A stretch of DNA of 64,000 nt, taken from assembly GCA_903821745.1 (NCBI GenBank), contig CAIJMI010000004.1:85542-149541 (forward strand). The letters run 5' to 3'. Both the position numbers and the translations under genes were made by a program. Numbering within the stretch: position 1 is the first letter of the stretch; each line of letters begins with the position of its first letter. This document shows, piece after piece, positions 1 to 64,000 of the stretch. A model generated the notes under the pieces. That model was not told the origin of the DNA, did not search any database, and worked only from the letters and a program-made list of their open reading frames with translations. Source of the stretch: Candidatus Gottesmanbacteria bacterium. GTDB lineage: Bacteria; Patescibacteriota; Microgenomatia; UBA10105; UBA927.

Positions 1-196
1 AAACTTTTTAAACAAGGAATACAGACACGATCATTTTTTTTCTCTCCAAAAACTGCATTTAAAAAATTGCGATTATTCCAACATAAAAAAAACCCCGTAG
101 CGGAAACGGTTGAAACAGAAGGATTTTATGTACCGTCTGGACTTGGAAACTCCGCTCAAGATTTTCTCAAAACAATAAAAATAATAAAAAATATAT

Positions 197-1075
197 ATGC
201 AACGACTCATGAGGCCTGACCTGTCAATCATTATTGTTGCAACAAACGAATTCTCTCTACTTAAAAAGTGCCTTCTATCAATCGAAAAAACCAAAGAAAA
301 ACTTCATGTTGAATTATTTATCGTAAACAATGCTTCAACTGACCAAACAAAACACTATTTAAAAAAATATACAAGAACACCATATGTTCACATTCTCGAA
401 AACACAACAATAAAAGGTTTTGCATATAACAACAATCAAGCCATAACAAAAGCACAAGCAAACTACATCATATTACTCAATCCTGACACAGAATTACTCC
501 CACAATCATTACAAAGAATGCTCTCATTTATAAAACTTCATAAGGCAGTTGGCATATGTGCGCCAAAATTACTCAATCCAGATATGTCTTTACAATACTC
601 TTGCCGTCATTTTCCAACATGGAAAACTTATGTTATGCGCAGAACGCCTTTTCGATATATGTTTCCAAATAGTACTACAAATAACTTCCACCTAATGAAA
701 AATGAAAATCACGATCAACAACAGCCAGTTGACTGGGTATTAGGCGGGTGTTTGTGCATCAAAAAAGAAATGATAAATTCTATTGGTATATTAGATGACA
801 AATATTTTTTATATGTTGACGATATTGATTACTGTCTACGCGCTTGGCATAAACATTGGAGCGTTTATTATCTTCCATCCGCCAAAGTGATACATCATCA
901 TCAAGCCAAAAGTGATAAAAAATTATTTAGTGTATATTCTCTATATCACATGAAAAGCATGATTTATTTTGTATTGAAACATGGATTGTCTCCAAAAAGA
1001 CAATTAAGACATCCGCTGAAGAATTGGCTTCATTTGCTCAATATTATAAAAAAGGGGATTAGAAAATTGCTGTAA
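197..1075 (+). CDS. Glycosyltransferase family 2 (rhamnosyltransferase-like)
   Basis: N-terminal GT2 fold signature (IIIVATNEF..LLKKCLLSI), DxD-like YVDDIDYC motif; neighbours are rhamnose/NDP-sugar enzymes. Confidence 0.7.
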   Translation: MQRLMRPDLSIIIVATNEFSLLKKCLLSIEKTKEKLHVELFIVNNASTDQTKHYLKKYTRTPYVHILENTTIKGFAYNNNQAITKAQANYIILLNPDTELLPQSLQRMLSFIKLHKAVGICAPKLLNPDMSLQYSCRHFPTWKTYVMRRTPFRYMFPNSTTNNFHLMKNENHDQQQPVDWVLGGCLCIKKEMINSIGILDDKYFLYVDDIDYCLRAWHKHWSVYYLPSAKVIHHHQAKSDKKLFSVYSLYHMKSMIYFVLKHGLSPKRQLRHPLKNWLHLLNIIKKGIRKLL

Positions 1076-2029
1076 TGCTCTGTGTCGTAAAATATATGGA
1101 ACAAGAAAACGTATGGATTTCTCAATGGTATCTTTAGACTGAAAATGAAGAATTTTTTCAGCCCGTTTTGTGCTTACTTTATAGGATCTATCTACTTTAT
1201 TATCATTTTCATAGATAAGTGATATTTCTCTATGAAACACCTTCTTAAACACCCGTTGTACTTCCTTTGCAATAAAGCCTACCTGATAGTTACCAGAGGA
1301 AATATTAATTATTTTTCCTTTTACCAATTTTTCTGGCGCTTGAACAGCTAATAGATAAGCTTCAGCTACGTCTTGTATTGAAATCAATGGTCTCCATTGC
1401 ATACCTTTGCAAAATATGTGGAGTTTTTTGTAACGAAGCGCGTCTCGAACCATAGTATTAATAATAAGGTCATAGCGCATACGAGGAGACCATCCGTACA
1501 CCGTTCCTTTGCGCAAAATAACAGGAGTAAATGTTGTATCAGAAAGTTTTAGTAATGCCTTTTCTGCAAGAAACTTGGATTGTGAGTATGGATTTTTTGG
1601 TTTAACTGACGCATTCTCCGTTTTTATTTTTGTTACCTTATGCAGTCCACAATCATAAATTGAACAGCTGGATGCAAAAATAAATCTTTTTACTCCTGCT
1701 TTCTTTGCCATACAACCAATGACTTTTGTACCTTCAGTGTTAATTGCTTTGTTGGCTGTTGGATTAAATTCTGCGGTAGGGTCATTCGAAAGTGCAGCTA
1801 AGTGAATAACGATATCCACAGTATCAAATAAATCTTTTGGTGGATTTCTAACATCACCCTGAATTACACGAACGTCTTTAGCAAAGTTTTTGATTGAATG
1901 TTTACCAAAAAAGAACGCATCAAAAATCGTAACAGCATATCCATGTTTTACAAGAAGAGGTACAAGAATAGAACCAATATATCCAGCTCCTCCAGTTACA
2001 AGTACATGCGGTTTTCTACAATGTTTCAT
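1004..2029 (-). CDS. NAD-dependent epimerase/dehydratase (SDR family; dTDP-glucose 4,6-dehydratase/UDP-sugar epimerase-like)
   Basis: Rossmann motif VLVTGGAGYIGS at N-terminus, catalytic YxxxK (YSQSK); 341 aa typical of RfbB/GalE-type enzymes. Confidence 0.75.
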   Translation of the reverse strand: MKHCRKPHVLVTGGAGYIGSILVPLLVKHGYAVTIFDAFFFGKHSIKNFAKDVRVIQGDVRNPPKDLFDTVDIVIHLAALSNDPTAEFNPTANKAINTEGTKVIGCMAKKAGVKRFIFASSCSIYDCGLHKVTKIKTENASVKPKNPYSQSKFLAEKALLKLSDTTFTPVILRKGTVYGWSPRMRYDLIINTMVRDALRYKKLHIFCKGMQWRPLISIQDVAEAYLLAVQAPEKLVKGKIINISSGNYQVGFIAKEVQRVFKKVFHREISLIYENDNKVDRSYKVSTKRAEKILHFQSKDTIEKSIRFLVPYILRHRALQQFSNPLFYNIEQMKPILQRMS

Positions 2030-2054
2030 AATCGTTAAGCTGCACTAGTATACA

Positions 2055-2621
2055 TTATACGAAGGCTGGATGAAGCAGATAGGTTTTTAAAGATATGCCA
2101 CTCTTATCACGAAAAGACAATATGGGTGTTGATTGTAAAGGCCAATGGATATCAATATCAACATCATTCCAAAGAATTGTTCCTTCTGCTAATGGGGTAT
2201 AGTAACCTGTTTGTTTGTATTGCATTTCCGCATAGGTTGTCAAAGTAAAAAATCCCAGAGCAAACCCAACAGGAACGTATAAAAGCTTTTTATTAGATGC
2301 TGAAAGTACAGTCGTATATGCCTTACCAAATGTTGTTGAAGAGATTCGTAAATCAACAGCAACTTCAAAAACCGAACCGACAGTACATCGGACTAGCTTA
2401 CCCATTGGGGCAGACATATCCTGATAATGAAGTCCTCGAAGAACACCGCGTTTTGATCTTGAATGGCCTTCTTGAACAAATTCTTTATCAAACCCCGCCT
2501 TCTTAAAATCTCTCTTATTCCACGGCTCTATAAAAAAACCCCGATCGTCTTGAAAATAATCAATTGTAAGAATCAACAAATCTTTAAACGCTGTTGTAGT
2601 AATGTGTGTATTCATGGACAC
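2055..2621 (-). CDS. rfbC: dTDP-4-dehydrorhamnose 3,5-epimerase
   Basis: 188 aa cupin; motifs ...DDRGFF.E..., HYQ..., typical RmlC length and signature. Confidence 0.8.
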   Translation of the reverse strand: MSMNTHITTTAFKDLLILTIDYFQDDRGFFIEPWNKRDFKKAGFDKEFVQEGHSRSKRGVLRGLHYQDMSAPMGKLVRCTVGSVFEVAVDLRISSTTFGKAYTTVLSASNKKLLYVPVGFALGFFTLTTYAEMQYKQTGYYTPLAEGTILWNDVDIDIHWPLQSTPILSFRDKSGISLKTYLLHPAFV

Positions 2622-2665
2622 CTCTGTTTATTATATAATACCTTGATATTAAACGTTTCTTTCTT

Positions 2666-3628
2666 ATGACTGTTACTTGTATTATTTCGTGTGCAGGTTA
2701 TCCAAAAAATATCGCTGTTTTACAACGATGTATTCAATCTATTGTTCAAGCAAAAAAGAAAGGAATAAAAGCTATTATTGTTGTCACCACAAATAATCCT
2801 CAACATTGCATACCAAAAAATTTGCACATAAATTTTCTTTTTGTTTCAACAAAAGACTCTGGGTTCGTACAAATTAATAATATCGCTGTCCAAAAAACCA
2901 TTCAGCTCGATAGTGATTTTTATTTAATTATTAATGATGATGCAGAAATTAAAAATGATTTTTTTTATGAATTAAAAAAGACTGCTTTCTTAGATAAACA
3001 AAGAGGGGACGTATATATACCATATATCTACGAAGGTCATTCAAAAAAACTAGATTCTTTTGGAGTGGAATATTTTCGAACGGGGTATTCAAAAAATTCT
3101 TTTTCTCCAAAAATTATCACTTCTCTTGCCTCAATGTCATGTCTTCTCATAAGAACTCGCTTTCTTAAAAAGATGGTGTCAACATATGGTTTTTTTCTCA
3201 ACCCGGTACTCTGTTGGTATCTTGATGACGTAGAATTCTCTATTCGAGCACTAGCAATTGGAGGAATTTTTTCTAAATGCAACAATCTTATCGCCTATCA
3301 TTTAAGAACGTTTACATGGGGAAGGAAAAGTTATTTTGTAATGTATCAAAGTTTTCGTAATCTCCTCTGGGTTATAGTATTAACCTGGCCGAGGCAATTT
3401 ATTCTAAAAAATGCTCTAAGAATTTCTTACTGGCAAACAATAACTGCTGCCTACTGCTTTATTAAATATTCTCCTTGGATGTACCTAAAGATTCTTTTGG
3501 ATACTGTTCAAAACTGGCACACATTACAGACGGGTAGAAAAAACATTCTTAAGCAGTACACCAATGCGCGTGTTTTTTCTACAATTTTTTCTTCGTTAGA
3601 AATTCGACATGATCGAATAACCTTCTAA
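2666..3628 (+). CDS. Glycosyltransferase family 2-like protein
   Basis: N-terminal GT-A like segment (CIISCAGYPKN...IIVVTTN), DD acidic motif (IINDDAEI); weak similarity only. Confidence 0.5.
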   Translation: MTVTCIISCAGYPKNIAVLQRCIQSIVQAKKKGIKAIIVVTTNNPQHCIPKNLHINFLFVSTKDSGFVQINNIAVQKTIQLDSDFYLIINDDAEIKNDFFYELKKTAFLDKQRGDVYIPYIYEGHSKKLDSFGVEYFRTGYSKNSFSPKIITSLASMSCLLIRTRFLKKMVSTYGFFLNPVLCWYLDDVEFSIRALAIGGIFSKCNNLIAYHLRTFTWGRKSYFVMYQSFRNLLWVIVLTWPRQFILKNALRISYWQTITAAYCFIKYSPWMYLKILLDTVQNWHTLQTGRKNILKQYTNARVFSTIFSSLEIRHDRITF

Positions 3629-3636
3629 GCCAATGG

Positions 3637-4992
3637 TTAAAACCAATTTATAGCAACTGCAAAAAGGAAGTAGATATATATGAAATTATTTGGTGCTGTG
3701 TTCTCAAACAAACCAATAAGATAAAAAAGAAAAACTGCGGTTAAGGTTGAGAGTGGCAAAATAATTTTTTGCTTAGACTTCAAAAAAGAGGCTTTTTTTA
3801 AAGAAAAGAGTAATTTAGATACAATCAAATAATTAATGACTACATACAATCCAGTGCCCAATATGCCCGTTTCCGCCAACATGGTTAGTTCGTCATTGTG
3901 AGACGAAACAGGTTCTCTAGCTGTGACATCTACTTCACTTTCTCCACCAACAACATAATTGTAATAATGTAAAATAACTGGCCTATCTACTATGAACCGA
4001 TAGTTTCCACTACCTATTCCAACAAAAGGAGATGCCGTAAAAGCAAATATAGCTTGTTGATACAAAAACAATCTTCCAAGTGTAAAAACAACATCTCGAC
4101 TTTTTTCCTTTAATAAAAACCTATCTACAACATTATATTGAAAGACAGATGATGCAATCATAATGCCTATAACCATAGACACAATAACGGGGATAATAAC
4201 TTTAACAAGCATTTGAACTCTAATCAATTGAGAACGAATAATCATAATAACATAAAAAACGACACCACTAATAAAACAGAGAGTGAGCCACCGAAAATTG
4301 GATGTGACAAACGAAAGGGGGATTAAAAATATTCCCAACCACACATAGAGTCGATTAAAAAATGTTTCTCGATGTTTTAACAATAATGTTGAACCAATGA
4401 AAAATGGAAAGGAAATAACCAAATTTCCCCATTGGGGACCTCTGCCTCTTCCCAAATCGCGCGCTATGCTATATGCCGCGTCTCCAAATAAAAATCTTTT
4501 GGCAATAATAATGGCTTGATCCCGAAAAAGAAGTTGAAATAGACTAATAGAAGCAAGAGCAACCGTGACAATACCAATCATATGTAATAATCTATTTTTT
4601 TCTTCATTTGAAAAATCAACAAGACGAACTGCTGCATATTGAATAATAGCTATTAATAGCAACCGAAAATTAGTTGGTTCAAATATATACTGACTTACAA
4701 TTAGAGAAATAGCATTTATTAAAAAAAATCCAACAACCAACCAATCCACCACCACCCTTTGTTTATTCATTAGTATCTTTTTCTGTTTCCAAAATATATA
4801 TAAAAACAAAACTATAAAAAAAGAGAATCCTGTTAAAAGACCGATACTTGTTTTTGGAGGAATTGGGAGGGGATTTGAAAAAATGGTAATGACACTTAGA
4901 GTGTTTTGAATTCCAATAAGAAAAACAAAATTAGTTTTAGTAAAAACTCGATCAGCAATTTGTTGAATGACTATATTAAAATTTTTCTTCAT
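3637..4992 (-). CDS. Polytopic membrane protein, O-antigen ligase/polymerase (Wzy/WaaL)-like
   Basis: About 10-12 predicted TM helices over 451 aa, embedded in glycosyltransferase cluster; family assignment by architecture only. Confidence 0.4.
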   Translation of the reverse strand: MKKNFNIVIQQIADRVFTKTNFVFLIGIQNTLSVITIFSNPLPIPPKTSIGLLTGFSFFIVLFLYIFWKQKKILMNKQRVVVDWLVVGFFLINAISLIVSQYIFEPTNFRLLLIAIIQYAAVRLVDFSNEEKNRLLHMIGIVTVALASISLFQLLFRDQAIIIAKRFLFGDAAYSIARDLGRGRGPQWGNLVISFPFFIGSTLLLKHRETFFNRLYVWLGIFLIPLSFVTSNFRWLTLCFISGVVFYVIMIIRSQLIRVQMLVKVIIPVIVSMVIGIMIASSVFQYNVVDRFLLKEKSRDVVFTLGRLFLYQQAIFAFTASPFVGIGSGNYRFIVDRPVILHYYNYVVGGESEVDVTAREPVSSHNDELTMLAETGILGTGLYVVINYLIVSKLLFSLKKASFLKSKQKIILPLSTLTAVFLFYLIGLFENTAPNNFIYIYFLFAVAINWF

Positions 4993-5095
4993 GTCGACTC
5001 TTTTATAAAAGCGTTCGTAGTATAGATGAATTTATCCTTTTGCGAAAGTGATTCAGAATATAATAATATGTGGTATAAATAGACGATACATAACC

Positions 5096-6271
5096 ATGAT
5101 GCGTCACAACCAAAAAACATTGTTTATCTTTCACACAGAATTTATACACCTACGCGGAGGAGAGAAATACGTTTATGAGCAAACAAAACGGCTTATAAAA
5201 AAACACACTATCACACTCTGTGTGGAACGTATTAATACATATTGGACAAAAAAATTTTATTCAATCGGTGTATCAATACACTATATATGGACGCCCCGCC
5301 ATTTATATTGGCTTCTTCTACCATTAACGTTTGTTGTAAATATTACTCAGTTAAAAAAATTCATCTCTCCAAGAGATACCGTCTTTGCAACCAGTTTTCC
5401 TTTAAGTCTGCTTGCAACGTTCGTAACAAAAAAATCCATCGTTTTTTGTTTTGAGCCATTAAGTATCTTCTATGACACGCTCAGAATTAAAACGGGGTCA
5501 TTAAAAGAAAAATTTTTTTTATTAATCATTCGATTTTTCTACTCACCTTTTGATCGTCTAGCGGTGAAGAGAGCAAAAATTCTCGCTACTTTAAACAAAC
5601 CTGTTGCCACAGCCATCTGGCGCCGCTACCACAGAAGGCCAAATGTTTTTATTCCAAACGGAGTTGATACAAAAGTATTTTGTTCTGATGCCCCTCGGTA
5701 TTTAACAAACAACAGACAGCAAAATTTTGTTGTGGGGCACAGCACGGACTACACAATATTAAAGGGCACAGAATTACTTCTCCGTGCGCTGCCTTTCGTT
5801 TTAAAAAAAAATAAAAACGTGTCACTACTCATTTCTGAAAGTATTTCAAATACAAAAAAACATACTCAATATTTAAAAATTATTAAAGCTCTACGTATTC
5901 AAAATCATGTTCATTTTGTTGGTTGTGTTCCAGAAAATAAACTCCCTGGTTTTTATACCATGTGTAATGTATTTTGCTATTGCGGATCTACACGGTGTAT
6001 TGGTGGTTCTTCCGCTAGTCTCTCTGTGATCGAGGCAGAATCATGTGGAATACCAGTATTAAGAACGCTTGGAAACACGGATGAGATTGTCAAAAACAAA
6101 ACCGGTTTTTATTTTAAAAACGAAAGCCCCATTTCTATTGCAAAAGGAATTCTCCACTACATGAGTCTACCGAAAAAAACCACCAAGAATATGGGGCTGT
6201 CGGCTCGCAAATACTGTGTTGCCAACTTTTCTTGGCAGTATTCCGCCAATAAATTGGCGTCCATCATATGA
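5096..6271 (+). CDS. Glycosyltransferase family 1 (GT4-type)
   Basis: C-terminal GT-B motif EAESCGIPVL...TGF; start moved to internal Met (MMRHNQKTLFIF) to avoid unlikely N-terminal extension. Confidence 0.7.
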   Translation: MMRHNQKTLFIFHTEFIHLRGGEKYVYEQTKRLIKKHTITLCVERINTYWTKKFYSIGVSIHYIWTPRHLYWLLLPLTFVVNITQLKKFISPRDTVFATSFPLSLLATFVTKKSIVFCFEPLSIFYDTLRIKTGSLKEKFFLLIIRFFYSPFDRLAVKRAKILATLNKPVATAIWRRYHRRPNVFIPNGVDTKVFCSDAPRYLTNNRQQNFVVGHSTDYTILKGTELLLRALPFVLKKNKNVSLLISESISNTKKHTQYLKIIKALRIQNHVHFVGCVPENKLPGFYTMCNVFCYCGSTRCIGGSSASLSVIEAESCGIPVLRTLGNTDEIVKNKTGFYFKNESPISIAKGILHYMSLPKKTTKNMGLSARKYCVANFSWQYSANKLASII

Positions 6272-7065
6272 ACACAACGCCATTTACCAAAAGTGCCACA
6301 TATTATGATCTTCTTTATCAGAAAAAAAATTATGAAGAGGAAACAAAAAAAATTGATTCTATTATTAGGATGCGTAAAGTTCCTTCCAAAAAAATGTTGG
6401 ATCTTGGTTGTGGAACAGGAGAGCATGCAATTCTCTTTACCAATCTAGGATATTCTGTCACGGGGGTTGATTTATCAACAAAAATGTTATCAATTGCAAA
6501 AAATAAAACTATTGAATTGAACACACCTATTAATTTTAAAAGGGGTAACATCGTCTCATTTACAGCTTCGCAACCTTTTGGTGTTGCAGTTTCTTTATTT
6601 CATGTGCTAAGTTATTTGTTAACCAACACTGATATCTCCACCTTTTTTTCTTCAACATATCAAAACTTGCAACCCGGCGGATTATTTATCTTCGACTGTT
6701 GGTATGGACCCGGAGTTCTACAAAACCCACCAACCAACCAAACGAAAACTGGCTTTAGCAATAACTATACTTATATACGGACAAAAACCCCGACCCATAA
6801 ACCAAAGCAACACATTGTCCGAGTAATGCATAATATGACTATTACATTTCCTCATCATACAGTTCGTTACAAAGAACTTCATTGTCTCCGATATTTTTTT
6901 ATTAAAGAGATAAAACAATTTCTTAAAAGAAATAATTTTAAATTGTTGTCTTGGGGAGATCTCAACAATAATTTAACTCATCCAAAACAGGGTGATTGGA
7001 ACGTTCTGTTCGTGGCACAAAAACCATCTACAAAGAAGGGGACAAAGAAATTGTCAGGGCGTTGA
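6268..7065 (+). CDS. Class I SAM-dependent methyltransferase
   Basis: Motif I LDLGCGTGEH; ATGA start/stop overlap with upstream GT1 gene. Confidence 0.7.
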   Translation: MNTTPFTKSATYYDLLYQKKNYEEETKKIDSIIRMRKVPSKKMLDLGCGTGEHAILFTNLGYSVTGVDLSTKMLSIAKNKTIELNTPINFKRGNIVSFTASQPFGVAVSLFHVLSYLLTNTDISTFFSSTYQNLQPGGLFIFDCWYGPGVLQNPPTNQTKTGFSNNYTYIRTKTPTHKPKQHIVRVMHNMTITFPHHTVRYKELHCLRYFFIKEIKQFLKRNNFKLLSWGDLNNNLTHPKQGDWNVLFVAQKPSTKKGTKKLSGR

Positions 7066-7870
7066 TGTTTATTCTTGGAAGAGAAATATATAACGGTTCT
7101 CCAATCTTAACCACCTGGGTATAATTAAAAAAGTTTTCGTTTCCTGACCGTGTTGTTAAAATGTCTAAGATCAACGTCACGTCTCTAAGCAAAGGGTCAC
7201 TCCGTAATAAAACAAGTTGTCCTATTTGTTTATAAGGAACCCCATATATACTTTGGGTATTTTCTGTGATAATCGTCTTTTCAGCAAAATTTTCTTCTTT
7301 TTTAACAACACGAACAACCTCACCACCAGAACCGTTCGTCATTGTGTCTCCAACTTGAATTGCGTCCGCCTGCCAAGGAAAAACGTTATACCACCGAACC
7401 ATAATAGTTTGTTTGTTTTGCTGACCAAACTCTTGTACCCCTTGAATGCCTATTACGTTAGCGTACATCTGTGTATTTCCTGGAGATATAGCTATCGTTG
7501 CTCCGATTTCGAGTGGATTCTGTTTAAAACGGTATTTTTTTGTCCGAAGGTCTTTTGACACAAGGAGACGTGCTTTTACAACCAATATTTTTCTGTTTCG
7601 ATCATCAAATTTTTGCACGCTTAAAACTTCTACAACCTTTTTTCCAGTAACATCGTATTCAACCGCCCCTCGCACAACTGGATCTCCAAGCCAATATGGG
7701 GGGTTAATTGTGTCCCACCACCACTCTCCTCCAGTAATAAAAAGGTCTGTCGTAATATAGGTTTTCTTCTGCAAAAAAAATGAAGTAAAGACAAAAACAC
7801 ACAGTGCGAGCGCGGTAATAATAAGTATAAAAAACCAACCTCTTTTTTTATTTTTCAATATCTGCTTCAT
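7028..7870 (-). CDS. Hypothetical bitopic membrane protein (N-terminal TM anchor, extracytoplasmic domain)
   Basis: N-terminal hydrophobic helix WFFILIITALALCVFVFTSFFL, no recognisable domain. Confidence 0.35.
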   Translation of the reverse strand: MKQILKNKKRGWFFILIITALALCVFVFTSFFLQKKTYITTDLFITGGEWWWDTINPPYWLGDPVVRGAVEYDVTGKKVVEVLSVQKFDDRNRKILVVKARLLVSKDLRTKKYRFKQNPLEIGATIAISPGNTQMYANVIGIQGVQEFGQQNKQTIMVRWYNVFPWQADAIQVGDTMTNGSGGEVVRVVKKEENFAEKTIITENTQSIYGVPYKQIGQLVLLRSDPLLRDVTLILDILTTRSGNENFFNYTQVVKIGEPLYISLPRININALTISLSPSL

Positions 7871-7964
7871 TTTAGTGTCGTTGTTAAACTTCTTAGTTCT
7901 TCCTGTGTAATGTACTACAGTTTTCCAGACAAAACAATCTAGTGTTTGTTTTATTAAATTAGTA

Positions 7965-8011
7965 TTGACAAACTATCACCAGGCGATTATATTGTGGATA
8001 AATTGTCCACA
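7965..8011 (+). promoter_or_regulatory. dnaA promoter (TTGACA -35 at 7965-7970, 17-nt spacer, TATATT -10 at 7988-7993) overlapping two DnaA boxes (TGTGGATAA 7993-8001, TTGTCCACA 8003-8011)
   Basis: Direct sequence read: consensus -35, 17 nt spacing, near-consensus -10; perfect reverse-complement DnaA box and 1-mismatch box directly downstream, classic autoregulatory layout. Confidence 0.55.
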
Positions 8012-8031
8012 CATCTTGCCCTTCATTATTT

Positions 8032-9399
8032 ATGGAACCACAACGACTATGGAGGTCTGTCCTTGCTGAACTCGAATTATCCGTTTCTAAGGCCACCTTT
8101 CAAACACATTTTTCTCAAAGTGACCTTCTTTCGTTAAAAAATGGTGTTGCAACCATTGGACTAACCAATCCGCTTGTTCGAACCATGGTGGAAACAAGAT
8201 ATTATTCTCTTGTAAAGAGCATCATTGACCATACGACAAACGAAAACATAAGCCTTGTTTTTGTCGTTATATCAAAAAAGTTAGTGCTAACTGAAAAAGA
8301 AGCTGGACCACTCTTTACCCAAACAGTTGACAGCCCGCGCCTTGATTCTGTTGGAGCAGCAAAAAGACTACATATTCAGCCAGAATACACATTTGAGGCG
8401 TTTGCCGTCTCTACAACGAACCAAATAGCCTATGCGGCGGCGTCTGCGGTTGCAAAAAGCCCGGGCTCCGCATATAATCCACTTTTTCTCTATGGTGGGG
8501 TTGGGGTAGGGAAGACACACCTTATGCACGCCGTTGCAAACAGCATGTTGGTAAAAAAACCCTCAACAAAAGTTGTGTATTGCATGGGAGAAGAATTTTT
8601 AAACGAAATCATCGAGGCCATTCAAACAAAATCGGTGCGACAATTTAAACAAAAATATCGATCTGCAGAACTTTTACTTGTTGACGACGTACAATTTATT
8701 GCAGGAAAACAAACAGCACAAGAGGAATTCTTTCACACGTTTAATGCTGTCCACCGCGAGGGGGGGCAAATTATTCTAACAAGCGACAGATCTCCTGGTG
8801 AAATTTCTCACTTAGAAGATCGACTGCGCTCTCGGTTTGAGGGGGGATTGCTGGTTGATATTTCTCCCCCGGATTATGAGCTGCGCGCGGCAATTGTAAA
8901 CATTAAGTCTCGATCATTAGGACTTCAGCTCACAACAGACGGCGCCAGGGTTATTGCGGCAAACTTTACAGACACGCGGGCCATTGAGGGGTTTTTAAAG
9001 CGGCTCACGACAGAAGTGAGCGCGCACGGAACAGAGCTCACACCAGATTCCATTACTGCGCTTCTTTCTTCACGGGGACAGGTAAACGGGGCTGCCCCCA
9101 TCACAAAGCGGCGCGTTTCTCCACAAGAGGTTTTGGACGCCGTCGCAACATTTTTTAATATTAAATCGTCAACAATTAAAGGACCAAAACGGGACAGGCC
9201 AATAGCAAGACCAAGACAACTTATTATGTATATATGTAAAATCGAGCTTGGTTTAACACTTGATGACATCGGCGGCCTTCTGGGGGGGAGAGATCACACC
9301 ACAATTATGCACGGAATTGACACTATTGCGCACGAGTTACCCACAAACGAACGCTTGCGGGAAGCGGCAGAGGGGATAAAACAACAATTATGGGCTTAG
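8032..9399 (+). CDS. dnaA: Chromosomal replication initiator protein DnaA
   Basis: AAA+ Walker A GGVGVGKTHL, Walker B LLLVDDVQF, C-terminal DnaA box-binding HTH domain (RDHTTIMH), followed by dnaN. Confidence 0.95.
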   Translation: MEPQRLWRSVLAELELSVSKATFQTHFSQSDLLSLKNGVATIGLTNPLVRTMVETRYYSLVKSIIDHTTNENISLVFVVISKKLVLTEKEAGPLFTQTVDSPRLDSVGAAKRLHIQPEYTFEAFAVSTTNQIAYAAASAVAKSPGSAYNPLFLYGGVGVGKTHLMHAVANSMLVKKPSTKVVYCMGEEFLNEIIEAIQTKSVRQFKQKYRSAELLLVDDVQFIAGKQTAQEEFFHTFNAVHREGGQIILTSDRSPGEISHLEDRLRSRFEGGLLVDISPPDYELRAAIVNIKSRSLGLQLTTDGARVIAANFTDTRAIEGFLKRLTTEVSAHGTELTPDSITALLSSRGQVNGAAPITKRRVSPQEVLDAVATFFNIKSSTIKGPKRDRPIARPRQLIMYICKIELGLTLDDIGGLLGGRDHTTIMHGIDTIAHELPTNERLREAAEGIKQQLWA

Positions 9400-9409
9400 T
9401 TTTGGCTAC

Positions 9410-9589
9410 TTTTCCACTTATCCACATAATGGTGATTTTTATCCACAGAGTTGTCCACGCGGTTTTTGCTGTTCTTGTTGATTTTTCTCTATGGGGTTTA
9501 GGTGATAAAAACAGCGCGTTGACAGATGAAGTAAAAAATCATACACTTTTCCACGCTTATTACTATTAACTACTACTAATAGAACCATT
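9410..9589 (+). promoter_or_regulatory. oriC-like region: DnaA box cluster (TTTTCCACT 9410, TTATCCACA 9418-9426, TTATCCACA 9439-9447, TTGTCCACG 9451-9459, TTTTCCACG 9547) plus AT-rich putative unwinding element (9557-9585)
   Basis: Two perfect consensus DnaA boxes and several 1-2 mismatch boxes in the dnaA-dnaN intergenic spacer, followed by an AT-rich tract immediately before dnaN. Confidence 0.6.
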
Positions 9590-10696
9590 ATGAAAGTTTC
9601 GCTATTACAAACACACTTAATGACAGCTCTTACAAAAACAACGCGCGTTATTTCTTCTAAATCACAATTGCCAATCCTACAAAACATCCTTATGGAAACC
9701 AGAGAAGAGCTTTTGTATATTGTGGGAACAAATACAGAAACAACGGTCGTAACCAAAACAAATGCAAAGATTGAAAAATCCGGCGGAGTCTGTGTACCAG
9801 CAAAACTGTTTATGGAGTTTGTTTCGACACTCCCCGAAGCACAAGTGGATTGTGTGTATAAAGACGGCTCACTTCTTGTAAATTGTGGAGGGTATGAGGC
9901 CACAATCCCATGTGTTGCTAAAGAAGAGTTTCCTCCAATTCCAGAAACCAAAAAAGGAAAAGAAATATCGATTCCCAAAGCGACGCTTTTGTCTTCGCTT
10001 GAAAGCGTTTTGTTTTCTGCCGCAACAGACGAAGGGAGACCGGTGCTAACCGGAATTAAGATTAAAAAAACGAACGAGGGCGTATTAATGGTTGCAACAG
10101 ACGGCTACAGGCTTTCTCTAAAAAGGGTTGCTGTGTCTCTGGGAGAGGAAACAGATGTAATTATTCCCGCCCGGGCGCTTTTTGAAGTGGTTCGAGTTGG
10201 TCAGGAAGAAAAAAAAGACGACGCGGTGTTGTTTAAAAAGATCGACGAATCACAGCTCGGTTTTTTTATTGGCAATACAGAGGTATACACACGAATCATT
10301 GATGGAGAATATCCAAATTTTGAAAAAATTCTTCCAAAGAATCACACGACAAAAGCGGTAATTCATAAGGGAGTTTTTGAGAAAGCAACAAAATCAGTAG
10401 CTCTTTTTGCTCGGGACAACGCAAACATTATTAAAATACACATAGAGGAAGGAAAGTTGGCGATATCAGCAAACACACCACAGGTTGGACAAAACACCGT
10501 AGAAATTGAAACAGAAACCGAAGGGGAGGGAGGAGAAATTGCTTTTAATAGCCGGTTTGTTCTCGATTTTTTAAGCCATTTTAATGAAGAAAAAGTAACG
10601 TTCGAGATGACCGGTTCGTTAAACCCAGGAGTATTTAAATCAATAAAAGACGAAGACTTTCTTCATATTATCATGCCCGTTAGAACTGCGACTTAG
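9590..10696 (+). CDS. dnaN: DNA polymerase III beta sliding clamp
   Basis: 368 aa, three-domain clamp pattern, N-terminus MKVSLLQTHLMTAL...LPILQNILME typical of DnaN; synteny with dnaA. Confidence 0.9.
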   Translation: MKVSLLQTHLMTALTKTTRVISSKSQLPILQNILMETREELLYIVGTNTETTVVTKTNAKIEKSGGVCVPAKLFMEFVSTLPEAQVDCVYKDGSLLVNCGGYEATIPCVAKEEFPPIPETKKGKEISIPKATLLSSLESVLFSAATDEGRPVLTGIKIKKTNEGVLMVATDGYRLSLKRVAVSLGEETDVIIPARALFEVVRVGQEEKKDDAVLFKKIDESQLGFFIGNTEVYTRIIDGEYPNFEKILPKNHTTKAVIHKGVFEKATKSVALFARDNANIIKIHIEEGKLAISANTPQVGQNTVEIETETEGEGGEIAFNSRFVLDFLSHFNEEKVTFEMTGSLNPGVFKSIKDEDFLHIIMPVRTAT

Positions 10697-10699
10697 GTG

Positions 10700-11689
10700 T
10701 TACTCAATGGCGGATATGGCATAACGAACATCAATTACCCCGTCTGGCGTCGTTGCTAACCCATCAAAAAGAAAAAAAGGGACGAGCGTTTTTGTCGACG
10801 GAGATTGATAATACACAATAGACACCGCACTGAGGGCAACTGATTGAAACGAGGGTTGATCCCCCCAGAAAACATTACCAGACTTTCTGCCCGAAAAAAC
10901 AAGCACCCCCAAGTTGTTATTTAATCCCCCAAGAGCTTCTTCAACAGAAAGAATAGGCTTGTCGCCCGCGACTATAATATTAGGAGGGGTTGAATAGGAT
11001 AAAGAAACAACACCCCCAAGACTATCGACGATAATGGTTGAGAGAGAGGGTTCAAAGGTTTGGGAAACGAGCGGATAAGTTTTATTGACAACAGCAAAAA
11101 ATGAAAACCCCATTAATGGAAGTTGTGTTGGTTTATCAAGCTGAACACCATCGAATGGACCGGTGTTTTTGTTGTTAAGAACAAGTTGTAGGTTGTTAGG
11201 TAGAAGAAATATCGTTTTTATAGTACTCGCAATTTCCGGTGCCCCCACACCTAATCCTGTTAAAGGAGTTGACTCTTTTGATATAAAAGACCAGTCTTGA
11301 GATAAACCGTCTGTGTAAAAAGAAAGTGATTTAGAAGGAAGAGACCATATTGATTTAGAAGATGAACCAACGGATTTTTTTATTGGAGCGGACGAAAAGC
11401 CAAACGATTTTGCGATCAAAGAAAGCTCGCCGCTTTGATATTCAAAATTTTGAACATGATAAACGGGAAGGGTTGTAGGAAACACGGGGGGCGCGTTAAC
11501 AAAAGAAAAAGCCACGTTTACCGGTGCGTTTTCAACAAGTGTGATTGCTGGTGGGAAAGCTGCTGTTCGTGGAGAGGGGCTTGGTGTTATCTTTGTTGTT
11601 GTGAAGTCCTTTTGTTTCCATGAAATAACAATCCCTATGCCAAGGGCAAAAATTGCAAAAATAATAATTAAGAGACGACGATTTTTCAT
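10700..11689 (-). CDS. Bitopic membrane protein at VirB8/PrgL position of T4SS operon (hypothetical)
   Basis: Start set to MKNRRLLIII (ATGA overlap with upstream gene, GGAGGTGG SD); one N-terminal TM helix then Ser/Thr/Pro-rich extracytoplasmic domain; last gene of the virB4 operon. Confidence 0.35.
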   Translation of the reverse strand: MKNRRLLIIIFAIFALGIGIVISWKQKDFTTTKITPSPSPRTAAFPPAITLVENAPVNVAFSFVNAPPVFPTTLPVYHVQNFEYQSGELSLIAKSFGFSSAPIKKSVGSSSKSIWSLPSKSLSFYTDGLSQDWSFISKESTPLTGLGVGAPEIASTIKTIFLLPNNLQLVLNNKNTGPFDGVQLDKPTQLPLMGFSFFAVVNKTYPLVSQTFEPSLSTIIVDSLGGVVSLSYSTPPNIIVAGDKPILSVEEALGGLNNNLGVLVFSGRKSGNVFWGDQPSFQSVALSAVSIVYYQSPSTKTLVPFFLFDGLATTPDGVIDVRYAISAIE

Positions 11690-13899
11690 GTTCCACCTCC
11701 CACAGTTAAAGACGGACAAGAAGGACAACCAGACGTGCCATTAGAACAAGAGGGAATTGCCGTTGGAAGAATGGAATTAATGCTTCCGGGCCCCCGGTAT
11801 TCAAAGTGAAGATGTGGACCGCTCGAATTTCCTGTATGATCAACCTCACCAATAACTGTTGTTGGAGAGACATAGTCCCCTTTGTGTACAGTAATGGATA
11901 ATCTTGAAAGGTGGCCAAACATAAGAGAATAAGAGCTTCCCTGGATAATTATATAATTTCCATACCCACCGCCGCATGTGTTACCCCAATAACCCGTGTT
12001 GTCGGCGCAACCAGAAAACACCCCCGTGATGGTGCCGTCAATTGTGGCATACACATCTGTTCCGTTTGCGGCTCCAATATCAATGGCGTTTGCCCTTGCG
12101 TGGGATCCACCACAAGAGGTGTGCGGCCCCTGTGTGATTGTACCGCTTGTTGGCCAACGACAATCCTGTTTTGTTGTATCACACGCACTCATTGAACAAA
12201 GGGGATTGTTTGGTTCTGCAACACAATCAACAATAGGACCAGCTCCGAACCCCCCAAGACCCTGAATAAAAGCGTTGTCTTGTACTGTTTGTTGGAAAAC
12301 AGAAGATCCACCAAGGGAAAAAGGTAGTATGGGTATAACAAAAAGTAGTGTAATAACACCAACAACAACCGCAGAAAAAATAAAAATAGGGTCCTTTGTG
12401 ATGGGGCCGCTTTCATAGGAACCAGACATTAGTTTCCCAAGCCAATCAAGGGTAATAAAACCAAAAAGTTTTTTTGCTCCACTGACGATTCCTCCTATAA
12501 TTTTGTCTCCAATTAACGAACCGACCCACGCAATAAAGGGGTTTCCCGTAGCTCCTCCCGCTATAGTTCCAGCAATTTTTCCAACGGCTGTGCCCGCAGC
12601 TTTTTTAGCAACGGCTTTTCCTGCAAGCCTCACTCCTTTGTCGGCGACGTAAGAAAGTCCTTGTTGCGCGGCCAATCCTGCATAATACCCCCCAACGGAA
12701 GACCCCATTTGTGTGTTTCCAAGTTGGGCAAGTTGGAGATATATTTCAGAAACCTCAGGATGAAAGACGGTAACAAAAACATCTACAAAAAACGATTGTG
12801 CTTTGGTAAATACGGCGCTTTTCCCTGATGATTCAAACAAAGTGTTTCCCCTTTGAATAGCCTGTTGAATGGCCGGGGATTGGAGAGCGGGACCAACAAT
12901 GCGTTGAAGCAACCCATTGTTTGAAACCTCTTTGTTCCAAGATGCACCCAGAACGCGCGCCGCAACAGCCTCCTGCGCATCTTTTGGAAACAAAGAAAAA
13001 ACTCTATCTGCAATTGGGGCCAGTGCCTTTTCTATCGCCTCACCCTTTGAACTTATGGTGGTAAAAAAACTAGAATAATCAATGCCACCAGATTCTGTTG
13101 TTTGTAACGCGTCGGCAACCACAGAAAGTCTAACCGCTTTTGTTATCACCGCCTCAATAGGAGCATCTGTTGTGGTAATTTGTTGAACAAAAGCTTGTTT
13201 GAAAAAATGCGGATCCGTTGAGGTAAGGGCATTTTCTACAAAGTCATTGGGTAAATCACGAGGAGTTTCTTCCTGGATTTTTTGCACCCCACGACGTAGT
13301 TGTTCATCCTCAACCATCTTACGGACCACCTCATCTCGTTTTGGCGTAGAATCTGGAATGGATTGTTCAATAATTTGTTCAGGTGATGCAGTTGGACTGG
13401 ATTGTGCTGAGGAAGCAATATTTTCAGCCGTGTGCATAAATGCTTCTCTTGTCCGACCGGTATATGGTTTTACAAGGTTTTCAATAAATTTGCGATTGGA
13501 TGGGGTTGGTTTGTGGTTTATTGCGTCAATAACAGAGGGCCCCTCTTCAATCATTTGGACAAGTTGTTCCCCGCGTTTGATAAATGCTTCATTATTGATT
13601 TCTATCTCTGGGGTTTGTTCTTGAATGGGTGTGGCCACCTGGTCAGGAAGGGTAAGGATTTCATTTTCAAAATTGGCAAATGATTTTTGCAGCGCATCTT
13701 GAAGCGCCATCACATCTTTTTTTTTAATGGCCGTTACAATAGCTGTGCGCTCTCTTTGTATGGTCCCCCGTAGTGGTGGATAGGTTTCTGCTGTAAATAG
13801 AATGGCAAGCAACTCCTCTTCTGATTTATTGGTTATATCAACAGAAGCAAGAAAATTTTTTAATGTTGGCCCAGAATTTTGCGTTGGCATACGTCCCAA
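11686..13899 (-). CDS. T4SS-associated cell-wall hydrolase with C-terminal M23 (LytM) peptidase domain, PrgK/TraG-like
   Basis: C-terminal M23 signature GEVDHTGNSSGPHLHFEY; long N-terminal coiled-coil/Gly-rich region and one internal TM helix; directly downstream of virB4. Confidence 0.6.
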   Translation of the reverse strand: MGRMPTQNSGPTLKNFLASVDITNKSEEELLAILFTAETYPPLRGTIQRERTAIVTAIKKKDVMALQDALQKSFANFENEILTLPDQVATPIQEQTPEIEINNEAFIKRGEQLVQMIEEGPSVIDAINHKPTPSNRKFIENLVKPYTGRTREAFMHTAENIASSAQSSPTASPEQIIEQSIPDSTPKRDEVVRKMVEDEQLRRGVQKIQEETPRDLPNDFVENALTSTDPHFFKQAFVQQITTTDAPIEAVITKAVRLSVVADALQTTESGGIDYSSFFTTISSKGEAIEKALAPIADRVFSLFPKDAQEAVAARVLGASWNKEVSNNGLLQRIVGPALQSPAIQQAIQRGNTLFESSGKSAVFTKAQSFFVDVFVTVFHPEVSEIYLQLAQLGNTQMGSSVGGYYAGLAAQQGLSYVADKGVRLAGKAVAKKAAGTAVGKIAGTIAGGATGNPFIAWVGSLIGDKIIGGIVSGAKKLFGFITLDWLGKLMSGSYESGPITKDPIFIFSAVVVGVITLLFVIPILPFSLGGSSVFQQTVQDNAFIQGLGGFGAGPIVDCVAEPNNPLCSMSACDTTKQDCRWPTSGTITQGPHTSCGGSHARANAIDIGAANGTDVYATIDGTITGVFSGCADNTGYWGNTCGGGYGNYIIIQGSSYSLMFGHLSRLSITVHKGDYVSPTTVIGEVDHTGNSSGPHLHFEYRGPGSINSILPTAIPSCSNGTSGCPSCPSLTVGGGT

Positions 13900-13917
13900 G
13901 TATTATACAATCATTAC

Positions 13918-15789
13918 TTAAGATTGTTGAGGTTCCACAGTTTCAACAGTAAAAACCGGTCGGTTTGTGGGTAGTTGTTGTTTTTGAGGAGTCTGTTGAT
14001 TTTCTTCTGATTGTTTTGTTTCCGTCTCTTGCGGCTTTGTTGTTGCAAGGGCGTGTTCTTCTTTGCTTGCTATGATGCGGATTGCAGCATGTGCCGGCCC
14101 AGCAAACAACAATCCCTCACCAACATCCGAAGAGAGGAGTCGGTGTTTTTCCCCCTCAGAGAGATAAAATATTTCTGCAACCTTGTCGATTGCGGCGGTG
14201 GATTGTTTAAGAAGTATTTGCATGCTGCTGTTTTGGATAATCGTTTTCCCTAGATTCCCAGAAAGAAAATCTTCCACGTCTTGGGTAATAGTGGTAAGTC
14301 CGAGATAATATTTACGACTCCGTTTTGCAATAGAATTTAAAAATTGTGCAGAATCAGGATATTTCATGAGGTACCACGCCTCATCAACAACCAAGATTCT
14401 TCGCTTGATGGCTTTTCGAATTTTTGTCCAGATGAAATCAAGGATTAAATACATAGCAATTGGCCGAAGCTCATCTTCAAGATCGCGGATGGAAAAAACC
14501 GTAAGGGGATTGGTGATTTCCATATTGGATTGTTCATCAAAAATACCAACCAAACTTCCTTTAACAAATTTTTCAATCCGGTCTGCTAGCCCACGAGCAA
14601 TTGGGTCTTCCATTCCAGTGAGAGTCTTAAACAGGTCTTCCATTAGCGGCGGTTCATTGTTTTGTGTTGCAGGATCTGGAGTGATGCCCTTTTGTTTGTA
14701 AGTTAATACAAGTGCGCGATCAAGGATAGCATCCTCAGTGGATGTGAGTTTTCCCATGACGACTCGAAAAAATCCATGTAGTGATAATATTTTTTGATTT
14801 AAATCATTTTCTTCAGGACCCGCGTCTTTGAGAACAGAAAGATCAAAGGGATTAATTTTGGTTCTTCCACCAAATTCAAAACGGATATATTCTCCACCGA
14901 GGGTTTTGGTCAGCGCCTCATATTCGTTTTCAGGATCAATGATAATAACTTCAGTACCAAACATCATGCTTCGGATCACTTCGAGTTTGACCATGTAAGA
15001 TTTTCCAGAACCAGATTTTCCAAACACAACAGTATTTGCGTTTTCAAGTGTAAACCGATCAAAAATTACCAAACTTTCATTTCCCTCGTTAATGCCATAG
15101 AGAATTCCTTCGTTAGCGGTCAATTCTGACGTGGTAAACGGAAATGTTGTTGCAAGAGATGTTGTATCCATGTTTCTTGTGATCATGAGCCGATCTTGTC
15201 CCATAGGAAGCGTTGTTTTAAACCCTTCCTCCATCTGTAAAATTGCCTTTTTGGTCACAATCATGAGAGATGCAAGCGTTGCCTCGACCTGTTTTGTTGT
15301 TTTATCAAGTTCCTCTTTGGTTTTGGAAGGAATCGTGATATATAAACCAAACTGGAAAAAACGTTGTGCACCCTTTGCTAGTTCCTGTTGCAGAGAAAGT
15401 GCGTCTTCAAGTGCTACTTGAATGGATGGTTCAATGACACGGCCACGCTTTAGGTCAGATTGAATGGTTGCCTCCATTTCCCCGACTTTCCGTTTTAAAT
15501 TTTCCAAAATCTCTTCAGATTTGGAGGGATATACATACATCGAAACATCAAGGGTGTGATTAAAGGAAATCAGTGGTTCGAGCCAGTTTGCACTGACGTA
15601 GCGCGGATAGCCTGCCACAAACAGCGTGCGAACCAACTGATCACCAATGGTAAGAAAATCAAAATCAACCTCAATTGCTGGAGGTGCAATAATATCCTTG
15701 ACGGTTAATGGTCCTGTTGGTGCATGCCCCTTGAGGGGGTTTGGCGGCTGCATGGTGACAAATGTTTTGATGACGTTTTTTATATCCAT
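13918..15789 (-). CDS. virB4: Type IV secretion ATPase VirB4/TraE/PrgJ family
   Basis: Walker A VVFGKSGSGKSY, Walker B ILVVDEAWYLM, and overall VirB4/CagE C-terminal domain pattern. Confidence 0.85.
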   Translation of the reverse strand: MDIKNVIKTFVTMQPPNPLKGHAPTGPLTVKDIIAPPAIEVDFDFLTIGDQLVRTLFVAGYPRYVSANWLEPLISFNHTLDVSMYVYPSKSEEILENLKRKVGEMEATIQSDLKRGRVIEPSIQVALEDALSLQQELAKGAQRFFQFGLYITIPSKTKEELDKTTKQVEATLASLMIVTKKAILQMEEGFKTTLPMGQDRLMITRNMDTTSLATTFPFTTSELTANEGILYGINEGNESLVIFDRFTLENANTVVFGKSGSGKSYMVKLEVIRSMMFGTEVIIIDPENEYEALTKTLGGEYIRFEFGGRTKINPFDLSVLKDAGPEENDLNQKILSLHGFFRVVMGKLTSTEDAILDRALVLTYKQKGITPDPATQNNEPPLMEDLFKTLTGMEDPIARGLADRIEKFVKGSLVGIFDEQSNMEITNPLTVFSIRDLEDELRPIAMYLILDFIWTKIRKAIKRRILVVDEAWYLMKYPDSAQFLNSIAKRSRKYYLGLTTITQDVEDFLSGNLGKTIIQNSSMQILLKQSTAAIDKVAEIFYLSEGEKHRLLSSDVGEGLLFAGPAHAAIRIIASKEEHALATTKPQETETKQSEENQQTPQKQQLPTNRPVFTVETVEPQQS

Positions 15790-15792
15790 AGA

Positions 15793-16443
15793 TTATGTTG
15801 TTACTTTTGTTTGTAAGGATTGTGGCATAGCTACTCCTGGATTGTATAAAGAAAAAAAGAGTTGTATGAGTTGATCGTCTGTGAGTTGTTGCGCTTTAAG
15901 GCCAAGTTTTGAAAGAAGCCGTAATAAATGATCTCGCTTTGGTGTAAGCGCAATAAGTGCACGCTCCATAATGACGGATTTTGGATACGGCAAACCGCTT
16001 TTTTTGGTTGAAAACAGCACACCTGGAGAAACACCAAGCTCAAGATTGGAAAAGGGAATCACGATATAAAATTTTTTATCCAACACCTCTTTTTCTTTAA
16101 CTGTTGATTCAATAAAGGCTCGATACCCATGAATACTGGTCGCAAGCTTTGGATTGGTTTGTGCTTTTTCCTGCTCTTCTAAAAGATGAAGATATGCACT
16201 AATATCTTTGTGTTTTGAACGGACGATAATTTGAATGGGAAACGAGAGGGAATTTAAGATTCCTGCATATGCATAAATCATTGCCTCCTGTTCGTTTCCG
16301 GACAATAAACTGAAATTAACTGCAGCAACACTGATAATGAATGCGCAGGATCCATTGCCGAAAAGAACAAGGTTTTGACTGACGTCTTCAATCTCAGTAA
16401 ATTGTTGTGTTGAAGCTCGTATTGGAACAATAGGATCTGCCAT
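15793..16443 (-). CDS. Hypothetical protein (T4SS operon member)
   Basis: 216 aa ORF tightly packed between VirB3-like and VirB4 genes; no recognisable motif. Confidence 0.35.
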   Translation of the reverse strand: MADPIVPIRASTQQFTEIEDVSQNLVLFGNGSCAFIISVAAVNFSLLSGNEQEAMIYAYAGILNSLSFPIQIIVRSKHKDISAYLHLLEEQEKAQTNPKLATSIHGYRAFIESTVKEKEVLDKKFYIVIPFSNLELGVSPGVLFSTKKSGLPYPKSVIMERALIALTPKRDHLLRLLSKLGLKAQQLTDDQLIQLFFSLYNPGVAMPQSLQTKVTT

Positions 16444-16446
16444 ATG

Positions 16447-17700
16447 TTATGTGTTTGTTGTTTGTCCAAAAATTTGTTTTGCAAGCGTTTCTCGGTCAAT
16501 ATCCCGTTTGCTTTTTGCGCCAATTTCAATCGCAGGAACCACGGTTCCATTCAGTGTAACCTGTGCGCGGTCAAAGATATAGCGACCGCGGGGATCTTCA
16601 ACTTCAACAAAATACACCCCGTTGGGGAGTTGCGTTGATGCGGCAAACTGGCCAATTTTATTTGTTTTAAGTGCACGAAGGGGAATGCCCTCTTTGTCTC
16701 GTACCGTCACAAGAACGCCAGGAAGAAGTCCTCCTTGATTGTCCTTGATAATGCCGGTGACGACGTTTGCAAATGTGGTGAGCCTTGGTAACCCTGCACG
16801 AGCTGCTGCATCAGGCATAATAATTTTTACCGTTGGCCCCTGGGACTTTGGCGTGGTAGTAACGCTCGAAGGTTGCGATGGTTTGAGATGTGCCATTGGT
16901 TCGTTGGATTGTTTTTTCATAGTAACAAGCTGATGTTCCATTTCCTGTTTTTGTTTCATCATTTCCGTCATTTCTTGTTGTAGTTCAAGGACACGAGTTT
17001 CCGCTTGGGCCTTTTCGGTTAGTTCTGATTGTAACGATGCAATCTTATTTTGTAAGGCATCAAGTTCTGGATTTTTTTCTGGTTTCGGTTGTTGTACCAC
17101 TGCTGGTTGCGGTTGGGGAACCACAACGGGCTGAGGAGGTGCGGCGGGTTGTGGATTGGTGGACAAGATGGTGTGTGTTGGTTGTGGAAATAGTTTGTCA
17201 ACCCAAGAAAACAGTGAATCAAACAGCGATTTTTTTTGAACCGCGGGAGTTTGGGTATACAGGCCCTGAAGAGCTGCTGCAATCGGTGTAGCCGGTGACG
17301 TAGTGGGTGATGGCGTATTGACCGGTGTGGGCACGTTTGGTCGTTGAAGGGTGGGTGACGACTGTTTTTGTGCTACAGCAGGAGGCGGTGTTGTTTGCGG
17401 TTCTGGTTTTGGTTGAGTTCTGTGCCACACAAACTGCGTTGGAGTATAGACACTTTTTAAAAACGATAACACCCACACATCCATCGGCCGTTCCTCAATG
17501 GGAACAAATGCAAATCCAATACCAAGTAGCGCAAACAAAACCGTAAGTGGCCAGGTAAAAAAGAACGGCAAAGGAAGAATATACGAAAGGTACGCTAAAA
17601 TTGCTCCGCCCGCGAGGTACCCAAACTGTTTAATCGTCATATCGCCGATTAAACGGAATTGAAACGTTGTGACATTTTGCGGGACAGGATGTTGTTCCAT
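16447..17700 (-). CDS. VirB3/PrgI-like membrane protein with Pro/Gln-rich linker, coiled coil and C-terminal beta-sandwich (carboxypeptidase-regulatory-like) domain
   Basis: N-terminal two-TM region (LAGGAILAYLSYILPLPFFFTWPLTVLFALLGIGFAF) immediately upstream of virB4 as VirB3/PrgI is in Gram-positive T4SS; low-complexity PTPV/PQP linker; C-terminal GVLVTVRD...GVYFVEVE motif. Confidence 0.4.
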   Translation of the reverse strand: MEQHPVPQNVTTFQFRLIGDMTIKQFGYLAGGAILAYLSYILPLPFFFTWPLTVLFALLGIGFAFVPIEERPMDVWVLSFLKSVYTPTQFVWHRTQPKPEPQTTPPPAVAQKQSSPTLQRPNVPTPVNTPSPTTSPATPIAAALQGLYTQTPAVQKKSLFDSLFSWVDKLFPQPTHTILSTNPQPAAPPQPVVVPQPQPAVVQQPKPEKNPELDALQNKIASLQSELTEKAQAETRVLELQQEMTEMMKQKQEMEHQLVTMKKQSNEPMAHLKPSQPSSVTTTPKSQGPTVKIIMPDAAARAGLPRLTTFANVVTGIIKDNQGGLLPGVLVTVRDKEGIPLRALKTNKIGQFAASTQLPNGVYFVEVEDPRGRYIFDRAQVTLNGTVVPAIEIGAKSKRDIDRETLAKQIFGQTTNT

Positions 17701-17830
17701 AAGGACCTAAAATCTATTGTAAAGAAGAACAGATATTCTCGCAAGAGGAAAAGCGCGTTAGAACCGTGAAAACTTTAATTTTCATTTCACGAAAGAAGTG
17801 AAAAAGTTTTTCTTGTGATATGATTACCTC

Positions 17831-20011
17831 ATGAGTGAAGATTCTGTTGTTGTTGAAATAAAAAATACTAGAGACAGCGAAGAAACGCCCCTTGTCATGG
17901 AGCAGGTTTTTGCCGCTATAGGAAGTGGAAGACCACAAGGGTTTATATCACAATTGTTACATGGTGCATCAAAAGGGACATGGGTGAGTTTTGAAATTGT
18001 TGCGTTCGATAGTACAATTCATTTTTATCTCGTCACCGCACGTTCAACACTTGCATATATTGAAAGCCAATTAACCGCACAATATCCAAAACTTGCCGTG
18101 TCTGAAACGAAAGATGTGTTGCCACAAATCATGGGGACAATACACGTGACGACACAATTGGTATTAGCAAGCCCGTTTTATTATCCGCTTAAAACATATA
18201 AAGACGTTCGGGATATCGATTTACTTTCGAGCACGTTGGGGTGTTTAGCTAAACTAAAAAAAGATCAATCTGCAGTAGTCCAAATTCGAATTGTTCCTGC
18301 AGGATCTTCTTGGCAACGCCACGCTTCAAGTGTCGTTGCACACGGTATTCCAGACTCATCATTTCCGGGAAGAACAAAAAATCATCCGCAAGCCCGGCTT
18401 ATCGAAACAAAAACGAATCAAATTGGCTTTCAAACCGCAATAAGAATAGTTGCAACAGGAGAAAATCAGGAAGCTGCACAAACAACCCTTTCCACCATTG
18501 CTGGAACATTTGGGGTGTTTGGCCTTGGGGAAGGAAACGCGCTGGTTCCCAATAAACCGACTTTTTGGCAACAAAAAAAATTAGAAGCAGCAATTCTTGA
18601 ACGCTCGGGAGCGCTGGCACCAAAATTTCATGTACTTGGGTCTTCGGAACTTGCTTCACTGTGGCACCCACCAGGACTTTTGCTTTCAGCAATTCGAAAT
18701 ATCTCCTGGGGAGCAAAATTAACAGGCGAGGCGCCGGAGAATTTGCCAATTGCAACGGAAGATGAAGAAGAGAAAAAACGAATTAATTTTTTTGCGCGGA
18801 CCGAATTTAAAAATAAACTAACAACATTTGGAATTAAAAGCGATGATCGGAGAAAACACCTGTATGTTGTTGGAAAAACAGGCACCGGAAAATCAACCAT
18901 GATTGCAACCATGGCAATTAACGACATGCGAAACCATGAGGGTATGGCCGTTATTGATCCTCATGGAGATTTAACAGATGCGCTGTTGGATTTTGTTCCG
19001 TCTTTTAGGTTGAATGACGTTGCGTATCTTGATCCTGCAGATTTTGAACACCCGTTTCATCTGAACCCACTAGAACTCAAAAATCCTGCACATCGAGAGC
19101 TAGTTGCATCAGGAATTGTGTCTATTTTTTACAAGCTGTATCACTATTCTTGGGGACCGAGACTCGAATATATTCTCAGAAATTGTATTTTGACACTGTT
19201 ATACGTTCCAAACTCAACACTCTTGGAGATTCCAGAAATTCTTACTAATGACAGATATCGAGAAAAGATTGTCATGGGCCTTCCAGATCACGTGTTAAAG
19301 AATTTTTGGATCAATGAATATAACAAATTGACGCCACAGATGAGAAGTGAGTCAATCATGCCAATTTTAAATAAGGTGGGTCAATTTTTATCATCTCAAA
19401 CAATCAGAAATATTGTGGGAAATCCAAAATCAACCATAGATCTTGAAGAAATGATGAACAAAGGAAAAATTATTTTAGTGAATTTATCACAGGGAAAATT
19501 AGGGGAAGACAACAGCGCACTATTGGGCGCCATGATTATTACAAAAATTCAACTTGCCGCAATGAACCGCGTCTATGAGCAAGAACAGACTAGAAAAGAC
19601 TTCTATCTCTATGTTGACGAGTTTCAAAATTTTGCAACAAGTTCATTCATTAAAATTCTTTCTGAAGCCAGGAAGTATCGGCTCAACTTGACGCTTGCCA
19701 ATCAATATATCGGACAAATCGATGAAGATGTCCAGAATGCTATCTTTGGAAACGCTGGATCCATTGTGTCGTTTTGTGTTGGCGCAACGGACGCACGGCC
19801 ACTAGCTCGGGAATTTGGACTCAAATACAAGGAAGAAGAATTAGTACAACTTGGCAACTATCAAATCGTATTAAAGCTTTCCATTGATAACCATACATCA
19901 AGTCCATTCTCAGCTACCACCTTGCCGCTTCCCAGGTCTCATAACCAAAGTAGGGAAAAGGTGATTCGGTCAAGCCGTGAACGGTATACCAAAACAATTG
20001 AGAAGTCATAA
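17831..20011 (+). CDS. T4SS coupling-protein-like ATPase (VirD4/TraG/TraD family, FtsK/HerA superfamily)
   Basis: Walker A VVGKTGTGKST, VIDPHGDL motif, Walker B LYVDEFQNF; no N-terminal TM helices, so could alternatively be a cytoplasmic DUF87/HerA-like ATPase. Confidence 0.5.
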   Translation: MSEDSVVVEIKNTRDSEETPLVMEQVFAAIGSGRPQGFISQLLHGASKGTWVSFEIVAFDSTIHFYLVTARSTLAYIESQLTAQYPKLAVSETKDVLPQIMGTIHVTTQLVLASPFYYPLKTYKDVRDIDLLSSTLGCLAKLKKDQSAVVQIRIVPAGSSWQRHASSVVAHGIPDSSFPGRTKNHPQARLIETKTNQIGFQTAIRIVATGENQEAAQTTLSTIAGTFGVFGLGEGNALVPNKPTFWQQKKLEAAILERSGALAPKFHVLGSSELASLWHPPGLLLSAIRNISWGAKLTGEAPENLPIATEDEEEKKRINFFARTEFKNKLTTFGIKSDDRRKHLYVVGKTGTGKSTMIATMAINDMRNHEGMAVIDPHGDLTDALLDFVPSFRLNDVAYLDPADFEHPFHLNPLELKNPAHRELVASGIVSIFYKLYHYSWGPRLEYILRNCILTLLYVPNSTLLEIPEILTNDRYREKIVMGLPDHVLKNFWINEYNKLTPQMRSESIMPILNKVGQFLSSQTIRNIVGNPKSTIDLEEMMNKGKIILVNLSQGKLGEDNSALLGAMIITKIQLAAMNRVYEQEQTRKDFYLYVDEFQNFATSSFIKILSEARKYRLNLTLANQYIGQIDEDVQNAIFGNAGSIVSFCVGATDARPLAREFGLKYKEEELVQLGNYQIVLKLSIDNHTSSPFSATTLPLPRSHNQSREKVIRSSRERYTKTIEKS

Positions 20012-20033
20012 GTAATCCTCTATACTTAGCCAC

Positions 20034-20588
20034 ATGAAGATCGGACTTTTCGGAGGAAAGTTTAATCCACCCCACATTGGGCATATTTTTATTGCCGAGC
20101 AGTGTTTGGACTTTGGCGGATTTGATGAAGTGTGGTTTATGCCAAACTATGGACAGAGCTTCCATGAGCCGGTGGCGCCGGTTGCAGATCGGCTTGCAAT
20201 GACAAAATGTATGTCTCTATCCCGGACAAAAATTTCAACTATTGAAATAGACAACAAACTGGATGGACAAACCATTCATTTATTACCATTTTTGCCAAAA
20301 GAACATGAATATACATTTATTATTGGATCCGATCAGTTGGCAACATTTCATCTATGGGGAAGTTACAAGGAATTATTGCGCCAGCTTCCCTTTATGGTTT
20401 TTCCTCGGTATGGATATCCGAATGAACCAATGTATGAACATATGCGCGTTCTTTCCCATCCTTCATTAATTGCTGCTAATTTGTCCTCAACAAAAATTCG
20501 GGACCGGGTAAAATTAGGACTTTCTATTGAGAATTTTGTTCCAAAAGGGGTAGCCACATACATTAAGGATCATAAGTTATATCTATGA
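20034..20588 (+). CDS. nadD: Nicotinate-nucleotide adenylyltransferase
   Basis: N-terminal GGKFNPPHIGH (H/T)xGH nucleotidyltransferase motif. Confidence 0.85.
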   Translation: MKIGLFGGKFNPPHIGHIFIAEQCLDFGGFDEVWFMPNYGQSFHEPVAPVADRLAMTKCMSLSRTKISTIEIDNKLDGQTIHLLPFLPKEHEYTFIIGSDQLATFHLWGSYKELLRQLPFMVFPRYGYPNEPMYEHMRVLSHPSLIAANLSSTKIRDRVKLGLSIENFVPKGVATYIKDHKLYL

Positions 20589-21370
20589 AACAAATAGATG
20601 CAGAACAAGAAACAGGAAAGATTATTGCCTTTATTAAACAATCATTTCAAAGCGCAGGATTTTCAGATGTAGTAATTGGACTTTCTGGTGGTGTTGACTC
20701 GACAGTTTCTTGTATCCTTGCGACTCGTGCATTAGGGTTAGAACACGTGTATCCGATTCTTTTGCCCTATGGACCATTAAATACAAGAGGTGTCTTGGAT
20801 GCCATGGAGCTGATTGAAAAACTCAAGCTTCCCATGAGTCATGTCGTACGGATTGATATGCAACCTGCGGTTGATGCAATTGTTCGGATTGATCCGTTTA
20901 TGAACCGCATCAGAAAAGGCAATATAATGGCACGTGTTCGTATGACGTACCTGTTTGATCAGGCAAAAAAAAGAAATGCACTAGTAATGGGCACAGAAAA
21001 TAAAAGTGAACATCTGTTGGGATATTTTACGCGATTTGGTGATGAAGCCAGCGATGTAGAGCCAATATTACATATGTATAAAACGCAAGTATTTGTATTG
21101 GCAAAATATCTTGAAGTGCCGCAAACTATTTTGAATAAAGCTCCATCTGCAGATTTATGGCCCGAGCAAACAGACGAGGGGGAATTAGGATTTACCTATG
21201 AAGAAGCAGATGAAGTATTGTATTTAGCAAATGACGAACATAAATCCAAGGCAGAAATTATCAAGAGTGGTTTGGGTGAAATCCAAGTTAATGCGATTTT
21301 TCAGCGTATTGATAAAAATAAATTCAAGATCTTAACGGATCATGGGATAAAATTTTTTGGTATGTCGTGA
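20585..21370 (+). CDS. nadE: NH3-dependent NAD+ synthetase
   Basis: PP-loop SGGVDS motif; overlaps nadD stop (ATGA). Confidence 0.85.
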   Translation: MKQIDAEQETGKIIAFIKQSFQSAGFSDVVIGLSGGVDSTVSCILATRALGLEHVYPILLPYGPLNTRGVLDAMELIEKLKLPMSHVVRIDMQPAVDAIVRIDPFMNRIRKGNIMARVRMTYLFDQAKKRNALVMGTENKSEHLLGYFTRFGDEASDVEPILHMYKTQVFVLAKYLEVPQTILNKAPSADLWPEQTDEGELGFTYEEADEVLYLANDEHKSKAEIIKSGLGEIQVNAIFQRIDKNKFKILTDHGIKFFGMS

Positions 21371-21430
21371 TGGCATCACAGATAAATCCCATGCTATAAT
21401 CTAAATAGCGTAATATTTATTTATATATTT

Positions 21431-24400
21431 ATGGGAACAGAATCAAAAGAGGGTTTAGGAAAAGCAATCGAAGCAACCGTTCAGGTGGTTAAAGCTGCTG
21501 TTGGAATAGAGGGAAACGATCAGTCGCAAACCACCATTGCCGCGGTGAGAAAAATAGAAAAAGAAAAAGCTGAAGCAAGAAAAATTACAGAAGGACTTGA
21601 AACCAATCCATCAAAAACCGAAGCAGAGCTCCAGAAAAAACCAAAAGAACACGTTTCTATTAAAGAGGCGAATGTTCTTTTAGAAAAAGCAACGAGTGCC
21701 CCGCAGGCAAAAAATGTTACATGGTTAATCAGTGAGGTTGGAGATGTGCACCATAATCCAGATGCAATTGCTTTTGTTGCAAGAATTGCAGAAGCGCCAA
21801 CACAGCTGCAAGACGATCCACATTACCTGCTTGCAGAAGGAGCAAAACTTTTTTGGTCAACACCATGGGGTGAACTTTCATCTGAGGCGCACAGGGAAAC
21901 AAGGGCAATATTAAAAAGTGTGTTTAATCGTGTTGAACAACTGCGAGAAAATAATCCAGATTTTACCATTGACCCCGACGTTGTGCGTGAAGGTTTACTT
22001 CCAGAGGCAAGGATGGGACAAAGACAACGGCAACAGAGAAATGGACCACACGTAATGGCGACAGCTGATAATTGGCTAAAAGATTTTGATATTCCTAAAA
22101 ATGAAAGAGGAGAGGTAATTCCGATAAGTGCTGATACGGCAAGAGTAGTTGCTCGGTTCCAAGAATTAGGAAGCAAACAAAATCCTAGAGAAATATCAGA
22201 AGCATGGACGGAAATAGAAGAACTACGAAGATCACAGGCGCATTTAATATCTCCAGATGAAGAGGCATATCTTGAAAGAGTGAAAAAACGTATTTATGAA
22301 ACATTTTGTACGATGAATGGTGACAGATTGCAATTTAGTCCAAATGAATTAAATCAAATTATAAGGGGTCCAAACGCAGCAAGTTTGCGTGATAAATTGT
22401 TTTATGACCGTATTAAAAAGATCCTGTTAAATCCAAACGAAGAGACGCATAAACAAATTAATCTTTATGATCAAGTGGATATGGACATTCTGATGTCCGC
22501 ATACTCTCAAGCTGTCGAAGTTGATCCTCGTACGGGAGTAGAAAGGAAAATCGGTTCCAGTGTTCAGGCACATTATCAGAATCTTTATGACACAATATTA
22601 CGTTTATCAGATACGGAATTTTGGGCAAGGCATCCCGCTGGCGATGTAGAGAATTTACAAAAAACCCTTGGTTATTTTGAAAATAAATTTGCTGTTGAAG
22701 CAATGTCAGATCCTCTTGTTGAGGATATGACGCAATGTATGGAATTGGCCATAAAATTTGTTCGCGATGCAAACGACGGCACCATTCCAGGTGAGCTTTC
22801 ACGATATAATCCAAGAACACAAAGGACATATATTGATGATTTAACATTACAATTTTTTAATCAACGAATGAGAAGTGGTGCAGTAAGAGACTATGTGAGA
22901 AATCCTCAAACTGGTATTCCTGAAGTGGACCCAAAAAATAACGGGAGAACTTTTCTTCGTTCAGACAACGCATTTCATTTTGATACTTTAGTTGAAGAGG
23001 AAAAAGAACTTCGATTATTAGCAACCCTTCGTTTAGCAAAAGGCGTTGGTATTATTACAAATAGAACCATAGAGCTTTACGCTTTCACGCGTACTCCAGG
23101 GGTGGGTCCAAAAGCTGAATCAGGATCTAGATCTGGTTTTTCTAGCAAGGCTTATGGAGGATTAACTCGGTGGACAAATCCGCTTTCCGAATGGTTTGAA
23201 ATGTATGGTTTTGGTGATACATTACATGTTCCTTTTTTCAATGCGCTTCTTGGTGCCGATGGAAAACCGTTTAATTGGAACATGGATCAATTTAAGGAAG
23301 TTATTGATTTAGTCATGGGTGGTGCAAGCGAAAAACAACTTCAAGCAAAGTTCGGACCAAACGCTGGACGAATAATGGATATGGTAAACGACTTTAGCTT
23401 TTCAGGTAGGTTCGGTCCATTATCTATGTGGGGAACGAAAGATGCGACGCTTGATTGGACATTCAAAGAAAACGAACGGCTTGGTGGTTCCATGCGATTG
23501 TCTTTGGCTGGAGGTTGGGCAGAGGAAAAGGTTAAAGCGCGATTTGAGAAAGCTAATGCACATCAAGGATGGACAAAAAGGCAAATGGATGAAGAGTGGA
23601 CAAACGCACGGTTTGGCGAAGGACATTGGGGGGAAAATAATCAATGGAAGCGGGGTGTGGAATTAGAAACCAAGGCATACAAAACGCTGATTTGGTCTCA
23701 AAGCATTTTAAGAAATCCCTTAGGCGCTGCCGCATCCCAAAAAATTGAATACAGATCCTTAGATGGTAGAACACATCAAGGAAAATTAAAAAGCAAAATA
23801 TTACATGATATTTTTCTTCCTGAAGATTTAGCAGCATACGGTCTTACTGACTTGGTGGTGGAACGAGATGTTGCATCAATGCGGTCAATTAGCACGGATA
23901 AACGTTTATTGATGGAACGGATTTCAGTCGTTGATAGTGATTTAAGTTCTGTAATGCGATATGCAATGAATAGTGGAGAATTTCCGCGAGATATTGAATT
24001 GTCAGATTTTGAACGATGTATCGTTGGAGACATTATTATTGATGGGCCCAATGGAAAACTAACAATTACCGAAGAAACACGAAGAAGACAGGCAACGGAA
24101 TTTTGGAAAAAGACTCAACGAGAAATATTGGGGAAAGCAGTTGGAGATGGAGGTCGAGGTTTCGATGCATTAGAAATTAGACAAGAGCTTGGAATTCAGG
24201 GGAACGATGCGGTTCTTAAGCCCAGTGAGATAATCTTTTCTAATATCAACAATTTGGAATCCATTATTGAGAATGCCGCATCATCTAATGCCGCTATGCC
24301 ATTAAAGGAAATGCTTCAGCAACGAATTCAGGTTCATCTTGGCACTGAGGATACTCAATGGAGATATTTAGATTTAGACACGCTTGGAGATCGTCATTGG

Positions 24401-24952
24401 GGGCGTCGTGGAGGAGATAATTTAACTCGGGCAAAAACAGTAAAACTAATGATGGACTATTTTCATAAGCTTGTGGGAAAACCAAAAATGGAAGATTTGG
24501 TAAAAGCTATTGCCGAAATTGGACAATCAGAAAAAGGACATGATCCCAAGGAGGCAGCTAAATTTGCATATATATGGGCAACAGCAACAGCGGACATTTA
24601 TAGACAAAGAAATCTTGCGGAAATTCCGTTTATTGGAAGAATTTTACCAAAACTGGGTATTCCTATGTCCATAGCGCAGGAAAAAATGGGTGTAAATAGC
24701 GCAGATTTTTGGAGTGCCAATAATATGGTGAAATTTGCAGATTTACTTGGGGGGACAAGAGTTATACCAGGACAAAGAATCATAGACGGAAAAGACTTCG
24801 GTCCATATAATATGAAGAAATTTAGAAAAGACATAGGAGCCAGCCGTATCGCAGCGGCGCTTGAAATTTTGATTATTGGTGGTTCATTGGCCGCTGTTAC
24901 ATCCATGTTAGCAGGTGCAACAAAATCCATGGAAGACGAAAAGAAGAAATAA
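21431..24952 (+). CDS. Giant (1173 aa) tail-anchored hypothetical protein within T4SS locus
   Basis: No signal peptide, no recognisable catalytic motif, single C-terminal TM helix (IAAALEILIIGGSLAAVTSMLAG) followed by KKK; sits between nadE and virB6-like gene. Confidence 0.5.
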   Translation: MGTESKEGLGKAIEATVQVVKAAVGIEGNDQSQTTIAAVRKIEKEKAEARKITEGLETNPSKTEAELQKKPKEHVSIKEANVLLEKATSAPQAKNVTWLISEVGDVHHNPDAIAFVARIAEAPTQLQDDPHYLLAEGAKLFWSTPWGELSSEAHRETRAILKSVFNRVEQLRENNPDFTIDPDVVREGLLPEARMGQRQRQQRNGPHVMATADNWLKDFDIPKNERGEVIPISADTARVVARFQELGSKQNPREISEAWTEIEELRRSQAHLISPDEEAYLERVKKRIYETFCTMNGDRLQFSPNELNQIIRGPNAASLRDKLFYDRIKKILLNPNEETHKQINLYDQVDMDILMSAYSQAVEVDPRTGVERKIGSSVQAHYQNLYDTILRLSDTEFWARHPAGDVENLQKTLGYFENKFAVEAMSDPLVEDMTQCMELAIKFVRDANDGTIPGELSRYNPRTQRTYIDDLTLQFFNQRMRSGAVRDYVRNPQTGIPEVDPKNNGRTFLRSDNAFHFDTLVEEEKELRLLATLRLAKGVGIITNRTIELYAFTRTPGVGPKAESGSRSGFSSKAYGGLTRWTNPLSEWFEMYGFGDTLHVPFFNALLGADGKPFNWNMDQFKEVIDLVMGGASEKQLQAKFGPNAGRIMDMVNDFSFSGRFGPLSMWGTKDATLDWTFKENERLGGSMRLSLAGGWAEEKVKARFEKANAHQGWTKRQMDEEWTNARFGEGHWGENNQWKRGVELETKAYKTLIWSQSILRNPLGAAASQKIEYRSLDGRTHQGKLKSKILHDIFLPEDLAAYGLTDLVVERDVASMRSISTDKRLLMERISVVDSDLSSVMRYAMNSGEFPRDIELSDFERCIVGDIIIDGPNGKLTITEETRRRQATEFWKKTQREILGKAVGDGGRGFDALEIRQELGIQGNDAVLKPSEIIFSNINNLESIIENAASSNAAMPLKEMLQQRIQVHLGTEDTQWRYLDLDTLGDRHWGRRGGDNLTRAKTVKLMMDYFHKLVGKPKMEDLVKAIAEIGQSEKGHDPKEAAKFAYIWATATADIYRQRNLAEIPFIGRILPKLGIPMSIAQEKMGVNSADFWSANNMVKFADLLGGTRVIPGQRIIDGKDFGPYNMKKFRKDIGASRIAAALEILIIGGSLAAVTSMLAGATKSMEDEKKK

Positions 24953-24963
24953 TAACCAATAGC

Positions 24964-26343
24964 TTAGGCTGAAGGAGGTTTGGGTTTTGTCTTCAGATTC
25001 TGCAGAATTGATTGTCCATAATAGAAACCAGATACCGCTTGTGTCCCCGTTTGGAATGCTCCAGTAATTGGGCTTAATGCAGCTCCTGCACCCATCGGAA
25101 CCATTGGTTTTGCTTTAAGTGATTCTTGGATTCCTTTGACGATATTTGGAATGATAAAAAGCATACCAAGACCAATAAGCCCTCCAACACCTCCACTACC
25201 GGTTCCCAACATTGGAGGAGTCCAGGTTTTTGTAGATGTACCAATTAAATACCAGCTTACAGTTATGCAAATGGCAGTGATTGGAAAAACGATGAGATGA
25301 GAAATAAGATTTTTTATCCACGAAGCAAACCCATTTCCTCCTGGAACAGCATCGAGCAGTAATTGAATAGGAGCGGTAATAAGACTGATAATGATTTGTA
25401 TGTATGCGTTTAAAAGCATGAAAAAGAGGCGAACTCCACCAAAGAGAAAAGCAAGAGATAAAAGAACAAAGATTAATACTCCCACTACATCATAGACTGG
25501 ATTAAAAAGAGCAAAATAACCAAGTTGTGATTGGCCAGGAAAGAGAAAAGCCATGAGGTCGGGTAATGAGTTAAATCCTGCAAGAAGACCTCGGTTGACA
25601 GCGGAAAAACTACTACTGGAGATGCGCGTAATATGTCCAGCATCAAACATTCCTGTGGGACTTGCATTAACAATAAGTTGAACCCCAAGAATAAGGACAA
25701 CATACATAAGATCAATTAAAATTCCAACAATCGCATAGGAGAAGGTAATAAGAATAAGGGTGATGACGATTTTTGGGAGCGCATTTTGGACTGTTACAAC
25801 AGTTTTTGGATCAATCTTTTTTCGAAACATCACCATAAATCCAATGACAACCATGATGATTGCAAGAAGCGCGTAGCTAATATTTCGGAACGCTTTCCAA
25901 ATGGGAAGGAGTGTTACAAGTCCAGAAAAACCTATGCCTTGCGCATATGCTTTTTTGGGCATAAACCCAAGGGTTTGTCCCATATCTTGCACAAAGGCAT
26001 ATGTTGATGCGGGCGGATTTGCATACATGGTATAGATATAGTTAGATAATCCAGCCATGGCACTTTGTTGCCGCATCGCCTCTGCATAGGGAGTATTCAT
26101 ATCCGCAGCAGATACTGTCAGCCCAGGAACAGGTCCTAAGACACGCCTCACAAAATCTGAGTAGTTATTAGTGTTTACATTTGATACATGAGCAGCAGCG
26201 TTAACATCAGATTGTTTTGCAGCTGCGCTCATGCTTTCTGCATAACCCGCGTCCACCCAACTGGTCTCTTGTGCGTGCACACGAAGAGGCAGTAAGAAAA
26301 GGGTAAAGAGAAAGAAAATCACGTAATACAAGGACCGTTTCAT
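24964..26343 (-). CDS. VirB6/TrbL-like polytopic T4SS membrane protein
   Basis: Signal peptide (…LPLRVHAQE) then >=6 TM helices over 459 aa; immediately upstream of pilin-like gene array. Confidence 0.5.
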   Translation of the reverse strand: MKRSLYYVIFFLFTLFLLPLRVHAQETSWVDAGYAESMSAAAKQSDVNAAAHVSNVNTNNYSDFVRRVLGPVPGLTVSAADMNTPYAEAMRQQSAMAGLSNYIYTMYANPPASTYAFVQDMGQTLGFMPKKAYAQGIGFSGLVTLLPIWKAFRNISYALLAIIMVVIGFMVMFRKKIDPKTVVTVQNALPKIVITLILITFSYAIVGILIDLMYVVLILGVQLIVNASPTGMFDAGHITRISSSSFSAVNRGLLAGFNSLPDLMAFLFPGQSQLGYFALFNPVYDVVGVLIFVLLSLAFLFGGVRLFFMLLNAYIQIIISLITAPIQLLLDAVPGGNGFASWIKNLISHLIVFPITAICITVSWYLIGTSTKTWTPPMLGTGSGGVGGLIGLGMLFIIPNIVKGIQESLKAKPMVPMGAGAALSPITGAFQTGTQAVSGFYYGQSILQNLKTKPKPPSA

Positions 26344-26381
26344 ATTGGTATTATCTGTTACTTTGCAACAAGCGTCAAGAT

Positions 26382-26756
26382 TTATTGCGTTTTATAAATT
26401 TGAAATATCGTCAAGTTTTGAATGCCGGTAACTTTTTGAATAATAAGAAGAATAAGATAGCTACCAACGAGAAGTGCAAGGCCGATAATCGCATTGGAAA
26501 TGGTCCCTTTGGCTTTTTCTAGTTTTTTTTGGTCACCGCCGGAAAAGAGGAAGGTAAATCCTCCAATGACCAGCATGACAAATAAGACAACGCCAGCAAA
26601 TGCAGTAACAGCACGTATCACATTGCCAAATACCGAAACTAGCGATGAAATGGTTGCAACATCCGCTGGTCCATTAGGCCCAGCCTTTTCCAGGCCAACC
26701 CAATTAGAAGTTGCTTGCGCAAGGGTGTTCATGATGTTAAGTATACCAGATATCAA
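26382..26756 (-). CDS. VirB2/TrbC-like T4SS pilin family protein (paralog 1)
   Basis: Two hydrophobic helices separated by conserved GG(F)TFLFSGGD..K motif; ~100-135 aa; member of 6-gene tandem array. Confidence 0.5.
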   Translation of the reverse strand: MISGILNIMNTLAQATSNWVGLEKAGPNGPADVATISSLVSVFGNVIRAVTAFAGVVLFVMLVIGGFTFLFSGGDQKKLEKAKGTISNAIIGLALLVGSYLILLIIQKVTGIQNLTIFQIYKTQ

Positions 26757-26803
26757 AAATCCCCCAAAGGGGGATTTTTGAATATACTCTTATTTTTAAC
26801 AAA

Positions 26804-27136
26804 TTAATACGGTTTTGGAAGGTTAATTCCTTGAGAACCGATGATGTTGACGCCTAAGAAACTCTGCACCAACATCATAATTGCCCACGCCGCTCCGACG
26901 ATAATAAGTCCAACGATTGCATGAGTAATTTTATTTCGTGCTGCTTCCATGGCTGCTTTGTCTCCACCTGAGGTAATCCATTGAAGACCACCCAAAATCA
27001 AGAACAAAAATGCCATGAGTGCGGCCAAAATAAGGAGTGTTCCGACAACTGCACTTATTAGTTGTCCAACATCGGTAATGCGGATACCCGTTGGTTGTGC
27101 AACAGTAAGATCAGCTGCAAATAGTTTTTCTAACAT
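26804..27136 (-). CDS. VirB2/TrbC-like T4SS pilin family protein (paralog 2)
   Basis: LILGGLQWITSGGDKAAMEAARNKITHAIVGLIIV motif; strong SD (AGGAGGTGA) upstream. Confidence 0.5.
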   Translation of the reverse strand: MLEKLFAADLTVAQPTGIRITDVGQLISAVVGTLLILAALMAFLFLILGGLQWITSGGDKAAMEAARNKITHAIVGLIIVGAAWAIMMLVQSFLGVNIIGSQGINLPKPY

Positions 27137-27222
27137 ACGTCACCTCCTTAAATTACTTTACAATTAGTACAAAATAGGAACAATGCTTATTTTATTATAC
27201 GGTACTCACTGTAAATCAGCAA

Positions 27223-27570
27223 TCAACCACCAAACGATGGAATTTTGAGTGCTTTGATGTCGATACCCAAAAATTGTCCAATCAGCGTGAATATCGCATA
27301 TGCTGCTGCAACAATAATCAGTCCAATCATTGCATTCGTTATTTTATTTCGTGCCTGTTCCAGTTGTGCTTTGTCTCCGCCAGACGTGAGCCATTGAATG
27401 CCGCCAAGGAGAAGATACATAAATGTGAGAAAGAATGCAAAAATAAAAAGAAGCCCTGCAATGTTACTGACTAATTTTCCAATGACGGTTCCTCCTTGTT
27501 CAGTTGTTCCAGACCCCAAAAGTGGTGGGAGAACGGGATTCGTAATTTGTGCAAGTATTTGTTGTCCCAT
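27223..27570 (-). CDS. VirB2/TrbC-like T4SS pilin family protein (paralog 3)
   Basis: LLLGGIQWLTSGGDKAQLEQARNKITNAMIGLIIV motif. Confidence 0.5.
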   Translation of the reverse strand: MGQQILAQITNPVLPPLLGSGTTEQGGTVIGKLVSNIAGLLFIFAFFLTFMYLLLGGIQWLTSGGDKAQLEQARNKITNAMIGLIIVAAAYAIFTLIGQFLGIDIKALKIPSFGG

Positions 27571-27572
27571 GA

Positions 27573-27980
27573 TTATTTAAAAATAATACTATTTATATTC
27601 GGTGATAAAATATTTGTCCATCCAAAGAATTGGCCTGCAAGCGCAACAATAGCCCATCCTACAACAACAATGACCAATCCGATGAATGCATTGGATATTT
27701 TATCACGTGCTTCCGTGAGTTTTGCTTTATCTCCTCCAGCAGTGATCCAACTAATACCGCCAAGTAAAACTTGGATGAAAAACCATATAGCTGCAACAAC
27801 AGTTAAAAGACCAATAATGGCAGAGATCGCTCCGGTAAATTTCGTCATGACGTTACCAGCATTAAAACTTCCGGTTCCAAAAGGACCAAGACCAGATCCG
27901 CCAATGCGATCGGTTGTGAGTGGTACGGCCTGCTGTGCGAGAAGTCTATCCATATTAAGGTGTGACGGCTGATGGGCCAT
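27573..27980 (-). CDS. VirB2/TrbC-like T4SS pilin family protein (paralog 4)
   Basis: VLLGGISWITAGGDKAKLTEARDKISNAFIGLVIV motif; real start may be internal Met (MDRLLAQ) removing overlap with next gene. Confidence 0.5.
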   Translation of the reverse strand: MAHQPSHLNMDRLLAQQAVPLTTDRIGGSGLGPFGTGSFNAGNVMTKFTGAISAIIGLLTVVAAIWFFIQVLLGGISWITAGGDKAKLTEARDKISNAFIGLVIVVVGWAIVALAGQFFGWTNILSPNINSIIFK

Positions 27981-28335
27981 AAATAACTGGTTTTAATATA
28001 AACATTGCATCTCCAAATAATATGTATCCAAATAAGGCAGCAAGAACGAACGATCCCGCAATAATGGCAAGTCCAAGGAGTGTTTGCCAAATTCTTCCCC
28101 AGGCTTTGGTGAGTGCTTTTGAGTCGCCACCAGCGCTCATATATTCAAAACCAGCAATAATTAAATTGATGAATGCGTAAATCCCGGCAACCACAAAGAC
28201 AAGACGAAGGAGATTGGATAAAAATACGACTAAACCACCACCTCTGACGTCGGCATACGGAAGGGGATTTGAAATTTTTCCGATAATGTCAGTTGCTGAC
28301 GTGTCTGCTAGAGCAAAAATGCGTTCGATAAACAT
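27955..28335 (-). CDS. VirB2/TrbC-like T4SS pilin family protein (paralog 5)
   Basis: LIIAGFEYMSAGGDSKALTKAWGRIWQTLLGLAII motif. Confidence 0.45.
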   Translation of the reverse strand: MFIERIFALADTSATDIIGKISNPLPYADVRGGGLVVFLSNLLRLVFVVAGIYAFINLIIAGFEYMSAGGDSKALTKAWGRIWQTLLGLAIIAGSFVLAALFGYILFGDAMFILKPVIYGPSAVTP

Positions 28336-28336
28336 A

Positions 28337-28651
28337 TTATTTTGGTAAAATGGTTACTCCGGTAATTATTTCAATAATCTGTATGATCCAGTAGGAAGCA
28401 AAAATAAGAACAAGCCCAATTGCTGCTGATGTCAGTGCTTGTTTACTCTGTTCTGCTTTTTTTGCATCCCCGCTACCTGCTGATACTATAAAGCTAAAAC
28501 CTCCAAAAATCAATAAAACTAAGAAAATAACGCCTGCGATAACGAAGGCGTTTTTAAGGATAACATTAACAAAAGACCCGATGGTAGGAAATGATTTGGC
28601 GGGAGCAAATACTTGTCCAATATTAACTGTTGGAATTGGTTCCATATTCAA
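28337..28651 (-). CDS. VirB2/TrbC-like T4SS pilin family protein (paralog 6)
   Basis: LIFGGFSFIVSAGSGDAKKAEQSKQALTSAAIGLVLI motif. Confidence 0.45.
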   Translation of the reverse strand: MNMEPIPTVNIGQVFAPAKSFPTIGSFVNVILKNAFVIAGVIFLVLLIFGGFSFIVSAGSGDAKKAEQSKQALTSAAIGLVLIFASYWIIQIIEIITGVTILPK

Positions 28652-28703
28652 AAGTGTACGAAATCTGCGTTAGAAACACAAGAAGGGCATTTCATGGTAT
28701 AGT

Positions 28704-29255
28704 ATGAAGCACGGTATGGACGATGCAAAACTGATTTCTCGAATACTTGCTCGTGACGAACACGCCCTCCACGAGTTTTATATTACTTACGCGCCAAAAT
28801 TGCGCAGGTTTATCCAAACAAAAATTCAAAATCCAAATGATGGGGAAGATATTTTACAGGATACACTCTATGCATTTTTGGATGCTATTCGTGATTTTCA
28901 AGGCAACTGTCAAATGAACACGTTTTTGCAGTCAATCTGTAACCATAAAATTATTGATTACTATCGTAAAAAAAAGATACGAAATGTGGTATTTTCCCAA
29001 CTACCAGAAGTGGAAGGTTTAGTTTCTCCCTTATTAAATCCCGAAGAAGCGCTTGATGAAGTTGTGTTACGTGAGGAATTGCATAAAACATTAAATAAAT
29101 TGCTCCCGCAATACAAGCATGTTCTGTATTCCAGATATATATTAAACATGCCGGTTGCGGATATCGCAAAAAAACTCGCAGTTACTTTAAAAAGTGCAGA
29201 ATCGATGCTGTTTCGTGCAAAAAAAGCATTTGTCAAAACCCATGAACACATTTAA
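28704..29255 (+). CDS. RNA polymerase sigma-70 factor, ECF subfamily
   Basis: Region 2 (ILQDTLYAFLDAIRDF..) and region 4 HTH (MPVADIAKKLAVTLKSAESMLFRAKKAF) signatures; 183 aa. Confidence 0.8.
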   Translation: MKHGMDDAKLISRILARDEHALHEFYITYAPKLRRFIQTKIQNPNDGEDILQDTLYAFLDAIRDFQGNCQMNTFLQSICNHKIIDYYRKKKIRNVVFSQLPEVEGLVSPLLNPEEALDEVVLREELHKTLNKLLPQYKHVLYSRYILNMPVADIAKKLAVTLKSAESMLFRAKKAFVKTHEHI

Positions 29256-29472
29256 ATACAAAAATTTGGTTTCTCGGTGGAGAGAAACGACAGAGTTGAC
29301 GCCACAGACGGTTGGGCCATTGACTGGACTGTATAAACAGGTTACCCATCGATTAAAAATCATGCCTATTCCAACGTTGATTTTGTTAAGCTGTATTCTT
29401 GTTTGCGGTGTTGTGTTTCTTTTAGGGCCTTCTATTGCTTCCCTGGTGAGCCTTCTGCAGCGAGGGTTTTAA
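29242..29472 (+). CDS. Putative single-pass anti-sigma factor (small membrane protein)
   Basis: Overlaps ECF sigma stop; short cytoplasmic N-terminus then one TM helix (PIPTLILLSCILVCGVVFLLGPSIASLV); assignment by position only. Confidence 0.3.
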   Translation: MNTFKYKNLVSRWRETTELTPQTVGPLTGLYKQVTHRLKIMPIPTLILLSCILVCGVVFLLGPSIASLVSLLQRGF

Positions 29473-29497
29473 CGTCCTGTTACGACAAATACTATAT

Positions 29498-30115
29498 ATG
29501 AAGGGACATACCTTACGTGGGTGTATTGGATTTGCAAGAACAACCATTGGTCTTGTTACTCGCCCATACGAAACATACCGCCGGATTGTTAATCACGGCT
29601 CCTTGTGGGAATTGGTTCCGCTTTCCGTACTCCTTGCATGTTATTTTGCAATTGCCTCATTGGTAAAAACTGCAGCATTTCGTCCATTTGTATTAACAAA
29701 ACAATTTATTATTCTTGCCATTTCGGTTTGTGTGACCTATGGGGTGACGGTTTCATTATTGTGGTGTGTTGCAAAAATCATGAAGGGAAAAGGAACGTTT
29801 CGTTCACTTGCGCTTGCGTGGGGATATACCCTTGTACCAACCCTGCTGTGGTTTTTAATTACGTCGCTTCTTTATGTGCTGTTTCCACCACCGCGAACAG
29901 GAAGACCACTTGGTATATTGTTTAGCGCGTTATATCTATCTTTTTCAACCGTTCTTTTTTTCTGGAAGGCGATGCTTACCTATCTTACATTACGGTTTGG
30001 TATGCGGCTCGACCTGTTTCGAATTATTGCTGTATGTGGAATTGTTGGAAGCGTAATGGTATTTTATAGTCTTGGGATGTATCACTTAGGGATTTTTAAA
30101 ATTCCATTTATATAA
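29498..30115 (+). CDS. Polytopic membrane protein (Yip1-domain-like)
   Basis: Five predicted TM helices, 205 aa; no catalytic motif. Confidence 0.35.
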   Translation: MKGHTLRGCIGFARTTIGLVTRPYETYRRIVNHGSLWELVPLSVLLACYFAIASLVKTAAFRPFVLTKQFIILAISVCVTYGVTVSLLWCVAKIMKGKGTFRSLALAWGYTLVPTLLWFLITSLLYVLFPPPRTGRPLGILFSALYLSFSTVLFFWKAMLTYLTLRFGMRLDLFRIIAVCGIVGSVMVFYSLGMYHLGIFKIPFI

Positions 30116-30116
30116 T

Positions 30117-31259
30117 ATGAAATTAAATAAAACAGAGTCAGTATCCAGAAGACGAAAAGAAGTTGAAAAATACTTACATATTTCTCTTGCTAACACTGGC
30201 TCCTTTTCACTGGATGAAGAAATGGCTGCAACACGGCACTGTGAACACATGATTGGGGTAACGCAAGTTCCACTCGGTGTTGCAGGCCCACTCAAATATA
30301 GAACGTTGCAGTCACCATTTCAGGAAGTATATCTTCCACTTGCCACAACGGAGGGTGCGCTTATTGCATCTATTAATCGGGGATGTAAAGCAATTGTTGA
30401 AAGTGGAGGAGCGGTCGTGGATAGCTATGATGTTGGGGCAACACGTGGTCCGGTATTTTACACAAAAAATTTGAAGGAAAGCGATCGACTAAACATATTT
30501 TTGGATGCGCATCTTAAAGAAATGCAACAACTTGTTCGAGTTACATCGAATCACTGTACACTAAAAAAAATATTTTCCCGTGGTGTTGGACAATATCGGT
30601 TTGTTCGTTTTGTGTTTGATACACAAGATGCCATGGGCTTAAACATGGTAACCATTGCCACAGAAAAAATTGCACAATATATCGAAGAAAAAACAGGAAT
30701 TGTTTGCGTTTCATTATCCGGAAACTATTGTGTCGACAAAAAGCCATCATGGCTTAATGCAATTGAGGGGCGTGGCTCAAAAGTGTGGGCAGAAGTTGTT
30801 ATTCCGGAAACAGTAATAAAAAGCATACTTAAAACAACGGCGCAAAATATATATGACGTCTGGATTTCAAAATGCATGATGGGAAGCGTGATGAGTGGTT
30901 CGATGGGCTATAACGCACAATTTGCCAATGTCCTAGCAGCGGTCTTTTTGGCAACAGGCCAGGACATCGCACATGTTATAGAATGTTCAATTGGTATCAC
31001 CACGACGGAAGTTCGCGGGAAAGATTTATATGTGAGTGTGTATTTGCCGGACCTTTTGGTGGGCACTGTGGGTGGCGGGACCGAACTTGCCACGCAAAAA
31101 GAAGCATTACAAATTCTTGGCGTATATGGAAAAGACAAAAAACAATTTGTAGGAATTATTGGGGCAGCGGTGCTTGCTGGAGAAATTTCACTCCTGGCGA
31201 GCTTGGCTGAAGGAACGCTTGCGAAAGCACACATAAAGCTGGCAAGAGGAAAGAAATAA
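30117..31259 (+). CDS. hmgA: Hydroxymethylglutaryl-CoA reductase
   Basis: Conserved HMGR motifs EHMIGVTQVPLGVAGPL, DAMGLNMV, GTVGGGT; 380 aa. Confidence 0.85.
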   Translation: MKLNKTESVSRRRKEVEKYLHISLANTGSFSLDEEMAATRHCEHMIGVTQVPLGVAGPLKYRTLQSPFQEVYLPLATTEGALIASINRGCKAIVESGGAVVDSYDVGATRGPVFYTKNLKESDRLNIFLDAHLKEMQQLVRVTSNHCTLKKIFSRGVGQYRFVRFVFDTQDAMGLNMVTIATEKIAQYIEEKTGIVCVSLSGNYCVDKKPSWLNAIEGRGSKVWAEVVIPETVIKSILKTTAQNIYDVWISKCMMGSVMSGSMGYNAQFANVLAAVFLATGQDIAHVIECSIGITTTEVRGKDLYVSVYLPDLLVGTVGGGTELATQKEALQILGVYGKDKKQFVGIIGAAVLAGEISLLASLAEGTLAKAHIKLARGKK

Positions 31260-31266
31260 TACAGAT

Positions 31267-32310
31267 ATGATTGGCATCGTCTCATACGGAACATATGTAC
31301 CAAAATATCGGGTGAGAGTTACCGATATAGCTTCTGCATGGAAGAAAAATCCCGCTGATATTATCGGTGTCCTTGGGGTAAAAGAAAAAACGGTTCCCGG
31401 TGTGGATGAAGATGCAGTAACCATAGCGGTAGAGGCAGCACTGCAAAGTCTGAAAAATTTTCATGGGATCCCAGCAGATATTGAAGCTTTGCTTATTGGA
31501 TCAGAAAGCCATCCATATGCAGTGAACCCTTCATCAACTATTGTTGGGGAGATGCTTGAAATTGGAAACAAGTATTTGGCATCGGATTTGGAATTTGCAT
31601 GTAAAGCAGGAACTGCCGGCATGCAAATGATTGCCAGTTTGGTTTCCTCAGGGCAAATAACCTATGGTATGGCCATTGGTGCAGATACCGCACAAAGCAA
31701 ACCTCACGATGCGTTGGAATATACTTCCGCTTCTGCAGGAGTTGCAATGTTGATGGGGAAAACAAAGACGATTGCATCGTTGTTGTCATACACATCCTAT
31801 TCTTCAGACACACCAGATTTTTGGCGGCGTGATGGAATTCGGTATCCGTCACATGCAGGCAGATTTACTGGAGAACCTGCATATTTTGCACACGTTATGG
31901 GAGCAGCAAACCAATTGATGAAAAAAGTGCGTATTCAGCCTAAAGATATTGATTACTGTATTTTTCATATGCCAAATGGAAAATTCCCTCGTGAAGTTGC
32001 AAAACGGTTGGGATTTACCGAGAAACAATTGGCTCCGTCTTTGACTGTTGATTATATCGGCAATCCCTATTCTGCATCAGCCATGATGGGGCTTGCTGCG
32101 GTACTCGATATTGCAAAACCAAACAAAAAAATATTTATGGTGTCCTACGGATCAGGTGCAGGGAGCGACGCATTTTTATGGAAAACAACAGCAAACATTA
32201 CTGCGTTGCAGGCAAAACGAAAAAAGCAGCAAGGTCTAGTGATGCAACAAGTGGAACAGAAAAGCTTTGTCGATTATCTTGGATATCTAAAACAAACACA
32301 CAAAATATGA
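31267..32310 (+). CDS. Hydroxymethylglutaryl-CoA synthase (archaeal/PksG-like type)
   Basis: N-terminus MIGIVSYGTYVPKYRV typical of archaeal HMGS; thiolase-like fold; followed by thiolase and DUF35 genes. Confidence 0.8.
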   Translation: MIGIVSYGTYVPKYRVRVTDIASAWKKNPADIIGVLGVKEKTVPGVDEDAVTIAVEAALQSLKNFHGIPADIEALLIGSESHPYAVNPSSTIVGEMLEIGNKYLASDLEFACKAGTAGMQMIASLVSSGQITYGMAIGADTAQSKPHDALEYTSASAGVAMLMGKTKTIASLLSYTSYSSDTPDFWRRDGIRYPSHAGRFTGEPAYFAHVMGAANQLMKKVRIQPKDIDYCIFHMPNGKFPREVAKRLGFTEKQLAPSLTVDYIGNPYSASAMMGLAAVLDIAKPNKKIFMVSYGSGAGSDAFLWKTTANITALQAKRKKQQGLVMQQVEQKSFVDYLGYLKQTHKI

Positions 32311-33449
32311 ACATAACCGTTGCAGGAATCGGTATTACAAAGTTTGGAGAATTATGGTCAGCCTCTCCGCGGTCGCTTGCGAAGATTGCGGTGGAAATGG
32401 CAATTGCTGATAGCGGTGTTGAAAAGAAATCAATTCAAGGATTGTTTGTTGCAAATATGCTTGCAGGAATGCTGGGAATGCAGGGTCATCTTGGCGCATT
32501 ATTTTCTGAAGAGCTGGGACTTTCTGTTCCTGCATATACTGTTGAAGGAGCGTGTGCATCTGGCGGACTGGCAGTACAAGCCGGTGTCATGAGTATTCTG
32601 TCTGGACAGTACGATACCGTCGTAGTACTTGGGGTAGAAAAAATGACGGATCACAAACCGGAAGAAGTAAGCTCTGCATTGATGGGGGCGGGAAGTAATG
32701 AAGAGCGACTTGCAGGTGCAACATTCCCGGGACTCTATGCCATGCTTGCTCGGGCGCATATGGAAAAATTTGGTACAACAGAAAAACAAATGGCAGCAGT
32801 TGCAGTAAAGAATCATTTTCATGCAAGTTTAAACCCAAATGCACAATATAAGAATACAATTACCGTTGATCACGTACTGCGCAGTTCTTGTATTGCAGAC
32901 CCATTGAAACTTTTGGATTGTTCTCCAGTAACAGATGGCGCCGCAGCAATTGTCCTTACGAAAGACACAAAAAACAAAAAAGGAGTGCATATCATTGCTT
33001 CCCAAATAGCAACAGATACGTTGGGACTTGCGGGGAGGAAAAGCTTAACTGAGCTTTCTGCAACCAAACAAGCAGCGCAACATGCATTTATCCAAGCTGG
33101 AGTTGGTCAAAAAGATATTCATCTTGCGGAAGTACATGATTGTTTTACCATTGCAGAAATTCTTGCCATTGAAGATATTGGATTTGGAAAAAAAGGAGAA
33201 GTTGGAAGAGAGATGGAACATGGTACATACACGCTTGGAACTGCACCGGGAGTTGTTGTGAATTCGTCAGGAGGACTGAAAGGGTGTGGTCATCCAATTG
33301 GTGCAACTGGTGTAAAACAAATTGTTGAAATTACCAGCCAATTACGAGGAACGTGCGGAAAACGGCAGGTTCATGATGCAAAAATTGGACTTGCACATAA
33401 CGTTGGGGGAAGTGGCGCAACCGCGGTTGTTCACATTTTACAAAAATAA
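32307..33449 (+). CDS. Acetyl-CoA acetyltransferase (thiolase, archaeal type)
   Basis: Start set at MNITVAGIGITKFGE (ATGA overlap with HMGS stop); C-terminal thiolase motifs GCGHPIGATG and NVGGSGA. Confidence 0.8.
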   Translation: MNITVAGIGITKFGELWSASPRSLAKIAVEMAIADSGVEKKSIQGLFVANMLAGMLGMQGHLGALFSEELGLSVPAYTVEGACASGGLAVQAGVMSILSGQYDTVVVLGVEKMTDHKPEEVSSALMGAGSNEERLAGATFPGLYAMLARAHMEKFGTTEKQMAAVAVKNHFHASLNPNAQYKNTITVDHVLRSSCIADPLKLLDCSPVTDGAAAIVLTKDTKNKKGVHIIASQIATDTLGLAGRKSLTELSATKQAAQHAFIQAGVGQKDIHLAEVHDCFTIAEILAIEDIGFGKKGEVGREMEHGTYTLGTAPGVVVNSSGGLKGCGHPIGATGVKQIVEITSQLRGTCGKRQVHDAKIGLAHNVGGSGATAVVHILQK

Positions 33450-33453
33450 AAAT

Positions 33454-33753
33454 ATGATAAGCCCTGTTAAAATTTGGCGAAATCAAAAACACACAGCGAA
33501 ACTCGTCGGAAAAACCGGCAGTATTTTAGTCTGGACCATTATCCGCGTGCCACCTGAAGGATTTAGTAATCAAGCACCGTATCCACTTGCGGTGGTTGTT
33601 CTTGATAAAGGACCAACTATTACTGCACAGGTTGTTGATTGGGACGAGAAACAATTGCACACAAAACAAAAAGTGATTACGGTTATTCGTCGGACAATTG
33701 ATACAACTGCTGACGGGGTGATTCCATACGGCATGAAAGTAAAACCAGTATGA
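33454..33753 (+). CDS. DUF35 OB-fold protein (HMGS/thiolase complex partner), no Zn-ribbon
   Basis: ~99 aa ORF immediately after thiolase, start MISPVK 4 nt after thiolase stop; position and size match third subunit of archaeal thiolase/HMGS complex; lacks Cys of Zn ribbon. Confidence 0.5.
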   Translation: MISPVKIWRNQKHTAKLVGKTGSILVWTIIRVPPEGFSNQAPYPLAVVVLDKGPTITAQVVDWDEKQLHTKQKVITVIRRTIDTTADGVIPYGMKVKPV

Positions 33754-34688
33754 TAACAGTTTCTGTTCCAGGAAAAATTCATTTGATGGGAGAGCATGCG
33801 GTGGTATATGGGACACCGGCGCTACTTGCGGCAATCAATAAACGCATGTCTATATCAATTGAATCCGCAAAAAAAACTGAAATTATCACGTTGGAATCAA
33901 AAAAGTATGTGTCGTATGCACTTGAACAGGTAAAAAAATATTTGCATATGGAAACGCTCCCTCCAATGCGGATTACCATCACATCAAATATCCCTGCAGG
34001 ATTTCACTTAGGGTCATCTGCAGCAGCAGCCGTTGGTATCGTTGCTGCTGTTATTTATTTCATAAAAAAAATATGGAATCCAAATTTAATAAATCAAATT
34101 GCCTATGAGGTAGAGAAAAAGCAACATGGAAATCCATCTGGTGGAGATAATACCATAGTGACCATGGGGGGAATGATCTGGTTCCGGAAAGAATTAGAAT
34201 TTTTAAAAAGCATATGGCAACTTGATATAGCCATTCCTAAATCATTAAATCATTTTGTCCTTGTAAATACCGGGAAGCCAAAAGAAACAACTGGAGAGAT
34301 GGTTGCTTTCGTTCGAATAAAAGTAAATAAGAATCCAGAAAAAATGAAACGATTGTTCCTAGAAAATGAAGAACAAGTGAAAAAAATTGCAGTAGCAATA
34401 AAAGAAGAAAATGAGACAATGTTACTGAATGCACTTAAACAGGGTGAACAAACACTTGAAAAAATGGGAGTTGTTGGCAAAACAATTATTCCTTGTATAC
34501 GGGCAATTGAAGCATCAGGGGGAGCAGTAAAAATTCTAGGTGGCGGCGGAAAAAAGGAAGGCGTTGGGTTTCTTCTCTGCTATCATAAAAAGAAGAAGAT
34601 TTTGGAAAACATAACAAAAAAATTTGGTTATCCTATTGAAAACATTGTATTAGGAGAAGCAGGCGTTCGTCTTGACCGAAAGGAATAA
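33750..34688 (+). CDS. mvk: Mevalonate kinase (GHMP kinase)
   Basis: N-terminal PGKIHLMGEHAVVYG and GHMP motif PAGFHLGSSAAAAVG. Confidence 0.7.
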   Translation: MITVSVPGKIHLMGEHAVVYGTPALLAAINKRMSISIESAKKTEIITLESKKYVSYALEQVKKYLHMETLPPMRITITSNIPAGFHLGSSAAAAVGIVAAVIYFIKKIWNPNLINQIAYEVEKKQHGNPSGGDNTIVTMGGMIWFRKELEFLKSIWQLDIAIPKSLNHFVLVNTGKPKETTGEMVAFVRIKVNKNPEKMKRLFLENEEQVKKIAVAIKEENETMLLNALKQGEQTLEKMGVVGKTIIPCIRAIEASGGAVKILGGGGKKEGVGFLLCYHKKKKILENITKKFGYPIENIVLGEAGVRLDRKE

Positions 34689-34693
34689 GAAAT

Positions 34694-35617
34694 ATGTTGA
34701 CTGTTTCAGCACCAGGAAAACTTATGCTTATGGGGGAACATGCCGTTGTGTACGGATACCCCTGTATTGTAACCGCGGTGTCTGAACGGTTATCTGTGTC
34801 AATTGAAGAAACACAGGATGAAAAAATAACTATTGATGCGCCACAGGTGAAGGACACCCGATTTGTGGATCAGGCAATTATTGAAGGATGTAAGGCATGG
34901 AACATTACGCATCATGGTTTACGTTTAACCACCCACAGCAATTTTTCTAACTGTTATGGATTCGGATCATCATCAGCGGTTACTGTTGCAACACTGTATG
35001 CAATTGCAACCCTTTTTAAACAATCTCTTGATACAAAAATGTTGTTTGATCTTGCATATCAAACCGTGCTTGCAATTCAAGGTGTAGGTTCTGGATTTGA
35101 CATTGCCGCAGCAATATATGGTGGAACGATCGTTTATACAAAAGGCGGAAAAATTTTAGACCAACTAGCATGGGATTTAAATAATGATGTGTCACTGGTT
35201 GTTGGATATACGGGAATGAAAGCAGATACACCAACCATTGTAAAAGAGATCGCAAAAAAGAAAGAAGAACAACCAGAACGGGTAAATAGAATTTTTGAAG
35301 CAATTGCAAAACTCGTGATGCAGGCCAAAACTGCAGGAGACAAAAAAGATTGGGAAACTGTTGGGAAATTTATGAATTTCAATCAAGAATATTTGCGTGA
35401 TCTTGGAGTAAGCACTGAAAAACTTGAGGTAATGATTCATGCGGCAAACAAAGCAGGGGCCTACGGTGCAAAATTATCGGGCGCAGGAGGCGGCGATTGT
35501 ATGATTGCACTGACCCTAACGGAAAAAAAGAAAATTATTGAACAGGCAATTATTTCAGTAGGTGGTATTGTTGTTCCCGTGAGTATCCATACGGAAGGGG
35601 TACGGATAGAGCAATGA
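34694..35617 (+). CDS. GHMP kinase, probable phosphomevalonate kinase
   Basis: PGKLMLMGEHAVVYG N-terminus and GFGSSSAVTVA GHMP motif; second GHMP kinase between mvk and decarboxylase. Confidence 0.55.
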   Translation: MLTVSAPGKLMLMGEHAVVYGYPCIVTAVSERLSVSIEETQDEKITIDAPQVKDTRFVDQAIIEGCKAWNITHHGLRLTTHSNFSNCYGFGSSSAVTVATLYAIATLFKQSLDTKMLFDLAYQTVLAIQGVGSGFDIAAAIYGGTIVYTKGGKILDQLAWDLNNDVSLVVGYTGMKADTPTIVKEIAKKKEEQPERVNRIFEAIAKLVMQAKTAGDKKDWETVGKFMNFNQEYLRDLGVSTEKLEVMIHAANKAGAYGAKLSGAGGGDCMIALTLTEKKKIIEQAIISVGGIVVPVSIHTEGVRIEQ

Positions 35618-36597
35618 TAAAAATAACGGTGGTTGCACCAGCAAATATCGCGTTTATAAAATATTGGGGCAAACGGTCAGAAAAATTTCGAATACCACTC
35701 AATGATTCCATTTCCATGAATTTAAGCGGAGCAGCAACAACAACAACGGTGGAATTTTCTTCTGCGTTTGAGAAAGACGACATTACATTTAGTGGAGAAA
35801 CAATTTCAGAAAAAGAAATCGAACGGATAACAACGCATCTGGATCGGGTTCGACGTATTGCTCACAAAAAAATATATGCTCGTGTAGTAACGAAAAATTC
35901 TTTTCCAAAAGGAACAGGAATTGCATCATCTGCATCCGGATTTGCAGCACTCACCGTTGCAGCGACACAAGCAATTGACCTTCGTCTTTCAGAAAAAGCG
36001 GTAACTATACTTGCTCGTATTGGATCAGGGTCTGCATGTCGAAGTATTCCTGACGGATTTTCTTGGTGGCATGCTGGAAAAAAATCGTCTGATTCTTATG
36101 CAGAATCTTTTGTTCCATCAACGTGGTGGGATATACGTGACATCTTGTGTGTTGTTTCAACGGAAGCAAAAAAAATATCAAGCACGGAGGGAATGGAGAA
36201 TATACGAACCAGCCCTTATTGGCAAGAACGGATATTGGGAATACCAGAAAAAATTGGGCGCGTGCAACAGGCTATAAAAGAACGAAATATTAACACACTT
36301 GGTAGCATTATCGAAGAAGATGCAATTTCAATGCATTGTGTCATGATGACGCAAAAACCCCCGTTATTTTATTGGAATGATACGACATTGCGGGTTATGG
36401 AAGGAGTGTATGCACTTCGAGCAAAAGGATTTCCAGCTTACTTTACGATAGACGCTGGTCCTAATGTACACATCATTTGCAGAAGTGAAGAGGAACAAAT
36501 CATTGTGGAAGAAATGAAGAGAATAAACGGTGTACAATCTATTATTGTAAATGAACCGTGTTTAGGAGCACATAGTATTTCAAGTCATCTATTTTAA
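35614..36597 (+). CDS. mvaD: Diphosphomevalonate decarboxylase
   Basis: N-terminal APANIAFIKYWGKR signature, GHMP fold (GIASSASGFAAL). Confidence 0.8.
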   Translation: MIKITVVAPANIAFIKYWGKRSEKFRIPLNDSISMNLSGAATTTTVEFSSAFEKDDITFSGETISEKEIERITTHLDRVRRIAHKKIYARVVTKNSFPKGTGIASSASGFAALTVAATQAIDLRLSEKAVTILARIGSGSACRSIPDGFSWWHAGKKSSDSYAESFVPSTWWDIRDILCVVSTEAKKISSTEGMENIRTSPYWQERILGIPEKIGRVQQAIKERNINTLGSIIEEDAISMHCVMMTQKPPLFYWNDTTLRVMEGVYALRAKGFPAYFTIDAGPNVHIICRSEEEQIIVEEMKRINGVQSIIVNEPCLGAHSISSHLF

Positions 36598-36598
36598 T

Positions 36599-37285
36599 AT
36601 GGAAGAAAAAAAGATCATCCCACAACATATTGCAATTATCATGGATGGAAATCGGCGGTGGGCAAAAGAGCGGGGGTTGCCAACGATTGAGGGGCATAGA
36701 AAAGTTGCAGATGAAATACTTGAACCACTAATAGAACACGCCGCTAATAAGGGTGTGAAATACATAACACTGTGGGCCTGGTCAACAGAAAATTGGAACC
36801 GTTCAAGTGCTGAAGTATCTGCCATTATGAAACTATTTCACCATATTATTCAAAATCGCTGGGGGAGATTACATGAAAAAGGCGTGAAAATTAGGGTGAT
36901 TGGTGATATTTCCAAGTTCTCGCCTGACATTAAAGACGCCATCACCAAAGTCATTGAGCAAACAAAGAATAATACGAGGATAACGGCAATTTTTGCACTA
37001 AATTATGGCGGACGCGATGAAGTGATTCGAGCAATAAAGAAAATTAAAAATTTTAAAGAAATGACAACAGAGACGTTTGGAAATGCGCTTGATACTGGGG
37101 GAATTCCAGATCCGGAACTCATCATCAGAACAGGTGGAGAACAACGGTTATCTGGATTTTTGTTATGGCAAAGTGAATATAGTGAGTTATCATTTCCTTC
37201 TTGGTATATGCCAGAATTTATACCAAAAAAATTAGATGAATTAATTGAAGAATTTCATTCTCGACAAAGAAGATTTGGTAAGTAA
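36599..37285 (+). CDS. uppS: Undecaprenyl-diphosphate synthase (cis-prenyltransferase)
   Basis: PQHIAIIMDGNRRWA catalytic motif, C-terminal RFG(K); terminal gene of mevalonate operon. Confidence 0.85.
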   Translation: MEEKKIIPQHIAIIMDGNRRWAKERGLPTIEGHRKVADEILEPLIEHAANKGVKYITLWAWSTENWNRSSAEVSAIMKLFHHIIQNRWGRLHEKGVKIRVIGDISKFSPDIKDAITKVIEQTKNNTRITAIFALNYGGRDEVIRAIKKIKNFKEMTTETFGNALDTGGIPDPELIIRTGGEQRLSGFLLWQSEYSELSFPSWYMPEFIPKKLDELIEEFHSRQRRFGK

Positions 37286-37287
37286 AT

Positions 37288-37617
37288 TTACTTAAATATA
37301 TTTCCTATAGCGCTGATGCCAAAAATAATGCCAAGAAGCTGAGTTAACCAGAAGGCGACAAAAATAACAATGAATCCTACGATGGCATATGTCAGTGTTT
37401 GTTTCCCCTTTTCCATTTTTTTTGTATCGCCAGCGCTTGTTAAAAGTGTAAAACCTGCGCTAATTATCATAATGAGAAGTCCGATGCCAGCTATTGGGAG
37501 AGCGAATTTAAAGATACCGCTCAGAATATCTCCGAGTGTTTTTGTGGTATTTCCTAACGGGCCTACATAAGTGGTTCCACCTGGAAATTCTACTTTTTGT
37601 GCAAGTAATAAATGCAT
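37288..37617 (-). CDS. VirB2/TrbC-like pilin family protein (paralog 7)
   Basis: IISAGFTLLTSAGDTKKMEKGKQTLTYAIVGFIVI motif, same family as 26.4-28.7 kb array. Confidence 0.45.
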   Translation of the reverse strand: MHLLLAQKVEFPGGTTYVGPLGNTTKTLGDILSGIFKFALPIAGIGLLIMIISAGFTLLTSAGDTKKMEKGKQTLTYAIVGFIVIFVAFWLTQLLGIIFGISAIGNIFK

Positions 37618-37618
37618 A

Positions 37619-38182
37619 TTATTTGAAACCTGGAATAGCTAATATTTTTACGCCTATAAGTTGCAACAGAAAAATGGAAAATATGATGAGCAAGAGTCCT
37701 GTGATAGCTGCGTTGACAAGTTCTTTTCCTGCGTTAAGTTTTTCAGGATTTCCTGCTGACATCATAATTTGAAGTGCTCCAAATAAAATCAGGAGAAAGG
37801 CGATTCCTCCTGCAATGCCTACGCCTAAGGTTGAAAGGGTAGTAACTAATCCAATTGCTGTTGCATCAATGCAACCGATTGCTGTCCACACTTTTGTATT
37901 CGTTTTCATGCAATCTTTACAGTGTGTTTGATCTGCTGGGTTAGGAAGGATTTCACAAGCAGTCTTTGGGATTATTATACTATTTCCTTCACTTTCAGCA
38001 CACCGTAAATTGAAATAACAAATATTTTGCCCAACGACGATAGAATTACCACTACAACAGGTTTTACCAAGAGGTTTACATTCCCCATTCGGAATGCAAT
38101 CTGCCGCCACAATGGGAGTCCCTTGAGTCAGAAAGAGTACCGCAACAACAAAGGTAAGTATGAAAGAAACTACTTTTTTCAC
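37619..38182 (-). CDS. Pilin-like protein with N-terminal Cys-rich (10 Cys) extracytoplasmic domain (paralog 8)
   Basis: Signal/TM then ~80-aa segment with 10 Cys (CIPNGECKPLGKTCCSGN...CKDC...), C-terminal pilin-like module ILFGALQIMMSAGNPEKLNAGKELVNAAITGLLLI. Confidence 0.45.
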   Translation of the reverse strand: MKKVVSFILTFVVAVLFLTQGTPIVAADCIPNGECKPLGKTCCSGNSIVVGQNICYFNLRCAESEGNSIIIPKTACEILPNPADQTHCKDCMKTNTKVWTAIGCIDATAIGLVTTLSTLGVGIAGGIAFLLILFGALQIMMSAGNPEKLNAGKELVNAAITGLLLIIFSIFLLQLIGVKILAIPGFK

Positions 38183-38229
38183 TCTTTAAGTGTATCAAAG
38201 CTCCCCTTTAAAGAAAAGGGCATGATAGA

Positions 38230-40014
38230 ATGGACATACGCATGAAACGCTTAGTTGGTATACTATTTTTTCTTTGTTTGCTTTTTTTTACATTTCCTTT
38301 TGTGTCGCCAACTCATGCTCAAGAGTGCACCGTTCCAAATTGTGATCCGAGCGGTTCTGATTGTTGGGATCAGTTGCAAAAAGCAAAAGATAAATGTTCG
38401 CAAGCGATCAGTGCGATTGAAGCAGCAAAAAAACCACATGTTGATGAACTGCAAAAACTACAAAACGCGATTACTGCGTTTCAAACTCGAATTAAGGCGA
38501 TCGAAGATGAAGCCTTAAAAAAGGCACTTGCAATTGCCGCGGGTGAAAAAGAATTAAATGGGTTGCTTGCAATAGCAGACGTGAAGATTCGATCGTTTTA
38601 CATGCATTCGTTTAATGTGAGTCCGTTATTTGCATTTTTATCCTCAGCAAGTATCGGATCAGCAATGCGTGCATATGGATATCAACAAGCAGTCGTGAAT
38701 GCTGATAAAAAAGTGATTGTGCAAACGGCAACCATGGTGAAGGATTTAGAAGATAGAAAAGCAGCATTGGAAATAGAGAAGATAAATCTTGCGGCATTGA
38801 AGGCAGATGTTGATAAAAAAGCGGTATCTATTAAGCAGTTGGTGGATTCTGCAAATTCATATGAAAACGTGTTAAGTACAACGCTTGCTGCAGTGAGCGC
38901 AAAACAACAAAGCTTTTTGGCACAAAAACTTGCAGGTCTCGGTATCCCATTATTTGCCATCTCAGGTGGGGGGTGTTCAAGCGATTTAACCAATGGAAAA
39001 GACCCTGGTTCTGGTTTTAATGGGGCTTTTGGATTTTTTAGTTTTGGAGTGCCAAATAGGGTAGGACTGAATCAATATGGTGCATGGGGTCGCGCAAAAG
39101 CAGGACAGGGATATGAAACAATTCTTCGTGCATATTATAATTTTGATTCCATAGAGCATCGCGATGCCACAATTAATGTTGAAGGATATAAAGGATATCC
39201 ACTTGATGAGTATGTTCAACGTGTTTATGAAGTCCCAGCATCATGGACGGAAAATAATTCCGCAGCATTAAAAGCCCAAGCAATCGCAATTCGATCTTAT
39301 GCCCTTGCATATACAAATAACGGTTCTGGATCAATATGCACAACGCAACAATGTCAGGTATTCAAGCCTGATCCAAAAACTGATAACAATAATGCTTGGA
39401 TAAACGCCGTTAATGCAACAGCTGGATTAGTTATGGTTCAGGGGGGCAGTCCTATTAAAGCATTTTTTTCTTCAACACATGGGGGTTATGCATTTAATAC
39501 AGGAGATCTAACTGGGTGGTCTACAACGGGATATACAAAACGTATGGTGGATACATCGAGTGGATCTTTTTCAGGGTTTTCCGATTTACGGAATAATGCA
39601 TATGATAAAGATAGTCCATGGTTTTATTGTGATTGGGGTGGTCGAAGTAGTGCTAATGGAACTGCATGGTTAAAGCCTGATGAAGTAGCCGATATTGTGA
39701 ATGTCATGCTTCTTGTCCAACAGGATAGCAGTGCACAAAATCATGTTGTGCAAACAGATAAACCAAATCCAGATGGAACAGATACGTGGGATGCAAGTAC
39801 CGTTCGTTCTAAGCTTGGCGGATCCGCATACAACACTATTGCCAACATTAGTGTAAATGCAGATTTTGGTGTTGGTCGTGTGACCAGTGTTACGGTATCA
39901 GGCGATGGCAAAACGAGTACGTTTAATGGAAATGATTTTAAGACCTATTTTAACTTGCGGGCTCCATCCAATATTCAAATTGTCGGTCCCTTGTTTAATG
40001 TTGAACGGAAGTAG
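38230..40014 (+). CDS. Secreted SpoIID/LytB-domain protein with N-terminal coiled-coil region
   Basis: Signal peptide; coiled-coil 60-260; C-terminal SpoIID/LytB signature (ALKAQAIAIRSYALAYTNN...ICTTQQCQVFKP). Confidence 0.65.
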   Translation: MDIRMKRLVGILFFLCLLFFTFPFVSPTHAQECTVPNCDPSGSDCWDQLQKAKDKCSQAISAIEAAKKPHVDELQKLQNAITAFQTRIKAIEDEALKKALAIAAGEKELNGLLAIADVKIRSFYMHSFNVSPLFAFLSSASIGSAMRAYGYQQAVVNADKKVIVQTATMVKDLEDRKAALEIEKINLAALKADVDKKAVSIKQLVDSANSYENVLSTTLAAVSAKQQSFLAQKLAGLGIPLFAISGGGCSSDLTNGKDPGSGFNGAFGFFSFGVPNRVGLNQYGAWGRAKAGQGYETILRAYYNFDSIEHRDATINVEGYKGYPLDEYVQRVYEVPASWTENNSAALKAQAIAIRSYALAYTNNGSGSICTTQQCQVFKPDPKTDNNNAWINAVNATAGLVMVQGGSPIKAFFSSTHGGYAFNTGDLTGWSTTGYTKRMVDTSSGSFSGFSDLRNNAYDKDSPWFYCDWGGRSSANGTAWLKPDEVADIVNVMLLVQQDSSAQNHVVQTDKPNPDGTDTWDASTVRSKLGGSAYNTIANISVNADFGVGRVTSVTVSGDGKTSTFNGNDFKTYFNLRAPSNIQIVGPLFNVERK

Positions 40015-40058
40015 TACAATGAAGCCAGTCGACGCTGTTTAACCATAAACAAACGCCC

Positions 40059-40616
40059 ATGAATCTATTTACCGCTTTTGCCAAAAGTCCAAAAAACCTC
40101 AGGTTTGAAACCCAAGAAAAAAATGAAGTGGTGGTATTATTTTTGCGTCAACACATTGTCACTCTTGTTCCTTGGATCCTATTAAGCGTTCTTATGGTTT
40201 TCGCGCCAACGATTTTATTTCCGCTTCTTATTAAATTGCTTTCTACAGCATTTCCAGTTCCGGTTGGATATGTCATTATTGGAACATTCTTTTGGTATAT
40301 CGCAACATTCGGATTTATGATGTCGAAATTTTTATATTGGTTTTTCAATATTTTTATCGTGACAAATGAACGGATTGTGGATATTGATTTTGTGAATCTT
40401 TTGTATAAAGATATTGCCGAAACACAACTTGAACGCGTTCAGGATATCTCATACAGCACTCGCGGACTTATCGGAACAACATTCAATTATGGTGACGTAG
40501 TGATTCAAACAGCCGGTGAAATGCCAAATTTTGCATTTGAACGGGTGCCGAAACCAAATGAAGTAGCTGATATTATCAGTGACACAGCAAAATTAAAAAT
40601 GAAAAAAGAAATATGA
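40059..40616 (+). CDS. Membrane protein with bacterial PH (bPH_2/YdbT-like) domain
   Basis: Two TM helices followed by ~90-aa soluble domain with PH-like pattern. Confidence 0.4.
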   Translation: MNLFTAFAKSPKNLRFETQEKNEVVVLFLRQHIVTLVPWILLSVLMVFAPTILFPLLIKLLSTAFPVPVGYVIIGTFFWYIATFGFMMSKFLYWFFNIFIVTNERIVDIDFVNLLYKDIAETQLERVQDISYSTRGLIGTTFNYGDVVIQTAGEMPNFAFERVPKPNEVADIISDTAKLKMKKEI

Positions 40617-40834
40617 TACCACTACAATACACCAGTATCGGACTGCTTATTGCAAAAGTGTTAACCGTTATTGGTTTAATTCTCTATGCAATTTATGCAG
40701 GCATCATGTTCAGGCAGGAACAGTTGATGTCAAAGGTACTTGCGGACAAATCTGAAGGGGTGTTGCGGATTCTTACACTTACACATTTTGGTGCTGCCCT
40801 GTTTGTCGTTGTTCTGGCACTTATCATTTTATAA
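40613..40834 (+). CDS. Small two-TM membrane protein
   Basis: 73 aa, two hydrophobic helices, ATGA overlap with upstream gene. Confidence 0.3.
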   Translation: MIPLQYTSIGLLIAKVLTVIGLILYAIYAGIMFRQEQLMSKVLADKSEGVLRILTLTHFGAALFVVVLALIIL

Positions 40835-40849
40835 TCATTTCCCCAAAAC

Positions 40850-42658
40850 GTGATACGATGGACGTGTATGCATATTATTTCCTCCGTTGGTTCAGTTGTC
40901 GGAAATAACACCTCTGTGCATTGGGCACAAACGATAAAAACTCCTTCTGTTTATGGAGCAATTGAGGTCGTGGATGCTGCTGGTATTGCGCAAACCATTG
41001 GTATGCAGGTGATTGGAAAAATGGAAGCATTCTGTAATCAATCTATCGTGAGTCTGCATGAGTTGGAAGCACTTGCTGATGATGGAATGCGGGAAGGGGT
41101 AAAATCAATTGCTCTCGTTGTTCCAGTTGGAACAACGCTGTATGTGGTTATTCGGGGAGCAGGTACGGTGTATTTAAAACGACACGGACAATATGCAAAA
41201 CTTCTTGATCATGAAGGGAGTATTTCAGGAGAAGGGAAGATAGGTGACATTGTGCTTTTGATTTCTGAAGCCTGTAAAACTACCGTGTCAGAATCGGAAA
41301 TGATGGGTATATTTGACCATCTTCCAGCAGCTGATGCCGCAGAAAAATTAGCATTTCTTTTAAACGGAAAAACAGAATCAGCTGGAAGTGCGGCAGTGGT
41401 ATTTGAAATAACACATATTATTCCAACTGAACCTGTCAAACCAGAAGATGTTGAACCAAGAATCGGAAAAGTGCAGCGGTTTATATACGCAAGGCCCCAT
41501 GAGAAGGTCCTTACCATGAAGCGTCATATCGCTGTTTGGGGACGGAAACTCAAAAATCCAAAAGTGAGTGTAACCATGCTTCTTCTTATTCTCTTTATTG
41601 GAAGTGTTCTTTTCGGAATACAAAAAGAATTTTCTATGAAAACGGATAAACAGGTAACAACGATCATGACAGAAGTACAACGAGTATATGAAGAGGGTTC
41701 AGCACTCATGGAGCTAAATCCTGTTAAAGGACGAGAGCGATTAGTTACTGCAAAAACAGAACTTACTCCATTAAAAGAAATCGTTACAGCTAAAACAAAA
41801 GAAGGTCGACGCGTGTTAGAACTGTATGCACAAATTGACAGTGCACTTACACAGGCGATGCATGCATATACAGAAGAACCAACCCTTTTTTATGATGCTG
41901 CACTGTTAAAAAGTGGAGGGGTGGTAAATACCGTTGCACTGATTGATGACACGATGATTTTAGGAGATGCAAAACAGAAAGCTGTATATAGTTTGTCTCT
42001 TCTGGGGAAAACTGGGCAAATTGTTGCAGGTGGAATAGGATATGACACGCTCGGATCGGTTGCAATTCACGGCAGTACGGGATACGCGTTACTTGCAGAT
42101 GGGATTAATGCAATAGCATTATTAGATAAAACAACAAAGCAAAATGTGGTTAAAAAAAGTAGCGATTGGGGAAAAATTACGGCCATGGTTTCCTTTGGAG
42201 GAAATTTATATCTCCTTGATACCGAAAAAGGAAGAATTTGGAAATATGTTGCGACGGAAACAGGATTTTCAGATATCAAAGAATATTTAAATCCTGATAC
42301 GCTTCCTGACTTATCCAAAGCAACCGGACTTTCTATTGATGGTTCTGTTTGGTTAGGAACAACAGATGGAAAAATCATGCGATTCACGCAGGGAAAAGAA
42401 AATACGTTTATTCCCAAAGGGGTGGATCCAGCATTCGGTCAACAACTTGTGGTATATACCAGTGACAGTGTGAACAATATTTATGTATTAGATAGTCAAA
42501 ACAAACGGGTTGTGGTATTGGATAAAGATGGTATGTATTTGTCTCAATATGTTTGGAAGGGAGATATTGCTCCCACAAATTTGGTTGTTTCAGAAAAACA
42601 AGGTAAAATACTGCTTCTTGTTGGAAATGGGACAATGTTTGGCATTGACCTAAAATAA
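40850..42658 (+). CDS. Transmembrane protein: cytoplasmic degenerate PP2C-like domain, TM helix, extracytoplasmic beta-propeller repeats
   Basis: N-terminal similarity to PPM phosphatase core (…TLYVVIRGAGTVYLKRHGQYAKLLDHEG, catalytic GDS replaced by GAG); TM at ~235-255; C-terminal repeated blade-like motifs (NLYLLDTEKGRIW, KIMRFTQGKE, NIYVLDSQNKRVVVLD). Confidence 0.35.
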   Translation: MIRWTCMHIISSVGSVVGNNTSVHWAQTIKTPSVYGAIEVVDAAGIAQTIGMQVIGKMEAFCNQSIVSLHELEALADDGMREGVKSIALVVPVGTTLYVVIRGAGTVYLKRHGQYAKLLDHEGSISGEGKIGDIVLLISEACKTTVSESEMMGIFDHLPAADAAEKLAFLLNGKTESAGSAAVVFEITHIIPTEPVKPEDVEPRIGKVQRFIYARPHEKVLTMKRHIAVWGRKLKNPKVSVTMLLLILFIGSVLFGIQKEFSMKTDKQVTTIMTEVQRVYEEGSALMELNPVKGRERLVTAKTELTPLKEIVTAKTKEGRRVLELYAQIDSALTQAMHAYTEEPTLFYDAALLKSGGVVNTVALIDDTMILGDAKQKAVYSLSLLGKTGQIVAGGIGYDTLGSVAIHGSTGYALLADGINAIALLDKTTKQNVVKKSSDWGKITAMVSFGGNLYLLDTEKGRIWKYVATETGFSDIKEYLNPDTLPDLSKATGLSIDGSVWLGTTDGKIMRFTQGKENTFIPKGVDPAFGQQLVVYTSDSVNNIYVLDSQNKRVVVLDKDGMYLSQYVWKGDIAPTNLVVSEKQGKILLLVGNGTMFGIDLK

Positions 42659-42666
42659 GAACTGAT

Positions 42667-43110
42667 ATGAATATCATCAACAAAAAAGCACCATTTGAAT
42701 ATACCATCGTGGACCGGATAGAAGCTGGTGTTGTTTTGACGGGCGCCGAGGTTAAATCGTTGCGATTAGGGCATGGGAAACTTGAAGGAGCATTTGTTAA
42801 AATACTTGGAGGAGAAGCTTTCCTGATTAATGCCGATATTGTGCAATATAGCTATGCCAGACCGCTTGGATACGATCCAAAACGGACAAGAAAGCTTTTG
42901 TTGCACAAAAAGGAGCTTATTTCGCTCCAAAGCAAGCTAGAAAGCGCTAAATTGACCTTAATACCTCTTTCTTGGTATACTAAAGGCCCCCAAATGAAGC
43001 TAGAAGTCGGGTTAGCTCGTGGGAAGAAAGAATACGAAAAACGCGAAATTTTGAAAAACGCCGACTTACGAAGAGAATTGGAAAGAGAATTTCGGGGAAA
43101 GATAAAATAA
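42667..43110 (+). CDS. smpB: SsrA-binding protein
   Basis: 147 aa, conserved N-terminus (IVDRIEAGVVLTGAEVKSLR) and basic C-terminal tail. Confidence 0.9.
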   Translation: MNIINKKAPFEYTIVDRIEAGVVLTGAEVKSLRLGHGKLEGAFVKILGGEAFLINADIVQYSYARPLGYDPKRTRKLLLHKKELISLQSKLESAKLTLIPLSWYTKGPQMKLEVGLARGKKEYEKREILKNADLRRELEREFRGKIK

Positions 43111-43518
43111 GGGGATGTACGATTCGACAGAAATGCACTTTGACAGATGGCAAGCCGACATGGATACATTGTCGATAATCAGGTATCAAAAAATACATGC
43201 TGATACAACCATCAGTAAACTTGAAGCGAAACTTGCTCAACTTGAGCAGGCGTTAGCATTCAAGAGTTCCCGCGCTTTTGCATACGCACGAGCATAAGGA
43301 ATCATCCTTTCGTTCCTGTTTTCCAGCGAGTAGCGTAAGGGTGACAATATAGCTGGAACGTCAAAAATCGAAATGACTGGTTCGATTTTGGTGTTTATTT
43401 CAGTCACACCCTGTTTACTTTTTTGTCTATATTTAGGTAAATAGGAAATGAAATAGACTACGCTTGTAGATGTTTGTTATTTGCGTTTTTGGACCCGGGC
43501 TCACCCCCGGCATCTCCA
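43111..43518 (+). ncRNA. ssrA: tmRNA (transfer-messenger RNA)
   Basis: 5' end GGGGAUGUACGAUUCGACAG matches canonical tmRNA 5' tRNA-like domain (cf. GGGGCUGAUUCUGGAUUCGACGGG) and starts 1 nt after smpB stop; 3' end CAUCUCC(A) pairs with 5' GGGGAUG giving acceptor stem with G3-U70 wobble (Ala identity); GC-rich T-arm-like element 43495-43511. 3' boundary approximate; tag ORF not confidently resolved. Confidence 0.6.
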
Positions 43519-43570
43519 CTTAAGAAAAACGGCGAATATATAGGAACAATCTATATACCGCCGTATTTTT

Positions 43571-44263
43571 ATGTCCCTTCTTGATGTAATATATCCAAAA
43601 TTTTGTCTTGGATGTGGTACGTTTGGAACGTACTGCTGTACAAACTGTTTGCGTTCTCTTCCACCACTCTCCGTTTTAAAATGTCCAAAATGTGAAAAAG
43701 TAACTCCTGATGGAAGAACACATCCGTGGTGTCAGACCAAATATGGGCTTGATGGACTAATAAGTTTTTATCCATATAGGGGCATCATTCAAAAGGCAAT
43801 TAAAGGGATTAAATATCGCTTAGCCTTTCGTATTGCAGGGGATGTATTACAAAGCATTCCAGAAAAACAACAATTGCTTATCAATAAAATTATAAAAACT
43901 GAGCATGCTGTGATGCTGATTCCTATTCCTCTTCATGCATCACGGCAACGAGTTCGAGGATTTAATCAAGCAGAAATAATTGCACACCGTCTCTCAACAT
44001 TATTGTCAGTTTCGATACAAGCCGGCATATTGGAACGGGTGGTAAAAACACAACCACAAGTAGAAATGCGGTATCGGAATGAAAGATTTAAAAATATGAA
44101 ACACGTGTTTGCTATAAAAAAAAGAAATCCCTATTCGATTCAAGGAGCATCTGTATTTCTTGTTGATGACGTGTTTACCACAGGCGCAACGCTTCAAAGT
44201 GCTACTGAAGTGTTAAAGCGTGCTGGCGCAAAGCATGTTTTTGGAATAACTATTGCTCAATAA
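43571..44263 (+). CDS. comF: ComF family protein (phosphoribosyltransferase-domain competence protein)
   Basis: N-terminal double Zn-finger Cys pairs (CLGCG..CTNC, CPKCEK..C), C-terminal PRTase motif VFLVDDVFTTGATL. Confidence 0.75.
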   Translation: MSLLDVIYPKFCLGCGTFGTYCCTNCLRSLPPLSVLKCPKCEKVTPDGRTHPWCQTKYGLDGLISFYPYRGIIQKAIKGIKYRLAFRIAGDVLQSIPEKQQLLINKIIKTEHAVMLIPIPLHASRQRVRGFNQAEIIAHRLSTLLSVSIQAGILERVVKTQPQVEMRYRNERFKNMKHVFAIKKRNPYSIQGASVFLVDDVFTTGATLQSATEVLKRAGAKHVFGITIAQ

Positions 44264-44272
44264 GCATGTTCT

Positions 44273-44653
44273 TTACGCTACGTCTATCTTCCAAAGTCCA
44301 TGAACGTTACAAAATTCTCTAACAGTAACAGGTCCCTCAATAAAGGGAAAGTCGGCTTCCGGTTTTTCCCCAGGGGATAAATTGACTCTGAAAGTCTTTT
44401 TTCCTGCGATGAGTTCAATCCATTCAATGAAATGTGCCTCTTCCATTGGATGAGGGATTGATCCAATAGCAACATGGATGCCTTGGGTAGTTCTTGTCAC
44501 GACAGGAAGATGTTTTTCTTGACCCACGTCACTGGTTTTTTCCAATACGAGAGTGGGTTTATGACAGACTTCTTGTAATTCTTTTCCAGGTTTCAATATC
44601 TCGACTAGGTTATTACAAACCGAACACTGATAGATTTGATGCAGTTGATTCAT
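44273..44653 (-). CDS. Desulfoferrodoxin-type superoxide reductase
   Basis: N-terminal desulforedoxin-like CSVC..C(H) motif and C-terminal SOR center II ligands (HxxxxH..., CNVHGLW); 126 aa. Confidence 0.75.
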   Translation of the reverse strand: MNQLHQIYQCSVCNNLVEILKPGKELQEVCHKPTLVLEKTSDVGQEKHLPVVTRTTQGIHVAIGSIPHPMEEAHFIEWIELIAGKKTFRVNLSPGEKPEADFPFIEGPVTVREFCNVHGLWKIDVA

Positions 44654-44760
44654 ATGTGGTCCTCCTACTAATTAAAGAGTGTAACAGAACGGCAAATAAG
44701 TACATAGTCGCCAGAATGCTGCCTCTCTTGATATAATGAGGACCAACAACTGATGTTGTT

Positions 44761-44845
44761 GGAGAGTGGGCAGAACGGTAATGCACAGGTTTGCTAAACC
44801 TGCGGGACGAATAATCCCGAGTGGGTTCGACTCCCACACTCTCCG
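44761..44845 (+). tRNA. tRNA-Ser (anticodon GCU)
   Basis: Acceptor GGAGAGU/ACUCUCC, anticodon stem CAGGU/ACCUG with loop UUGCUAA, long variable arm, T-loop UUCGACU. Confidence 0.8.
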
Positions 44846-44865
44846 CAAAAATCATCAATGCACAA

Positions 44866-44956
44866 GGAGAGGTCGCATAGTTGGTCTAGTGCGGTAGTCT
44901 TGAAAACTACTAAGGGCGCAAGCTCTTCGCGAGTTCGAATCTCGCCCTCTCCGCCA
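44866..44956 (+). tRNA. tRNA-Ser (anticodon UGA), CCA encoded
   Basis: Acceptor GGAGAGG/CCUCUCC, anticodon stem GUAGU/ACUAC loop CUUGAAA, long variable arm, T-arm GCGAG-UUCGAAU-CUCGC, 3' GCCA. Confidence 0.8.
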
Positions 44957-45126
44957 GCACGTACAAATACAAATTTACATTCATTATATCCATTTGCGGC
45001 GTTACAAAAGCAAGTTTTGACTTTTGCGGTTACAAAAATTGGTTTGAGGCTAATAGAGGGCGGGATTAGAACCTAAAGTCCTTGAAAAACATCTTGGAGC
45101 GCTTGGTATCTTTGTTGATCTACAAT

Positions 45127-46524
45127 CTACTTAATTTTTGTTTGAACAAATATACCCCACGCGAGGAGTAACCACAAGGGTTGCGGATATCGGTAATCAG
45201 CTCCTGCAAAAATAATAGTTAATGTAAAATATACGACTGCCACAAACCAAATTATTAGTAATTCCCCATACATTTTTATAAATTTCCTTGGTTGAATTAG
45301 TCCTCTAATAAGTAGCCAAATTGGAATTATTATATACATCACTAAAATAATTATTTTTTGACTAAACGCTGCTAGAAGTGCAAAAAATAATACGTTTTGA
45401 TTATTAAAATTTATGGCATTATGATGTATATAGACCTGATAATCTATACCGAAATTATCCAAATACTCCGCGCATCCTGCTTCTTTTGGATATCTATTAC
45501 TCTCATAAAATGAGTTATTTGCGGTAAAGGTATCTTGTATACTTTCAGAAAATATTTTAACAATCACCTGGGGATCTTTCAGAAGTAGTTGCTTGGAAGT
45601 TTCCAGGTATAAAGTATCTGATTTTGCCCTATCTAAATTTAGTGTATTGTTAACTTTATATATTAATCCGGTGTCTGAAAACATTATTTCAGAATAATCT
45701 TGTGGTCCCGTTTCTTTACACGTGTTTTTAAGCGTTTTTAAAAATACATAATCAACGTTAATGGAATCAAATTTATCACAGGAGGTAAATTCCATAATTC
45801 TTGAGAAAAGAGCTCTGCCACCAAAGCTACTTATTTGTTTTACCCCTAATTTTGGATAAACAAAAATAGTTATATAAAGGCTATTAATTACTAGAAAGGG
45901 AACACAAAGTAAGAGGAGATACGATATATAAGTTTTAATATTCTCTCGAGAGAAGAATAGTTTATATGTCGTTATGCCAACGAGTAACAGAGAGAAAATA
46001 AGATAATTTGTTCGTAATAATGGAAAAAGTCCTGCAATGGTTCCAACGAGTATATATTTCCACGAACGATTTAAACCGGAAATAATTATAAGCGCACCGA
46101 AAACCAATAGATTATAGGAGACGGAGTCTGACATAATCGATTTTTCCATAAATATAGCCTGAAAATTAAAAAAGACCAAGCAAATCCATACGAGTACCCA
46201 GGATTTAGAGAACCTGTGTTTCAGGATGAGTAAGGACAAACACAAAAGACTAAAGGAAAACACAGCTTGAAGGAGTAATAACGTATACCAATTTTTGTAG
46301 AACATGGGGAGAATTAGCCTTAATATTGCCGGATATCCGCTTGGTCTGTTTGCATCCGCTTTTCCTAGATCTGATGCTAAACGAAGATACGTTATGCTGT
46401 CTGAACAATAAAGGTTGAATGGATAGCTGTATATATGCAAGACAACCAATCTGATTACTACAAAAAAAAGAAGTAGTACTATGGTAAACACTATATAATT
46501 CGAAAAAATATTTTTTTTATTCAT
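45127..46524 (-). CDS. GT-C type polytopic membrane glycosyltransferase (ArnT/PMT, GT39/GT83-like)
   Basis: ~12 TM helices with extracytoplasmic loops; paired with polyprenol-phosphate sugar synthase-like GT2; start set to MNKKNIF to avoid overlap. Confidence 0.45.
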   Translation of the reverse strand: MNKKNIFSNYIVFTIVLLLFFVVIRLVVLHIYSYPFNLYCSDSITYLRLASDLGKADANRPSGYPAILRLILPMFYKNWYTLLLLQAVFSFSLLCLSLLILKHRFSKSWVLVWICLVFFNFQAIFMEKSIMSDSVSYNLLVFGALIIISGLNRSWKYILVGTIAGLFPLLRTNYLIFSLLLVGITTYKLFFSRENIKTYISYLLLLCVPFLVINSLYITIFVYPKLGVKQISSFGGRALFSRIMEFTSCDKFDSINVDYVFLKTLKNTCKETGPQDYSEIMFSDTGLIYKVNNTLNLDRAKSDTLYLETSKQLLLKDPQVIVKIFSESIQDTFTANNSFYESNRYPKEAGCAEYLDNFGIDYQVYIHHNAINFNNQNVLFFALLAAFSQKIIILVMYIIIPIWLLIRGLIQPRKFIKMYGELLIIWFVAVVYFTLTIIFAGADYRYPQPLWLLLAWGIFVQTKIK

Positions 46525-46531
46525 AATGTTC

Positions 46532-47227
46532 CTAATCTTTTCTTGCGAGTTCTCGGAGTAAATATGCAATAAGTTTTATACCAGTTGGGAGTGTCTTAAA
46601 GTGAGACGTGCCTGCTAAGCGTGGAGATTCTTTTGTTGGGAATTCAATACAGTGAAGTCCCTTTTTATATGAACGAACAATCATTTCTATGTCTATGGTT
46701 ATTGATCCGGAATCTTGTATGCCTAAAGACTTATATGCTTTGAGAGTGATACCTCTAAAACCATGTAACACGTCCCAAATGATAGGACCTCTTTTTCTAA
46801 ATTTTAACGCTACTAAAAGAGAAAGAACTAACATACCCCACTTGCGAGGCTTGAGTAGTCTATTGTCTTCTTCATTTTTAGCACCTTTTATTACCCGGCT
46901 TCCGACAATCAAATCAAAACCGCGTGTGAATAATTTTTTGAATTTTAATAAGTCTTCAACGGGAATTGATCCTTTAGGGTGGAAGAAAATAATTGCATCT
47001 GCGGAGCAAATATTTACTGCGTCCCGGTATGCCGCATTTAATCCCTTTTGTTTTTGTATATATACGGGAATAAGCTTACTTTTTAAATATTTTATAGTTC
47101 CATCTTTGCTGTTTCCGTCAATGGCAAATATTTCATCAAACCCCTTTGCAAATTTTTGAATTTTTGGGATATCGTTTTTACATCCCGTCAATTCGTTATA
47201 CGTCAACAGACACAGTGCAAGTTTCAT
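46532..47227 (-). CDS. GT2 polyprenol-phosphate glycosyltransferase (dolichol-phosphate mannose synthase/ArnC-like)
   Basis: 231 aa, N-terminal LTYNE...D.D motif typical of DPM1-like GT2. Confidence 0.6.
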   Translation of the reverse strand: MKLALCLLTYNELTGCKNDIPKIQKFAKGFDEIFAIDGNSKDGTIKYLKSKLIPVYIQKQKGLNAAYRDAVNICSADAIIFFHPKGSIPVEDLLKFKKLFTRGFDLIVGSRVIKGAKNEEDNRLLKPRKWGMLVLSLLVALKFRKRGPIIWDVLHGFRGITLKAYKSLGIQDSGSITIDIEMIVRSYKKGLHCIEFPTKESPRLAGTSHFKTLPTGIKLIAYLLRELARKD

Positions 47228-48444
47228 AGTAAATGATATTTTTTATCCATCGCATTCGCCATTTCGATTGCCTTAGTTACTGCAATATCAGAATTCATGT
47301 GCTCCCATTCTCCCCAGCGACCCAAACCGAATATTTGTTTATTGGAGAAGTAGGTCAAAATCATTTTTGTTGCTTCTAATTTCTTTATTGTGTTTAAGGG
47401 GTATGCAAATGTATTTATCCAGAATGGTTGATGTCGTGTAGAATGAAGTTCAGCCCTTTTTTTATTTGTTTCAGTCCAATAACCACGCGCGTTGGTACAA
47501 AAATTTGAACGATAAAGACACCTATGATATGAAACTGATTTGTTTGGAACGTATGTCCACTGTGCGTGAGTCTGTATCTGTTCGGGATAATAGGAAACTC
47601 TAATAGAGGAGTATTGTAAAGAATCGATTGCCTGATAAATATCATCAGGAATGGACGGTAAAAAATTAACCACCCTCCAAGGAATTGTCGTGATGATGAA
47701 TGATCCATGATATTTTCCGTTGATTATTTTGTTGTGTACATGTATTGATTCGATGGGTTCGTTATATCTTATTTTATTTCCCAATTTTTTTGCCATCCGT
47801 TTCCATACCTCTCCGAAGCCAAAATTTTTCGGATAATAAAATAGTGCATGTGCAGGTATAGCTACTTTGGATTTTTTTTGTAAATAACTCAGCACAATTT
47901 CTTTGGATGAAGACTTAGGTAATTTATTTAGCCAGTACGTACCCATCGTTTTGAGGTTAACAGACCAAACCTTTTCATTATATGGAATCATATAATCTCG
48001 TGCGATTTGATTACCAAATTTCCAAATGATCCAATCTTTAAAATTTTCAGGTTTGGGTTTACCAAAAACACTACCAGCCGTAAGAATTGAATATAGGTAG
48101 CGCAACTGGTTTCTGATAGAGAACTGCCAAATGTTTGATTCGAAGGGGTAATCAATTTCGGACTTGTCTAACCTGATAGTCGAAACCCGATGGTATTGTC
48201 TCCATTCGGCTTTAGGCATAAATTGAAAAATAAACGCTAAGGCTTTTCGATTTTTAACTTCTAAAAAATGCCCCCCTCCGATATCTAGGGGACTGCCGTC
48301 TACCACTTTGCTTTTACATAGCCCGCCCGCCTCCTGGTCTTTCTCAAGAACAAGAAATGAGGTTTCCCCTAGCGCTAATAGTCTATTGGCAAAGGTTAAA
48401 CCAGCGGGACCAGCTCCCAAAATAATATATTTAAAGTTTTCCAT
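47224..48444 (-). CDS. FAD-dependent oxidoreductase, UDP-galactopyranose mutase-like
   Basis: N-terminal dinucleotide fold ILGAGPAGL; YNEKVWS motif resembling UGM YTEKQWG; operon with GT2/GT-C genes. Confidence 0.45.
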   Translation of the reverse strand: MENFKYIILGAGPAGLTFANRLLALGETSFLVLEKDQEAGGLCKSKVVDGSPLDIGGGHFLEVKNRKALAFIFQFMPKAEWRQYHRVSTIRLDKSEIDYPFESNIWQFSIRNQLRYLYSILTAGSVFGKPKPENFKDWIIWKFGNQIARDYMIPYNEKVWSVNLKTMGTYWLNKLPKSSSKEIVLSYLQKKSKVAIPAHALFYYPKNFGFGEVWKRMAKKLGNKIRYNEPIESIHVHNKIINGKYHGSFIITTIPWRVVNFLPSIPDDIYQAIDSLQYSSIRVSYYPEQIQTHAQWTYVPNKSVSYHRCLYRSNFCTNARGYWTETNKKRAELHSTRHQPFWINTFAYPLNTIKKLEATKMILTYFSNKQIFGLGRWGEWEHMNSDIAVTKAIEMANAMDKKYHLL

Positions 48445-48587
48445 AAATATTTATTGCACTATAAATACAGACAACTTTGTTGTATCTCTCTAGAGAAGTG
48501 TACTATGTTAATGTGTAAAACTGAAGCGTCGTCAAATAAATCGAGTTCTTACTTCAATTTAGAAACTTTGTAGTATATACTGATTGT

Positions 48588-49106
48588 ATGGATGAAACGT
48601 CTGCCCCAGAAACACCAAATGTGAAAGAAGAGGTGTATGTCACCTGGACATCTCCGTCCCGCTTGTTTAAAAGGCGGAACAAAGAATATTTTACCAATAT
48701 TGGGGCAATTGTTTTTCTTCTTGTGGTCATACTTATATTTGCAAGAGAGTTTGTGTTAGTAGCCGCCGTACTTTCCATCGTATTTTTGATTTATGTGTTA
48801 TCAACGGTTCCACCTGAGGATGTTACGCATAGATTGACGAATTTGGGCATTGAAAGCACTGGCCATTTTTATCATTGGGAGGAGCTTGCAGAATTTTGGT
48901 TTGAAGAACAATGGGGACAGATGCTTTTGATTTTACAACCAAGACTGGGACCACGGATTATTATATTACTTGGACAGCTGGATAAGAAGAAAATACAAGA
49001 AATAGCGGAAAAACATATACCATTTCGTGAACAGCCGGATAAGTCATGGGTGGAAAATGCAGCCTCATGGCTTTCTAAAAAAGTTCCTCTGGAAAAGCCA
49101 CAGTGA
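48588..49106 (+). CDS. Hypothetical membrane protein
   Basis: Two adjacent TM helices (residues ~40-85), no motif. Confidence 0.3.
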   Translation: MDETSAPETPNVKEEVYVTWTSPSRLFKRRNKEYFTNIGAIVFLLVVILIFAREFVLVAAVLSIVFLIYVLSTVPPEDVTHRLTNLGIESTGHFYHWEELAEFWFEEQWGQMLLILQPRLGPRIIILLGQLDKKKIQEIAEKHIPFREQPDKSWVENAASWLSKKVPLEKPQ

Positions 49107-49145
49107 TGGCCTCAATCTCAATTTCGTAGTAAAATGCATCCATTG

Positions 49146-49217
49146 GCTCCTGTAGTTTAACGGATAGAATAGGGGTTTGCGGAACCTCTGATCGCAGTTC
49201 GATTCTGCGCGGGAGCG
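49146..49217 (+). tRNA. tRNA-Arg (anticodon GCG, tentative)
   Basis: Cloverleaf: acceptor GCUCCUG/CGGGAGC (one G-U), anticodon stem GGGGU/ACCUC loop UUGCGGA, T-arm CGCAG-UUCGAUU-CUGCG. Confidence 0.6.
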
Positions 49218-49226
49218 CAAAAAGTT

Positions 49227-49312
49227 GGAGGATTAGCCAAGTGGTTTACGGCGACAGTCTCGAAAACTGTTCTCCCGAAAGGGAGGCGCAGGTTCGAATC
49301 CTGCATCCTCCG
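49227..49312 (+). tRNA. tRNA-Ser (anticodon CGA)
   Basis: Acceptor GGAGGAU/AUCCUCC, anticodon stem ACAGU/ACUGU loop CUCGAAA, long variable arm, T-loop UUCGAAU. Confidence 0.8.
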
Positions 49313-49346
49313 CATAAAAAAGGAGCGAAAATAACAAAGGAGGCAT

Positions 49347-49766
49347 ATGAAAATAACAATTTGCGGAAGCATGCAGTTTTATCAGGAAATGAAAGCTATT
49401 AAAGATGGGCTTGAAATTTTGGGTCATGATGTATTAGTTCCAAAAGAAGTAGAAGATAATACTATTCCCATTGAGGCGTTACCAGGGACAACAGATGAAG
49501 AAAAAATTACCGCTAAAATAGAATACGATTTTATCCGTGAGCACTTTTTTAAGATCCAGGTGTCAGAGGCAATTTTGATTTTAAACTATGAGAAAAAAGG
49601 GATTCCTGGATATATTGGTGGCAATACATTTTTGGAAATGGGGTATGCTTTTGGATTTGGAAAGAAAATTTATCTCATGTTTCCCATACCGAAGACGGAA
49701 TATTCTGTTGAAATGTTCTCTATGCAGCCAATAGTGATTGATGGGGATATTACAAAAATTAAATAA
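49347..49766 (+). CDS. Nucleoside 2-deoxyribosyltransferase-like (Rossmann-like) protein
   Basis: 139 aa; N-terminal MKITICGSM and GNTFLEMGYAFGFGKKIY motif resemble NDT/LOG-like fold; flanked by tRNA genes. Confidence 0.4.
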   Translation: MKITICGSMQFYQEMKAIKDGLEILGHDVLVPKEVEDNTIPIEALPGTTDEEKITAKIEYDFIREHFFKIQVSEAILILNYEKKGIPGYIGGNTFLEMGYAFGFGKKIYLMFPIPKTEYSVEMFSMQPIVIDGDITKIK

Positions 49767-49772
49767 AAGTAA

Positions 49773-49844
49773 GCTTCTGTAGTTCAATGGATAGAACGCG
49801 GCCCTCCGGAGGCTGTAATTGCAGTTCGACTCTGCACAGGAGCG
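49773..49844 (+). tRNA. tRNA-Arg (anticodon CCG)
   Basis: Acceptor GCUUCUG/CAGGAGC, D-arm GUUC..GAAC, anticodon stem CGGCC/GGCUG loop CUCCGGA, T-arm UGCAG-UUCGACU-CUGCA. Confidence 0.7.
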
Positions 49845-50118
49845 CACATCGTTTGTTGTAATAGGGAATTTAATTTCCAATGGTTGCCACAGTGAGTTCT
49901 GTTGCCGCAAATGCTGTACCAACAAGAAATACTGATGTCATTATTTCTACAAAAAAATATGACGTTGAGAAGACTGCAAAATGGTTTCAATATTTTGTTT
50001 AAATGATGCTGTTGTTCTGCCTAAAGAAGAGAAATAACGATAAGGGCAATAAATGCGGGGATTTATTGGATATACTCCGATTATGTTGCAAGGATGATAT
50101 AATTCGATAAGTTTTCTT

Positions 50119-50206
50119 GGAGGAGTCGCCTAGTTGGTTTATGGCGCAGACCTGGAAAGTCTGTTTGGGGGCAACCTCATCGCAGGTTCGAATCCTGTCT
50201 CCTCCG
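50119..50206 (+). tRNA. tRNA-Ser (anticodon GGA)
   Basis: Acceptor GGAGGAG/CUCCUCC, anticodon stem CAGAC/GUCUG loop CUGGAAA, long variable arm, T-loop UUCGAAU. Confidence 0.8.
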
Positions 50207-50299
50207 CACAAGATACACTTCGTGTTATTTCAAGGAGAATAAAAATAATCAAACATTGCATAGTCGTGGTACGATGACGACTAAGAAGGAATAGTAAAG

Positions 50300-50935
50300 C
50301 TATTTTTTTAATTTGTGCTTCACAGCCTCGACCACCATTGGAATGACAGAAACTAAAACAATGGCAATAATTACTAAGGAGAAATTATGTTTGATAGATG
50401 GGATATTTCCAAAGAAAAAGCCAGCAAGAATAAATAAAGAGACCCACATAATGCCACCCGCAATATCAAAAGGTAAAAATGTTTTATAATTCATTTTTCC
50501 AATACCCGCAACAAATGGGGTGAATGTTCGGACAATGGGAACAAAACGAGCAAGGATAATAGTTTTCTTGCCATATTTTTCAAAGAACCGTTGTGTTTTT
50601 TCAATATGTTCTTTCTGAATAGGAATTTTTGGATTCTCGATCATTTTTTGCCCAAAAAAATGCCCTATCCAATAGTTGGAATTATCACCAATAATAGCTG
50701 CCAGGATCATGAGGGGGAGAATAAGCCAAATATTAAATGATCCAAGTGCTGCCATAGCTCCCGTTGCAAATAGCAGTGAGTCTCCAGGAAGAAAAGGTGT
50801 TAGCACCAGCCCAGTTTCAATAAAAATAATACCAAAGATAATTGCATAGGTTGCTGTTCCATAGGTGGCAAGCAGTTGCACAAGGTGGGTGTCAATATGC
50901 AAAATAAAGCTCACAAGGTTCATGATGATATCCAT
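50300..50935 (-). CDS. DedA/SNARE-associated family membrane protein
   Basis: LTPFLPGDSLLFATGAMAA motif and 4-5 TM helices. Confidence 0.75.
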   Translation of the reverse strand: MDIIMNLVSFILHIDTHLVQLLATYGTATYAIIFGIIFIETGLVLTPFLPGDSLLFATGAMAALGSFNIWLILPLMILAAIIGDNSNYWIGHFFGQKMIENPKIPIQKEHIEKTQRFFEKYGKKTIILARFVPIVRTFTPFVAGIGKMNYKTFLPFDIAGGIMWVSLFILAGFFFGNIPSIKHNFSLVIIAIVLVSVIPMVVEAVKHKLKK

Positions 50936-50981
50936 AGAGTTTGATTATACGAAAAAACGAATTATGTGTATACTCACAGGT

Positions 50982-52217
50982 ATGGATAATTTCAATGTAG
51001 GTGTCATTGGGGGTGGGGCAGCAGGCATCATGGCAGCCTTATCCGTGAAAAAGCATCATCCCGAAAAATCCGTTATTTTGATAGACCGAACGTTTGAGCT
51101 AGGACGAAAATTGCTTATTGCAGGAGCTGGAAGAGGGAATCTCACCAATAAGAATCTTCAAAAAGATCCGACGGAGTATATTCACGGACCCAAAGCGTTG
51201 ATACAACACATATTCCAACAATTGGGATATCAGGATATTGTGACGTTTTTTCAAGATATAGGAATTACCCTGTATGAAGAGCAAAAGACTGGAAGAGGAA
51301 AAATGTTTCCGAGTATTGATCATGCCAAAACGGTGCGGGATATTTTAGTTGATGAGCTTACCACGAACCATGTTGTTGTTCAGGTAAATACTGAGGTGCA
51401 ATCTATGACTTATGCTGGAACAGCATGGAACATACAAACAACCAATGGCCCAGTGCAAGTACAAGATTGTATTCTTTCTTGTGGAGGAAAAACCTATCCA
51501 TCGCTCGGATCAAACGGATCAGGATACGAGTTAGCCCGAAGTATCGGACACACCATTATTGAACCGATTCCAAGCGCGGTTCCTTTAGTGTCAAAAAATA
51601 CGCTCTCTCACCTTCTGCAAGGGGAAAAATTAGGAATGCAGGTAACTAGTGAAGATGGCGTATCTATGATTGGCGATGTTTTGTTTACTCAATATGGTCT
51701 TTCAGGTTCTGCAATTCTGGATATGAGCAGGAATATTTCTATCGCATTGCATCGTCATCATCAAACACAGGTGGTTATAAAACTATCATTTTTCCCTGGT
51801 AAAACAGAACGAGACATACGACAAGTATTAGAAGAACGATGGAAAAGTCATGAAGATCAATTAGTTGCCCGAAGTTTGTGGGGACTCGTAACAACAAAAG
51901 TTGCGGGAGCGGTATGCGCAGTTTCAGAAATCCCAAAAGATAAAACAGTGGGAAATATGACAATGGAAGAAAAGAACAGAGTAATACAAACGCTTTCTTC
52001 ATATGAATGTAGAATTACGGATACGCGAGGATGGAATGAGGCTGAATTTTCAACTGGAGGTGTGGTGGCGGATGAAGTAGATGATAGAACTCTTGCGTCT
52101 AAAAAAGTTTCGCATTTATATATCGCAGGAGAACTCTTGGATGTTGATGGTGACGTCGGCGGATTTAATTTGTCTTGGGCATGGGCCTCCGGATGGGTGG
52201 CCGGAAAATTACAATAA
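50982..52217 (+). CDS. HI0933-like (BaiN/aminoacetone oxidase family) NAD(P)/FAD-dependent flavoprotein
   Basis: Start set at MDNFNVGVIGGGAAGIMAA (dinucleotide-binding motif) to remove overlap with dedA; HI0933-family length and pattern. Confidence 0.7.
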   Translation: MDNFNVGVIGGGAAGIMAALSVKKHHPEKSVILIDRTFELGRKLLIAGAGRGNLTNKNLQKDPTEYIHGPKALIQHIFQQLGYQDIVTFFQDIGITLYEEQKTGRGKMFPSIDHAKTVRDILVDELTTNHVVVQVNTEVQSMTYAGTAWNIQTTNGPVQVQDCILSCGGKTYPSLGSNGSGYELARSIGHTIIEPIPSAVPLVSKNTLSHLLQGEKLGMQVTSEDGVSMIGDVLFTQYGLSGSAILDMSRNISIALHRHHQTQVVIKLSFFPGKTERDIRQVLEERWKSHEDQLVARSLWGLVTTKVAGAVCAVSEIPKDKTVGNMTMEEKNRVIQTLSSYECRITDTRGWNEAEFSTGGVVADEVDDRTLASKKVSHLYIAGELLDVDGDVGGFNLSWAWASGWVAGKLQ

Positions 52218-52237
52218 AAGAATAGTACAATAGAGGT

Positions 52238-52708
52238 ATGATCACCTGTACGTTTGAAAATGGAAATACAAATTCTTTGCGCCATGTTGTGGTTCATATG
52301 ATTGTGGAAAAAGACGGATGTCTGCTTTTGGAAAAACGCGATGGGCCAATTCTCGAAACAGGAAAATGGAGTATACCCGCTGGATTTTTGGAACGGGATG
52401 AAACTGCCGCGCAGTGTGCAATCCGGGAACTTAAAGAAGAGACGGGATGGGATGGGGAAGTGATAAAACTTTTTAAAATTAATACGGATCCTCACCGGCC
52501 ACATGAAGATAGACAAAACATCACCATTGAATTTTTAGTAAAACCAATAAAGAAAACCGGAGACAAGGATTGGGAGTCATCAAAGGTTGAGTGGATTCCG
52601 ATTGAGAAATTGCTGCCGTTTGAAGAATATGCATTTGATCACGGAGAGACCATTAGGCAATACTTGGAATATAAGAAAAACCCATTTCCATTACCAATTC
52701 TTCTCTAA
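52238..52708 (+). CDS. NUDIX hydrolase
   Basis: Nudix box GKWSIPAGFLERDETAAQCAIRELKEETG. Confidence 0.75.
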   Translation: MITCTFENGNTNSLRHVVVHMIVEKDGCLLLEKRDGPILETGKWSIPAGFLERDETAAQCAIRELKEETGWDGEVIKLFKINTDPHRPHEDRQNITIEFLVKPIKKTGDKDWESSKVEWIPIEKLLPFEEYAFDHGETIRQYLEYKKNPFPLPILL

Positions 52709-52775
52709 CGGTTGTTATTTTTGCATTTTGTGATATTCTTTAAGCCACGAGTTGTGTATCTTAGGTTTTTGAGGA

Positions 52776-54563
52776 GTGTCACGTATGGGCGATGCAGATG
52801 AAGTCAAATCACGATTAAACATTGTCGATATTATTGGCGAAAAAGTAATACTTAAAAAATCCGGTCGTAACTTCAAAGGATTATGTCCCTTCCATAATGA
52901 GAAAACACCATCCTTTATGGTGTCTCCTGATCGTCAAGTATTTCATTGTTTTGGATGTGGGAAAGGCGGATCGGTTATCGATTTTATCATGGAATATGAA
53001 CACGTGGAATTTCCTGAAGCCCTAGAAGAGTTAGCGTCGCGTGCAGGAGTAACGTTATCAACCGTTAAAAGTGAATCTCCCGAGAGAAAATTGAAAGAAG
53101 AATTGTATGAAATGAACGCGCTTGCAAGTGATTTTTATCAATATCTGCTCGTTAAACATCCGCTAGGAGAAAAAGCACTGTTATATTTAAAAAATCGAGG
53201 CATTACAGATAAATCGATAAAGACATTTGGCATTGGATATAGTCCCAATAGTTGGGAAGCGTTATATCAGTTTTTAAAAAAGAAAAAATATTCGGATGAT
53301 TTGATTGAAAAGGCAGGATTAGCACTTCATGGAAATCGGGGATTGTATGATCGGTTTCGCGGTCGTCTCATGTTTACGCTCCATGACCATCGGGGAAATG
53401 TTGTCGGATTTTCCGGACGGGTGCTCAATCCAACAATAAAAGACGCAAAATATATTAATACATCGGAGACCCCGGTATATAGTAAAAGCAATGTATTGTT
53501 TGGTCTTGATGTCACGCATGAGGCAATCGCCAAGGCAAATGAAGCAATTCTTATGGAAGGGGAAATTGATGCAATTTCTTCATTTCAGGCAGGGGTTTCA
53601 AATGTTGTTGCGATTAAAGGATCAGCGCTGACTGAAGGTCATGTTCATCTTCTTAAACGGTATACAGAACGGATTATTTTTTCACTTGATAGTGATATGG
53701 CAGGGGATGCTGCATCAAGACGAGGTATTGATATCGCAGAGCGTGCGGGGCTGGATATGAAAGTTGCGGTGATGCCCGTTGGAAAAGACCCAGATGAAGC
53801 TGTGCGCGAAGATCCTGTAGGATTTAAAAAAGCAATGAAAAACGCAGTTCCTATTTATGATTATTTTATTACCTCTGCAGTGAAACGATTTGACACAAAA
53901 ACTGCGTTTGGAAAAAAGAAAGCGAGTGAAGAATTATTGCCGATACTTTCAAAAATAGAAAATAGTATTGTGCAGGGACATTACATCAAAAAAGTTGCAC
54001 AAGCGCTCGATGTTTCAGAAGATATTGTTGTTGACGGAGTAAAAAAAGTCAAACAACCAGTAAGTTCATTTCGAGATCAGATAGTTCCAGAAAAAACGAA
54101 AGAAAGTTTTGCCATTTCAGGACCGGAACGGTTGGAGCTGTATTGTTTAGGATTAATGCTTCAAGGAGACACACGAACACTCTATGCGGAGTTTACACAG
54201 GTTGTTGCACCGGGTGATATGAAACATATGGGAGTGCGGAGAATTGTTGAAGCGCTGATTCCGTATATGAAAAATGATTCTTCCTTTGAAGTTGCGGATT
54301 TTGCAAAAGTGCTTTCCAAAGAATTACTTCCAGTTTTGGATGAAGCATATCTGTGGGATATTTCGGTAAGTACAGAAAACAGTGAATTCTTTACGAAAGA
54401 ATGGGTTAGAACTCTGAAAGAGGTAAGAAAAAGTATCTTAAAACGGAAGATGCGGGAGGTGGCAGATAGAATACGGACAACGTCTGAACAGGAAGCAGAA
54501 GTCATCCAGGAAGAATTGGCAAAATTAGCTTCAGAATATGCGCTTCTGGAAAAAACCAGCTGA
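52776..54563 (+). CDS. dnaG: DNA primase
   Basis: N-terminal Zn ribbon CPFHNEKTPSFMV...HCFGCG, TOPRIM EGEIDAIS..D.D; followed by rpoD. Confidence 0.9.
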   Translation: MSRMGDADEVKSRLNIVDIIGEKVILKKSGRNFKGLCPFHNEKTPSFMVSPDRQVFHCFGCGKGGSVIDFIMEYEHVEFPEALEELASRAGVTLSTVKSESPERKLKEELYEMNALASDFYQYLLVKHPLGEKALLYLKNRGITDKSIKTFGIGYSPNSWEALYQFLKKKKYSDDLIEKAGLALHGNRGLYDRFRGRLMFTLHDHRGNVVGFSGRVLNPTIKDAKYINTSETPVYSKSNVLFGLDVTHEAIAKANEAILMEGEIDAISSFQAGVSNVVAIKGSALTEGHVHLLKRYTERIIFSLDSDMAGDAASRRGIDIAERAGLDMKVAVMPVGKDPDEAVREDPVGFKKAMKNAVPIYDYFITSAVKRFDTKTAFGKKKASEELLPILSKIENSIVQGHYIKKVAQALDVSEDIVVDGVKKVKQPVSSFRDQIVPEKTKESFAISGPERLELYCLGLMLQGDTRTLYAEFTQVVAPGDMKHMGVRRIVEALIPYMKNDSSFEVADFAKVLSKELLPVLDEAYLWDISVSTENSEFFTKEWVRTLKEVRKSILKRKMREVADRIRTTSEQEAEVIQEELAKLASEYALLEKTS

Positions 54564-54648
54564 GACTGGTATAATGCTGTTTATCCAAGCGAAGTTCATT
54601 GTTTATTGATTGTTCAATCATTTATAAACAGGGACTCACGGTACATCT

Positions 54649-55737
54649 ATGACAAAGCCAAAAACTATTGCTAGTGCTGAAGAACTTCTTAAAGAAGGAA
54701 AAGAAAACGGTTTTATCTCCCAGGAAGACATTCTCTTTTTATACCCCAAACCAGAAGATCATATCGTTGATATTGATCACTTATATGATAAATTGATCCG
54801 CGCAGGCATTGATGTCTTCGAAACAACATCAGCAGATGTTGAAAAAGAAGCAGGAAAAAGTATTGAAGAGCTTGAAAAAGAGATTGAATCTCTTGTGACA
54901 TCAAGTGCGGAACCTGTATCAGATCCAGTACGCATGTATTTAAAAGAAATCGGTCGTATTCCACTTTTGAAATTTGAAGATGAAATATACCTTGCAAAGC
55001 GGTATGAAAAAGGAGACAAAAAAGCAAAGAAAAAATTAACAGAATCCAATCTTCGGCTCGTGGTGTCCATTGCCAAAAAATATATCGGCCGTGGGATGAG
55101 TTTACTGGATTTGATTCAAGAAGGAAATCAAGGACTGATTCGGGCTGTAGAAAAATATGATTGGCGCAAAGGATATAAATTTTCAACGTACGCAACATGG
55201 TGGATTAGACAGGCAATAACCCGGGCAATAGCTGACCAGGCACGTACCATTCGTATTCCCGTTCATATGGTAGAAACCATTAATCGATTTGCACGCATTT
55301 CCCGTCGACTGATGCAAGATCTTGGTCGGGAACCGTTTCCTGAAGAAATTGCCAAAGCAATGGAAGTGGATGTGACAAAAGTGCGTGAGATTATGAAAGT
55401 TTCTCAGGAACCAACCAGTCTTGAAACACCCGTTGGTGATGAAGAAGATAGCCATCTTGGAGATTTTATTTCAGATCCAGGACCAACTCCTTATGATCAA
55501 ACAAGCAAACAGCTGTTGAAAGAACATATGGAAGAAGTGTTAACAACACTTTCAGATCGTGAGAAAAAAGTGTTGATTTTACGGTTTGGTCTTGAAGATG
55601 GAAAGCCAAGAACATTGGAAGAAGTGGGTGCTATGTTTGGAGTTACCCGTGAACGTATTAGACAAATTGAGGCAAAAGCATTGAGAAAACTTCGTCATCC
55701 GTCACGGAGTAAAAAGCTAAAAGATTACCTCGAGTAA
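54649..55737 (+). CDS. rpoD: RNA polymerase primary sigma factor sigma-70
   Basis: Region 2.1-2.4 ([44 protein letters not shown]), region 3 and 4 HTH ([30 protein letters not shown]). Confidence 0.9.
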
Positions 55738-55767
55738 CCGTCTCCCTTAAAAAATGGAAAAATCCTT

Positions 55768-56922
55768 ATGATAGATCATTACCAACCCTTTTTATTTCCC
55801 TTTTTTAGCTTCCACTCATCGGTGCCCAGTCCACTGGTTACGCGGTATTATTACTGGTCATGGGAAGACGGTTTATGGGATTTGCTTCGCGCAAAAAAAG
55901 TAGAAAAAGGGAGTACACTTTTAGTTCCCAATTTTTATTGTTCTGACGTTATTGAAAATATGCGGGTACATGGGTATACCGTTGTTACATATCGGTTGGA
56001 TCAACATTTTCAGGTGAAACAACAAACACTGCAAAATAGCATACGAAAATATCACCCTGCCGTTGTCGTTTTATTTCATGCATGTGGTATGACAAATCCG
56101 GTAGTAAATAAAAAAACCTATATAGAGCGCATAACGAAAAAATCCATACTTCTCGAAGACTGTGTGCACCAGTTGCTTGATCCGTCAGTAGTTAAACCTG
56201 TGAATGATAGCCATTTTTTAATGGATAGCCTACGGAAGGTGAGTCCGTTCTATGGCAGTTTTTTGTACGGTACAAAAAAAGGAATGCAGTTTCAACAAAC
56301 GAGTAAACGGTTGTCACTCTATACGATGAAAACATCGTTTCTTTATGTGTTATTTAGGGGAATACTTCAGGCTGCACATATTTTTAAAAAACCATCACTT
56401 GCACTCTTTGCGCACGAACAACTTTTAAAAAGACATGACACCATTATTGGTGATGGAATTGCACATCAGGGAATGCCACTTACTGCATGGATGATGCAGT
56501 GGATGAATAGGGAAAAGTTAGAACGGGTGAAGCGGGAACAGGTAAAATGGTATGAACATATGTTGACGCCGATTTATAAAAAATCCTCACCGTTTTACAG
56601 AATAAAAATAAAACGGACTGATTTTGGAAAACTTCATGTCTATCCGGTCGGCATGAAAAAGAAAGCAGATAAGGAATTATTAGACTTCTTAAAAGAAAAA
56701 GATATTATTGTTTTTCCCAAATTTGCAGACAGTGAGTGGGCAAAAAAACGGGATGTACTCTTTTTCCCTTTAGGATTTCATATGGACAAAAACAAAATTA
56801 AAATAATTGCAAAAACATTGTTATCTTTAAAAACCGGGGAATACAAGCAGGCAAAAGTTCCAGTAAAAAGTATATCACCACATCTACTTGTTCGGGCAGC
56901 AGAGCTTATCCTTTCATTCTAA
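55768..56922 (+). CDS. Hypothetical protein
   Basis: 384 aa ORF downstream of rpoD, no confident motif (weak resemblance to aminotransferase-like fold). Confidence 0.3.
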   Translation: MIDHYQPFLFPFFSFHSSVPSPLVTRYYYWSWEDGLWDLLRAKKVEKGSTLLVPNFYCSDVIENMRVHGYTVVTYRLDQHFQVKQQTLQNSIRKYHPAVVVLFHACGMTNPVVNKKTYIERITKKSILLEDCVHQLLDPSVVKPVNDSHFLMDSLRKVSPFYGSFLYGTKKGMQFQQTSKRLSLYTMKTSFLYVLFRGILQAAHIFKKPSLALFAHEQLLKRHDTIIGDGIAHQGMPLTAWMMQWMNREKLERVKREQVKWYEHMLTPIYKKSSPFYRIKIKRTDFGKLHVYPVGMKKKADKELLDFLKEKDIIVFPKFADSEWAKKRDVLFFPLGFHMDKNKIKIIAKTLLSLKTGEYKQAKVPVKSISPHLLVRAAELILSF

Positions 56923-56937
56923 CTCATTGAGTGATCG

Positions 56938-58371
56938 TTATAGCTCTTCCACGTTATGCGATTTACTTTCCCGAAGTCCTGCATCCGTAATCCGGATAAA
57001 CCGTGCATTTTTCCATAAGTCTTTAATGGATTTAGCATTACAGTAACTCATCCCAGATTGCAAAGCACCGCGCAGTTGATACAACACGTCAGTAACTTTC
57101 CCTTTGTAGGGAATTAGTGCTTCCACGCCCTCCGCAACAATGGAATTGAGTTTTTGGTCACTGCTGTTTTCCAGTTTAATTTTGCGGTCTGCTGTTGCGA
57201 GGAATGATGCACTTCCCCGATGTACTTTGTATTTCATACCTTTCCGCATTATGATGCCGCCCGGGCTTTCATCAGTTCCTGCAAACCAACCAGCAAGCAT
57301 GACAGCAGATGCGCCGGCTGCGAGTGCTTTAGTAAGGTCTCCTGGATAGTTAGTTCCGCCGTCAGCAATGACGGGAATATTTGCTTTTTTAGCAGCAGTT
57401 GACGCACGCATAACGGCGGTCAGTTGTGGAACACCGACGCCAGCAACGATGCGTGTTGTGCATAATCCGCCGGGTCCAATCCCTACTTTTACTGCATCAA
57501 CACCAGTGGCAATTAGATCCTGCACTCCTTCAGGGGTGGCCACATTTCCACCAATCAACTGAATGTTTTTATATTTTCTTCGAATTGTTTTTAATGCCCG
57601 GATGGACACATCATTTTGTCCGTGTGCAACATCAACAACAATAACGTCTGTCCCAGCATCAAGTAGTGCTTTGGTTCGATCCAGATAATCATTCACCACA
57701 CCGACAGCTGCTCCCACTCTGTACCGTCCAAATTTATCTTTAGTTGAATAGGGGAATTTTTCAAAATTCTGTATGGAATGTGCGGTGATGAGGCCAACTA
57801 ATTGGTCATTTTTATCAACCAATGGAAGTTTTTCAATCTTTTTGGATGCAAATATTTTTTTAGCTTCCGCGAGATTTGTTTTTTTATTTCCGACAATGAG
57901 ATTACTTCTGGTAGTCATGAGTTTGTGCACCGGTGTATCATTGTCGGTGACAAACTGATAGTCACGTCTTGATAAAATTCCGATCACTGTATGTTTTTCA
58001 TCCGTCACGATAAAACAATCAATCCCGGTTTTGATTTTTTTCTTATATACATTTTGTAATGTGTCAGTCGGTGCAATGGTATATGGTGCATCGAGAATAA
58101 ATCCAACCGTGCGTTTTACTTTTGATATTTCCTGAACCTGCTCTTCAATGGTCATAAATCGATGAATGATACCAATGCCGCCTTCTGTCGCAAGAGCAAT
58201 CGCCATGGCTGATTCGGTGACCGTGTCCATATTCGCAGATATAAATGGAAGTTGTAATTCTATATCACGGGTTAATTTCGTTTTGAGTGATATTTCATGC
58301 CGATGATCAATAAATGAACGCTGTGGAACCAACAACACGTCATCATAGGTAAATCCTTCATCAAATTTCAT
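56938..58371 (-). CDS. guaB: Inosine-5'-monophosphate dehydrogenase
   Basis: IMPDH catalytic loop [11 protein letters not shown], tandem CBS domains, 477 aa. Confidence 0.9.
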
Positions 58372-59672
58372 ATACCCCCTTTTTGTTTTTTATAAATAAA
58401 TAATTGTGATCGTTTTGGTCCAACGGAAACAAATGCGATAGGAACATGCAGTTGGGTTTCAATAAAGAAAAGATATCTTTTTGCTGCCAGCGGAAGGTCA
58501 TTATATTTTTTTATTTGAGATATATCTTCATTCCATCCTGGAAATTTTTTGTAAACAGGAACACAGGAATGGTAATCATACATGGAAGCCGGAATTTCTA
58601 AATATCGTTTATTTTGTATTTTGTATGCAACACAAACAGATATTGTCGGAAGCCCGCTTAAGACATCAAGTTTTGTGATTGCAAGGGTGGTAAATCCTGA
58701 CAGACGCGAAGCGGTTCTTAGTGCAGGAAGATCAAGCCACCCGCATCGTCTCGGCCGTTTTGACACTGTCCCAAATTCCTGTCCGTTTTTCCGTATTGTT
58801 TCTCCAATTGGATTGGTTTGTTCTGTTGGAAACGGTCCGTTGCCAACACGCGTTGTATATGCTTTGACAATACCTATGGTATGAAGGGCTCGTGGAGCAA
58901 GACCGACATACGGAAAAATGGATCCGGATATTGTATGGATTGCAACAGTATACGGGTAGGTTCCGAATACTGGATCCAAGAGTGATCCGTGTGCTCCTTC
59001 AAAAACAACGCGTTTTGTTGTAAGCGACTTTTCAATCAGGACAGATGTGTCTGCAATATATGGTCGTAATTTTTTTCCGTATGCAACATAAGTTTTCCAA
59101 ATAGCATCAATAGTAAAATGTTCATCCAGTCCAAAAACATTTTGGATACGTTTGGATTGTAGCTCAAGAGCGTTTCTAATTTTTTGTTTTAATTCAGTAG
59201 GGTGCAATACATCGTCTAATCGGATACCCGCCCTGTTGTTTTTGTCTTCGTAGCAATATCCGATACCAAGATGTAAACTTCCGGTTGCTGATTTTCCTTT
59301 CCAGTGTTCTGTCGCCCGGTCCAGTGCTTTATGGTAGGGCATGACAATATGAACACGGGGATCAATCGTTAAATACACAGGAAGATGCTGCTTTTTTACC
59401 ATTGCTATTTCATCCAGAAGCATCTGAGGATCAATAACGCAGCCCTGGGCAATGATGAGCTTTTTTTTCTGGATAACTCCTGAAGGAAGAAGTGAGAGTT
59501 TAAATGTTTGAGTGCCGACAACAACAGTGTGGCCCGCATTGTTGCCGCCGTTGTATCGGACAACATAATCAGCGTGTTCTGTGAGGACATCGACCAGTTT
59601 TCCTTTCCCCTCATCTCCCCATTGTGCTCCAACGATTGATAACGGAAATTGAATGTTATACATAGGTTTCAA
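58368..59672 (-). CDS. purA: Adenylosuccinate synthetase
   Basis: N-terminal GAQWGDEGKGK P-loop and GNNAGHTV motif. Confidence 0.9.
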   Translation of the reverse strand: MKPMYNIQFPLSIVGAQWGDEGKGKLVDVLTEHADYVVRYNGGNNAGHTVVVGTQTFKLSLLPSGVIQKKKLIIAQGCVIDPQMLLDEIAMVKKQHLPVYLTIDPRVHIVMPYHKALDRATEHWKGKSATGSLHLGIGYCYEDKNNRAGIRLDDVLHPTELKQKIRNALELQSKRIQNVFGLDEHFTIDAIWKTYVAYGKKLRPYIADTSVLIEKSLTTKRVVFEGAHGSLLDPVFGTYPYTVAIHTISGSIFPYVGLAPRALHTIGIVKAYTTRVGNGPFPTEQTNPIGETIRKNGQEFGTVSKRPRRCGWLDLPALRTASRLSGFTTLAITKLDVLSGLPTISVCVAYKIQNKRYLEIPASMYDYHSCVPVYKKFPGWNEDISQIKKYNDLPLAAKRYLFFIETQLHVPIAFVSVGPKRSQLFIYKKQKGGI

Positions 59673-61023
59673 CTAGTGTTTTTGCAAGACCAATATATGT
59701 TGTTGGCGTGAGGGTGAGTAGTTTTTGTTTTGTTTTTTCTGGTAGCGGCAATGATTGCATAAACGTATTGATTTCATTCCGTGTGCGCGATTCACCGCGG
59801 AAAAACTGTTTAGTTCTCTCATATGCATCATCTACTCCTGCAGCTCGGAGAGCCGTCTGAATAGCTTCAGAAAGAATTTCCCAATGACCCAATAATTCTT
59901 TTTGCATTGCTTCGTAATTTGGCTCTAACCGGTTGAGTCCTTCAAGGATGCTTTGATACGAAAGGTGTGTGTAAGAAAACATAATCCCGAAAGATCGTCT
60001 GATGGTGCTGTCAGATAAGTCACGTTGCAACCGGGAATATGAAAGTTTTCGAATATATCCCTCAAGTAAGCTGTTGGCAATTTCAAAACCGCCCTCAGCC
60101 CCTTCTAAATAAATCGGATTGATTTTGTGGGGGAGTGCAGTTGAACCGACTTCTTTTGCAATCCGTTTTTGTGTAAGCAATCCCAACGATGCATACGTCC
60201 ACAAATCTTTACATAGGCCAAGAAGCAGTAAATTTATATGCTGGATTGTTTGAAAAAGTTGAATATACGAATCATATGGTGCAATTTGAGTAGTCATGGG
60301 AGATTGTGGGAGCTCAAGATGCGCAAGAAACGTTTTTGAAAATTTCAGCCAATGGAGAGTAGGAAAGATTGCATGATGTGCGTTAAAATTGCCAACATTT
60401 CCGGAACATTTCCCAGTAACACGATTTGTCTGTAACAATTGGATACATTCACGTAATCGGTACGCGTAGATGCCGATTTCTTTTCCATACGTTGTTCCAT
60501 TTGCCGGTTGTCCATGCGTTCGGGCAAGGAGGGGAGTTGCTTTATATTTTTTTGCCTGCGTCTGCAGGACAGCAAAAAGATCGTGGAGTATGGGAAGAAA
60601 AACTATTTTGATGGATACATTGATGCACCGAGCGTATGCACAGGAATTAATATCGTCAGACGTCAGTCCAATGTGAACCATTTGAGTAATATCACGAAGT
60701 GTTGTAGAAGAAAGTTTTTTTTGAATAAAAAGTTCGACTGCTTGAACATCATGGTTTGTTTTTGATTCAATTTCACGGATCAGCTGATAATCGCCGGTGG
60801 AAAGATTTGATAGTTTTTTCAGCAATCGATTTTCTTTTTTTGTAAGTTTCCGTACAACGCCGTATTTGGATAACCACAGGAGATATGCAGTTTCTACAAA
60901 TACGCGAGATGAATTTATTGCGCGTTCTGAAAAATATTTGGAGAGGATTTTTACCTTGTGATAATTTCTTCCGTCAATCGGAGTAATGTGCAGGTCGATG
61001 GGAGTTTCACCTATCGTACTCAC
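59656..61023 (-). CDS. purB: Adenylosuccinate lyase
   Basis: Lyase-1 family motifs ARTHGQPA and GSTALPHKINP. Confidence 0.85.
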   Translation of the reverse strand: MSTIGETPIDLHITPIDGRNYHKVKILSKYFSERAINSSRVFVETAYLLWLSKYGVVRKLTKKENRLLKKLSNLSTGDYQLIREIESKTNHDVQAVELFIQKKLSSTTLRDITQMVHIGLTSDDINSCAYARCINVSIKIVFLPILHDLFAVLQTQAKKYKATPLLARTHGQPANGTTYGKEIGIYAYRLRECIQLLQTNRVTGKCSGNVGNFNAHHAIFPTLHWLKFSKTFLAHLELPQSPMTTQIAPYDSYIQLFQTIQHINLLLLGLCKDLWTYASLGLLTQKRIAKEVGSTALPHKINPIYLEGAEGGFEIANSLLEGYIRKLSYSRLQRDLSDSTIRRSFGIMFSYTHLSYQSILEGLNRLEPNYEAMQKELLGHWEILSEAIQTALRAAGVDDAYERTKQFFRGESRTRNEINTFMQSLPLPEKTKQKLLTLTPTTYIGLAKTLVETYV

Positions 61024-61078
61024 GAACTACAGCTTACTACAGGAATTTTTTTCTGTAAACAGGGAAAATAATTTATAT

Positions 61079-62284
61079 TGTAGGGAGGTCAGCACATGGT
61101 ATACAGTTTCTAGATCGGCAACGATATCTTAATTATCGTCAGTTATGCCTCAAGATATTCGGTGAAACGTATGATCAATTATCATACCGAATATATGAAT
61201 ACTGGCATCCATTTAGAATACAAAGAATTAAGATCAATAAGTCCTAAGGCGGCAAGACAGGCAGTATTGCAAATCCTTGCTTCAAACAAAGGAAACATTA
61301 CTCAAACTGCTCAAATGCTTAATGTCACCAGAAGGACGATATACAAGGCGCTTAAAAAGAAATCAGCAAACAAACTTGATGACACGTCTACTGCTCCGCA
61401 TACAGTTCACAACAAAACTGCATTCAATATTGAAGAGATTGTGGTTAAACTGAAAGAAAAAACAAACTACGGTCCAGTACGTTTACAAGAAGAACTCTAT
61501 GAGAGTAGCGGTATTTCGCTTTCATCTCATACTATCAGAAATATTATCAGGCGTAATAGAAAGACTAAAACAAAAAAGTGCAGGAGGCATAACAGGTCAA
61601 ATCGACCATTTGTTGACTGGTACAGCTCTCAAGCGTTTGAGGTGGTCCAGATTGATCTCAAGTATATTATCGATCAAAAAGCTCTCTCTGCCTCTCAAAT
61701 TGCTCATGTCATTAAGCATGATTTACCACTGTACCAATGGAGCGCTATTGATGTAGCTAGTAGATTTAAATTGATGGCGTATTCAAGGGAAAAATCATGG
61801 ACGAATGAATTAACCTGGTTTTTGTGGGTTACATCATGGCTGAGAAGTCATGGAGTAACAGTGAGGATTATGTATACGGTTGACCATGGAGTAGAATTTG
61901 GCGGAGACTGTTGGTACAAGATCGTTGAACTACGCAGACTTCTGAAAGGATTTGGTTGTTTTATCATCCAAAACAGGAAAAAACATCCGGAAGAAAATGC
62001 GCATCTTGAACGATCACACAAAACTGATGATGATGAATTCTATATCCCAAGAATTCATACAATCACTACACAAGGTCAATTCTACAAGGAAGCGTTCAAT
62101 TATCTATACTATTACAACTGTGTCAGAAAACACTCCAGTTTATCCCGAATACCACCGTACTCCCACCTGAAAAAGATATCATCTGGCTTAGATGATACAA
62201 TCAAATATGTTCCACCGATATTTCTTGATGGCATATCTTCAGAACTAGGAGCATGGAGTGGATACAATGTGCTGGCTCAGTACC
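61079..62284 (+). mobile_element. IS481-like insertion sequence (approximate ends) with imperfect ~20-bp terminal inverted repeats and flanking 15-bp direct repeat GAAAATAATTTATAT (61064-61078 and 62285-62299)
   Basis: Left GAGGTCAGCACATGGTATAC (61087-61106) matches reverse complement of 62262-62281 at 16/20; perfect 15-bp direct repeat immediately outside; encloses DDE transposase ORF. Confidence 0.45.
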
Positions 62285-62292
62285 GAAAATAA
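61162..62292 (+). CDS. DDE transposase (HTH + rve integrase core), IS481 family-like
   Basis: N-terminal HTH (LNVTRRTIYKALKK), integrase catalytic core with D (QIDLKY), D (TVDHGVEF) and downstream E; GTG start. Confidence 0.7.
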   Translation: MKRMINYHTEYMNTGIHLEYKELRSISPKAARQAVLQILASNKGNITQTAQMLNVTRRTIYKALKKKSANKLDDTSTAPHTVHNKTAFNIEEIVVKLKEKTNYGPVRLQEELYESSGISLSSHTIRNIIRRNRKTKTKKCRRHNRSNRPFVDWYSSQAFEVVQIDLKYIIDQKALSASQIAHVIKHDLPLYQWSAIDVASRFKLMAYSREKSWTNELTWFLWVTSWLRSHGVTVRIMYTVDHGVEFGGDCWYKIVELRRLLKGFGCFIIQNRKKHPEENAHLERSHKTDDDEFYIPRIHTITTQGQFYKEAFNYLYYYNCVRKHSSLSRIPPYSHLKKISSGLDDTIKYVPPIFLDGISSELGAWSGYNVLAQYRK

Positions 62293-62353
62293 TTTATATG
62301 GTTCTCTGCCCAAATCAAAATGGGCGTGGTATAATACCAATTGTTCTTAACAT

Positions 62354-62425
62354 TCCCCTGTAGCTCAACGGTAGAGCGGCTTCCTGTTAAGAAGAAGGTT
62401 CGAGGTTCGAATCCTCGCGGGGGAG
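62354..62425 (+). tRNA. tRNA-Asn (anticodon GUU)
   Basis: 5' UCCCCUGUAGCUCAACGGUAGAGC (cf. canonical tRNA-Asn UCCUCUGUAG...), anticodon loop CUGUUAA, T-arm CGAGG-UUCGAAU-CCUCG. Confidence 0.75.
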
Positions 62426-62533
62426 CAAGTGATAGTTTGGAGCGTATTGACAATCTAAACCACTAATTAACACATCAGCATTGAAGCCTTCTAATTCTAG
62501 TTTACAAGATGTTTCTAAGAAATGAAGAGGTAG

Positions 62534-63529
62534 TTACAATTGGTATGAGTAAGTTGTTGAGGTAGCTTGGATAAAATCAACGATTACGCTTGTTGGTCTT
62601 ACGGTGACATTTAGAAATCCTGAACCACCGATTATTTTTCCATTTTTGTAACTATAAGAATCATATTTATCTCCAGCATGACTTGGTTGTGGTAACGTTT
62701 GGTAAACGATGCCATCGAGATCTTGTTTAGCAAACAAGTGGTCATGTCCTTTGAATACAATGGTGACATGATTTTCAACAAGCAGGTCATGAATTGGTTT
62801 ACTCCATCCTGGTCTATGAGAGGTGAATCCATAACTCCCATCAGTATTATTTCCACCCCATTCATAAAGTTTTGCTAATTCTACTCCACCACGACCTTGG
62901 TTATCACCACCAACTAATTGATGAATGAATACAAACTTATATTTTGCAGTAGACGTTTTTAACGTGTTTGAAAACCAGTCATATTGTGTTTTTCCCAATG
63001 TCCATTGCCAACCATCAGTATTTGGTTTTGTAGTTGTATAACTATATGGATCAAGAACGACAAATAACGCATTACCTTTTTCAAAAGAAAAGTAATTTTT
63101 ATCTTTCGTTTCGTCAGGGAAGTAGGCTCTACGGTATGATTTTGTATTTAGTTTGTCCCATCCGGTTTCCCCATCATGGTTGCCCATAGCAAAATAGAGT
63201 GGAATTGATTGAAGTTGATTGTAATATGATTTCATGAGCTCATATCGCTTTGTAATATTTGTGTCACTTTTTATTTGAAGTTTATCAACCATAAATATGT
63301 CGCCAAGATCAATAAGAAAAGAAGGATTCGCTTTCACAATTTGTTGGAGCGTCTGTGTATATGTTGAGTCGTCCGATTGTTCATCCATATGTGGATCAGC
63401 CTCTACAGCAAATGAAAAACTGGCTGGAGAGGTTACAGGAAGAAGGGATCTATGATTACCATACTTCAAATAGACCCAGAGTATACAAACGGCAACAATT
63501 GCGATTAATAGCATCAGTATCTTTTTCAT
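62534..63529 (-). CDS. Secreted metallophosphoesterase (calcineurin-like phosphoesterase)
   Basis: Signal peptide; metallophosphatase motifs GDIFMVD, GNHDGE, GHDHLF. Confidence 0.65.
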   Translation of the reverse strand: MKKILMLLIAIVAVCILWVYLKYGNHRSLLPVTSPASFSFAVEADPHMDEQSDDSTYTQTLQQIVKANPSFLIDLGDIFMVDKLQIKSDTNITKRYELMKSYYNQLQSIPLYFAMGNHDGETGWDKLNTKSYRRAYFPDETKDKNYFSFEKGNALFVVLDPYSYTTTKPNTDGWQWTLGKTQYDWFSNTLKTSTAKYKFVFIHQLVGGDNQGRGGVELAKLYEWGGNNTDGSYGFTSHRPGWSKPIHDLLVENHVTIVFKGHDHLFAKQDLDGIVYQTLPQPSHAGDKYDSYSYKNGKIIGGSGFLNVTVRPTSVIVDFIQATSTTYSYQL

Positions 63530-64000
63530 TGAACTGTATATGAATAGATTGATTGACCGTTATTATTTTGACCAGACTTTATGTAATCAACTTTTACTTG
63601 GTTAGGTGAAACGGTTACGTTTAAAAAGCCGGAATTTGGAAGTACAGTTCCTGACGTGTATGCGTCTTTATTAAATGCAGTGTATGTGTTGTCCGCTGGA
63701 TTTGGAACCTCCTGATAGATAACACCATCAAGTTCTTGTTTAGCAAAAAGGTGGTCATGTCCTTGAAAAAATATTGTCACGTGATTTTTCACCATCAGTT
63801 GGTGAATCGGTCCTTCCCAACCAGGGCGTTTGGTATTAAATTCCCAAACGCCTTTACTATTGTCTCCACCCCATTCATAGAGTTTTGCTTCTTCTATACC
63901 GCCACGACCAGTGCCTAACACGTGATGAGCAAACACAAATTTATATGTTGCATTACTCGTTTCAAGTGTTCGTTTAAACCATTGATATTGCTCATCACCA
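63526..64000 (-). CDS. Metallophosphoesterase paralog (5' part beyond window end)
   Basis: Strong paralogy with 62534..63529 (QGHDHLFAKQELDGVIYQ vs KGHDHLFAKQDLDGIVYQ); reading frame continues upstream of annotated Met to window edge (…KFVFAHHV). Confidence 0.6.
   Translation of the reverse strand, partial: GDEQYQWFKRTLETSNATYKFVFAHHVLGTGRGGIEEAKLYEWGGDNSKGVWEFNTKRPGWEGPIHQLMVKNHVTIFFQGHDHLFAKQELDGVIYQEVPNPADNTYTAFNKDAYTSGTVLPNSGFLNVTVSPNQVKVDYIKSGQNNNGQSIYSYTVQ

Follow-up and report, generated by a model that had tools for sequence, protein, structure and literature searches.

The replication origin of a Candidatus Gottesmanbacteria genome (Microgenomates, CPR) adjoins a set of genes resembling those of a T4SS, which raises the question of whether they belong to a mobile conjugative element or to a fixed machine of the chromosome, and what such a machine would do. 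No T4SS other than that of Patescibacteria has been reported as essential for growth of its bearer (PMC12857230); with a function described as wholly undeciphered (PMC11665869), it is a key to host exploitation by these ultrasmall epibiotic bacteria. The window analyzed here is a 64-kb stretch of Gottesmanbacteria DNA (Table 1). Its origin-side T4SS is very probably a vertically inherited, non-conjugative system of the Patescibacteria clade, derived from MPF_FATA and resident in the chromosome.

Table 1. Features of the origin-side T4SS region (positions within the 64-kb window).
Feature	Coordinates	Strand	Basis or remark
DnaA boxes upstream of dnaA	7993..8011		one perfect (7993-8001), one with a single mismatch
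dnaA	8032..9399	+	Pfam Bac_DnaA, E 9e-65
Two perfect DnaA boxes, dnaA-dnaN spacer	9418..9447	+	9418-9426, 9439-9447
dnaN	9590..10696	+	Pfam scan; convergent with T4SS operon, 3-bp gap
Bitopic protein, 329 aa, last operon gene	10700..11689	-	single N-terminal TM segment
Cell-wall hydrolase, VirB1/PrgK analogue	11686..13899	-	Peptidase_M23, E 3.7e-19
VirB4 ATPase, MPF_FATA (CD1110) type	13918..15789	-	NF045971, PDB 4ag5
TrsD/TraC-like protein, 216 aa	15793..16443	-	NCBIfam VirB4_plasma, TrsD; PF26593
VirB3/PrgI-like protein	16447..17700	-	Pfam PrgI, 35.1 bits (cut-off 27)
VirD4/TraD-like P-loop ATPase	17831..20011	+	TrwB_AAD_bind; DUF8128 N-domain
nadD and nadE (NAD salvage), not T4SS parts	20034..21370	+	Pfam; syntenic in relatives
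Orphan, 1173 aa	21431..24952	+	no signal peptide, C-terminal TM anchor, fast-evolving
VirB6-like polytopic protein, 459 aa	24964..26343	-	topology and fold matches
Six VirB2-like pilin genes (PF18895 T4SS_pilin), array	26382..28651	-	Pfam
ECF-type sigma factor	28704..29255	+	divergent from pilin array
Two further VirB2-like pilin genes	37288..38182	-	outside first-described coordinates

The initial annotation had described a Gram-positive-type T4SS with a minus-strand gene order running from prgI to a bitopic protein. The order is found as described (10700-17700), and the MPF_FATA-like type is borne out by family assignments and by Pfam, NCBIfam and PDB matches. By profile, the ATPase falls inside the VirB4 family, with 395 bits against the NCBIfam CD1110 family NF045971 (cut-off 325), and it matches VirB4 of PDB entry 4ag5 (E 1.4e-44) and TrwK (E 2.5e-7). 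The usual N-terminal domain is missing from it. The preceding 216-aa protein matches positions 109-234 of VirB4_plasma (E 1.2e-7) and TrsD (E 2e-3) in NCBIfam, and carries PF26593 TraC-like as its precomputed annotation; judging from these matches, it is homologous to the N-terminal domain of VirB4 but stands as a separate protein. In the PrgI-like protein, a Pro-rich, coiled linker joins a TM hairpin to a CarboxypepD_reg-like beta-sandwich at the C terminus.

The hydrolase has an N-terminal region of ~500 aa, one mid-protein TM segment and a C-terminal M23 (LytM) domain. Its gene is overlapped by 4 nt by that of the 329-aa bitopic protein, whose family was found in the loci of 33 relatives. 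This protein had been proposed as a PrgL/VirB8 analogue, a view that structure prediction does not support. The model of its ectodomain (5-sequence alignment, pLDDT 74.9) consists of tandem YycI/YycH/PepSY-like alpha+beta domains and matches YycI, YycH and PepSY-type structures, with no VirB8/NTF2 structure; fold matching and profile searches likewise found no VirB8-like (NTF2-fold) part. The bitopic topology is like that of YycI/YycH, the WalK regulators of B. subtilis, and of PepSY proteins (YpeB, M4/M36 propeptides), but at the sequence level it resembles none of these families; nor does the 329-aa gene lie with a two-component system, its setting being a T4SS operon.

The VirD4-like, VirB6-like and pilin genes that had been placed on either side of the core operon are indeed present, but all lie on one side of it, and the locus is broken up by nadD, nadE and the 1173-aa orphan, which corrects the first description. 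The VirD4-like gene is divergent from the core operon, and in Gottesmanbacteria it is syntenic, adjoining the operon, with a median identity of 68%. In Pfam its product scores 28.4 against TrwB_AAD_bind (cut-off 20.5) and 21.7 against TraG-D_C (cut-off 22). The best NCBIfam matches name VirD4/TraD, yet NF045973 gives 42 bits where 250 are required, similarity to PDB/TrwB is limited to the Walker A region, and no TM segment is predicted.

The 459-aa protein is laid out as a signal peptide, an ectodomain of ~130 aa and ~7 TM segments. In its AF2 model (pLDDT 85.9) the top four PDB fold matches, the only ones of substance, are all TrwI/VirB6, with probability 1.00 and modest scores (E 7e-3 to 1.6e-2, TM 0.26-0.46). 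Profile searches against PDB and TrwI gave no sequence signal for VirB6, and Pfam TrbL matches are weak and confined to 2/23 family members (E 0.013 or weaker). The model thus makes this protein, whose family comprises 3,266 cluster representatives, a candidate divergent VirB6. The adjacent array pilins are each a two-TM hairpin and are divergent (21-33% identity to the first); five of the six exceed the PF18895 cut-off of 26.6 bits, the remaining one reaching 22.1. Of the two pilin genes farther away, the second encodes a Cys-rich N-terminal insert. The ECF-type sigma factor might conceivably regulate the array.

The claim that the locus adjoins oriC holds, as 3 bp separate the end of the operon from dnaN, where DnaA boxes and a GC-skew switch are found. 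Only three perfect DnaA boxes occur in the 64-kb window, all flanking dnaA; GC skew changes sign at ~8-10 kb, and its cumulative minimum lies close to the two spacer boxes, which are likely the oriC core. Among relatives, dnaN is convergent with the operon in all 57 of 57, and it is both convergent and <9 kb away in 48 of the 58 that had enough flank. The core operon is transcribed head-on to replication, which does not fit a simple argument that the origin-side position serves high expression.

The locus was further described as fixed in the chromosome and distinct from an ordinary integrated conjugative element (ICE), and comparison of its position in related genomes agrees, synteny being conserved over ~80 Microgenomates species. 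The PrgI-TrsD-VirB4 core is kept in 80 of 83 fetched loci, and the PrgI and TrsD-like genes each adjoin virB4 in 80-81 of the 83. The median identity of VirB4 among relatives, 73%, exceeds that of DnaA (65%) and that of DnaN (47%). Retention of the core, the fixed position relative to dnaN and the conservation of VirB4 above that of DnaA together argue for a fixed ancestral locus and not an ICE. That such an element, or its decayed remnant, moves DNA between cells now or did so recently is largely refuted and must be considered highly improbable. The likeness of the PrgI-TrsD-VirB4-hydrolase order to monoderm conjugative operons, the presence of a VirD4-like ATPase, and a rve_3 transposase and tRNA genes elsewhere in the window would speak for it. 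Pfam scans of all ORFs of at least 100 aa in the 64-kb window, however, matched no relaxase family, as had been claimed, and no integrase at the locus borders; an oriT is recognizable only when the cognate relaxase family is known. The rve_3 transposase (61162-62292) is the sole integrase-type match in the window and lies 33 kb from the locus, and the GC content of the locus is that of the right-hand flank, with no compositional step. In a best-hit comparison, the best VirB4 matches all come from Gottesmanbacteria or Microgenomates (74-94% identity), and the published VirB4 phylogeny shows class-congruent lineages with rare exchange (PMC12102498). For S. epibionticum, both the T4SS and the pilin array have proved essential (PMC10633639, PMC12857230). 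By analogy, from conservation and from Tn-seq in that other bacterial class (PMC10633639), the T4SS is possibly essential in Gottesmanbacteria as well.

Origin-side, relaxase-free T4SSs are already known (Quinonero-Coronel et al., 2025, PMC12102498; Wang et al., 2023, PMC10633639), including Microgenomatia systems with dnaA proximity, pilin arrays and no relaxase (PMC12102498), and the Gottesmanbacteria window holds no new kind of system but a clean, complete example. With the Patescibacteria-clade T4SS (PMC12102498; S. epibionticum SEML1_0006-0019, PMC10633639) it shares an MPF_FATA-affine VirB4, PrgI/VirB3 and TrsD-like proteins, an array of VirB2-like pilins, a peptidase encoded downstream of virB4, the chromosomal site near dnaA/dnaN and the lack of a relaxase. 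Differences lie in the VirD4-like gene, adjacent and syntenic here, whereas just 148 of 5,713 published cases had a t4cp close to virB4 (PMC12102498) and the S. epibionticum locus has no recognizable one (PMC10633639); in PrgI, which adjoins virB4 in 80/83 loci here as against 22.6% reported for Microgenomatia (PMC12102498); and in VirB6, reported as scarce in Microgenomatia (PMC12102498), for which a divergent family is proposed here from fold. New here are the YycI/YycH/PepSY-like model of the bitopic protein, the TrwI/VirB6 fold matches of the 459-aa protein and the synteny of the VirD4-like gene in Gottesmanbacteria. For Microgenomates, these three annotation-level leads (VirB6 candidate, YycI/PepSY-fold protein, adjacent VirD4-like ATPase) sharpen the parts list for structural and genetic studies.

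Monoderm MPF_FATA systems (pCF10 prgH-L, pGO1/pSK41 trsC-D-E-G, CTn2 CD1110) share the order VirB3-like, (TrsD), VirB4, hydrolase, bitopic protein; the VirB4 described here passes the CD1110-family cut-off, and outer-membrane core parts are likewise absent. Unlike these systems, which have a relaxase and oriT, the Gottesmanbacteria locus has no relaxase and no recognizable oriT and is not on a mobile element. Its hydrolase is M23-only, without SLT or CHAP, its bitopic protein is not NTF2/VirB8-like as PrgL, TraM and TcpC are, and it has VirB2-type pilins, which Gram-positive systems lack according to the literature (PMC12857230). Two-TM VirB2 pilins, a candidate VirB6/TrwI-like fold and VirB3-, VirB4- and VirD4-like parts are shared with diderm VirB/Trw systems (R388, Agrobacterium), but VirB5, B7, B9, B10 and B11 are absent from the locus, VirB4 resembles TrwK at only E 2.5e-7, and there is no sequence-level likeness to TrwI.

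In the proposed mechanism, PrgI/VirB3 would hold a two-piece VirB4 (TrsD-like N-domain plus ATPase) at the membrane, where the VirB6-like protein would form the channel or the base of the pilus. Peptidoglycan would be opened by the M23 peptidase, which is anchored in the membrane and may be controlled by the co-translated YycI/PepSY-fold bitopic protein. VirB4 would pull VirB2-like pilins from the membrane and polymerize them into a pilus or conduit reaching the host cell, and the VirD4-like ATPase would feed substrates. That the system exports proteins to the host cell, or engages in contact signaling with it, is a tentative reading to which we give somewhat less than an even chance.

A reversed flow, with an import machine like H. 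pylori ComB or archaeal Ced bringing in host DNA, nucleotides or cofactor precursors to feed a biosynthesis-poor cell, has been raised as a hypothesis (PMC11665869, PMC12857230) and is unlikely, though it deserves weight. The absence of a relaxase from the 64-kb window and the nadD and nadE genes embedded in the cluster would suit it; purA, purB and guaB, however, are also in the window, so that purine interconversion is present. Both ATPases show similarity to CedB and CedD, but it is weak (CedB 53 bits for a cut-off of 700, CedD 28-30 for 600). To our knowledge, ComB-type importers have no VirD4 homologue, whereas the Gottesmanbacteria locus includes a syntenic VirD4-like gene. The comF gene of the window had been taken as compatible with DNA uptake, but this ComFC-like gene is not linked to the locus, being 15 kb distant from it with smpB and tmRNA as neighbors, and comEC is dispensable in S. 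epibionticum although the T4SS is essential (PMC12857230), so that support for uptake from this side falls away. Pilus assembly only, in which the VirB4 system would build VirB2-type host-attachment fibers with no substrate translocation, appears improbable. In its favor are the pilin paralogues, eight in number and divergent, of which one bears an adhesin-like, Cys-rich insert, the essentiality of the pilin array in S. epibionticum (PMC12857230), and the fact that no cargo genes have been identified. Against it stands the highly conserved VirD4-like ATPase retained beside the operon. In model systems, pilus biogenesis is not known to require coupling-type ATPases.

A more speculative and rather improbable extension is that the Microgenomates T4SS has been rebuilt with lineage-specific parts and is run as an uptake conduit for host nucleotides or cofactor precursors via the VirB2 pilus. 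These parts would be a soluble DUF8128 VirD4-like ATPase co-transcribed with nadD and nadE, and a highly divergent VirB6; the YycI/PepSY-fold bitopic protein would replace VirB8 and gate the M23 hydrolase. If true, such a conduit would explain why retention of the T4SS is as strict as that of the replication genes.

[quoted passage not shown] Gene positions and operon order proposed in the initial annotation were confirmed by ORF calls and domain assignments (see table), and its finding is an accurate, independent rediscovery of a system that is biologically important and already known; the annotation leads added here are modest. A survey of 3,035 Patescibacteria genomes (Quinonero-Coronel et al., 2025; PMC12102498) placed their VirB4 proteins in a monophyletic clade nested in MPF_FATA. 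It also described TrsD, PrgI/VirB3 and VirB2-like pilin arrays, the latter abundant in Microgenomatia, found relaxases in just 103 genomes, and showed dnaA and dnaN to be enriched close to virB4 in both Microgenomatia and Paceibacteria. In a Saccharibacterium, Tn-seq showed the T4SS (SEML1_0006-0019) and pilins to be essential, the locus having no recognisable coupling or relaxase proteins (Wang et al., 2023; PMC10633639).

Features of the T4SS cluster and its surroundings (window positions)
Feature	Position	Strand or orientation	Evidence or content
dnaA	8032-9399	+	
dnaN	9590-10696	+	
Bitopic protein, 329 aa	10700-11689	-	one N-terminal TM segment
M23 protein, 737 aa	11686-13899	-	C-terminal Peptidase_M23 E 3.7e-19; one TM segment at ~507-525
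VirB4	13918-15789	-	NF045971 'VirB4-like, CD1110 family' 395 bits, cut-off 325; PDB 4ag5 VirB4 E 1.4e-44
TrsD-like, 216 aa	15793-16443	-	NCBIfam VirB4_plasma positions 109-234 E 1.2e-7; TrsD E 2e-3
PrgI-like	16447-17700	-	Pfam PrgI 35.1 bits, cut-off 27
VirD4-like P-loop ATPase, 726 aa	17831-20011	divergent from PrgI operon	TrwB_AAD_bind 28.4 vs 20.5
nadD + nadE	20034-21370	divergent from PrgI operon	NAD salvage genes within T4SS cluster
Orphan, 1173 aa	21431-24952	divergent from PrgI operon	single C-terminal TM anchor, no signal peptide
Pilin array	26382-28651	-	six PF18895 T4SS_pilin genes
Palindrome	26760-26774		TCCCCCAAAGGGGG
ECF-type sigma-70 gene	28704-29255	divergent from pilin array	
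Mevalonate-pathway operon	30117-37285		
Second pilin locus	37288-38182	-	two VirB2-like pilin genes
SpoIID-like gene	38230-40014		
comF	43571-44263		
Transposase	61162-62292		IS-like, rve_3/HTH_8
tRNA-Asn	62354-62426		

The initial assignment of 13918-15789 to VirB4 was upheld by an NF045971 match above cut-off, confined to profile positions 185-730, and by the match to PDB 4ag5. The 216-aa protein gave no match in a local Pfam scan, and its precomputed annotation is PF26593 TraC-like; together with VirB4 it looks like a VirB4 split into N-domain and remainder, and TrsD has been portrayed likewise as a separated VirB4 N-domain (PMC12102498). VirB4 has an identical database entry and >8,000 homologues at E 1e-10, the nearest being labelled Candidatus Gottesmanbacteria or Microgenomates (74-94% identity). 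The PrgI-like protein combines a TM hairpin with a C-terminal CarboxypepD_reg-like domain. Gaps between the operon genes are 3, 3 and ~18 nt, and the final two genes overlap by 4 nt. A promoter scan of the locus returned 43 sites vs 47 expected, i.e. not above chance, so the operon boundaries are set solely by gene spacing.

The locus was compared in a species-level scan whose 80 loci belong to Gottesman-, Curtiss-, Woese-, Shapiro-, Ames-, Chisholm- and Beckwithbacteria, and in a sample of 83 fetched loci that leans towards organisms closely related to the query. The affiliations of the scanned loci and of the VirB4 homologues assign the window to a CPR/Patescibacteria genome of the class Microgenomatia. 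PrgI-like, TrsD-like and VirB4 proteins occur together in 80 of the 83, and of the 58 loci with sufficient flank, 48 have dnaN at most 9 kb downstream of virB4. Median identities to the window proteins in the fetched loci are 72.6% (VirB4), 68% (VirD4-like), 65% (DnaA), 58% (TrsD-like), 47% (DnaN), 33% (VirB6-like) and 25% (both M23 and bitopic proteins). In line with the initial reading of the locus, Pfam matches for every ORF of at least 100 aa in the 64-kb window include no relaxase. An integrated conjugative element is therefore rejected; a VirB4 more conserved than DnaA and the fixed position beside dnaN mark the T4SS locus as ancestral, chromosomal and strongly selected, bearing out the earlier view of a fixed rather than mobile system. 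The only integrase-type match in the window is the transposase, 33 kb distant, which is unconnected with the T4SS. It adjoins tRNA-Asn and is the sole mobile-element gene seen in the window.

The present loci differ in several respects from published Patescibacteria systems (PMC12102498), in which t4cp was near virB4 in only 148 cases, PrgI stood beside virB4 in 22.6% in Microgenomatia, and VirB6 and VirB8 were scarce in Microgenomatia. Here, 33-36 Gottesmanbacteria-type loci share an adjacent, syntenic VirD4-like gene, a PrgI-like gene sits beside virB4 in nearly all Microgenomates loci (a sample biased to close relatives), and a VirB6 candidate is proposed at the level of fold.

This candidate is a polytopic 459-aa protein, encoded on the same strand as the pilin array, whose family has 3,266 50%-cluster representatives. 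Its AF2 model (pLDDT 85.9, 69 sequences) matched R388 TrwI chains as the top four PDB hits (probability 1.00, E 7e-3 to 1.6e-2, target-normalised TM 0.38-0.46), followed by the weaker chain 7o3v_I of a TrwI/TrwJ entry (E 0.72, probability 0.80); the remaining listed matches had probabilities of 0.18 or lower. Checking against the R388 record (NC_028464) identified 7o3v_F, and the same sequence in 8rt9 and 8rtd, as TrwI/VirB6. At the sequence level, a profile search of PDB found nothing, hhalign against R388 TrwI was non-significant, and Pfam TrbL matched marginally in 2 of 23 relatives. The predicted structure suggests that the protein is likely a highly divergent VirB6 of this T4SS.

The VirD4-like ATPase has a DUF8128 N-domain and no TM segment. 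In NCBIfam it comes closest to VirD4-like CD1115, TraD and CedD, each with a score far under cut-off, and VirD4 membership was not supported by solved structures, the alignment to TrwB being limited to the Walker A region. The nadD and nadE genes directly follow (22-nt gap, then overlap), an arrangement repeated in Gottesmanbacteria loci, e.g., the homologous locus L002. The 1173-aa orphan, with no family match, could be a surface protein associated with the T4SS, or one of its substrates. It evolves very fast, having 30% identity in the relative's locus L011 and being undetectable in most relatives.

Eight pilin genes (21-33% identity) are present, including two located 9 kb away from the array; the second of these encodes a signal peptide and a ~70-aa Cys-rich insert ahead of the pilin hairpin, and might serve as a tip or adhesin pilin. 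This diversified set fits host-surface recognition. The pair adjoins a SpoIID-like gene. Between the fifth and sixth array genes, in transcription order, lies a perfect palindrome with T-runs on both strands, TCCCCCAAAGGGGG, which resembles a bidirectional terminator or an attenuator, placed shortly before the last pilin gene and the VirB6-like gene. The ECF-type sigma factor gene, separated from the array by a 52-bp spacer, is a candidate regulator. Between the two pilin loci lies the mevalonate operon (HMG-CoA reductase, HMG-CoA synthase-like protein, thiolase, two GHMP kinases and diphosphomevalonate decarboxylase), then undecaprenyl-diphosphate synthase.

The 329-aa bitopic protein evolves fast; single-sequence and profile searches gave 3 and 4 homologues, low-complexity words having apparently swamped the candidate list, and an HMM built from positional orthologues detected members in 33 loci, among them loci of Curtiss-, Shapiro- and Chisholmbacteria. 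The initial annotation had anticipated a VirB8 (NTF2-like) fold. Sequence searches gave no match, and an AF2 model with three alpha+beta units (pLDDT 74.9, pTM 0.67; alignment of just 5 sequences) had YycI as its sole significant Foldseek matches in PDB (E 3e-5). VirB8 is thus rejected at both levels, and in the model a different fold occupies the expected VirB8 slot. PepSY and YycH-type domains regulate peptidases and a membrane kinase. The gene is translationally coupled to that of the M23 hydrolase, which we infer its product may control. In many other Microgenomates the same position is taken by a bitopic protein, 135-230 aa long, that has no sequence relationship to the 329-aa family and matches PrgL/VirB8-like proteins in size. 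Its gene closes the operon, after the M23/TM gene and before dnaN, in homologous loci L009, L013, L014, L018, L020, L024, L038, L043, L046 and others.

By analogy with model T4SSs, VirB3 and VirB4, with its N-domain separate here, would form the inner-membrane motor and VirB6 the channel or pilus base; the M23 enzyme would breach the wall, VirB4 would extract and polymerise pilins, and the VirD4-like ATPase would deliver the substrate. T4SS function has been called "completely unknown" (PMC11665869), effector export or import being speculations (PMC12857230, PMC11665869), and a literature search found no 2025-2026 paper resolving it. Export or contact signalling is tentatively favoured, at somewhat below even chance, chiefly on the ground that the locus keeps a conserved coupling-type ATPase. 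Import is unlikely; comF, initially regarded as compatible with DNA uptake, is unlinked to the locus and was rejected as functional evidence, comEC being dispensable in Saccharibacterium S. epibionticum (PMC12857230). A role in adhesion only, for which the same retained ATPase is the main counter-argument, is less probable still.

Adjacency to oriC, as first noted, was substantiated by unambiguous dnaA and dnaN, by the only three perfect DnaA boxes of the 64 kb (located immediately 5' of dnaA and between dnaA and dnaN) and by a switch of GC skew from negative to positive at ~8-10 kb. The stop codons of dnaN and the operon are 3 bp apart (10694-10702), with no terminator between them. The core operon (10700-17700) and the pilin-array region (24964-28651), both on the minus strand, occupy the lagging-strand side and meet forks from oriC head-on. 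dnaN and the virB4 operon converge in all 57 loci with a downstream dnaN, and the operon is head-on to replication in all relatives. Origin proximity has been suggested to boost expression (PMC12102498). The locus has a GC content of 0.39-0.44, same as the region to its right, and the compositional outlier is the block left of dnaA (window 1-8000; GC 0.33 vs 0.41 for the rest). Because the equivalent region of L002 has different genes, this block is a variable island of surface-glycan genes on the opposite side of oriC; it encodes glycosyltransferases, an O-antigen-ligase-like protein, a rhamnose epimerase and a methyltransferase.

Follow-up and report, generated by a model that had tools for sequence, protein, structure and literature searches.

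A Large and Divergent Protein Family with a Predicted C-Terminal Anchor in the Type IV Secretion Locus of Microgenomates

Results

The T4SS Locus and Its Largest Gene

The window (i.e., the whole 64-kb stretch of DNA analysed here) contains a type IV secretion system (T4SS) locus, the core of which (11686–17700, reverse strand) encodes an M23 peptidase in the role of VirB1, VirB4, a TrsD/TraC-like protein and a PrgI (VirB3-like) fusion. A VirD4-like coupling ATPase (17831–20011, forward strand) opens the co-directional run virD4-nadD-nadE-BIG, where BIG denotes the gene studied here (21431–24952, forward strand; ATG start, 1173 aa and stop codon). This run converges with the gene of a 459-aa partner, a polytopic membrane protein with a signal peptide in the VirB6 position (24964–26343, reverse strand), beyond which six divergent genes for VirB2-like T4SS pilins form an array (26382–28651, reverse strand; PF18895 matches). 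Using Pfam and NCBIfam, VirB4 with its TraG P-loop domain, PrgI/VirB3, the TrsD-like protein, the hydrolase and the pilin array were all matched within 8032–28651, and recognisable VirB8 and VirB10 genes are lacking. By its genes, the locus qualifies as a Patescibacteria-type (MPF_FATA-like) T4SS, and its layout is that given in the Patescibacteria survey of Quinonero-Coronel et al. 2025 (PMC12102498). By the same account, a VirD4-like gene lying inside the T4SS locus, as in our window, is rare (148 of 5,713 Patescibacterial T4CP homologs).

An earlier note on this DNA, made from the sequence alone, had placed BIG between the VirD4-like/nadDE genes and a VirB6-like gene. The position is correct, but the name of the latter gene derives from its position, its topology and one UniRef label ("Type IV secretion system protein"), carried by one of the 937 homologs of the 459-aa protein, which itself has neither a Pfam match nor a PDB sequence match. 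Its Arg305 is invariant in nine sequences and falls within a long hydrophobic stretch, probably a transmembrane (TM) helix.

A Family with Four Body Types

Far from being an orphan, as first thought, BIG retrieved 137 representatives of 50%-identity clusters in a profile search (62 at E<1e-30), nearly all of them 1000–1400 aa long. Among full-length proteins that match the family profile, nearly all measure 930–1590 aa, and the architecture is the same throughout. The target displays every family trait, namely a length of 1000–1400 aa, the lack of a signal peptide, an N-terminal WL..NP..IA.AP..LQ.DP..L domain, a C-terminal helix with a charged tail and a convergent gene in the VirB6 position, and it is a type-1 member of a family that is Microgenomates-specific, in so far as taxonomic scope is read from the names on homologs of the convergent neighbour (Gottesmanbacteria, Blackburnbacteria or Microgenomates). 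Two scans of a collection of genome contigs returned no relative, a metagenome scan returned four loci only, and a word-index search repeated with a 50-sequence alignment yielded the same seven proteins.

The family comprises four body types, whose common part is limited to an N-terminal helical domain of roughly 150 aa (aa 36–193; 21536–22009, forward strand; core motif WL..NP.A..VARIA.AP..LQDDPhYLLAEGAKL). BLAST links between types are confined to relative positions 0.05–0.18, and the hhalign match between types 1 and 2 (probability 99%) is confined to the N-terminal 245 columns, the probability for the bodies alone being 9%. Likewise, an HMM of the N-domain matches 27 of 30 type 2, 21 of 21 type 3 and 5 of 5 type 4 proteins, whereas an HMM of the type-1 body, an alpha-helical region without internal repeats (aa 212–940; 22064–24250, forward strand), matches no protein of types 2, 3 or 4. 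Between the two lies a low-confidence, indel-rich linker (pLDDT < 50; aa 194–211; 22010–22063, forward strand), likely a module junction, across which the similarity patterns between relatives switch and at which one family member (P0005) has a large insertion (~100 aa). Further downstream, a pre-helix C-terminal module (aa 941–1135; 24251–24835, forward strand) holds the best-conserved family residues in the 50-sequence alignment (D974, G986, R992, D996, i.e., "RRxxD", S1080 and N1097) and shows weak similarity across types (hhalign probability of 88.6% between types 1 and 3, and of 85% between types 2 and 3).

No known family or fold was recovered for this protein. Pfam gave nothing above cutoff for the single sequence (best: CP12, E = 0.12), NCBIfam and PHROGs gave nothing relevant for representatives of all four body types, and a PDB sequence search with the single protein found no match. 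PDB profile matches to Lon protease (E = 7.5e-4) and to designed helical bundles all fell in the helical, K/E-rich N-terminal third and were taken as compositional. With the 50-sequence alignment, AlphaFold produced an all-alpha model (pLDDT 85, pTM 0.74), while the model from the 7-sequence alignment (pLDDT 54.6) was unusable. The pTM indicates a compact predicted body rather than a fibre. Neither a PDB or BFVD structural neighbour nor a T4SS component appeared among the matches listed (best 50–60 per search). The published accounts of Patescibacterial T4SS consulted, taken by keyword and section by section, mention no BIG-like protein in the parts covered. BIG appears to represent an undescribed family, with a confidently predicted but unmatched fold.

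Predicted Topology

BIG is the largest ORF of the window, as the earlier note had stated, the second largest having 737 aa. Its Kyte-Doolittle hydropathy exceeds 1.3 only at aa 1135–1165. No hydrophobic stretch fit for a signal peptide occurs at the N-terminus of the target or of any of the 118 full-length relatives, and a second hydrophobic window above 1.52 is absent from all these relatives. P-loop, HExxH, HxH, GxSxG and LPxTG motifs are absent from the 1173-aa protein, which has three cysteines and shows neither internal repeats nor coiled coil except for one K/E-rich stretch (aa 43–70). In these respects, the initial description (no signal peptide, no recognisable enzymatic motif) was accurate, and the coiled-coil and repeat check that it called for added nothing beyond that stretch.

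The single hydrophobic segment also predicted by that description corresponds to a C-terminal helix (aa 1139–1164; 24845–24922, forward strand), delimited by hydropathy, conservation and AlphaFold and containing Glu1145, whose conservation reaches at least 90% across the 50 aligned sequences. The uncharged stretch after E1145 spans 19 residues in the target; in types 2–4, the uncharged/hydrophobic stretch has only about 12–16 residues, which is short for a true TM helix. A short charged tail, KSMEDEKKK (24923–24949, forward strand), ends the protein. The KKK proposed earlier as a stop-transfer is not the conserved feature: K-S-x-E-[DE] is conserved and KKK is not, K1165 and E1168 are invariant in seven of seven sequences of one alignment (A1), and the family tail is acidic (KSxE[DE]E, then often Gly/His; seen in 70 of 118 relatives), with the basic cluster upstream of the helix. 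In the target, the flanking charge is about +4 before the helix (KKFRKDIGASR) and about +1 after it, and the means before/after are +0.6/−1.3 for type 1 and +2.4/−0.6 for type 3, an asymmetry that would fit an N-in/C-out orientation.

By sequence criteria (no signal peptide and a single helix within ~50 residues of the C-terminus), BIG would fall among the tail-anchored membrane proteins, which form a topological class and not a homology family, and of which the N-terminal mass is cytoplasmic. A large cytoplasmic domain anchored by its C-terminus, as originally suggested, is consistent with the absence of a signal peptide, the basic flank before the helix and the acidic stub after it.

A Conserved Slot and a Fast-Evolving, Mosaic Gene

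Across related genomes, BIG lies tail-to-tail with a polytopic VirB6-position gene of 460–530 aa in all 13 distinct loci read, which cover the four body types, and VirB2-like pilin genes come after the VirB6-position gene wherever the contig reaches. This arrangement supports the association with the T4SS put forward in the earlier note. The loci cited for the pairing are L002, L004, L005/L011 (same contig), L007–L010 and L012–L015; L003 (a duplicate of L002) and L001 (the window's own contig) were left out of the distinct-locus count. Sampling loci by way of the partner gene gives the same pairing. Upstream neighbours differ: L013 has a hexokinase, and L002, L005 and L015 carry toxin-antitoxin and YcaO insertions. 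Insertions are seen on both sides of the pair, yet in none of the 13 loci between the two genes. Each locus read (10–24 kb) has exactly one copy of BIG, and in all related loci read this copy is unbroken, with none of the frameshifts or losses envisaged as a refutation. Beyond these loci, the contig of one family member (P0040) offered no informative neighbour, and that of another (P0079) shows only an 84-aa fragment of a convergent downstream gene.

Within the locus, BIG is the most divergent gene in four of the four genome pairs compared (31–43% identity vs. 42–85% for the other locus genes), and it can be aligned with its L004 counterpart over aa 7–190 only. Identities are 32% for the M23 peptidase, 46% for the VirB6-position protein and 56% for the pilin, on the envelope or host-facing side, and 85% for VirB4, 76% for VirD4 and 76% for the TrsD-like protein, on the cytoplasmic side, and the divergence of BIG resembles the former more than the latter. 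The N-domain and the body give conflicting similarities from one relative to another, and the gene is therefore mosaic. Regarding the N-domain, L004, which has the ATPases closest to those of the window (VirB4 85.5%, VirD4 75.7%), is 42.6% identical, vs. 28% for the more distant L002 (VirD4 69.7%).

Comparison with Known Systems

The suggestion of a structural analogy with VirB10 or with TraG/extended VirB6 is not supported. Its only assets are the size of the protein and its place in a T4SS locus without recognisable VirB8 and VirB10. The all-alpha model with one C-terminal hydrophobic helix does not fit VirB10/TrbI (PF03743), which is defined by an N-proximal TM helix, a Pro-rich linker and a C-terminal beta-barrel domain; the at least five TM helices of TraG_N or extended VirB6 (TrbL) are wanting, in the absence of a second hydrophobic window above 1.52, and no TrbI/VirB10 or TraG family sequence matched. 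As homology, this reading is effectively refuted, and we regard it as scarcely credible in any form. BIG does not fit the conjugative relaxases either (HUH/HxH and catalytic Tyr), which are large substrates encoded next to the T4CP, as there is no HxH and no Pfam or NCBIfam match, nor does it carry a sortase/exosortase sorting signal (LPxTG, TM, basic tail and signal peptide), since it has no LPxT[GAS] and no signal peptide and the family tail is acidic.

The cluster SEML1_0006–0019 of Southlakia epibionticum resembles our locus in lying beside dnaA/dnaN and in encoding a hydrolase, VirB4, a TrsD-like protein, PrgI/VirB3, a VirB6-position protein and six VirB2-like pilins, but differs, according to its published annotation, by the lack of a large C-terminally anchored protein devoid of signal peptide. 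As annotated there, the large ones are 0007, a peptidase, and 0011 and 0013, both VirB6-like membrane proteins that bear ABC-2 permease KEGG labels and ARM-like C-terminal domains and of which one has a MAPEG-like membrane domain. BIG was accordingly not equated with any of the three.

Among secretion subunits, DotU/IcmH and TssL have a cytoplasmic N-terminal domain and a single C-terminal helix, and take part in a secretion membrane complex; this tail-anchored topology is like that predicted for BIG. Other systems recall its modularity. Briefly, T7SS LXG toxins, Xanthomonas X-Tfe (XVIPCD) and Bartonella Beps (BID) combine a conserved terminal delivery module with an exchangeable remainder, and BIG shares with them a terminal module that follows the machine, a linker, an exchangeable remainder and mosaic similarity. 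Of the traits of polymorphic effectors (a conserved delivery domain, many unrelated cargo domains of varied size and usually a cognate immunity gene), the conserved N-domain with four unalignable bodies and the mosaicism are found. The remainder of BIG, however, is of one size class and always ends in the helix and charged tail, each locus read has one copy, no immunity-like gene adjoins it, and neither PF04740 (LXG) nor any other Pfam family matches. TraN of F-like plasmids, a Cys-rich protein that diderms export by Sec to the outer membrane, is also T4SS-associated, with conserved ends, a variable middle and few discrete structural types, whereas BIG has three cysteines, no signal peptide and belongs to a monoderm lineage. 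Finally, the acidic tail recalls the Dot/Icm E-block (Glu-rich, in the last ~20 residues, read by DotM of type IVB systems), but as a resemblance only, the locus not being of type IVB and having no DotM.

Discussion

T4SS are widespread in Patescibacteria and lack a conjugation relaxase; in the single species tested so far, the system is required for growing on the host, while their cargo and the mode of host contact are open questions (PMC10633639, PMC12102498, PMC12857230). BIG ties a large component or client to this machinery in Microgenomates, among the largest uncultivated groups, and its defined module boundaries, unmatched fold and discrete exchangeable types offer concrete handles for testing. 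The alternative originally formulated, scaffold or substrate/effector, is still the right pair of options.

We tentatively favour the view that BIG is a lineage-specific accessory subunit of the monoderm, MPF_FATA-like Patescibacterial T4SS of Microgenomates, anchored by its C-terminus and facing the cytoplasm, for which we infer membrane insertion, orientation, two docking contacts and a role of the body as follows. BIG, which has no signal peptide, would be made in the cytoplasm and insert its C-terminal helix after translation, with some nine acidic and basic residues remaining outside, so that a compact helical mass of ~1130 residues would hang beneath the membrane, at the foot of the machine. 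The N-domain may dock on the conserved cytoplasmic machinery (the VirD4-like, VirB4 or TrsD-like protein), since it is the only common part and its similarity follows the ATPases. The C-terminal module and helix, with Glu1145, may lie against the VirB6-position protein, with its invariant Arg305, and the exchangeable central body could serve as a platform selecting, holding or gating cargo. The missing signal peptide and single C-terminal hydrophobic segment, the charge asymmetry, the fixed size and architecture, one copy per locus read, a constant convergent slot, an N-domain tracking the ATPases, the conserved Glu1145 and R305 and the compact predicted body all argue for such a subunit. As an internal scaffold, it would represent a new way to build the cytoplasmic side of a monoderm T4SS. 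Other traits sit uneasily with it: the highest divergence of the locus, with an envelope or host-facing pattern; four bodies that HMMs cannot align and an N-domain/body mosaicism, which look unusual for an internal scaffold; a motif conserved at the extreme C-terminus, of which no more than a tiny stub would be exposed outside; and the short uncharged stretch of the predicted helix in types 2–4.

These are the traits that a close and only slightly less likely rival would accommodate, namely that BIG is a client of the T4SS, recruited by its N-domain to the coupling ATPase, carrying a translocation and membrane-insertion signal made up of C-terminal module, moderately hydrophobic helix and acidic tail, and destined for the epibiont–host interface or the host membrane, where a host-specific exchangeable body would serve as conduit, anchor or means of host manipulation. 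T4SS substrates have no signal peptides and usually carry C-terminal signals, like the conserved acidic end of BIG; the gene lies downstream of a coupling protein gene that is here kept inside the locus, and the short, weakly hydrophobic helix of types 2–4 could avoid the producer's own membrane. Its fast evolution, its four bodies and its mosaicism form the pattern expected under host-driven diversification, shared by the pilins and the M23 hydrolase. To our knowledge, however, no secretion signal has been defined for any monoderm T4SS, the single copy, fixed architecture and missing immunity-like gene count against a client, and the cargo-size diversity of polymorphic effectors is lacking, given the narrow length range of the family. 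On the other hand, the Saccharibacteria T4SS is essential and thought to export proteins rather than DNA (PMC10633639). In the most explicit version of this reading, of like probability, BIG would be the principal cargo encoded by the locus, with a mass of about 130 kDa, brought to the machine by a matching N-domain and exported C-terminus-first, with the terminal helix in the host membrane and at least four interchangeable bodies building or controlling the epibiont–host connection. It would then provide a first candidate substrate for the T4SS, a system that these ultrasmall bacteria are thought to need, and would determine host range; as cargo or specificity factor, it would bear directly on host exploitation by ultrasmall epibionts.

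BIG might also be a bystander without a secretion role, a fast-evolving, lineage-specific, membrane-associated protein sharing a near-oriC neighbourhood with the T4SS. The whole region is strongly syntenic among related genomes (dnaA-dnaN, T4SS, nadDE, sigma factor, Yip1, mevalonate genes), and synteny alone is weak evidence for the favoured reading because nadD and nadE are conserved neighbours too, without a T4SS role. Furthermore, BIG and its partner converge and hence cannot be co-transcribed, and T4SS proteins are absent from its sequence matches and from the structural matches listed. We nonetheless consider this quite improbable, as adjacency to the VirB6-position gene and the pilins survives upstream changes and all four body types, with insertions on both sides of the pair but none within it. 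Promoter and terminator scans, with matches at shuffle level, were uninformative. As for a foreign origin, the deviation in GC and GC3 is too weak to argue for it, the GC3 of BIG being slightly low in two genomes (0.28 vs. 0.30–0.38 and 0.33 vs. 0.37–0.42).

The T4SS locus adjoining the replication origin

The window contains a Patescibacteria-type type IV secretion system (T4SS) locus adjoining the replication origin: it begins straight after dnaA (8032-9399, +) and dnaN (9590-10696, +), the whole occupying 8032-28651, and the cumulative GC skew is lowest at about 8-10 kb, which is consistent with an origin. Genes for an M23 peptidase in the VirB1 position (11686-13899, -), VirB4 (13918-15789, -), a TrsD/TraC-like protein (15793-16443, -) and a PrgI (VirB3-like) fusion (16447-17700, -) are followed by those for a VirD4-like coupling ATPase (17831-20011, +), nadD (20034-20588, +) and nadE (20585-21370, +). 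The big gene (21431-24952, +; ATG start, 1173 codons) comes next, as the earlier note had placed it, and is followed by a convergent gene in the VirB6 position (24964-26343, -) for a 459-aa protein with a signal peptide and many transmembrane helices, then by six T4SS_pilin genes (26382-28651, -) and, beyond these, by a sigma factor, Yip1 and a mevalonate-pathway cluster. As published, Patescibacterial T4SS are MPF_FATA-like, carry pilin arrays, often lie near dnaA/dnaN, lack a relaxase and are essential in Southlakia epibionticum (PMC12102498, PMC10633639, PMC12857230). The locus matches this description of an already known system and, as reported for Microgenomatia and Paceibacteria, lies close to the origin.

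Several of its genes have peculiarities of their own. The VirD4-like ATPase carries an N-terminal DUF8128 and keeps its in-locus position in relatives; according to a 2025 survey, only 148 of 5,713 Patescibacterial homologs of this coupling protein lie near virB4 (PMC12102498), and that of Southlakia is distant and non-essential. The PrgI/VirB3-like protein has 417 aa (vs. 91 positions in the Pfam PrgI model) and includes, at aa 314-370, a weak CarboxypepD_reg-like (Ig-like) domain; the fusion is kept in relatives. Between the window and the related locus L004, the M23 peptidase is only 32% identical (VirB4: 85%), making it the second most divergent gene behind the big gene. In another related locus, on a 1-Mb contig and available in two assemblies (L002:1-2333 and L003:1-2339), VirB4 is about doubled, to ~1224 aa, by an intein (Intein_splicing and LAGLIDADG homing endonuclease) that the window VirB4 (623 aa) does not have. 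Finally, past the M23 peptidase, the operon closes with an ORF of 342 aa (10700-11728, -), which is devoid of Pfam or NCBIfam match, has a counterpart of ~327-329 aa at the same place in the window's own contig (L001) and in L004, and could be the missing VirB8-like piece.

The convergent neighbour had been called VirB6-like, a name that holds by position and topology only, since the protein has no match in Pfam or by PDB sequence search; one of its homologs bears the UniRef label “Type IV secretion system protein”. It has an invariant arginine (R305) inside a long hydrophobic stretch.

A family of large proteins in a conserved slot

At 1173 aa, the big gene is the largest ORF in the window, as proposed earlier (runner-up: 737 aa), and, judging from homologs of similar length that align end to end and start alike (MGTESKE, MATETKPG, MAETEREK), it is a genuine gene. 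It is no orphan, contrary to what the earlier note had assumed: a word-index search returned 7 relatives only (21-76% identity in the family alignment), but a full HMM scan with a 7-relative alignment recovered 137 representatives of 50%-identity clusters, 62 of them at E<1e-30 and nearly all 1000-1400 aa long.

We read 13 distinct related loci (L002, L004, L005/L011, L007-L010, L012-L015), L003 being the second assembly of L002, L005 and L011 a single contig, and L014 and L015 having been reached by way of the neighbour gene, not the big gene. In each, the family gene takes the same slot, tail-to-tail with a homolog of the polytopic neighbour (460-530 aa; in L007, only a fragment of a convergent gene), without any gene between the two in these 13 loci, and pilin genes come after the polytopic gene wherever the contig reaches that far. 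Hence, neither a frameshifted ORF nor an absence from related loci, either of which would have counted against the reading of the earlier note, was encountered. Upstream, the neighbour may be nadE, hexokinase, or an inserted toxin-antitoxin or YcaO gene, and some loci have further insertions that separate the polytopic gene from the pilins. This synteny is supportive of a link with the T4SS but is not proof of it, because it extends over a larger stretch of these genomes, in which nadD and nadE are no less constant as neighbours.

In relatives, toxin-antitoxin and other mobile-looking genes (AbiEii, MNT/HepT, YafQ, HicAB, BrnT, IS1595 transposase, YcaO and nitroreductase) gather at two spots, one flanked by nadE and the big gene, the other by the VirB6-position gene and the pilins (L002:7812-9831 and 15354-15897; L005:2143-9979 and 15425-16543; L015:9174-9617 and 14512-19354). 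In L014 (5288-7395), the space between sigma-factor gene and pilin array has gained two genes, one for a vWA-domain protein of 253 aa and one for a protein of 441 aa.

Predicted fold

Pfam yielded nothing significant for the protein alone (a sub-threshold CP12 match only) and, for 38 diverse family members, a single TPR_26 match in one of them, while NCBIfam and PHROGs gave nothing relevant for representatives of four body types, and single-sequence and profile searches of the PDB nothing credible. Enzymatic motifs (P-loop, HExxH, HxH, GxSxG) are absent, as noted before, and neither LPxTG nor internal repeats were found. An AlphaFold model computed from 50 family members is confident (mean pLDDT 85, pTM 0.74; pLDDT 54.6 with 7 sequences) and nearly all helical with few hairpins, featuring an N-terminal domain (aa 36-193), a disordered linker (aa 194-211), a large body and a terminal helix (aa 1139-1172). 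With this model, Foldseek reached at best E=0.12 and a TM of about 0.1 against the PDB and a TM of 0.06 against BFVD, with no T4SS component among the matches listed (best 50-60 per search). The suggested VirB10/TraG-like structural analog fails all defining features that could be tested; the predicted fold appears to be new, without known relatives.

Body types and mosaicism

New here are four body types, their mosaicism and the fast divergence of the family. In all-against-all BLAST, 118 full-length members fall into four groups (62, 30, 21 and 5 representatives), which align over most of their length within a group and only at relative positions 0.05-0.18 between groups. The type-1 N-domain HMM matches 27/30 members of type 2, 21/21 of type 3 and 5/5 of type 4, while the type-1 body HMM matches none of them. 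Likewise, hhalign pairs types 1 and 2 over the N-terminal 245 columns only (probability 99%; 9% once N-domain and tail are removed), and a weak match (85-89%) is left for type 1 against type 3 and for type 2 against type 3 around a conserved RRxxD motif upstream of the terminal helix. All types use the one locus slot (type 1 in the window, 2 in L004, 3 in L012, 4 in L014 and L015).

L004 is the genome closer to the window (VirB4 85.5%, VirD4 75.7%, TrsD-like 75.6%, NadD 73%, vs. VirD4 69.7%, TrsD-like 61%, NadD 38% for L002). Its family protein, P0007, is also closer in the N-domain (42.6%, vs. 28% for P0004 of L002), but P0004 is closer in the body (45% vs. 15.6%) and in the C-module (60% vs. 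24.4%). The N-domain thus goes with the T4SS machinery, and the remainder of the protein has a separate history. The modules probably meet in the linker (aa 194-211), a site at which relatives also have large insertions. In four out of four genome pairs, the big gene is the most divergent of the locus (31-43% identity or unalignable, vs. 42-85% for the other genes).

The C-terminal helix and possible roles

A Kyte-Doolittle scan bore out two features claimed earlier, a single C-terminal hydrophobic segment (aa 1135-1165, peak 1.89) and the lack of a signal peptide, no N-terminal segment qualifying; none of 118 full-length relatives begins with anything like a signal peptide or shows another hydrophobic window >1.52. 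The terminal KKK, formerly read as a stop-transfer, is not the conserved element of the tail. Conserved are a basic flank upstream of the helix (KKFRKDIGASR), an acidic stub downstream (K-S-x-E-[DE]-E), which frequently runs on into Gly/His runs, and, in at least 90% of type 1, a glutamate inside the helix (E1145). As 19 uncharged residues follow E1145 here, and the uncharged stretch has only 12-16 in types 2-4, a transmembrane label for the helix is safe, as a prediction, in this protein but not in the whole family.

What might such a protein do? Tentatively, we favour a C-terminally anchored, cytoplasm-facing accessory subunit of the T4SS, which would accord with the missing signal peptide, the charge asymmetry around the helix, the fixed size and single copy at every locus read, the N-domain similarity that goes with the ATPases and a possible Glu-Arg pairing with the neighbour in the channel position. 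However, the protein evolves faster than any cytoplasmic gene of the locus, its bodies are exchangeable, its putative external stub, some nine residues long, is conserved and its helix is short in three types. These four traits would better suit a T4SS client that reaches the host interface or membrane, as would the location after the coupling-protein gene and the general rule of C-terminal T4SS signals; against a client speak the fixed architecture, the single copy and nearly all family-profile matches in one size class. Both models fit, and we place the client only slightly behind the subunit. A bystander gene is improbable, albeit compatible with a region that is syntenic as a whole. The gene, its family and slot, the modules, the mosaicism and the lack of a known fold are observed here, whereas membrane insertion, orientation, contacts and function are inferred.

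In function, the protein most nearly recalls DotU/TssL, which are tail-anchored, LXG, XVIPCD and BID proteins, which are delivery-domain effectors, and TraN variants; these are analogies of logic only, all homology tests having been negative. The published descriptions of Patescibacterial T4SS loci, as far as they were covered, mention no comparable component, and the Southlakia cluster shows no equivalent, its large proteins being one peptidase and a pair of VirB6-like membrane proteins that end in ARM-like domains. We rate the protein as an undescribed, modular, fold-novel partner in a known type of T4SS locus and as a concrete candidate for a cargo or host-contact factor of the Patescibacterial T4SS.

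Lineage and other features of the window

Names on homologs of the neighbour protein (Candidatus Gottesmanbacteria, Blackburnbacteria, Microgenomates group) indicate the lineage. The mevalonate cluster (30117-36597) fits this placement, since most Microgenomates carry the pathway (PMC6107057); it looks complete, is syntenic in relatives and encodes HMG-CoA reductase, an HMG-CoA synthase-like protein, an archaeal-type thiolase with an OB-fold partner, two GHMP kinases and diphosphomevalonate decarboxylase. The first 8000 nt (1-8000) have a GC content of 0.33-0.365, clearly below that of the remaining window (0.38-0.44). Further on, a tmRNA gene precedes a cluster of six tRNA genes (43111-43521 and 44761-50207), which are for Ser (four anticodons) and Arg (two anticodons) only.

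Follow-up and report, generated by a model that had tools for sequence, protein, structure and literature searches.

The T4SSs of Patescibacteria, the ultrasmall bacteria also called CPR, are known to carry arrays of pilin-like genes. Quinonero-Coronel et al. (2025) described 441 arrays of 2–11 VirB2-like genes, chiefly in Microgenomatia and Saccharimonadia, where an array is at least two PF18895 or PF04956 genes, in tandem or one gene apart, in a genome with VirB4 (PMC12102498). An essential pilin series in the T4SS cluster of Ca. Southlakia epibionticum ML1 was described by Wang et al. (2023; PMC10633639), and Patescibacteria T4SS pilins are also reviewed in PMC12857230. The locus analysed here lies in a 64,000-nucleotide stretch of DNA (the window) whose closest named relatives are Candidatus Gottesmanbacteria/Microgenomates. 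It holds six tandem pilin-like genes (p6 to p1 in the direction of transcription; eight with the detached paralogues p7 and p8) about 10.6 kb from a VirB4-like gene, and is a further example of a kind of array that has already been published (2023–2025). As in the published Patescibacteria arrays, the genes belong to PF18895, number within the range of 2–11 in tandem, share about 25% identity within the array, come from Microgenomatia, where such arrays are most abundant, and accompany a chromosomal, relaxase-less, MPF-FATA-like T4SS near dnaA/dnaN; the Southlakia array has six pilins too. What is added here lies in the differences: the Gottesmanbacteria genes are under purifying selection and form a fixed, 1:1-orthologous set of six, or of eight counting p7 and p8; one of them, p2, is set apart by its expression signals and is nominated as the major subunit; and p1–p6 have no signal peptides, whereas the TM7x array is described as Sec-secreted. 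The array is probably the pilin-gene cassette of a chromosomal, Patescibacteria-type T4SS in Gottesmanbacteria (Microgenomatia), with the expression and assembly proposed below.

Positions 26382–28651 of the window are filled by six consecutive ORFs, all on the minus strand, which bears out the tandem array of six small genes with one shared architecture reported in a first-pass annotation. The mechanical ORFs are 104–135 aa long, and the proteins are 102–126 aa when read from the likely ATG starts at 28645, 27953 and 26732; public gene calls give p6 as 102 aa (ATG 28645), p1 as 116 aa (ATG 26732) and p4 as 135 aa from 27980. The first pilin-like gene of the array, p6 (28337–28645), encodes 102 aa from ATG 28645, the mechanical ORF (28337–28651) beginning at TTG 28651; it has two hydrophobic segments and no SD sequence, and its positional orthologues occur in 57 loci with a median identity of 54%. 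The start of p5 (27955–28335, 126 aa), the most divergent paralogue, lies 1 nt past the p6 stop (TAATATG), and its orthologues conserve a YGP motif at the C-terminus. For p4 (27573–27953, 126 aa), the mechanical ORF reaches 27980 (27573–27980) and would overlap p5; the orthologue alignment favours an MxxLLA start at ATG 27953, 1 nt past the p5 stop. The p3 gene (27223–27570, 115 aa) follows 2 nt past the p4 stop and is the nearest paralogue of p2, with 44% identity in the core and a 133-nt stretch 71% identical to p2 DNA. The last two genes are p2 (26804–27136, 110 aa), the candidate major subunit with its own expression unit, and p1 (26382–26732), which encodes 116 aa from ATG 26732 (mechanical ORF 26382–26756) and has no SD sequence. 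The two further paralogues that had been placed at 37288–38182 are real, match both PF18895 and the family HMM, and are also on the minus strand: p7 (37288–37617, 109 aa) and p8 (37619–38182, 187 aa), in the latter, a Sec-type signal peptide is present and a Cys-rich insert precedes the hairpin. In the distant locus L015, p7 is contiguous with p6. The ancestor probably had all eight genes side by side; in this lineage, a block at 28704–37285 (sigma factor, Yip1, mevalonate pathway and UPPS) now lies between p8–p7 and p6–p1.

The proposed core motif, ..GG(F/I/L)x(W/F/Y)(I/L/M)(T/S/F)(S/A)GGD.K, is present in all six array proteins with minor deviations: the first GG is AG in p5, and an inserted Ser in p6 gives SAGSGD. 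The strong divergence claimed for the paralogues likewise holds, as their pairwise identity is 21–33%. Two hydrophobic segments are found in each of p1–p7, separated by a mildly basic loop (net charge +1 to +2), and the N-terminus of each carries a short M-x(1-4)-hydrophobic-(F/L/Y)-A-(Q/A/D/E) motif. A hydrophobic leader or signal peptide is absent from p1–p7 and from the printed examples of p1–p6 orthologues, which are the longest possible ORFs. The predicted topology places the N-tail outside, followed by TM1, a short cytoplasmic basic loop (SGGDxK..E.A(K/R)), TM2 and an outside C-tail.

Profile searches assign these proteins to PF18895 (T4SS_pilin). All eight paralogues match, and six exceed the whole-protein gathering score of 26.6 bits: p1 (36.8 bits), p2 (38.4), p3 (33.9), p4 (27.1), p6 (30.8) and p7 (48.3). 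Thus, five of the six array genes pass the cut-off; p5 (22.1 bits) and the detached p8 (22.5 bits) fall below it and are clear members by the family HMM (110 and 58.5 bits, respectively). Of the window's 471 reading frames that reach 50 aa or more, this HMM matches exactly the eight paralogues, far beyond chance. PF18895 is matched by 74 of 75 relatives (E up to 1), with weaker recurrent matches to the TrbC/VirB2 family PF04956 (11/75, best E 0.0028), to CagC (5/75) and to DUF6112, whereas none of the six array proteins of the window matches PF04956 at E up to 1. The related NCBIfam model NF045849 (Mbov_0395 pilin-like) scores 18–38 bits for six paralogues, all below its 40-bit cut-off, and matches two Pontibacillus members at 1e-17 to 1e-19. 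A sequence search of solved structures with an eight-paralogue profile returned no pilin, and its only matches, to designed and light-harvesting proteins, were chance ones. For p2, AlphaFold predicts a hairpin of two helices (20–55 and 60–94; core pLDDT >90), for which Foldseek ranks an archaeal conjugation pilus at the top without significance; judging from this model, the fold is non-diagnostic for pilins. By sequence comparison, the homology to VirB2 proper is weak, and the array proteins are a real, conserved set of T4SS pilin-like membrane proteins of family PF18895. The pilin-family assignment of the first-pass annotation is upheld in this form, also against the refutation which that annotation had itself proposed: the recurrent weaker matches, too, are to T4SS pilin families rather than to holins or unrelated two-TM families. 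Such a family (holin-like, bacteriocin immunity or a generic DUF), placed near a T4SS by coincidence, could be argued from isolated weak matches to DUF4389, RseC_MucC and MgtC, but matches of this type are scattered and below cut-offs, VirB6 linkage is conserved in all full-length related loci, the Bacillota homologues sit in a T4SS cluster with VirB4 and M23, and no phage or bacteriocin genes lie near the array. This explanation is rejected on the PF18895 matches and the genomic context; it is largely refuted and we consider it extremely improbable.

The surrounding genes are those of a Gram-positive-type T4SS. Matches to Pfam and NCBIfam identify an M23 peptidase (11686–13899), a VirB4-like ATPase with TraG P-loop/AAA_10 domains (13918–15789), a TrsD-like protein (15793–16443) and a PrgI/VirB3-like protein (16447–17700), all on the minus strand, and a VirD4-like coupling protein on the plus strand (17831–20011). 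Directly upstream of the T4SS genes, dnaA and dnaN (8032–10696) lie at the minimum of the cumulative GC skew. No relaxase domain was detected when the main ORFs of the window were scanned against Pfam. The array is part of an oriC-proximal, relaxase-less T4SS on a Candidatus Gottesmanbacteria chromosome. A mobile-element origin was rejected: the window contains dnaA/dnaN, a tmRNA, tRNAs and housekeeping genes, and the GC content is even across the locus. Divergent from p6 is an ECF-type sigma factor with Sigma70_r2 and r4_2 domains (28704–29255, plus strand), which adjoins p6 in every full-length related locus. It is a possible regulator; no ECF-type promoter could be recognised by eye upstream of p6.

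Immediately downstream of p1 lies a gene for a 459-aa polytopic membrane protein (24964–26343, minus strand), a divergent VirB6. The first-pass annotation had placed the array downstream of a VirB6-like gene; in the direction of transcription, the array is upstream, and the VirB6-like gene also comes after p1 in related loci. The identity proposed for this neighbour stands by another route, as the protein has no Pfam or NCBIfam match, TrbL/VirB6 profiles included, and its assignment to VirB6 is by fold. In a Foldseek search of the PDB with the AlphaFold model (pLDDT 78), R388 TrwI/VirB6 occupies ranks 1–4 and 6–8, with DotA at rank 5. The best four TrwI/VirB6 matches have E values of 0.012–0.07, probability 1.00 and target TM-scores of 0.40–0.47, and ranks 6–8 have E values of 0.32–0.74 and probabilities of 0.75–0.95.

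Compared with the VirB2/TrbC/TraA pilins of diderms (PF04956; T-pilus, RP4 and F), the array proteins are similarly small, with two hydrophobic helices, a short basic loop and both termini predicted outside, and are encoded beside VirB6 with VirB3 and VirB4. In contrast, the diderm systems usually have one gene each, with a long signal or leader peptide and often cyclisation or acetylation, and the similarity to the Gottesmanbacteria genes is marginal, as the PF04956 matches of the relatives show. The host also differs, being a monoderm without VirB5, VirB7, VirB9 and VirB10. The Mbov_0395/MMCAP2_0565 family (NF045849) of Mycoplasma ICEs and Bacillota T4SSs is detectably homologous and shares the VirB4-like ATPase and M23 neighbours and the tandem duplication, although it has two copies rather than six to eight, and its Bacillota members have signal peptides and longer N-terminal regions. 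These comparisons bear on whether the word pilin is a misnomer. The proteins could instead be T4SS-associated without forming a pilus, as integral or lipid-handling subunits of a cytoplasmic-membrane channel or as a short wall-spanning stalk. Monoderm T4SSs are generally pilus-less (PMC12857230), and no filament has been observed from any PF18895 protein. The homologues in Bacillota and Mycoplasma conjugation clusters have no known pilus, p1–p6 lack a signal peptide, and the hairpin fold does not discriminate. Against this, three analogies speak for a filament: the architecture of two TM helices and a basic loop matches VirB2, the genes are closely linked to that for VirB6, on which the pilus of R388 is assembled, and one member with strong signals among weak ones is typical of filament systems. 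On balance, we judge a non-pilus role unlikely.

The member with strong signals is p2. The claim that each gene has its own SD sequence does not hold: only p2 has a strong one (AAGGAGGTGA, 27140–27149, minus strand), for which the duplex with the 16S 3′ end has an energy of −13.4 kcal/mol, as compared with +0.9 to −5.9 kcal/mol for the other five genes at their likely starts. The same pattern is seen across orthologues (56–94 per gene), where an SD of −8 kcal/mol or lower is present in 85% of 94 p2 orthologues versus 0–4% for the other five genes. The p3–p2 spacer contains a putative sigma-70-like promoter (27194–27222, minus strand), a consensus match with TTGCTG, 17 nt and TATAAT, and related loci have a −10 box (CGTATAAT) or a −35 TTGACA at the same position. 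After p2 there is an intrinsic-terminator-like hairpin (26755–26779, minus strand; AAAAATCCCCC TTT GGGGGATTTTT), and such hairpins occur in 41 of 77 p2–p1 spacers, where the stems of the relatives differ and the position is the same. Within p6–p3 the median intergenic gaps are 2–3 nt; flanking p2, the medians are 88 nt on the upstream side and 70 nt on the downstream side. In addition, p2 is the most conserved paralogue, with a mean pairwise identity of 70% versus 48–54% for the others and a median identity to the window copy of 74% across 80 loci; a p2-centred metagenome scan returned only close p2 orthologues (67–90% identity). A −10-like TATACT lies 7 nt ahead of the p1 ATG, and p1 may have a leaderless start. 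Taken at face value, these signals would make p6-p5-p4-p3 a series of translationally coupled, low-output genes and would set p2 apart as a unit that has a promoter and a terminator to itself and carries the array's one strong SD, while p1 would be expressed together with the divergent VirB6. On the basis of its expression signals and conservation, p2 is proposed to be the major subunit.

The array is also fixed across its relatives. The order sigma/p6 p5 p4 p3 p2 p1 VirB6 is identical in 11 genome loci and in 24 of 24 long metagenome loci, such that copy number and order are invariant in 35/35 full-length related loci. In 72 of 75 cases, a sequence is closest to another from its own positional group; identity is 50–69% within the six array groups and 19–44% between them, and each position has 1:1 orthologues at 42–94% identity, well above the identity among paralogues. 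In all six genes pN (0.04–0.30) is far below pS (0.42–0.88), a coarse relation that is the only usable result of the comparison, dS being saturated even against the closest genome. Near-identical DNA repeats are absent, with none above 71% identity save two chance-type, two-copy matches of 14–25 nt, and there are no signs of gene conversion. Conservation is higher in the pilins than in the adjacent VirB6 (median 44%) and in a 1173-aa ORF (about 31%). Within the proteins, conservation across orthologues is lowest in the N- and C-terminal tails (30–58%, versus 51–90% for the TM and loop regions), and positive selection may act at individual sites in these tails, which are predicted to be exposed. 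From these sequence comparisons, the paralogues are of old origin, each conserved in its own right and not redundant with the rest, and do not make up a fast-varying cassette.

A variation role has been proposed for the virB2 arrays of Bartonella and Anaplasma. Those of Bartonella, Anaplasma and Rickettsiales resemble the present array in having several divergent tandem virB2 copies in an effector-type T4SS, but they are strain-variable and are read as antigenic or host-interaction variation, whereas the copy number, order and orthology of the Gottesmanbacteria genes are fixed clade-wide. For Patescibacteria, a similar role was suggested by Quinonero-Coronel et al. (PMC12102498), in which a surface structure is varied through its several VirB2 copies, allowing antigenic variation or a switch of host range. 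The low identity among the paralogues and the weak conservation of the predicted-exposed tails would agree with this suggestion. The fixed order and copy number, the 1:1 orthologues and the low pN, however, disfavour ongoing diversification and favour a fixed major/minor or heteromeric set, and the lack of recombination-prone repeats and the higher conservation of the pilins than of VirB6 and the 1173-aa ORF point the same way. Both alternatives had been raised in the first-pass annotation; the heteropolymeric or major/minor assembly is preferred to diversification driven by a host or partner. We consider a variation cassette improbable here, and the published host-versatility idea finds no support in the Gottesmanbacteria array.

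By analogy with R388 and the T-pilus, assembly of the p2-based structure can be outlined. Lacking a Sec signal peptide, the hairpins would insert in the membrane by another route, plausibly via YidC, and the VirB4 ATPase would extract them for polymerisation on the VirB6 platform. This would yield a filament or stalk built on p2, whose base, tip or adaptor positions the other paralogues would fill in low copy. A comparable logic is found in type IV pili and type II secretion pseudopili, in which one abundant subunit and low-abundance paralogues are encoded together; the protein family and machine are unrelated, and the analogy extends to functional logic only. Because no relaxase turned up in the main ORFs scanned, conjugation is disfavoured as the function; the system may instead serve for contact with a host cell or for exchange with it. 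A more specific and more tentative proposal, which we offer as a possibility, is that a heteromeric T4SS filament or stalk, built by a monoderm with a cell wall, has the eight paralogues as its fixed set of parts. Here, p2 would be the signal-peptide-less major subunit, and p1 and p3–p8 would take unique low-copy base, tip or adaptor positions that replace the missing VirB5, the Cys-rich p8 possibly serving as an adhesive tip. The shared N-terminal motif would then be a new processing or assembly signal, and the family would have come down together with the MPF-FATA machinery of monoderms, as its Bacillota and Mycoplasma homologues suggest, rather than borrowed from diderms.

For the family, these results link PF18895 to the pilin-like genes of Gram-positive conjugation systems. 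They also locate a VirB6 by fold in Microgenomatia, where profile searches had found it scarce. The single patescibacterium that is experimentally tractable cannot grow as an epibiont without its T4SS and pilin series. In Gottesmanbacteria, paralogues that are old, constrained and, by their signals, differently expressed argue for a multi-part structure over a variation cassette, and p2 is the subunit to seek in filaments.

The six consecutive small open reading frames described on the minus strand at 26382-28651 were borne out, and they are named here p6 to p1 in the direction of transcription. The mechanical ORFs are p6 (28337-28651, 104 aa), p5 (27955-28335, 126 aa), p4 (27573-27980, 135 aa), p3 (27223-27570, 115 aa), p2 (26804-27136, 110 aa) and p1 (26382-26756, 124 aa). 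Reading of the DNA together with orthologue alignment places the likely ATG starts of p6, p4 and p1 at 28645, 27953 and 26732; public gene calls on the 234-kb source contig (ENA ERZ27313374 k141_417974) begin p6 at 28645, p1 at 26732 and p4 at 27980. All six proteins have two hydrophobic segments with a mildly basic loop in between (6/6), and the shared core motif of the first-pass annotation is present in each, with AG in place of the first GG in p5 and an extra Ser in p6. Identity among the paralogues is 21-33%. When 471 window frames of at least 50 aa were searched with a family HMM, the matches were exactly p1-p8, and the two further paralogues, p7 (37288-37617) and p8 (37619-38182), are real. 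A DNA-level comparison revealed no recent duplication or gene conversion among the array genes; a 133-nt stretch of 71% DNA identity is seen in p2/p3 only.

The array genes belong to a curated T4SS-pilin family, in agreement with the pilin interpretation. In Pfam, five of the six array genes and p7 score above the gathering score of PF18895 (T4SS_pilin), with p5 and p8 just under it, and 74 of 75 paralogues and orthologues match this family when scanned individually. The next most frequent families among these 75 include DUF6112 (15), TrbC/VirB2 PF04956 (11, best E 0.0028) and T4SS_CagC (5); homology to VirB2 proper is plausible but weak. AlphaFold models p2 as a hairpin of two helices (core pLDDT >90). 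An unrelated two-TM family is effectively excluded by the PF18895 matches and the T4SS genomic context.

Sub-threshold NCBIfam matches to the Mycoplasma-ICE "Mbov_0395 family pilin-like conjugal transfer protein" were obtained for 6/8 paralogues, and when plasmids were searched by tblastn with p7, a Pontibacillus megaplasmid gene with the same annotation came up. On this plasmid (NZ_CP062975, 8782-9694), two pilin-like genes stand in tandem; their products of 151 and 145 aa each have a signal peptide, and the surrounding Bacillota T4SS cluster also encodes a VirB4-like ATPase and an M23 peptidase. Against the window family HMM, the annotated gene gives an E value of 2.8e-19 and its tandem neighbour one of 1.3e-17. 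Monoderm conjugation systems do carry the window's pilin family. The homology to pilin-like genes in the conjugation clusters of Bacillota and Mycoplasma suggests that the family arrived with monoderm machinery and was not co-opted from diderms. The existence of monoderm homologues, along with the fact that no filament has been seen for any PF18895 protein, would also suit proteins that are T4SS-associated but do not form a pilus, a reading that is considered unlikely relative to that of pilins.

No signal peptide is present in p1-p6. The p1-p7 orthologue groups (the window and compared loci L002-L095) instead open with a short conserved M-x(1-4)-hydrophobic-(F/L/Y)-A-(Q/A/D/E) motif, exemplified by MLEKLFAAD, MERIFA and MxxLLAQ, without a hydrophobic signal sequence. 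This motif resembles the signal-peptide cleavage end of p8 and of one p4 orthologue, and it looks like a cleavage end that has lost its h-region. On the minus strand, p8 encodes a Sec-type signal peptide followed by an ~85-aa Cys-rich insert (10 Cys) ahead of the pilin hairpin. Its orthologue in the locus of a distant relative (L015) is 314 aa, and p8 may be a tip or adhesin-type subunit.

The array is of ancient 1:1 orthology and under purifying selection. Gene order is identical in 11 related genome loci and in all 24 metagenome loci that span 11 kb or more: HMGR, Yip1 and an ECF sigma factor on one strand, then p6 p5 p4 p3 p2 p1 VirB6 on the other. Each array position has a 1:1 orthologue, the nearest neighbour of 72/75 sequences lies in the same positional group, and members of one of the six array groups share 50-69% core identity, versus 19-44% across groups. 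Against the four closest genomes, pN (0.04-0.29) is well below pS (0.42-0.88, saturated even here). Conservation of the array pilins exceeds that of VirB6 (median 44%) and, by a wide margin, that of the adjacent 1173-aa ORF. The most conserved paralogue is p2, with a mean pairwise identity of 70% versus 48-54% for the others; the median identity of its orthologues to the window is 74%, and ~90% in the loop and TM2. The first-pass annotation had raised diversification under host or partner selection, which would make the array a variation or host-range cassette. Saturated dS leaves room for positive selection in the exposed tails only, but the fixed copy number and order, 1:1 orthology and low pN disfavour such a cassette. 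In L015 (5183-8674), all eight genes are contiguous (p8 p7 p6 p5 p4 p3 p2 p1) next to SpoIID, which makes an ancestral array of eight genes probable; in the window lineage, a sigma-Yip1-mevalonate-UPPS block (28704-37285, plus strand) splits p8-p7 from p6-p1. At 28704-29472 (plus strand), the ECF sigma factor is followed by a small TM ORF, possibly an anti-sigma factor, and then Yip1. This unit divergently adjoins p6 in every full-length related locus, and the sigma factor may regulate the array.

Expression signals differ across the array. Among 54-94 orthologues per gene, the median gaps are 2-3 nt for p6-p5, p5-p4 and p4-p3, 88 nt for p3-p2 and 70 nt for p2-p1, and a strong SD precedes 85% of p2 orthologues versus 0-4% for the other genes. 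The claim that each gene has its own SD did not hold: the sole Shine-Dalgarno site in the window array is that of p2 (AAGGAGGTGA, -13.4 kcal/mol), and the other five genes give +0.9 to -5.9 kcal/mol at their likely starts. The p3-p2 spacer contains a sigma-70-like promoter (TTGCTG-17-TATAAT, 27222-27194), and a terminator-like hairpin follows p2 (26779-26755). A terminator-like hairpin with a T-run occurs in 41/77 p2-p1 spacers, with stems that vary in sequence among relatives at the same position. These signals read as a separately and strongly expressed p2 unit, the pattern expected for a major structural subunit, for which p2 is proposed as the candidate; the remaining paralogues would have low output. 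The -10-like boxes GATAAT (VirB6, 26350-26378) and TATACT (p1, 26733-26745), both on the minus strand, lie 6-7 nt before the ATG of genes that have no SD, which suggests leaderless transcripts for p1 and VirB6.

The window derives from the chromosome of a Candidatus Gottesmanbacteria relative (Microgenomatia, CPR/Patescibacteria), with dnaA (8032-9399) and dnaN (9590-10696) at the cumulative GC-skew minimum. Directly after them come genes for an M23 peptidase, a VirB4-like ATPase, a TrsD-like protein, a PrgI/VirB3-like protein and a VirD4-like coupling protein. The 459-aa membrane protein at 24964-26343 (minus strand) has no match in Pfam or NCBIfam. A Foldseek search of the PDB with its AlphaFold model (pLDDT 78) placed R388 TrwI/VirB6 at ranks 1-4 and 6-8, the best four with E 0.012-0.07 and probability 1.00, and DotA at rank 5; from this predicted fold it is identified as a divergent VirB6, which supports its earlier "VirB6-like" label. 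The array precedes this gene in the direction of transcription, contrary to the downstream placement first given. VirB6 homologues were scarce in Microgenomatia in a published HMM survey (Quinonero-Coronel et al., PMC12102498).

Several other features of the window were observed. The PrgI/VirB3-like protein (16447-17700, minus strand; 417 aa) has a C-terminal CarboxypepD_reg-like (Ig-like) domain. The 1173-aa ORF (21431-24952, plus strand) encodes a C-terminal TM anchor, has no Pfam domain and evolves faster than any other gene of the locus: same-position ORFs in syntenic relatives are 1149-1358 aa and 28-48% identical over partial stretches, versus 77-96% for the flanking VirD4. Its product may act at the cell surface or as an effector. 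Upstream of dnaA, positions 1-8000 have low GC (0.33-0.37 versus ~0.40 in the remaining window) and encode glycosyltransferases, dTDP-sugar enzymes and an O-antigen-ligase-like gene. A transposase-like ORF with HTH and integrase-core (rve_3) domains (61162-62292, plus strand) adjoins a tRNA (62354-62425).

A VirB2/VirB6 model is established for diderm T4SSs, reportedly for R388 by Mace and colleagues in 2022. By analogy with that model, the hairpins would insert with both ends outside, VirB4 would extract them, and polymerisation would take place on the VirB6 platform. Most of the structure would consist of p2, with the other paralogues in low-copy positions. Because a Pfam scan of the window's main ORFs revealed no relaxase, the role of the system would be host-cell interaction and not conjugation. 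The T4SS of Southlakia is essential for epibiotic growth (PMC10633639, PMC12857230).

Arrays of this type, tandem VirB2-like genes in Patescibacteria, were already known: the T4SS cluster of Southlakia has a predicted pilin series that is essential (Wang et al. 2023, PMC10633639), and 441 arrays with 2-11 VirB2-like genes each were reported from 383 Patescibacteria assemblies (Quinonero-Coronel et al. 2025, PMC12102498). To these the present analysis adds the lack of signal peptides in p1-p6, a divergent VirB6, a candidate major subunit in p2, a homology link to the pilin-like genes in conjugation clusters of Bacillota and Mycoplasma, and an orthologous composition that is fixed and so speaks against the "versatility" suggested in the literature.
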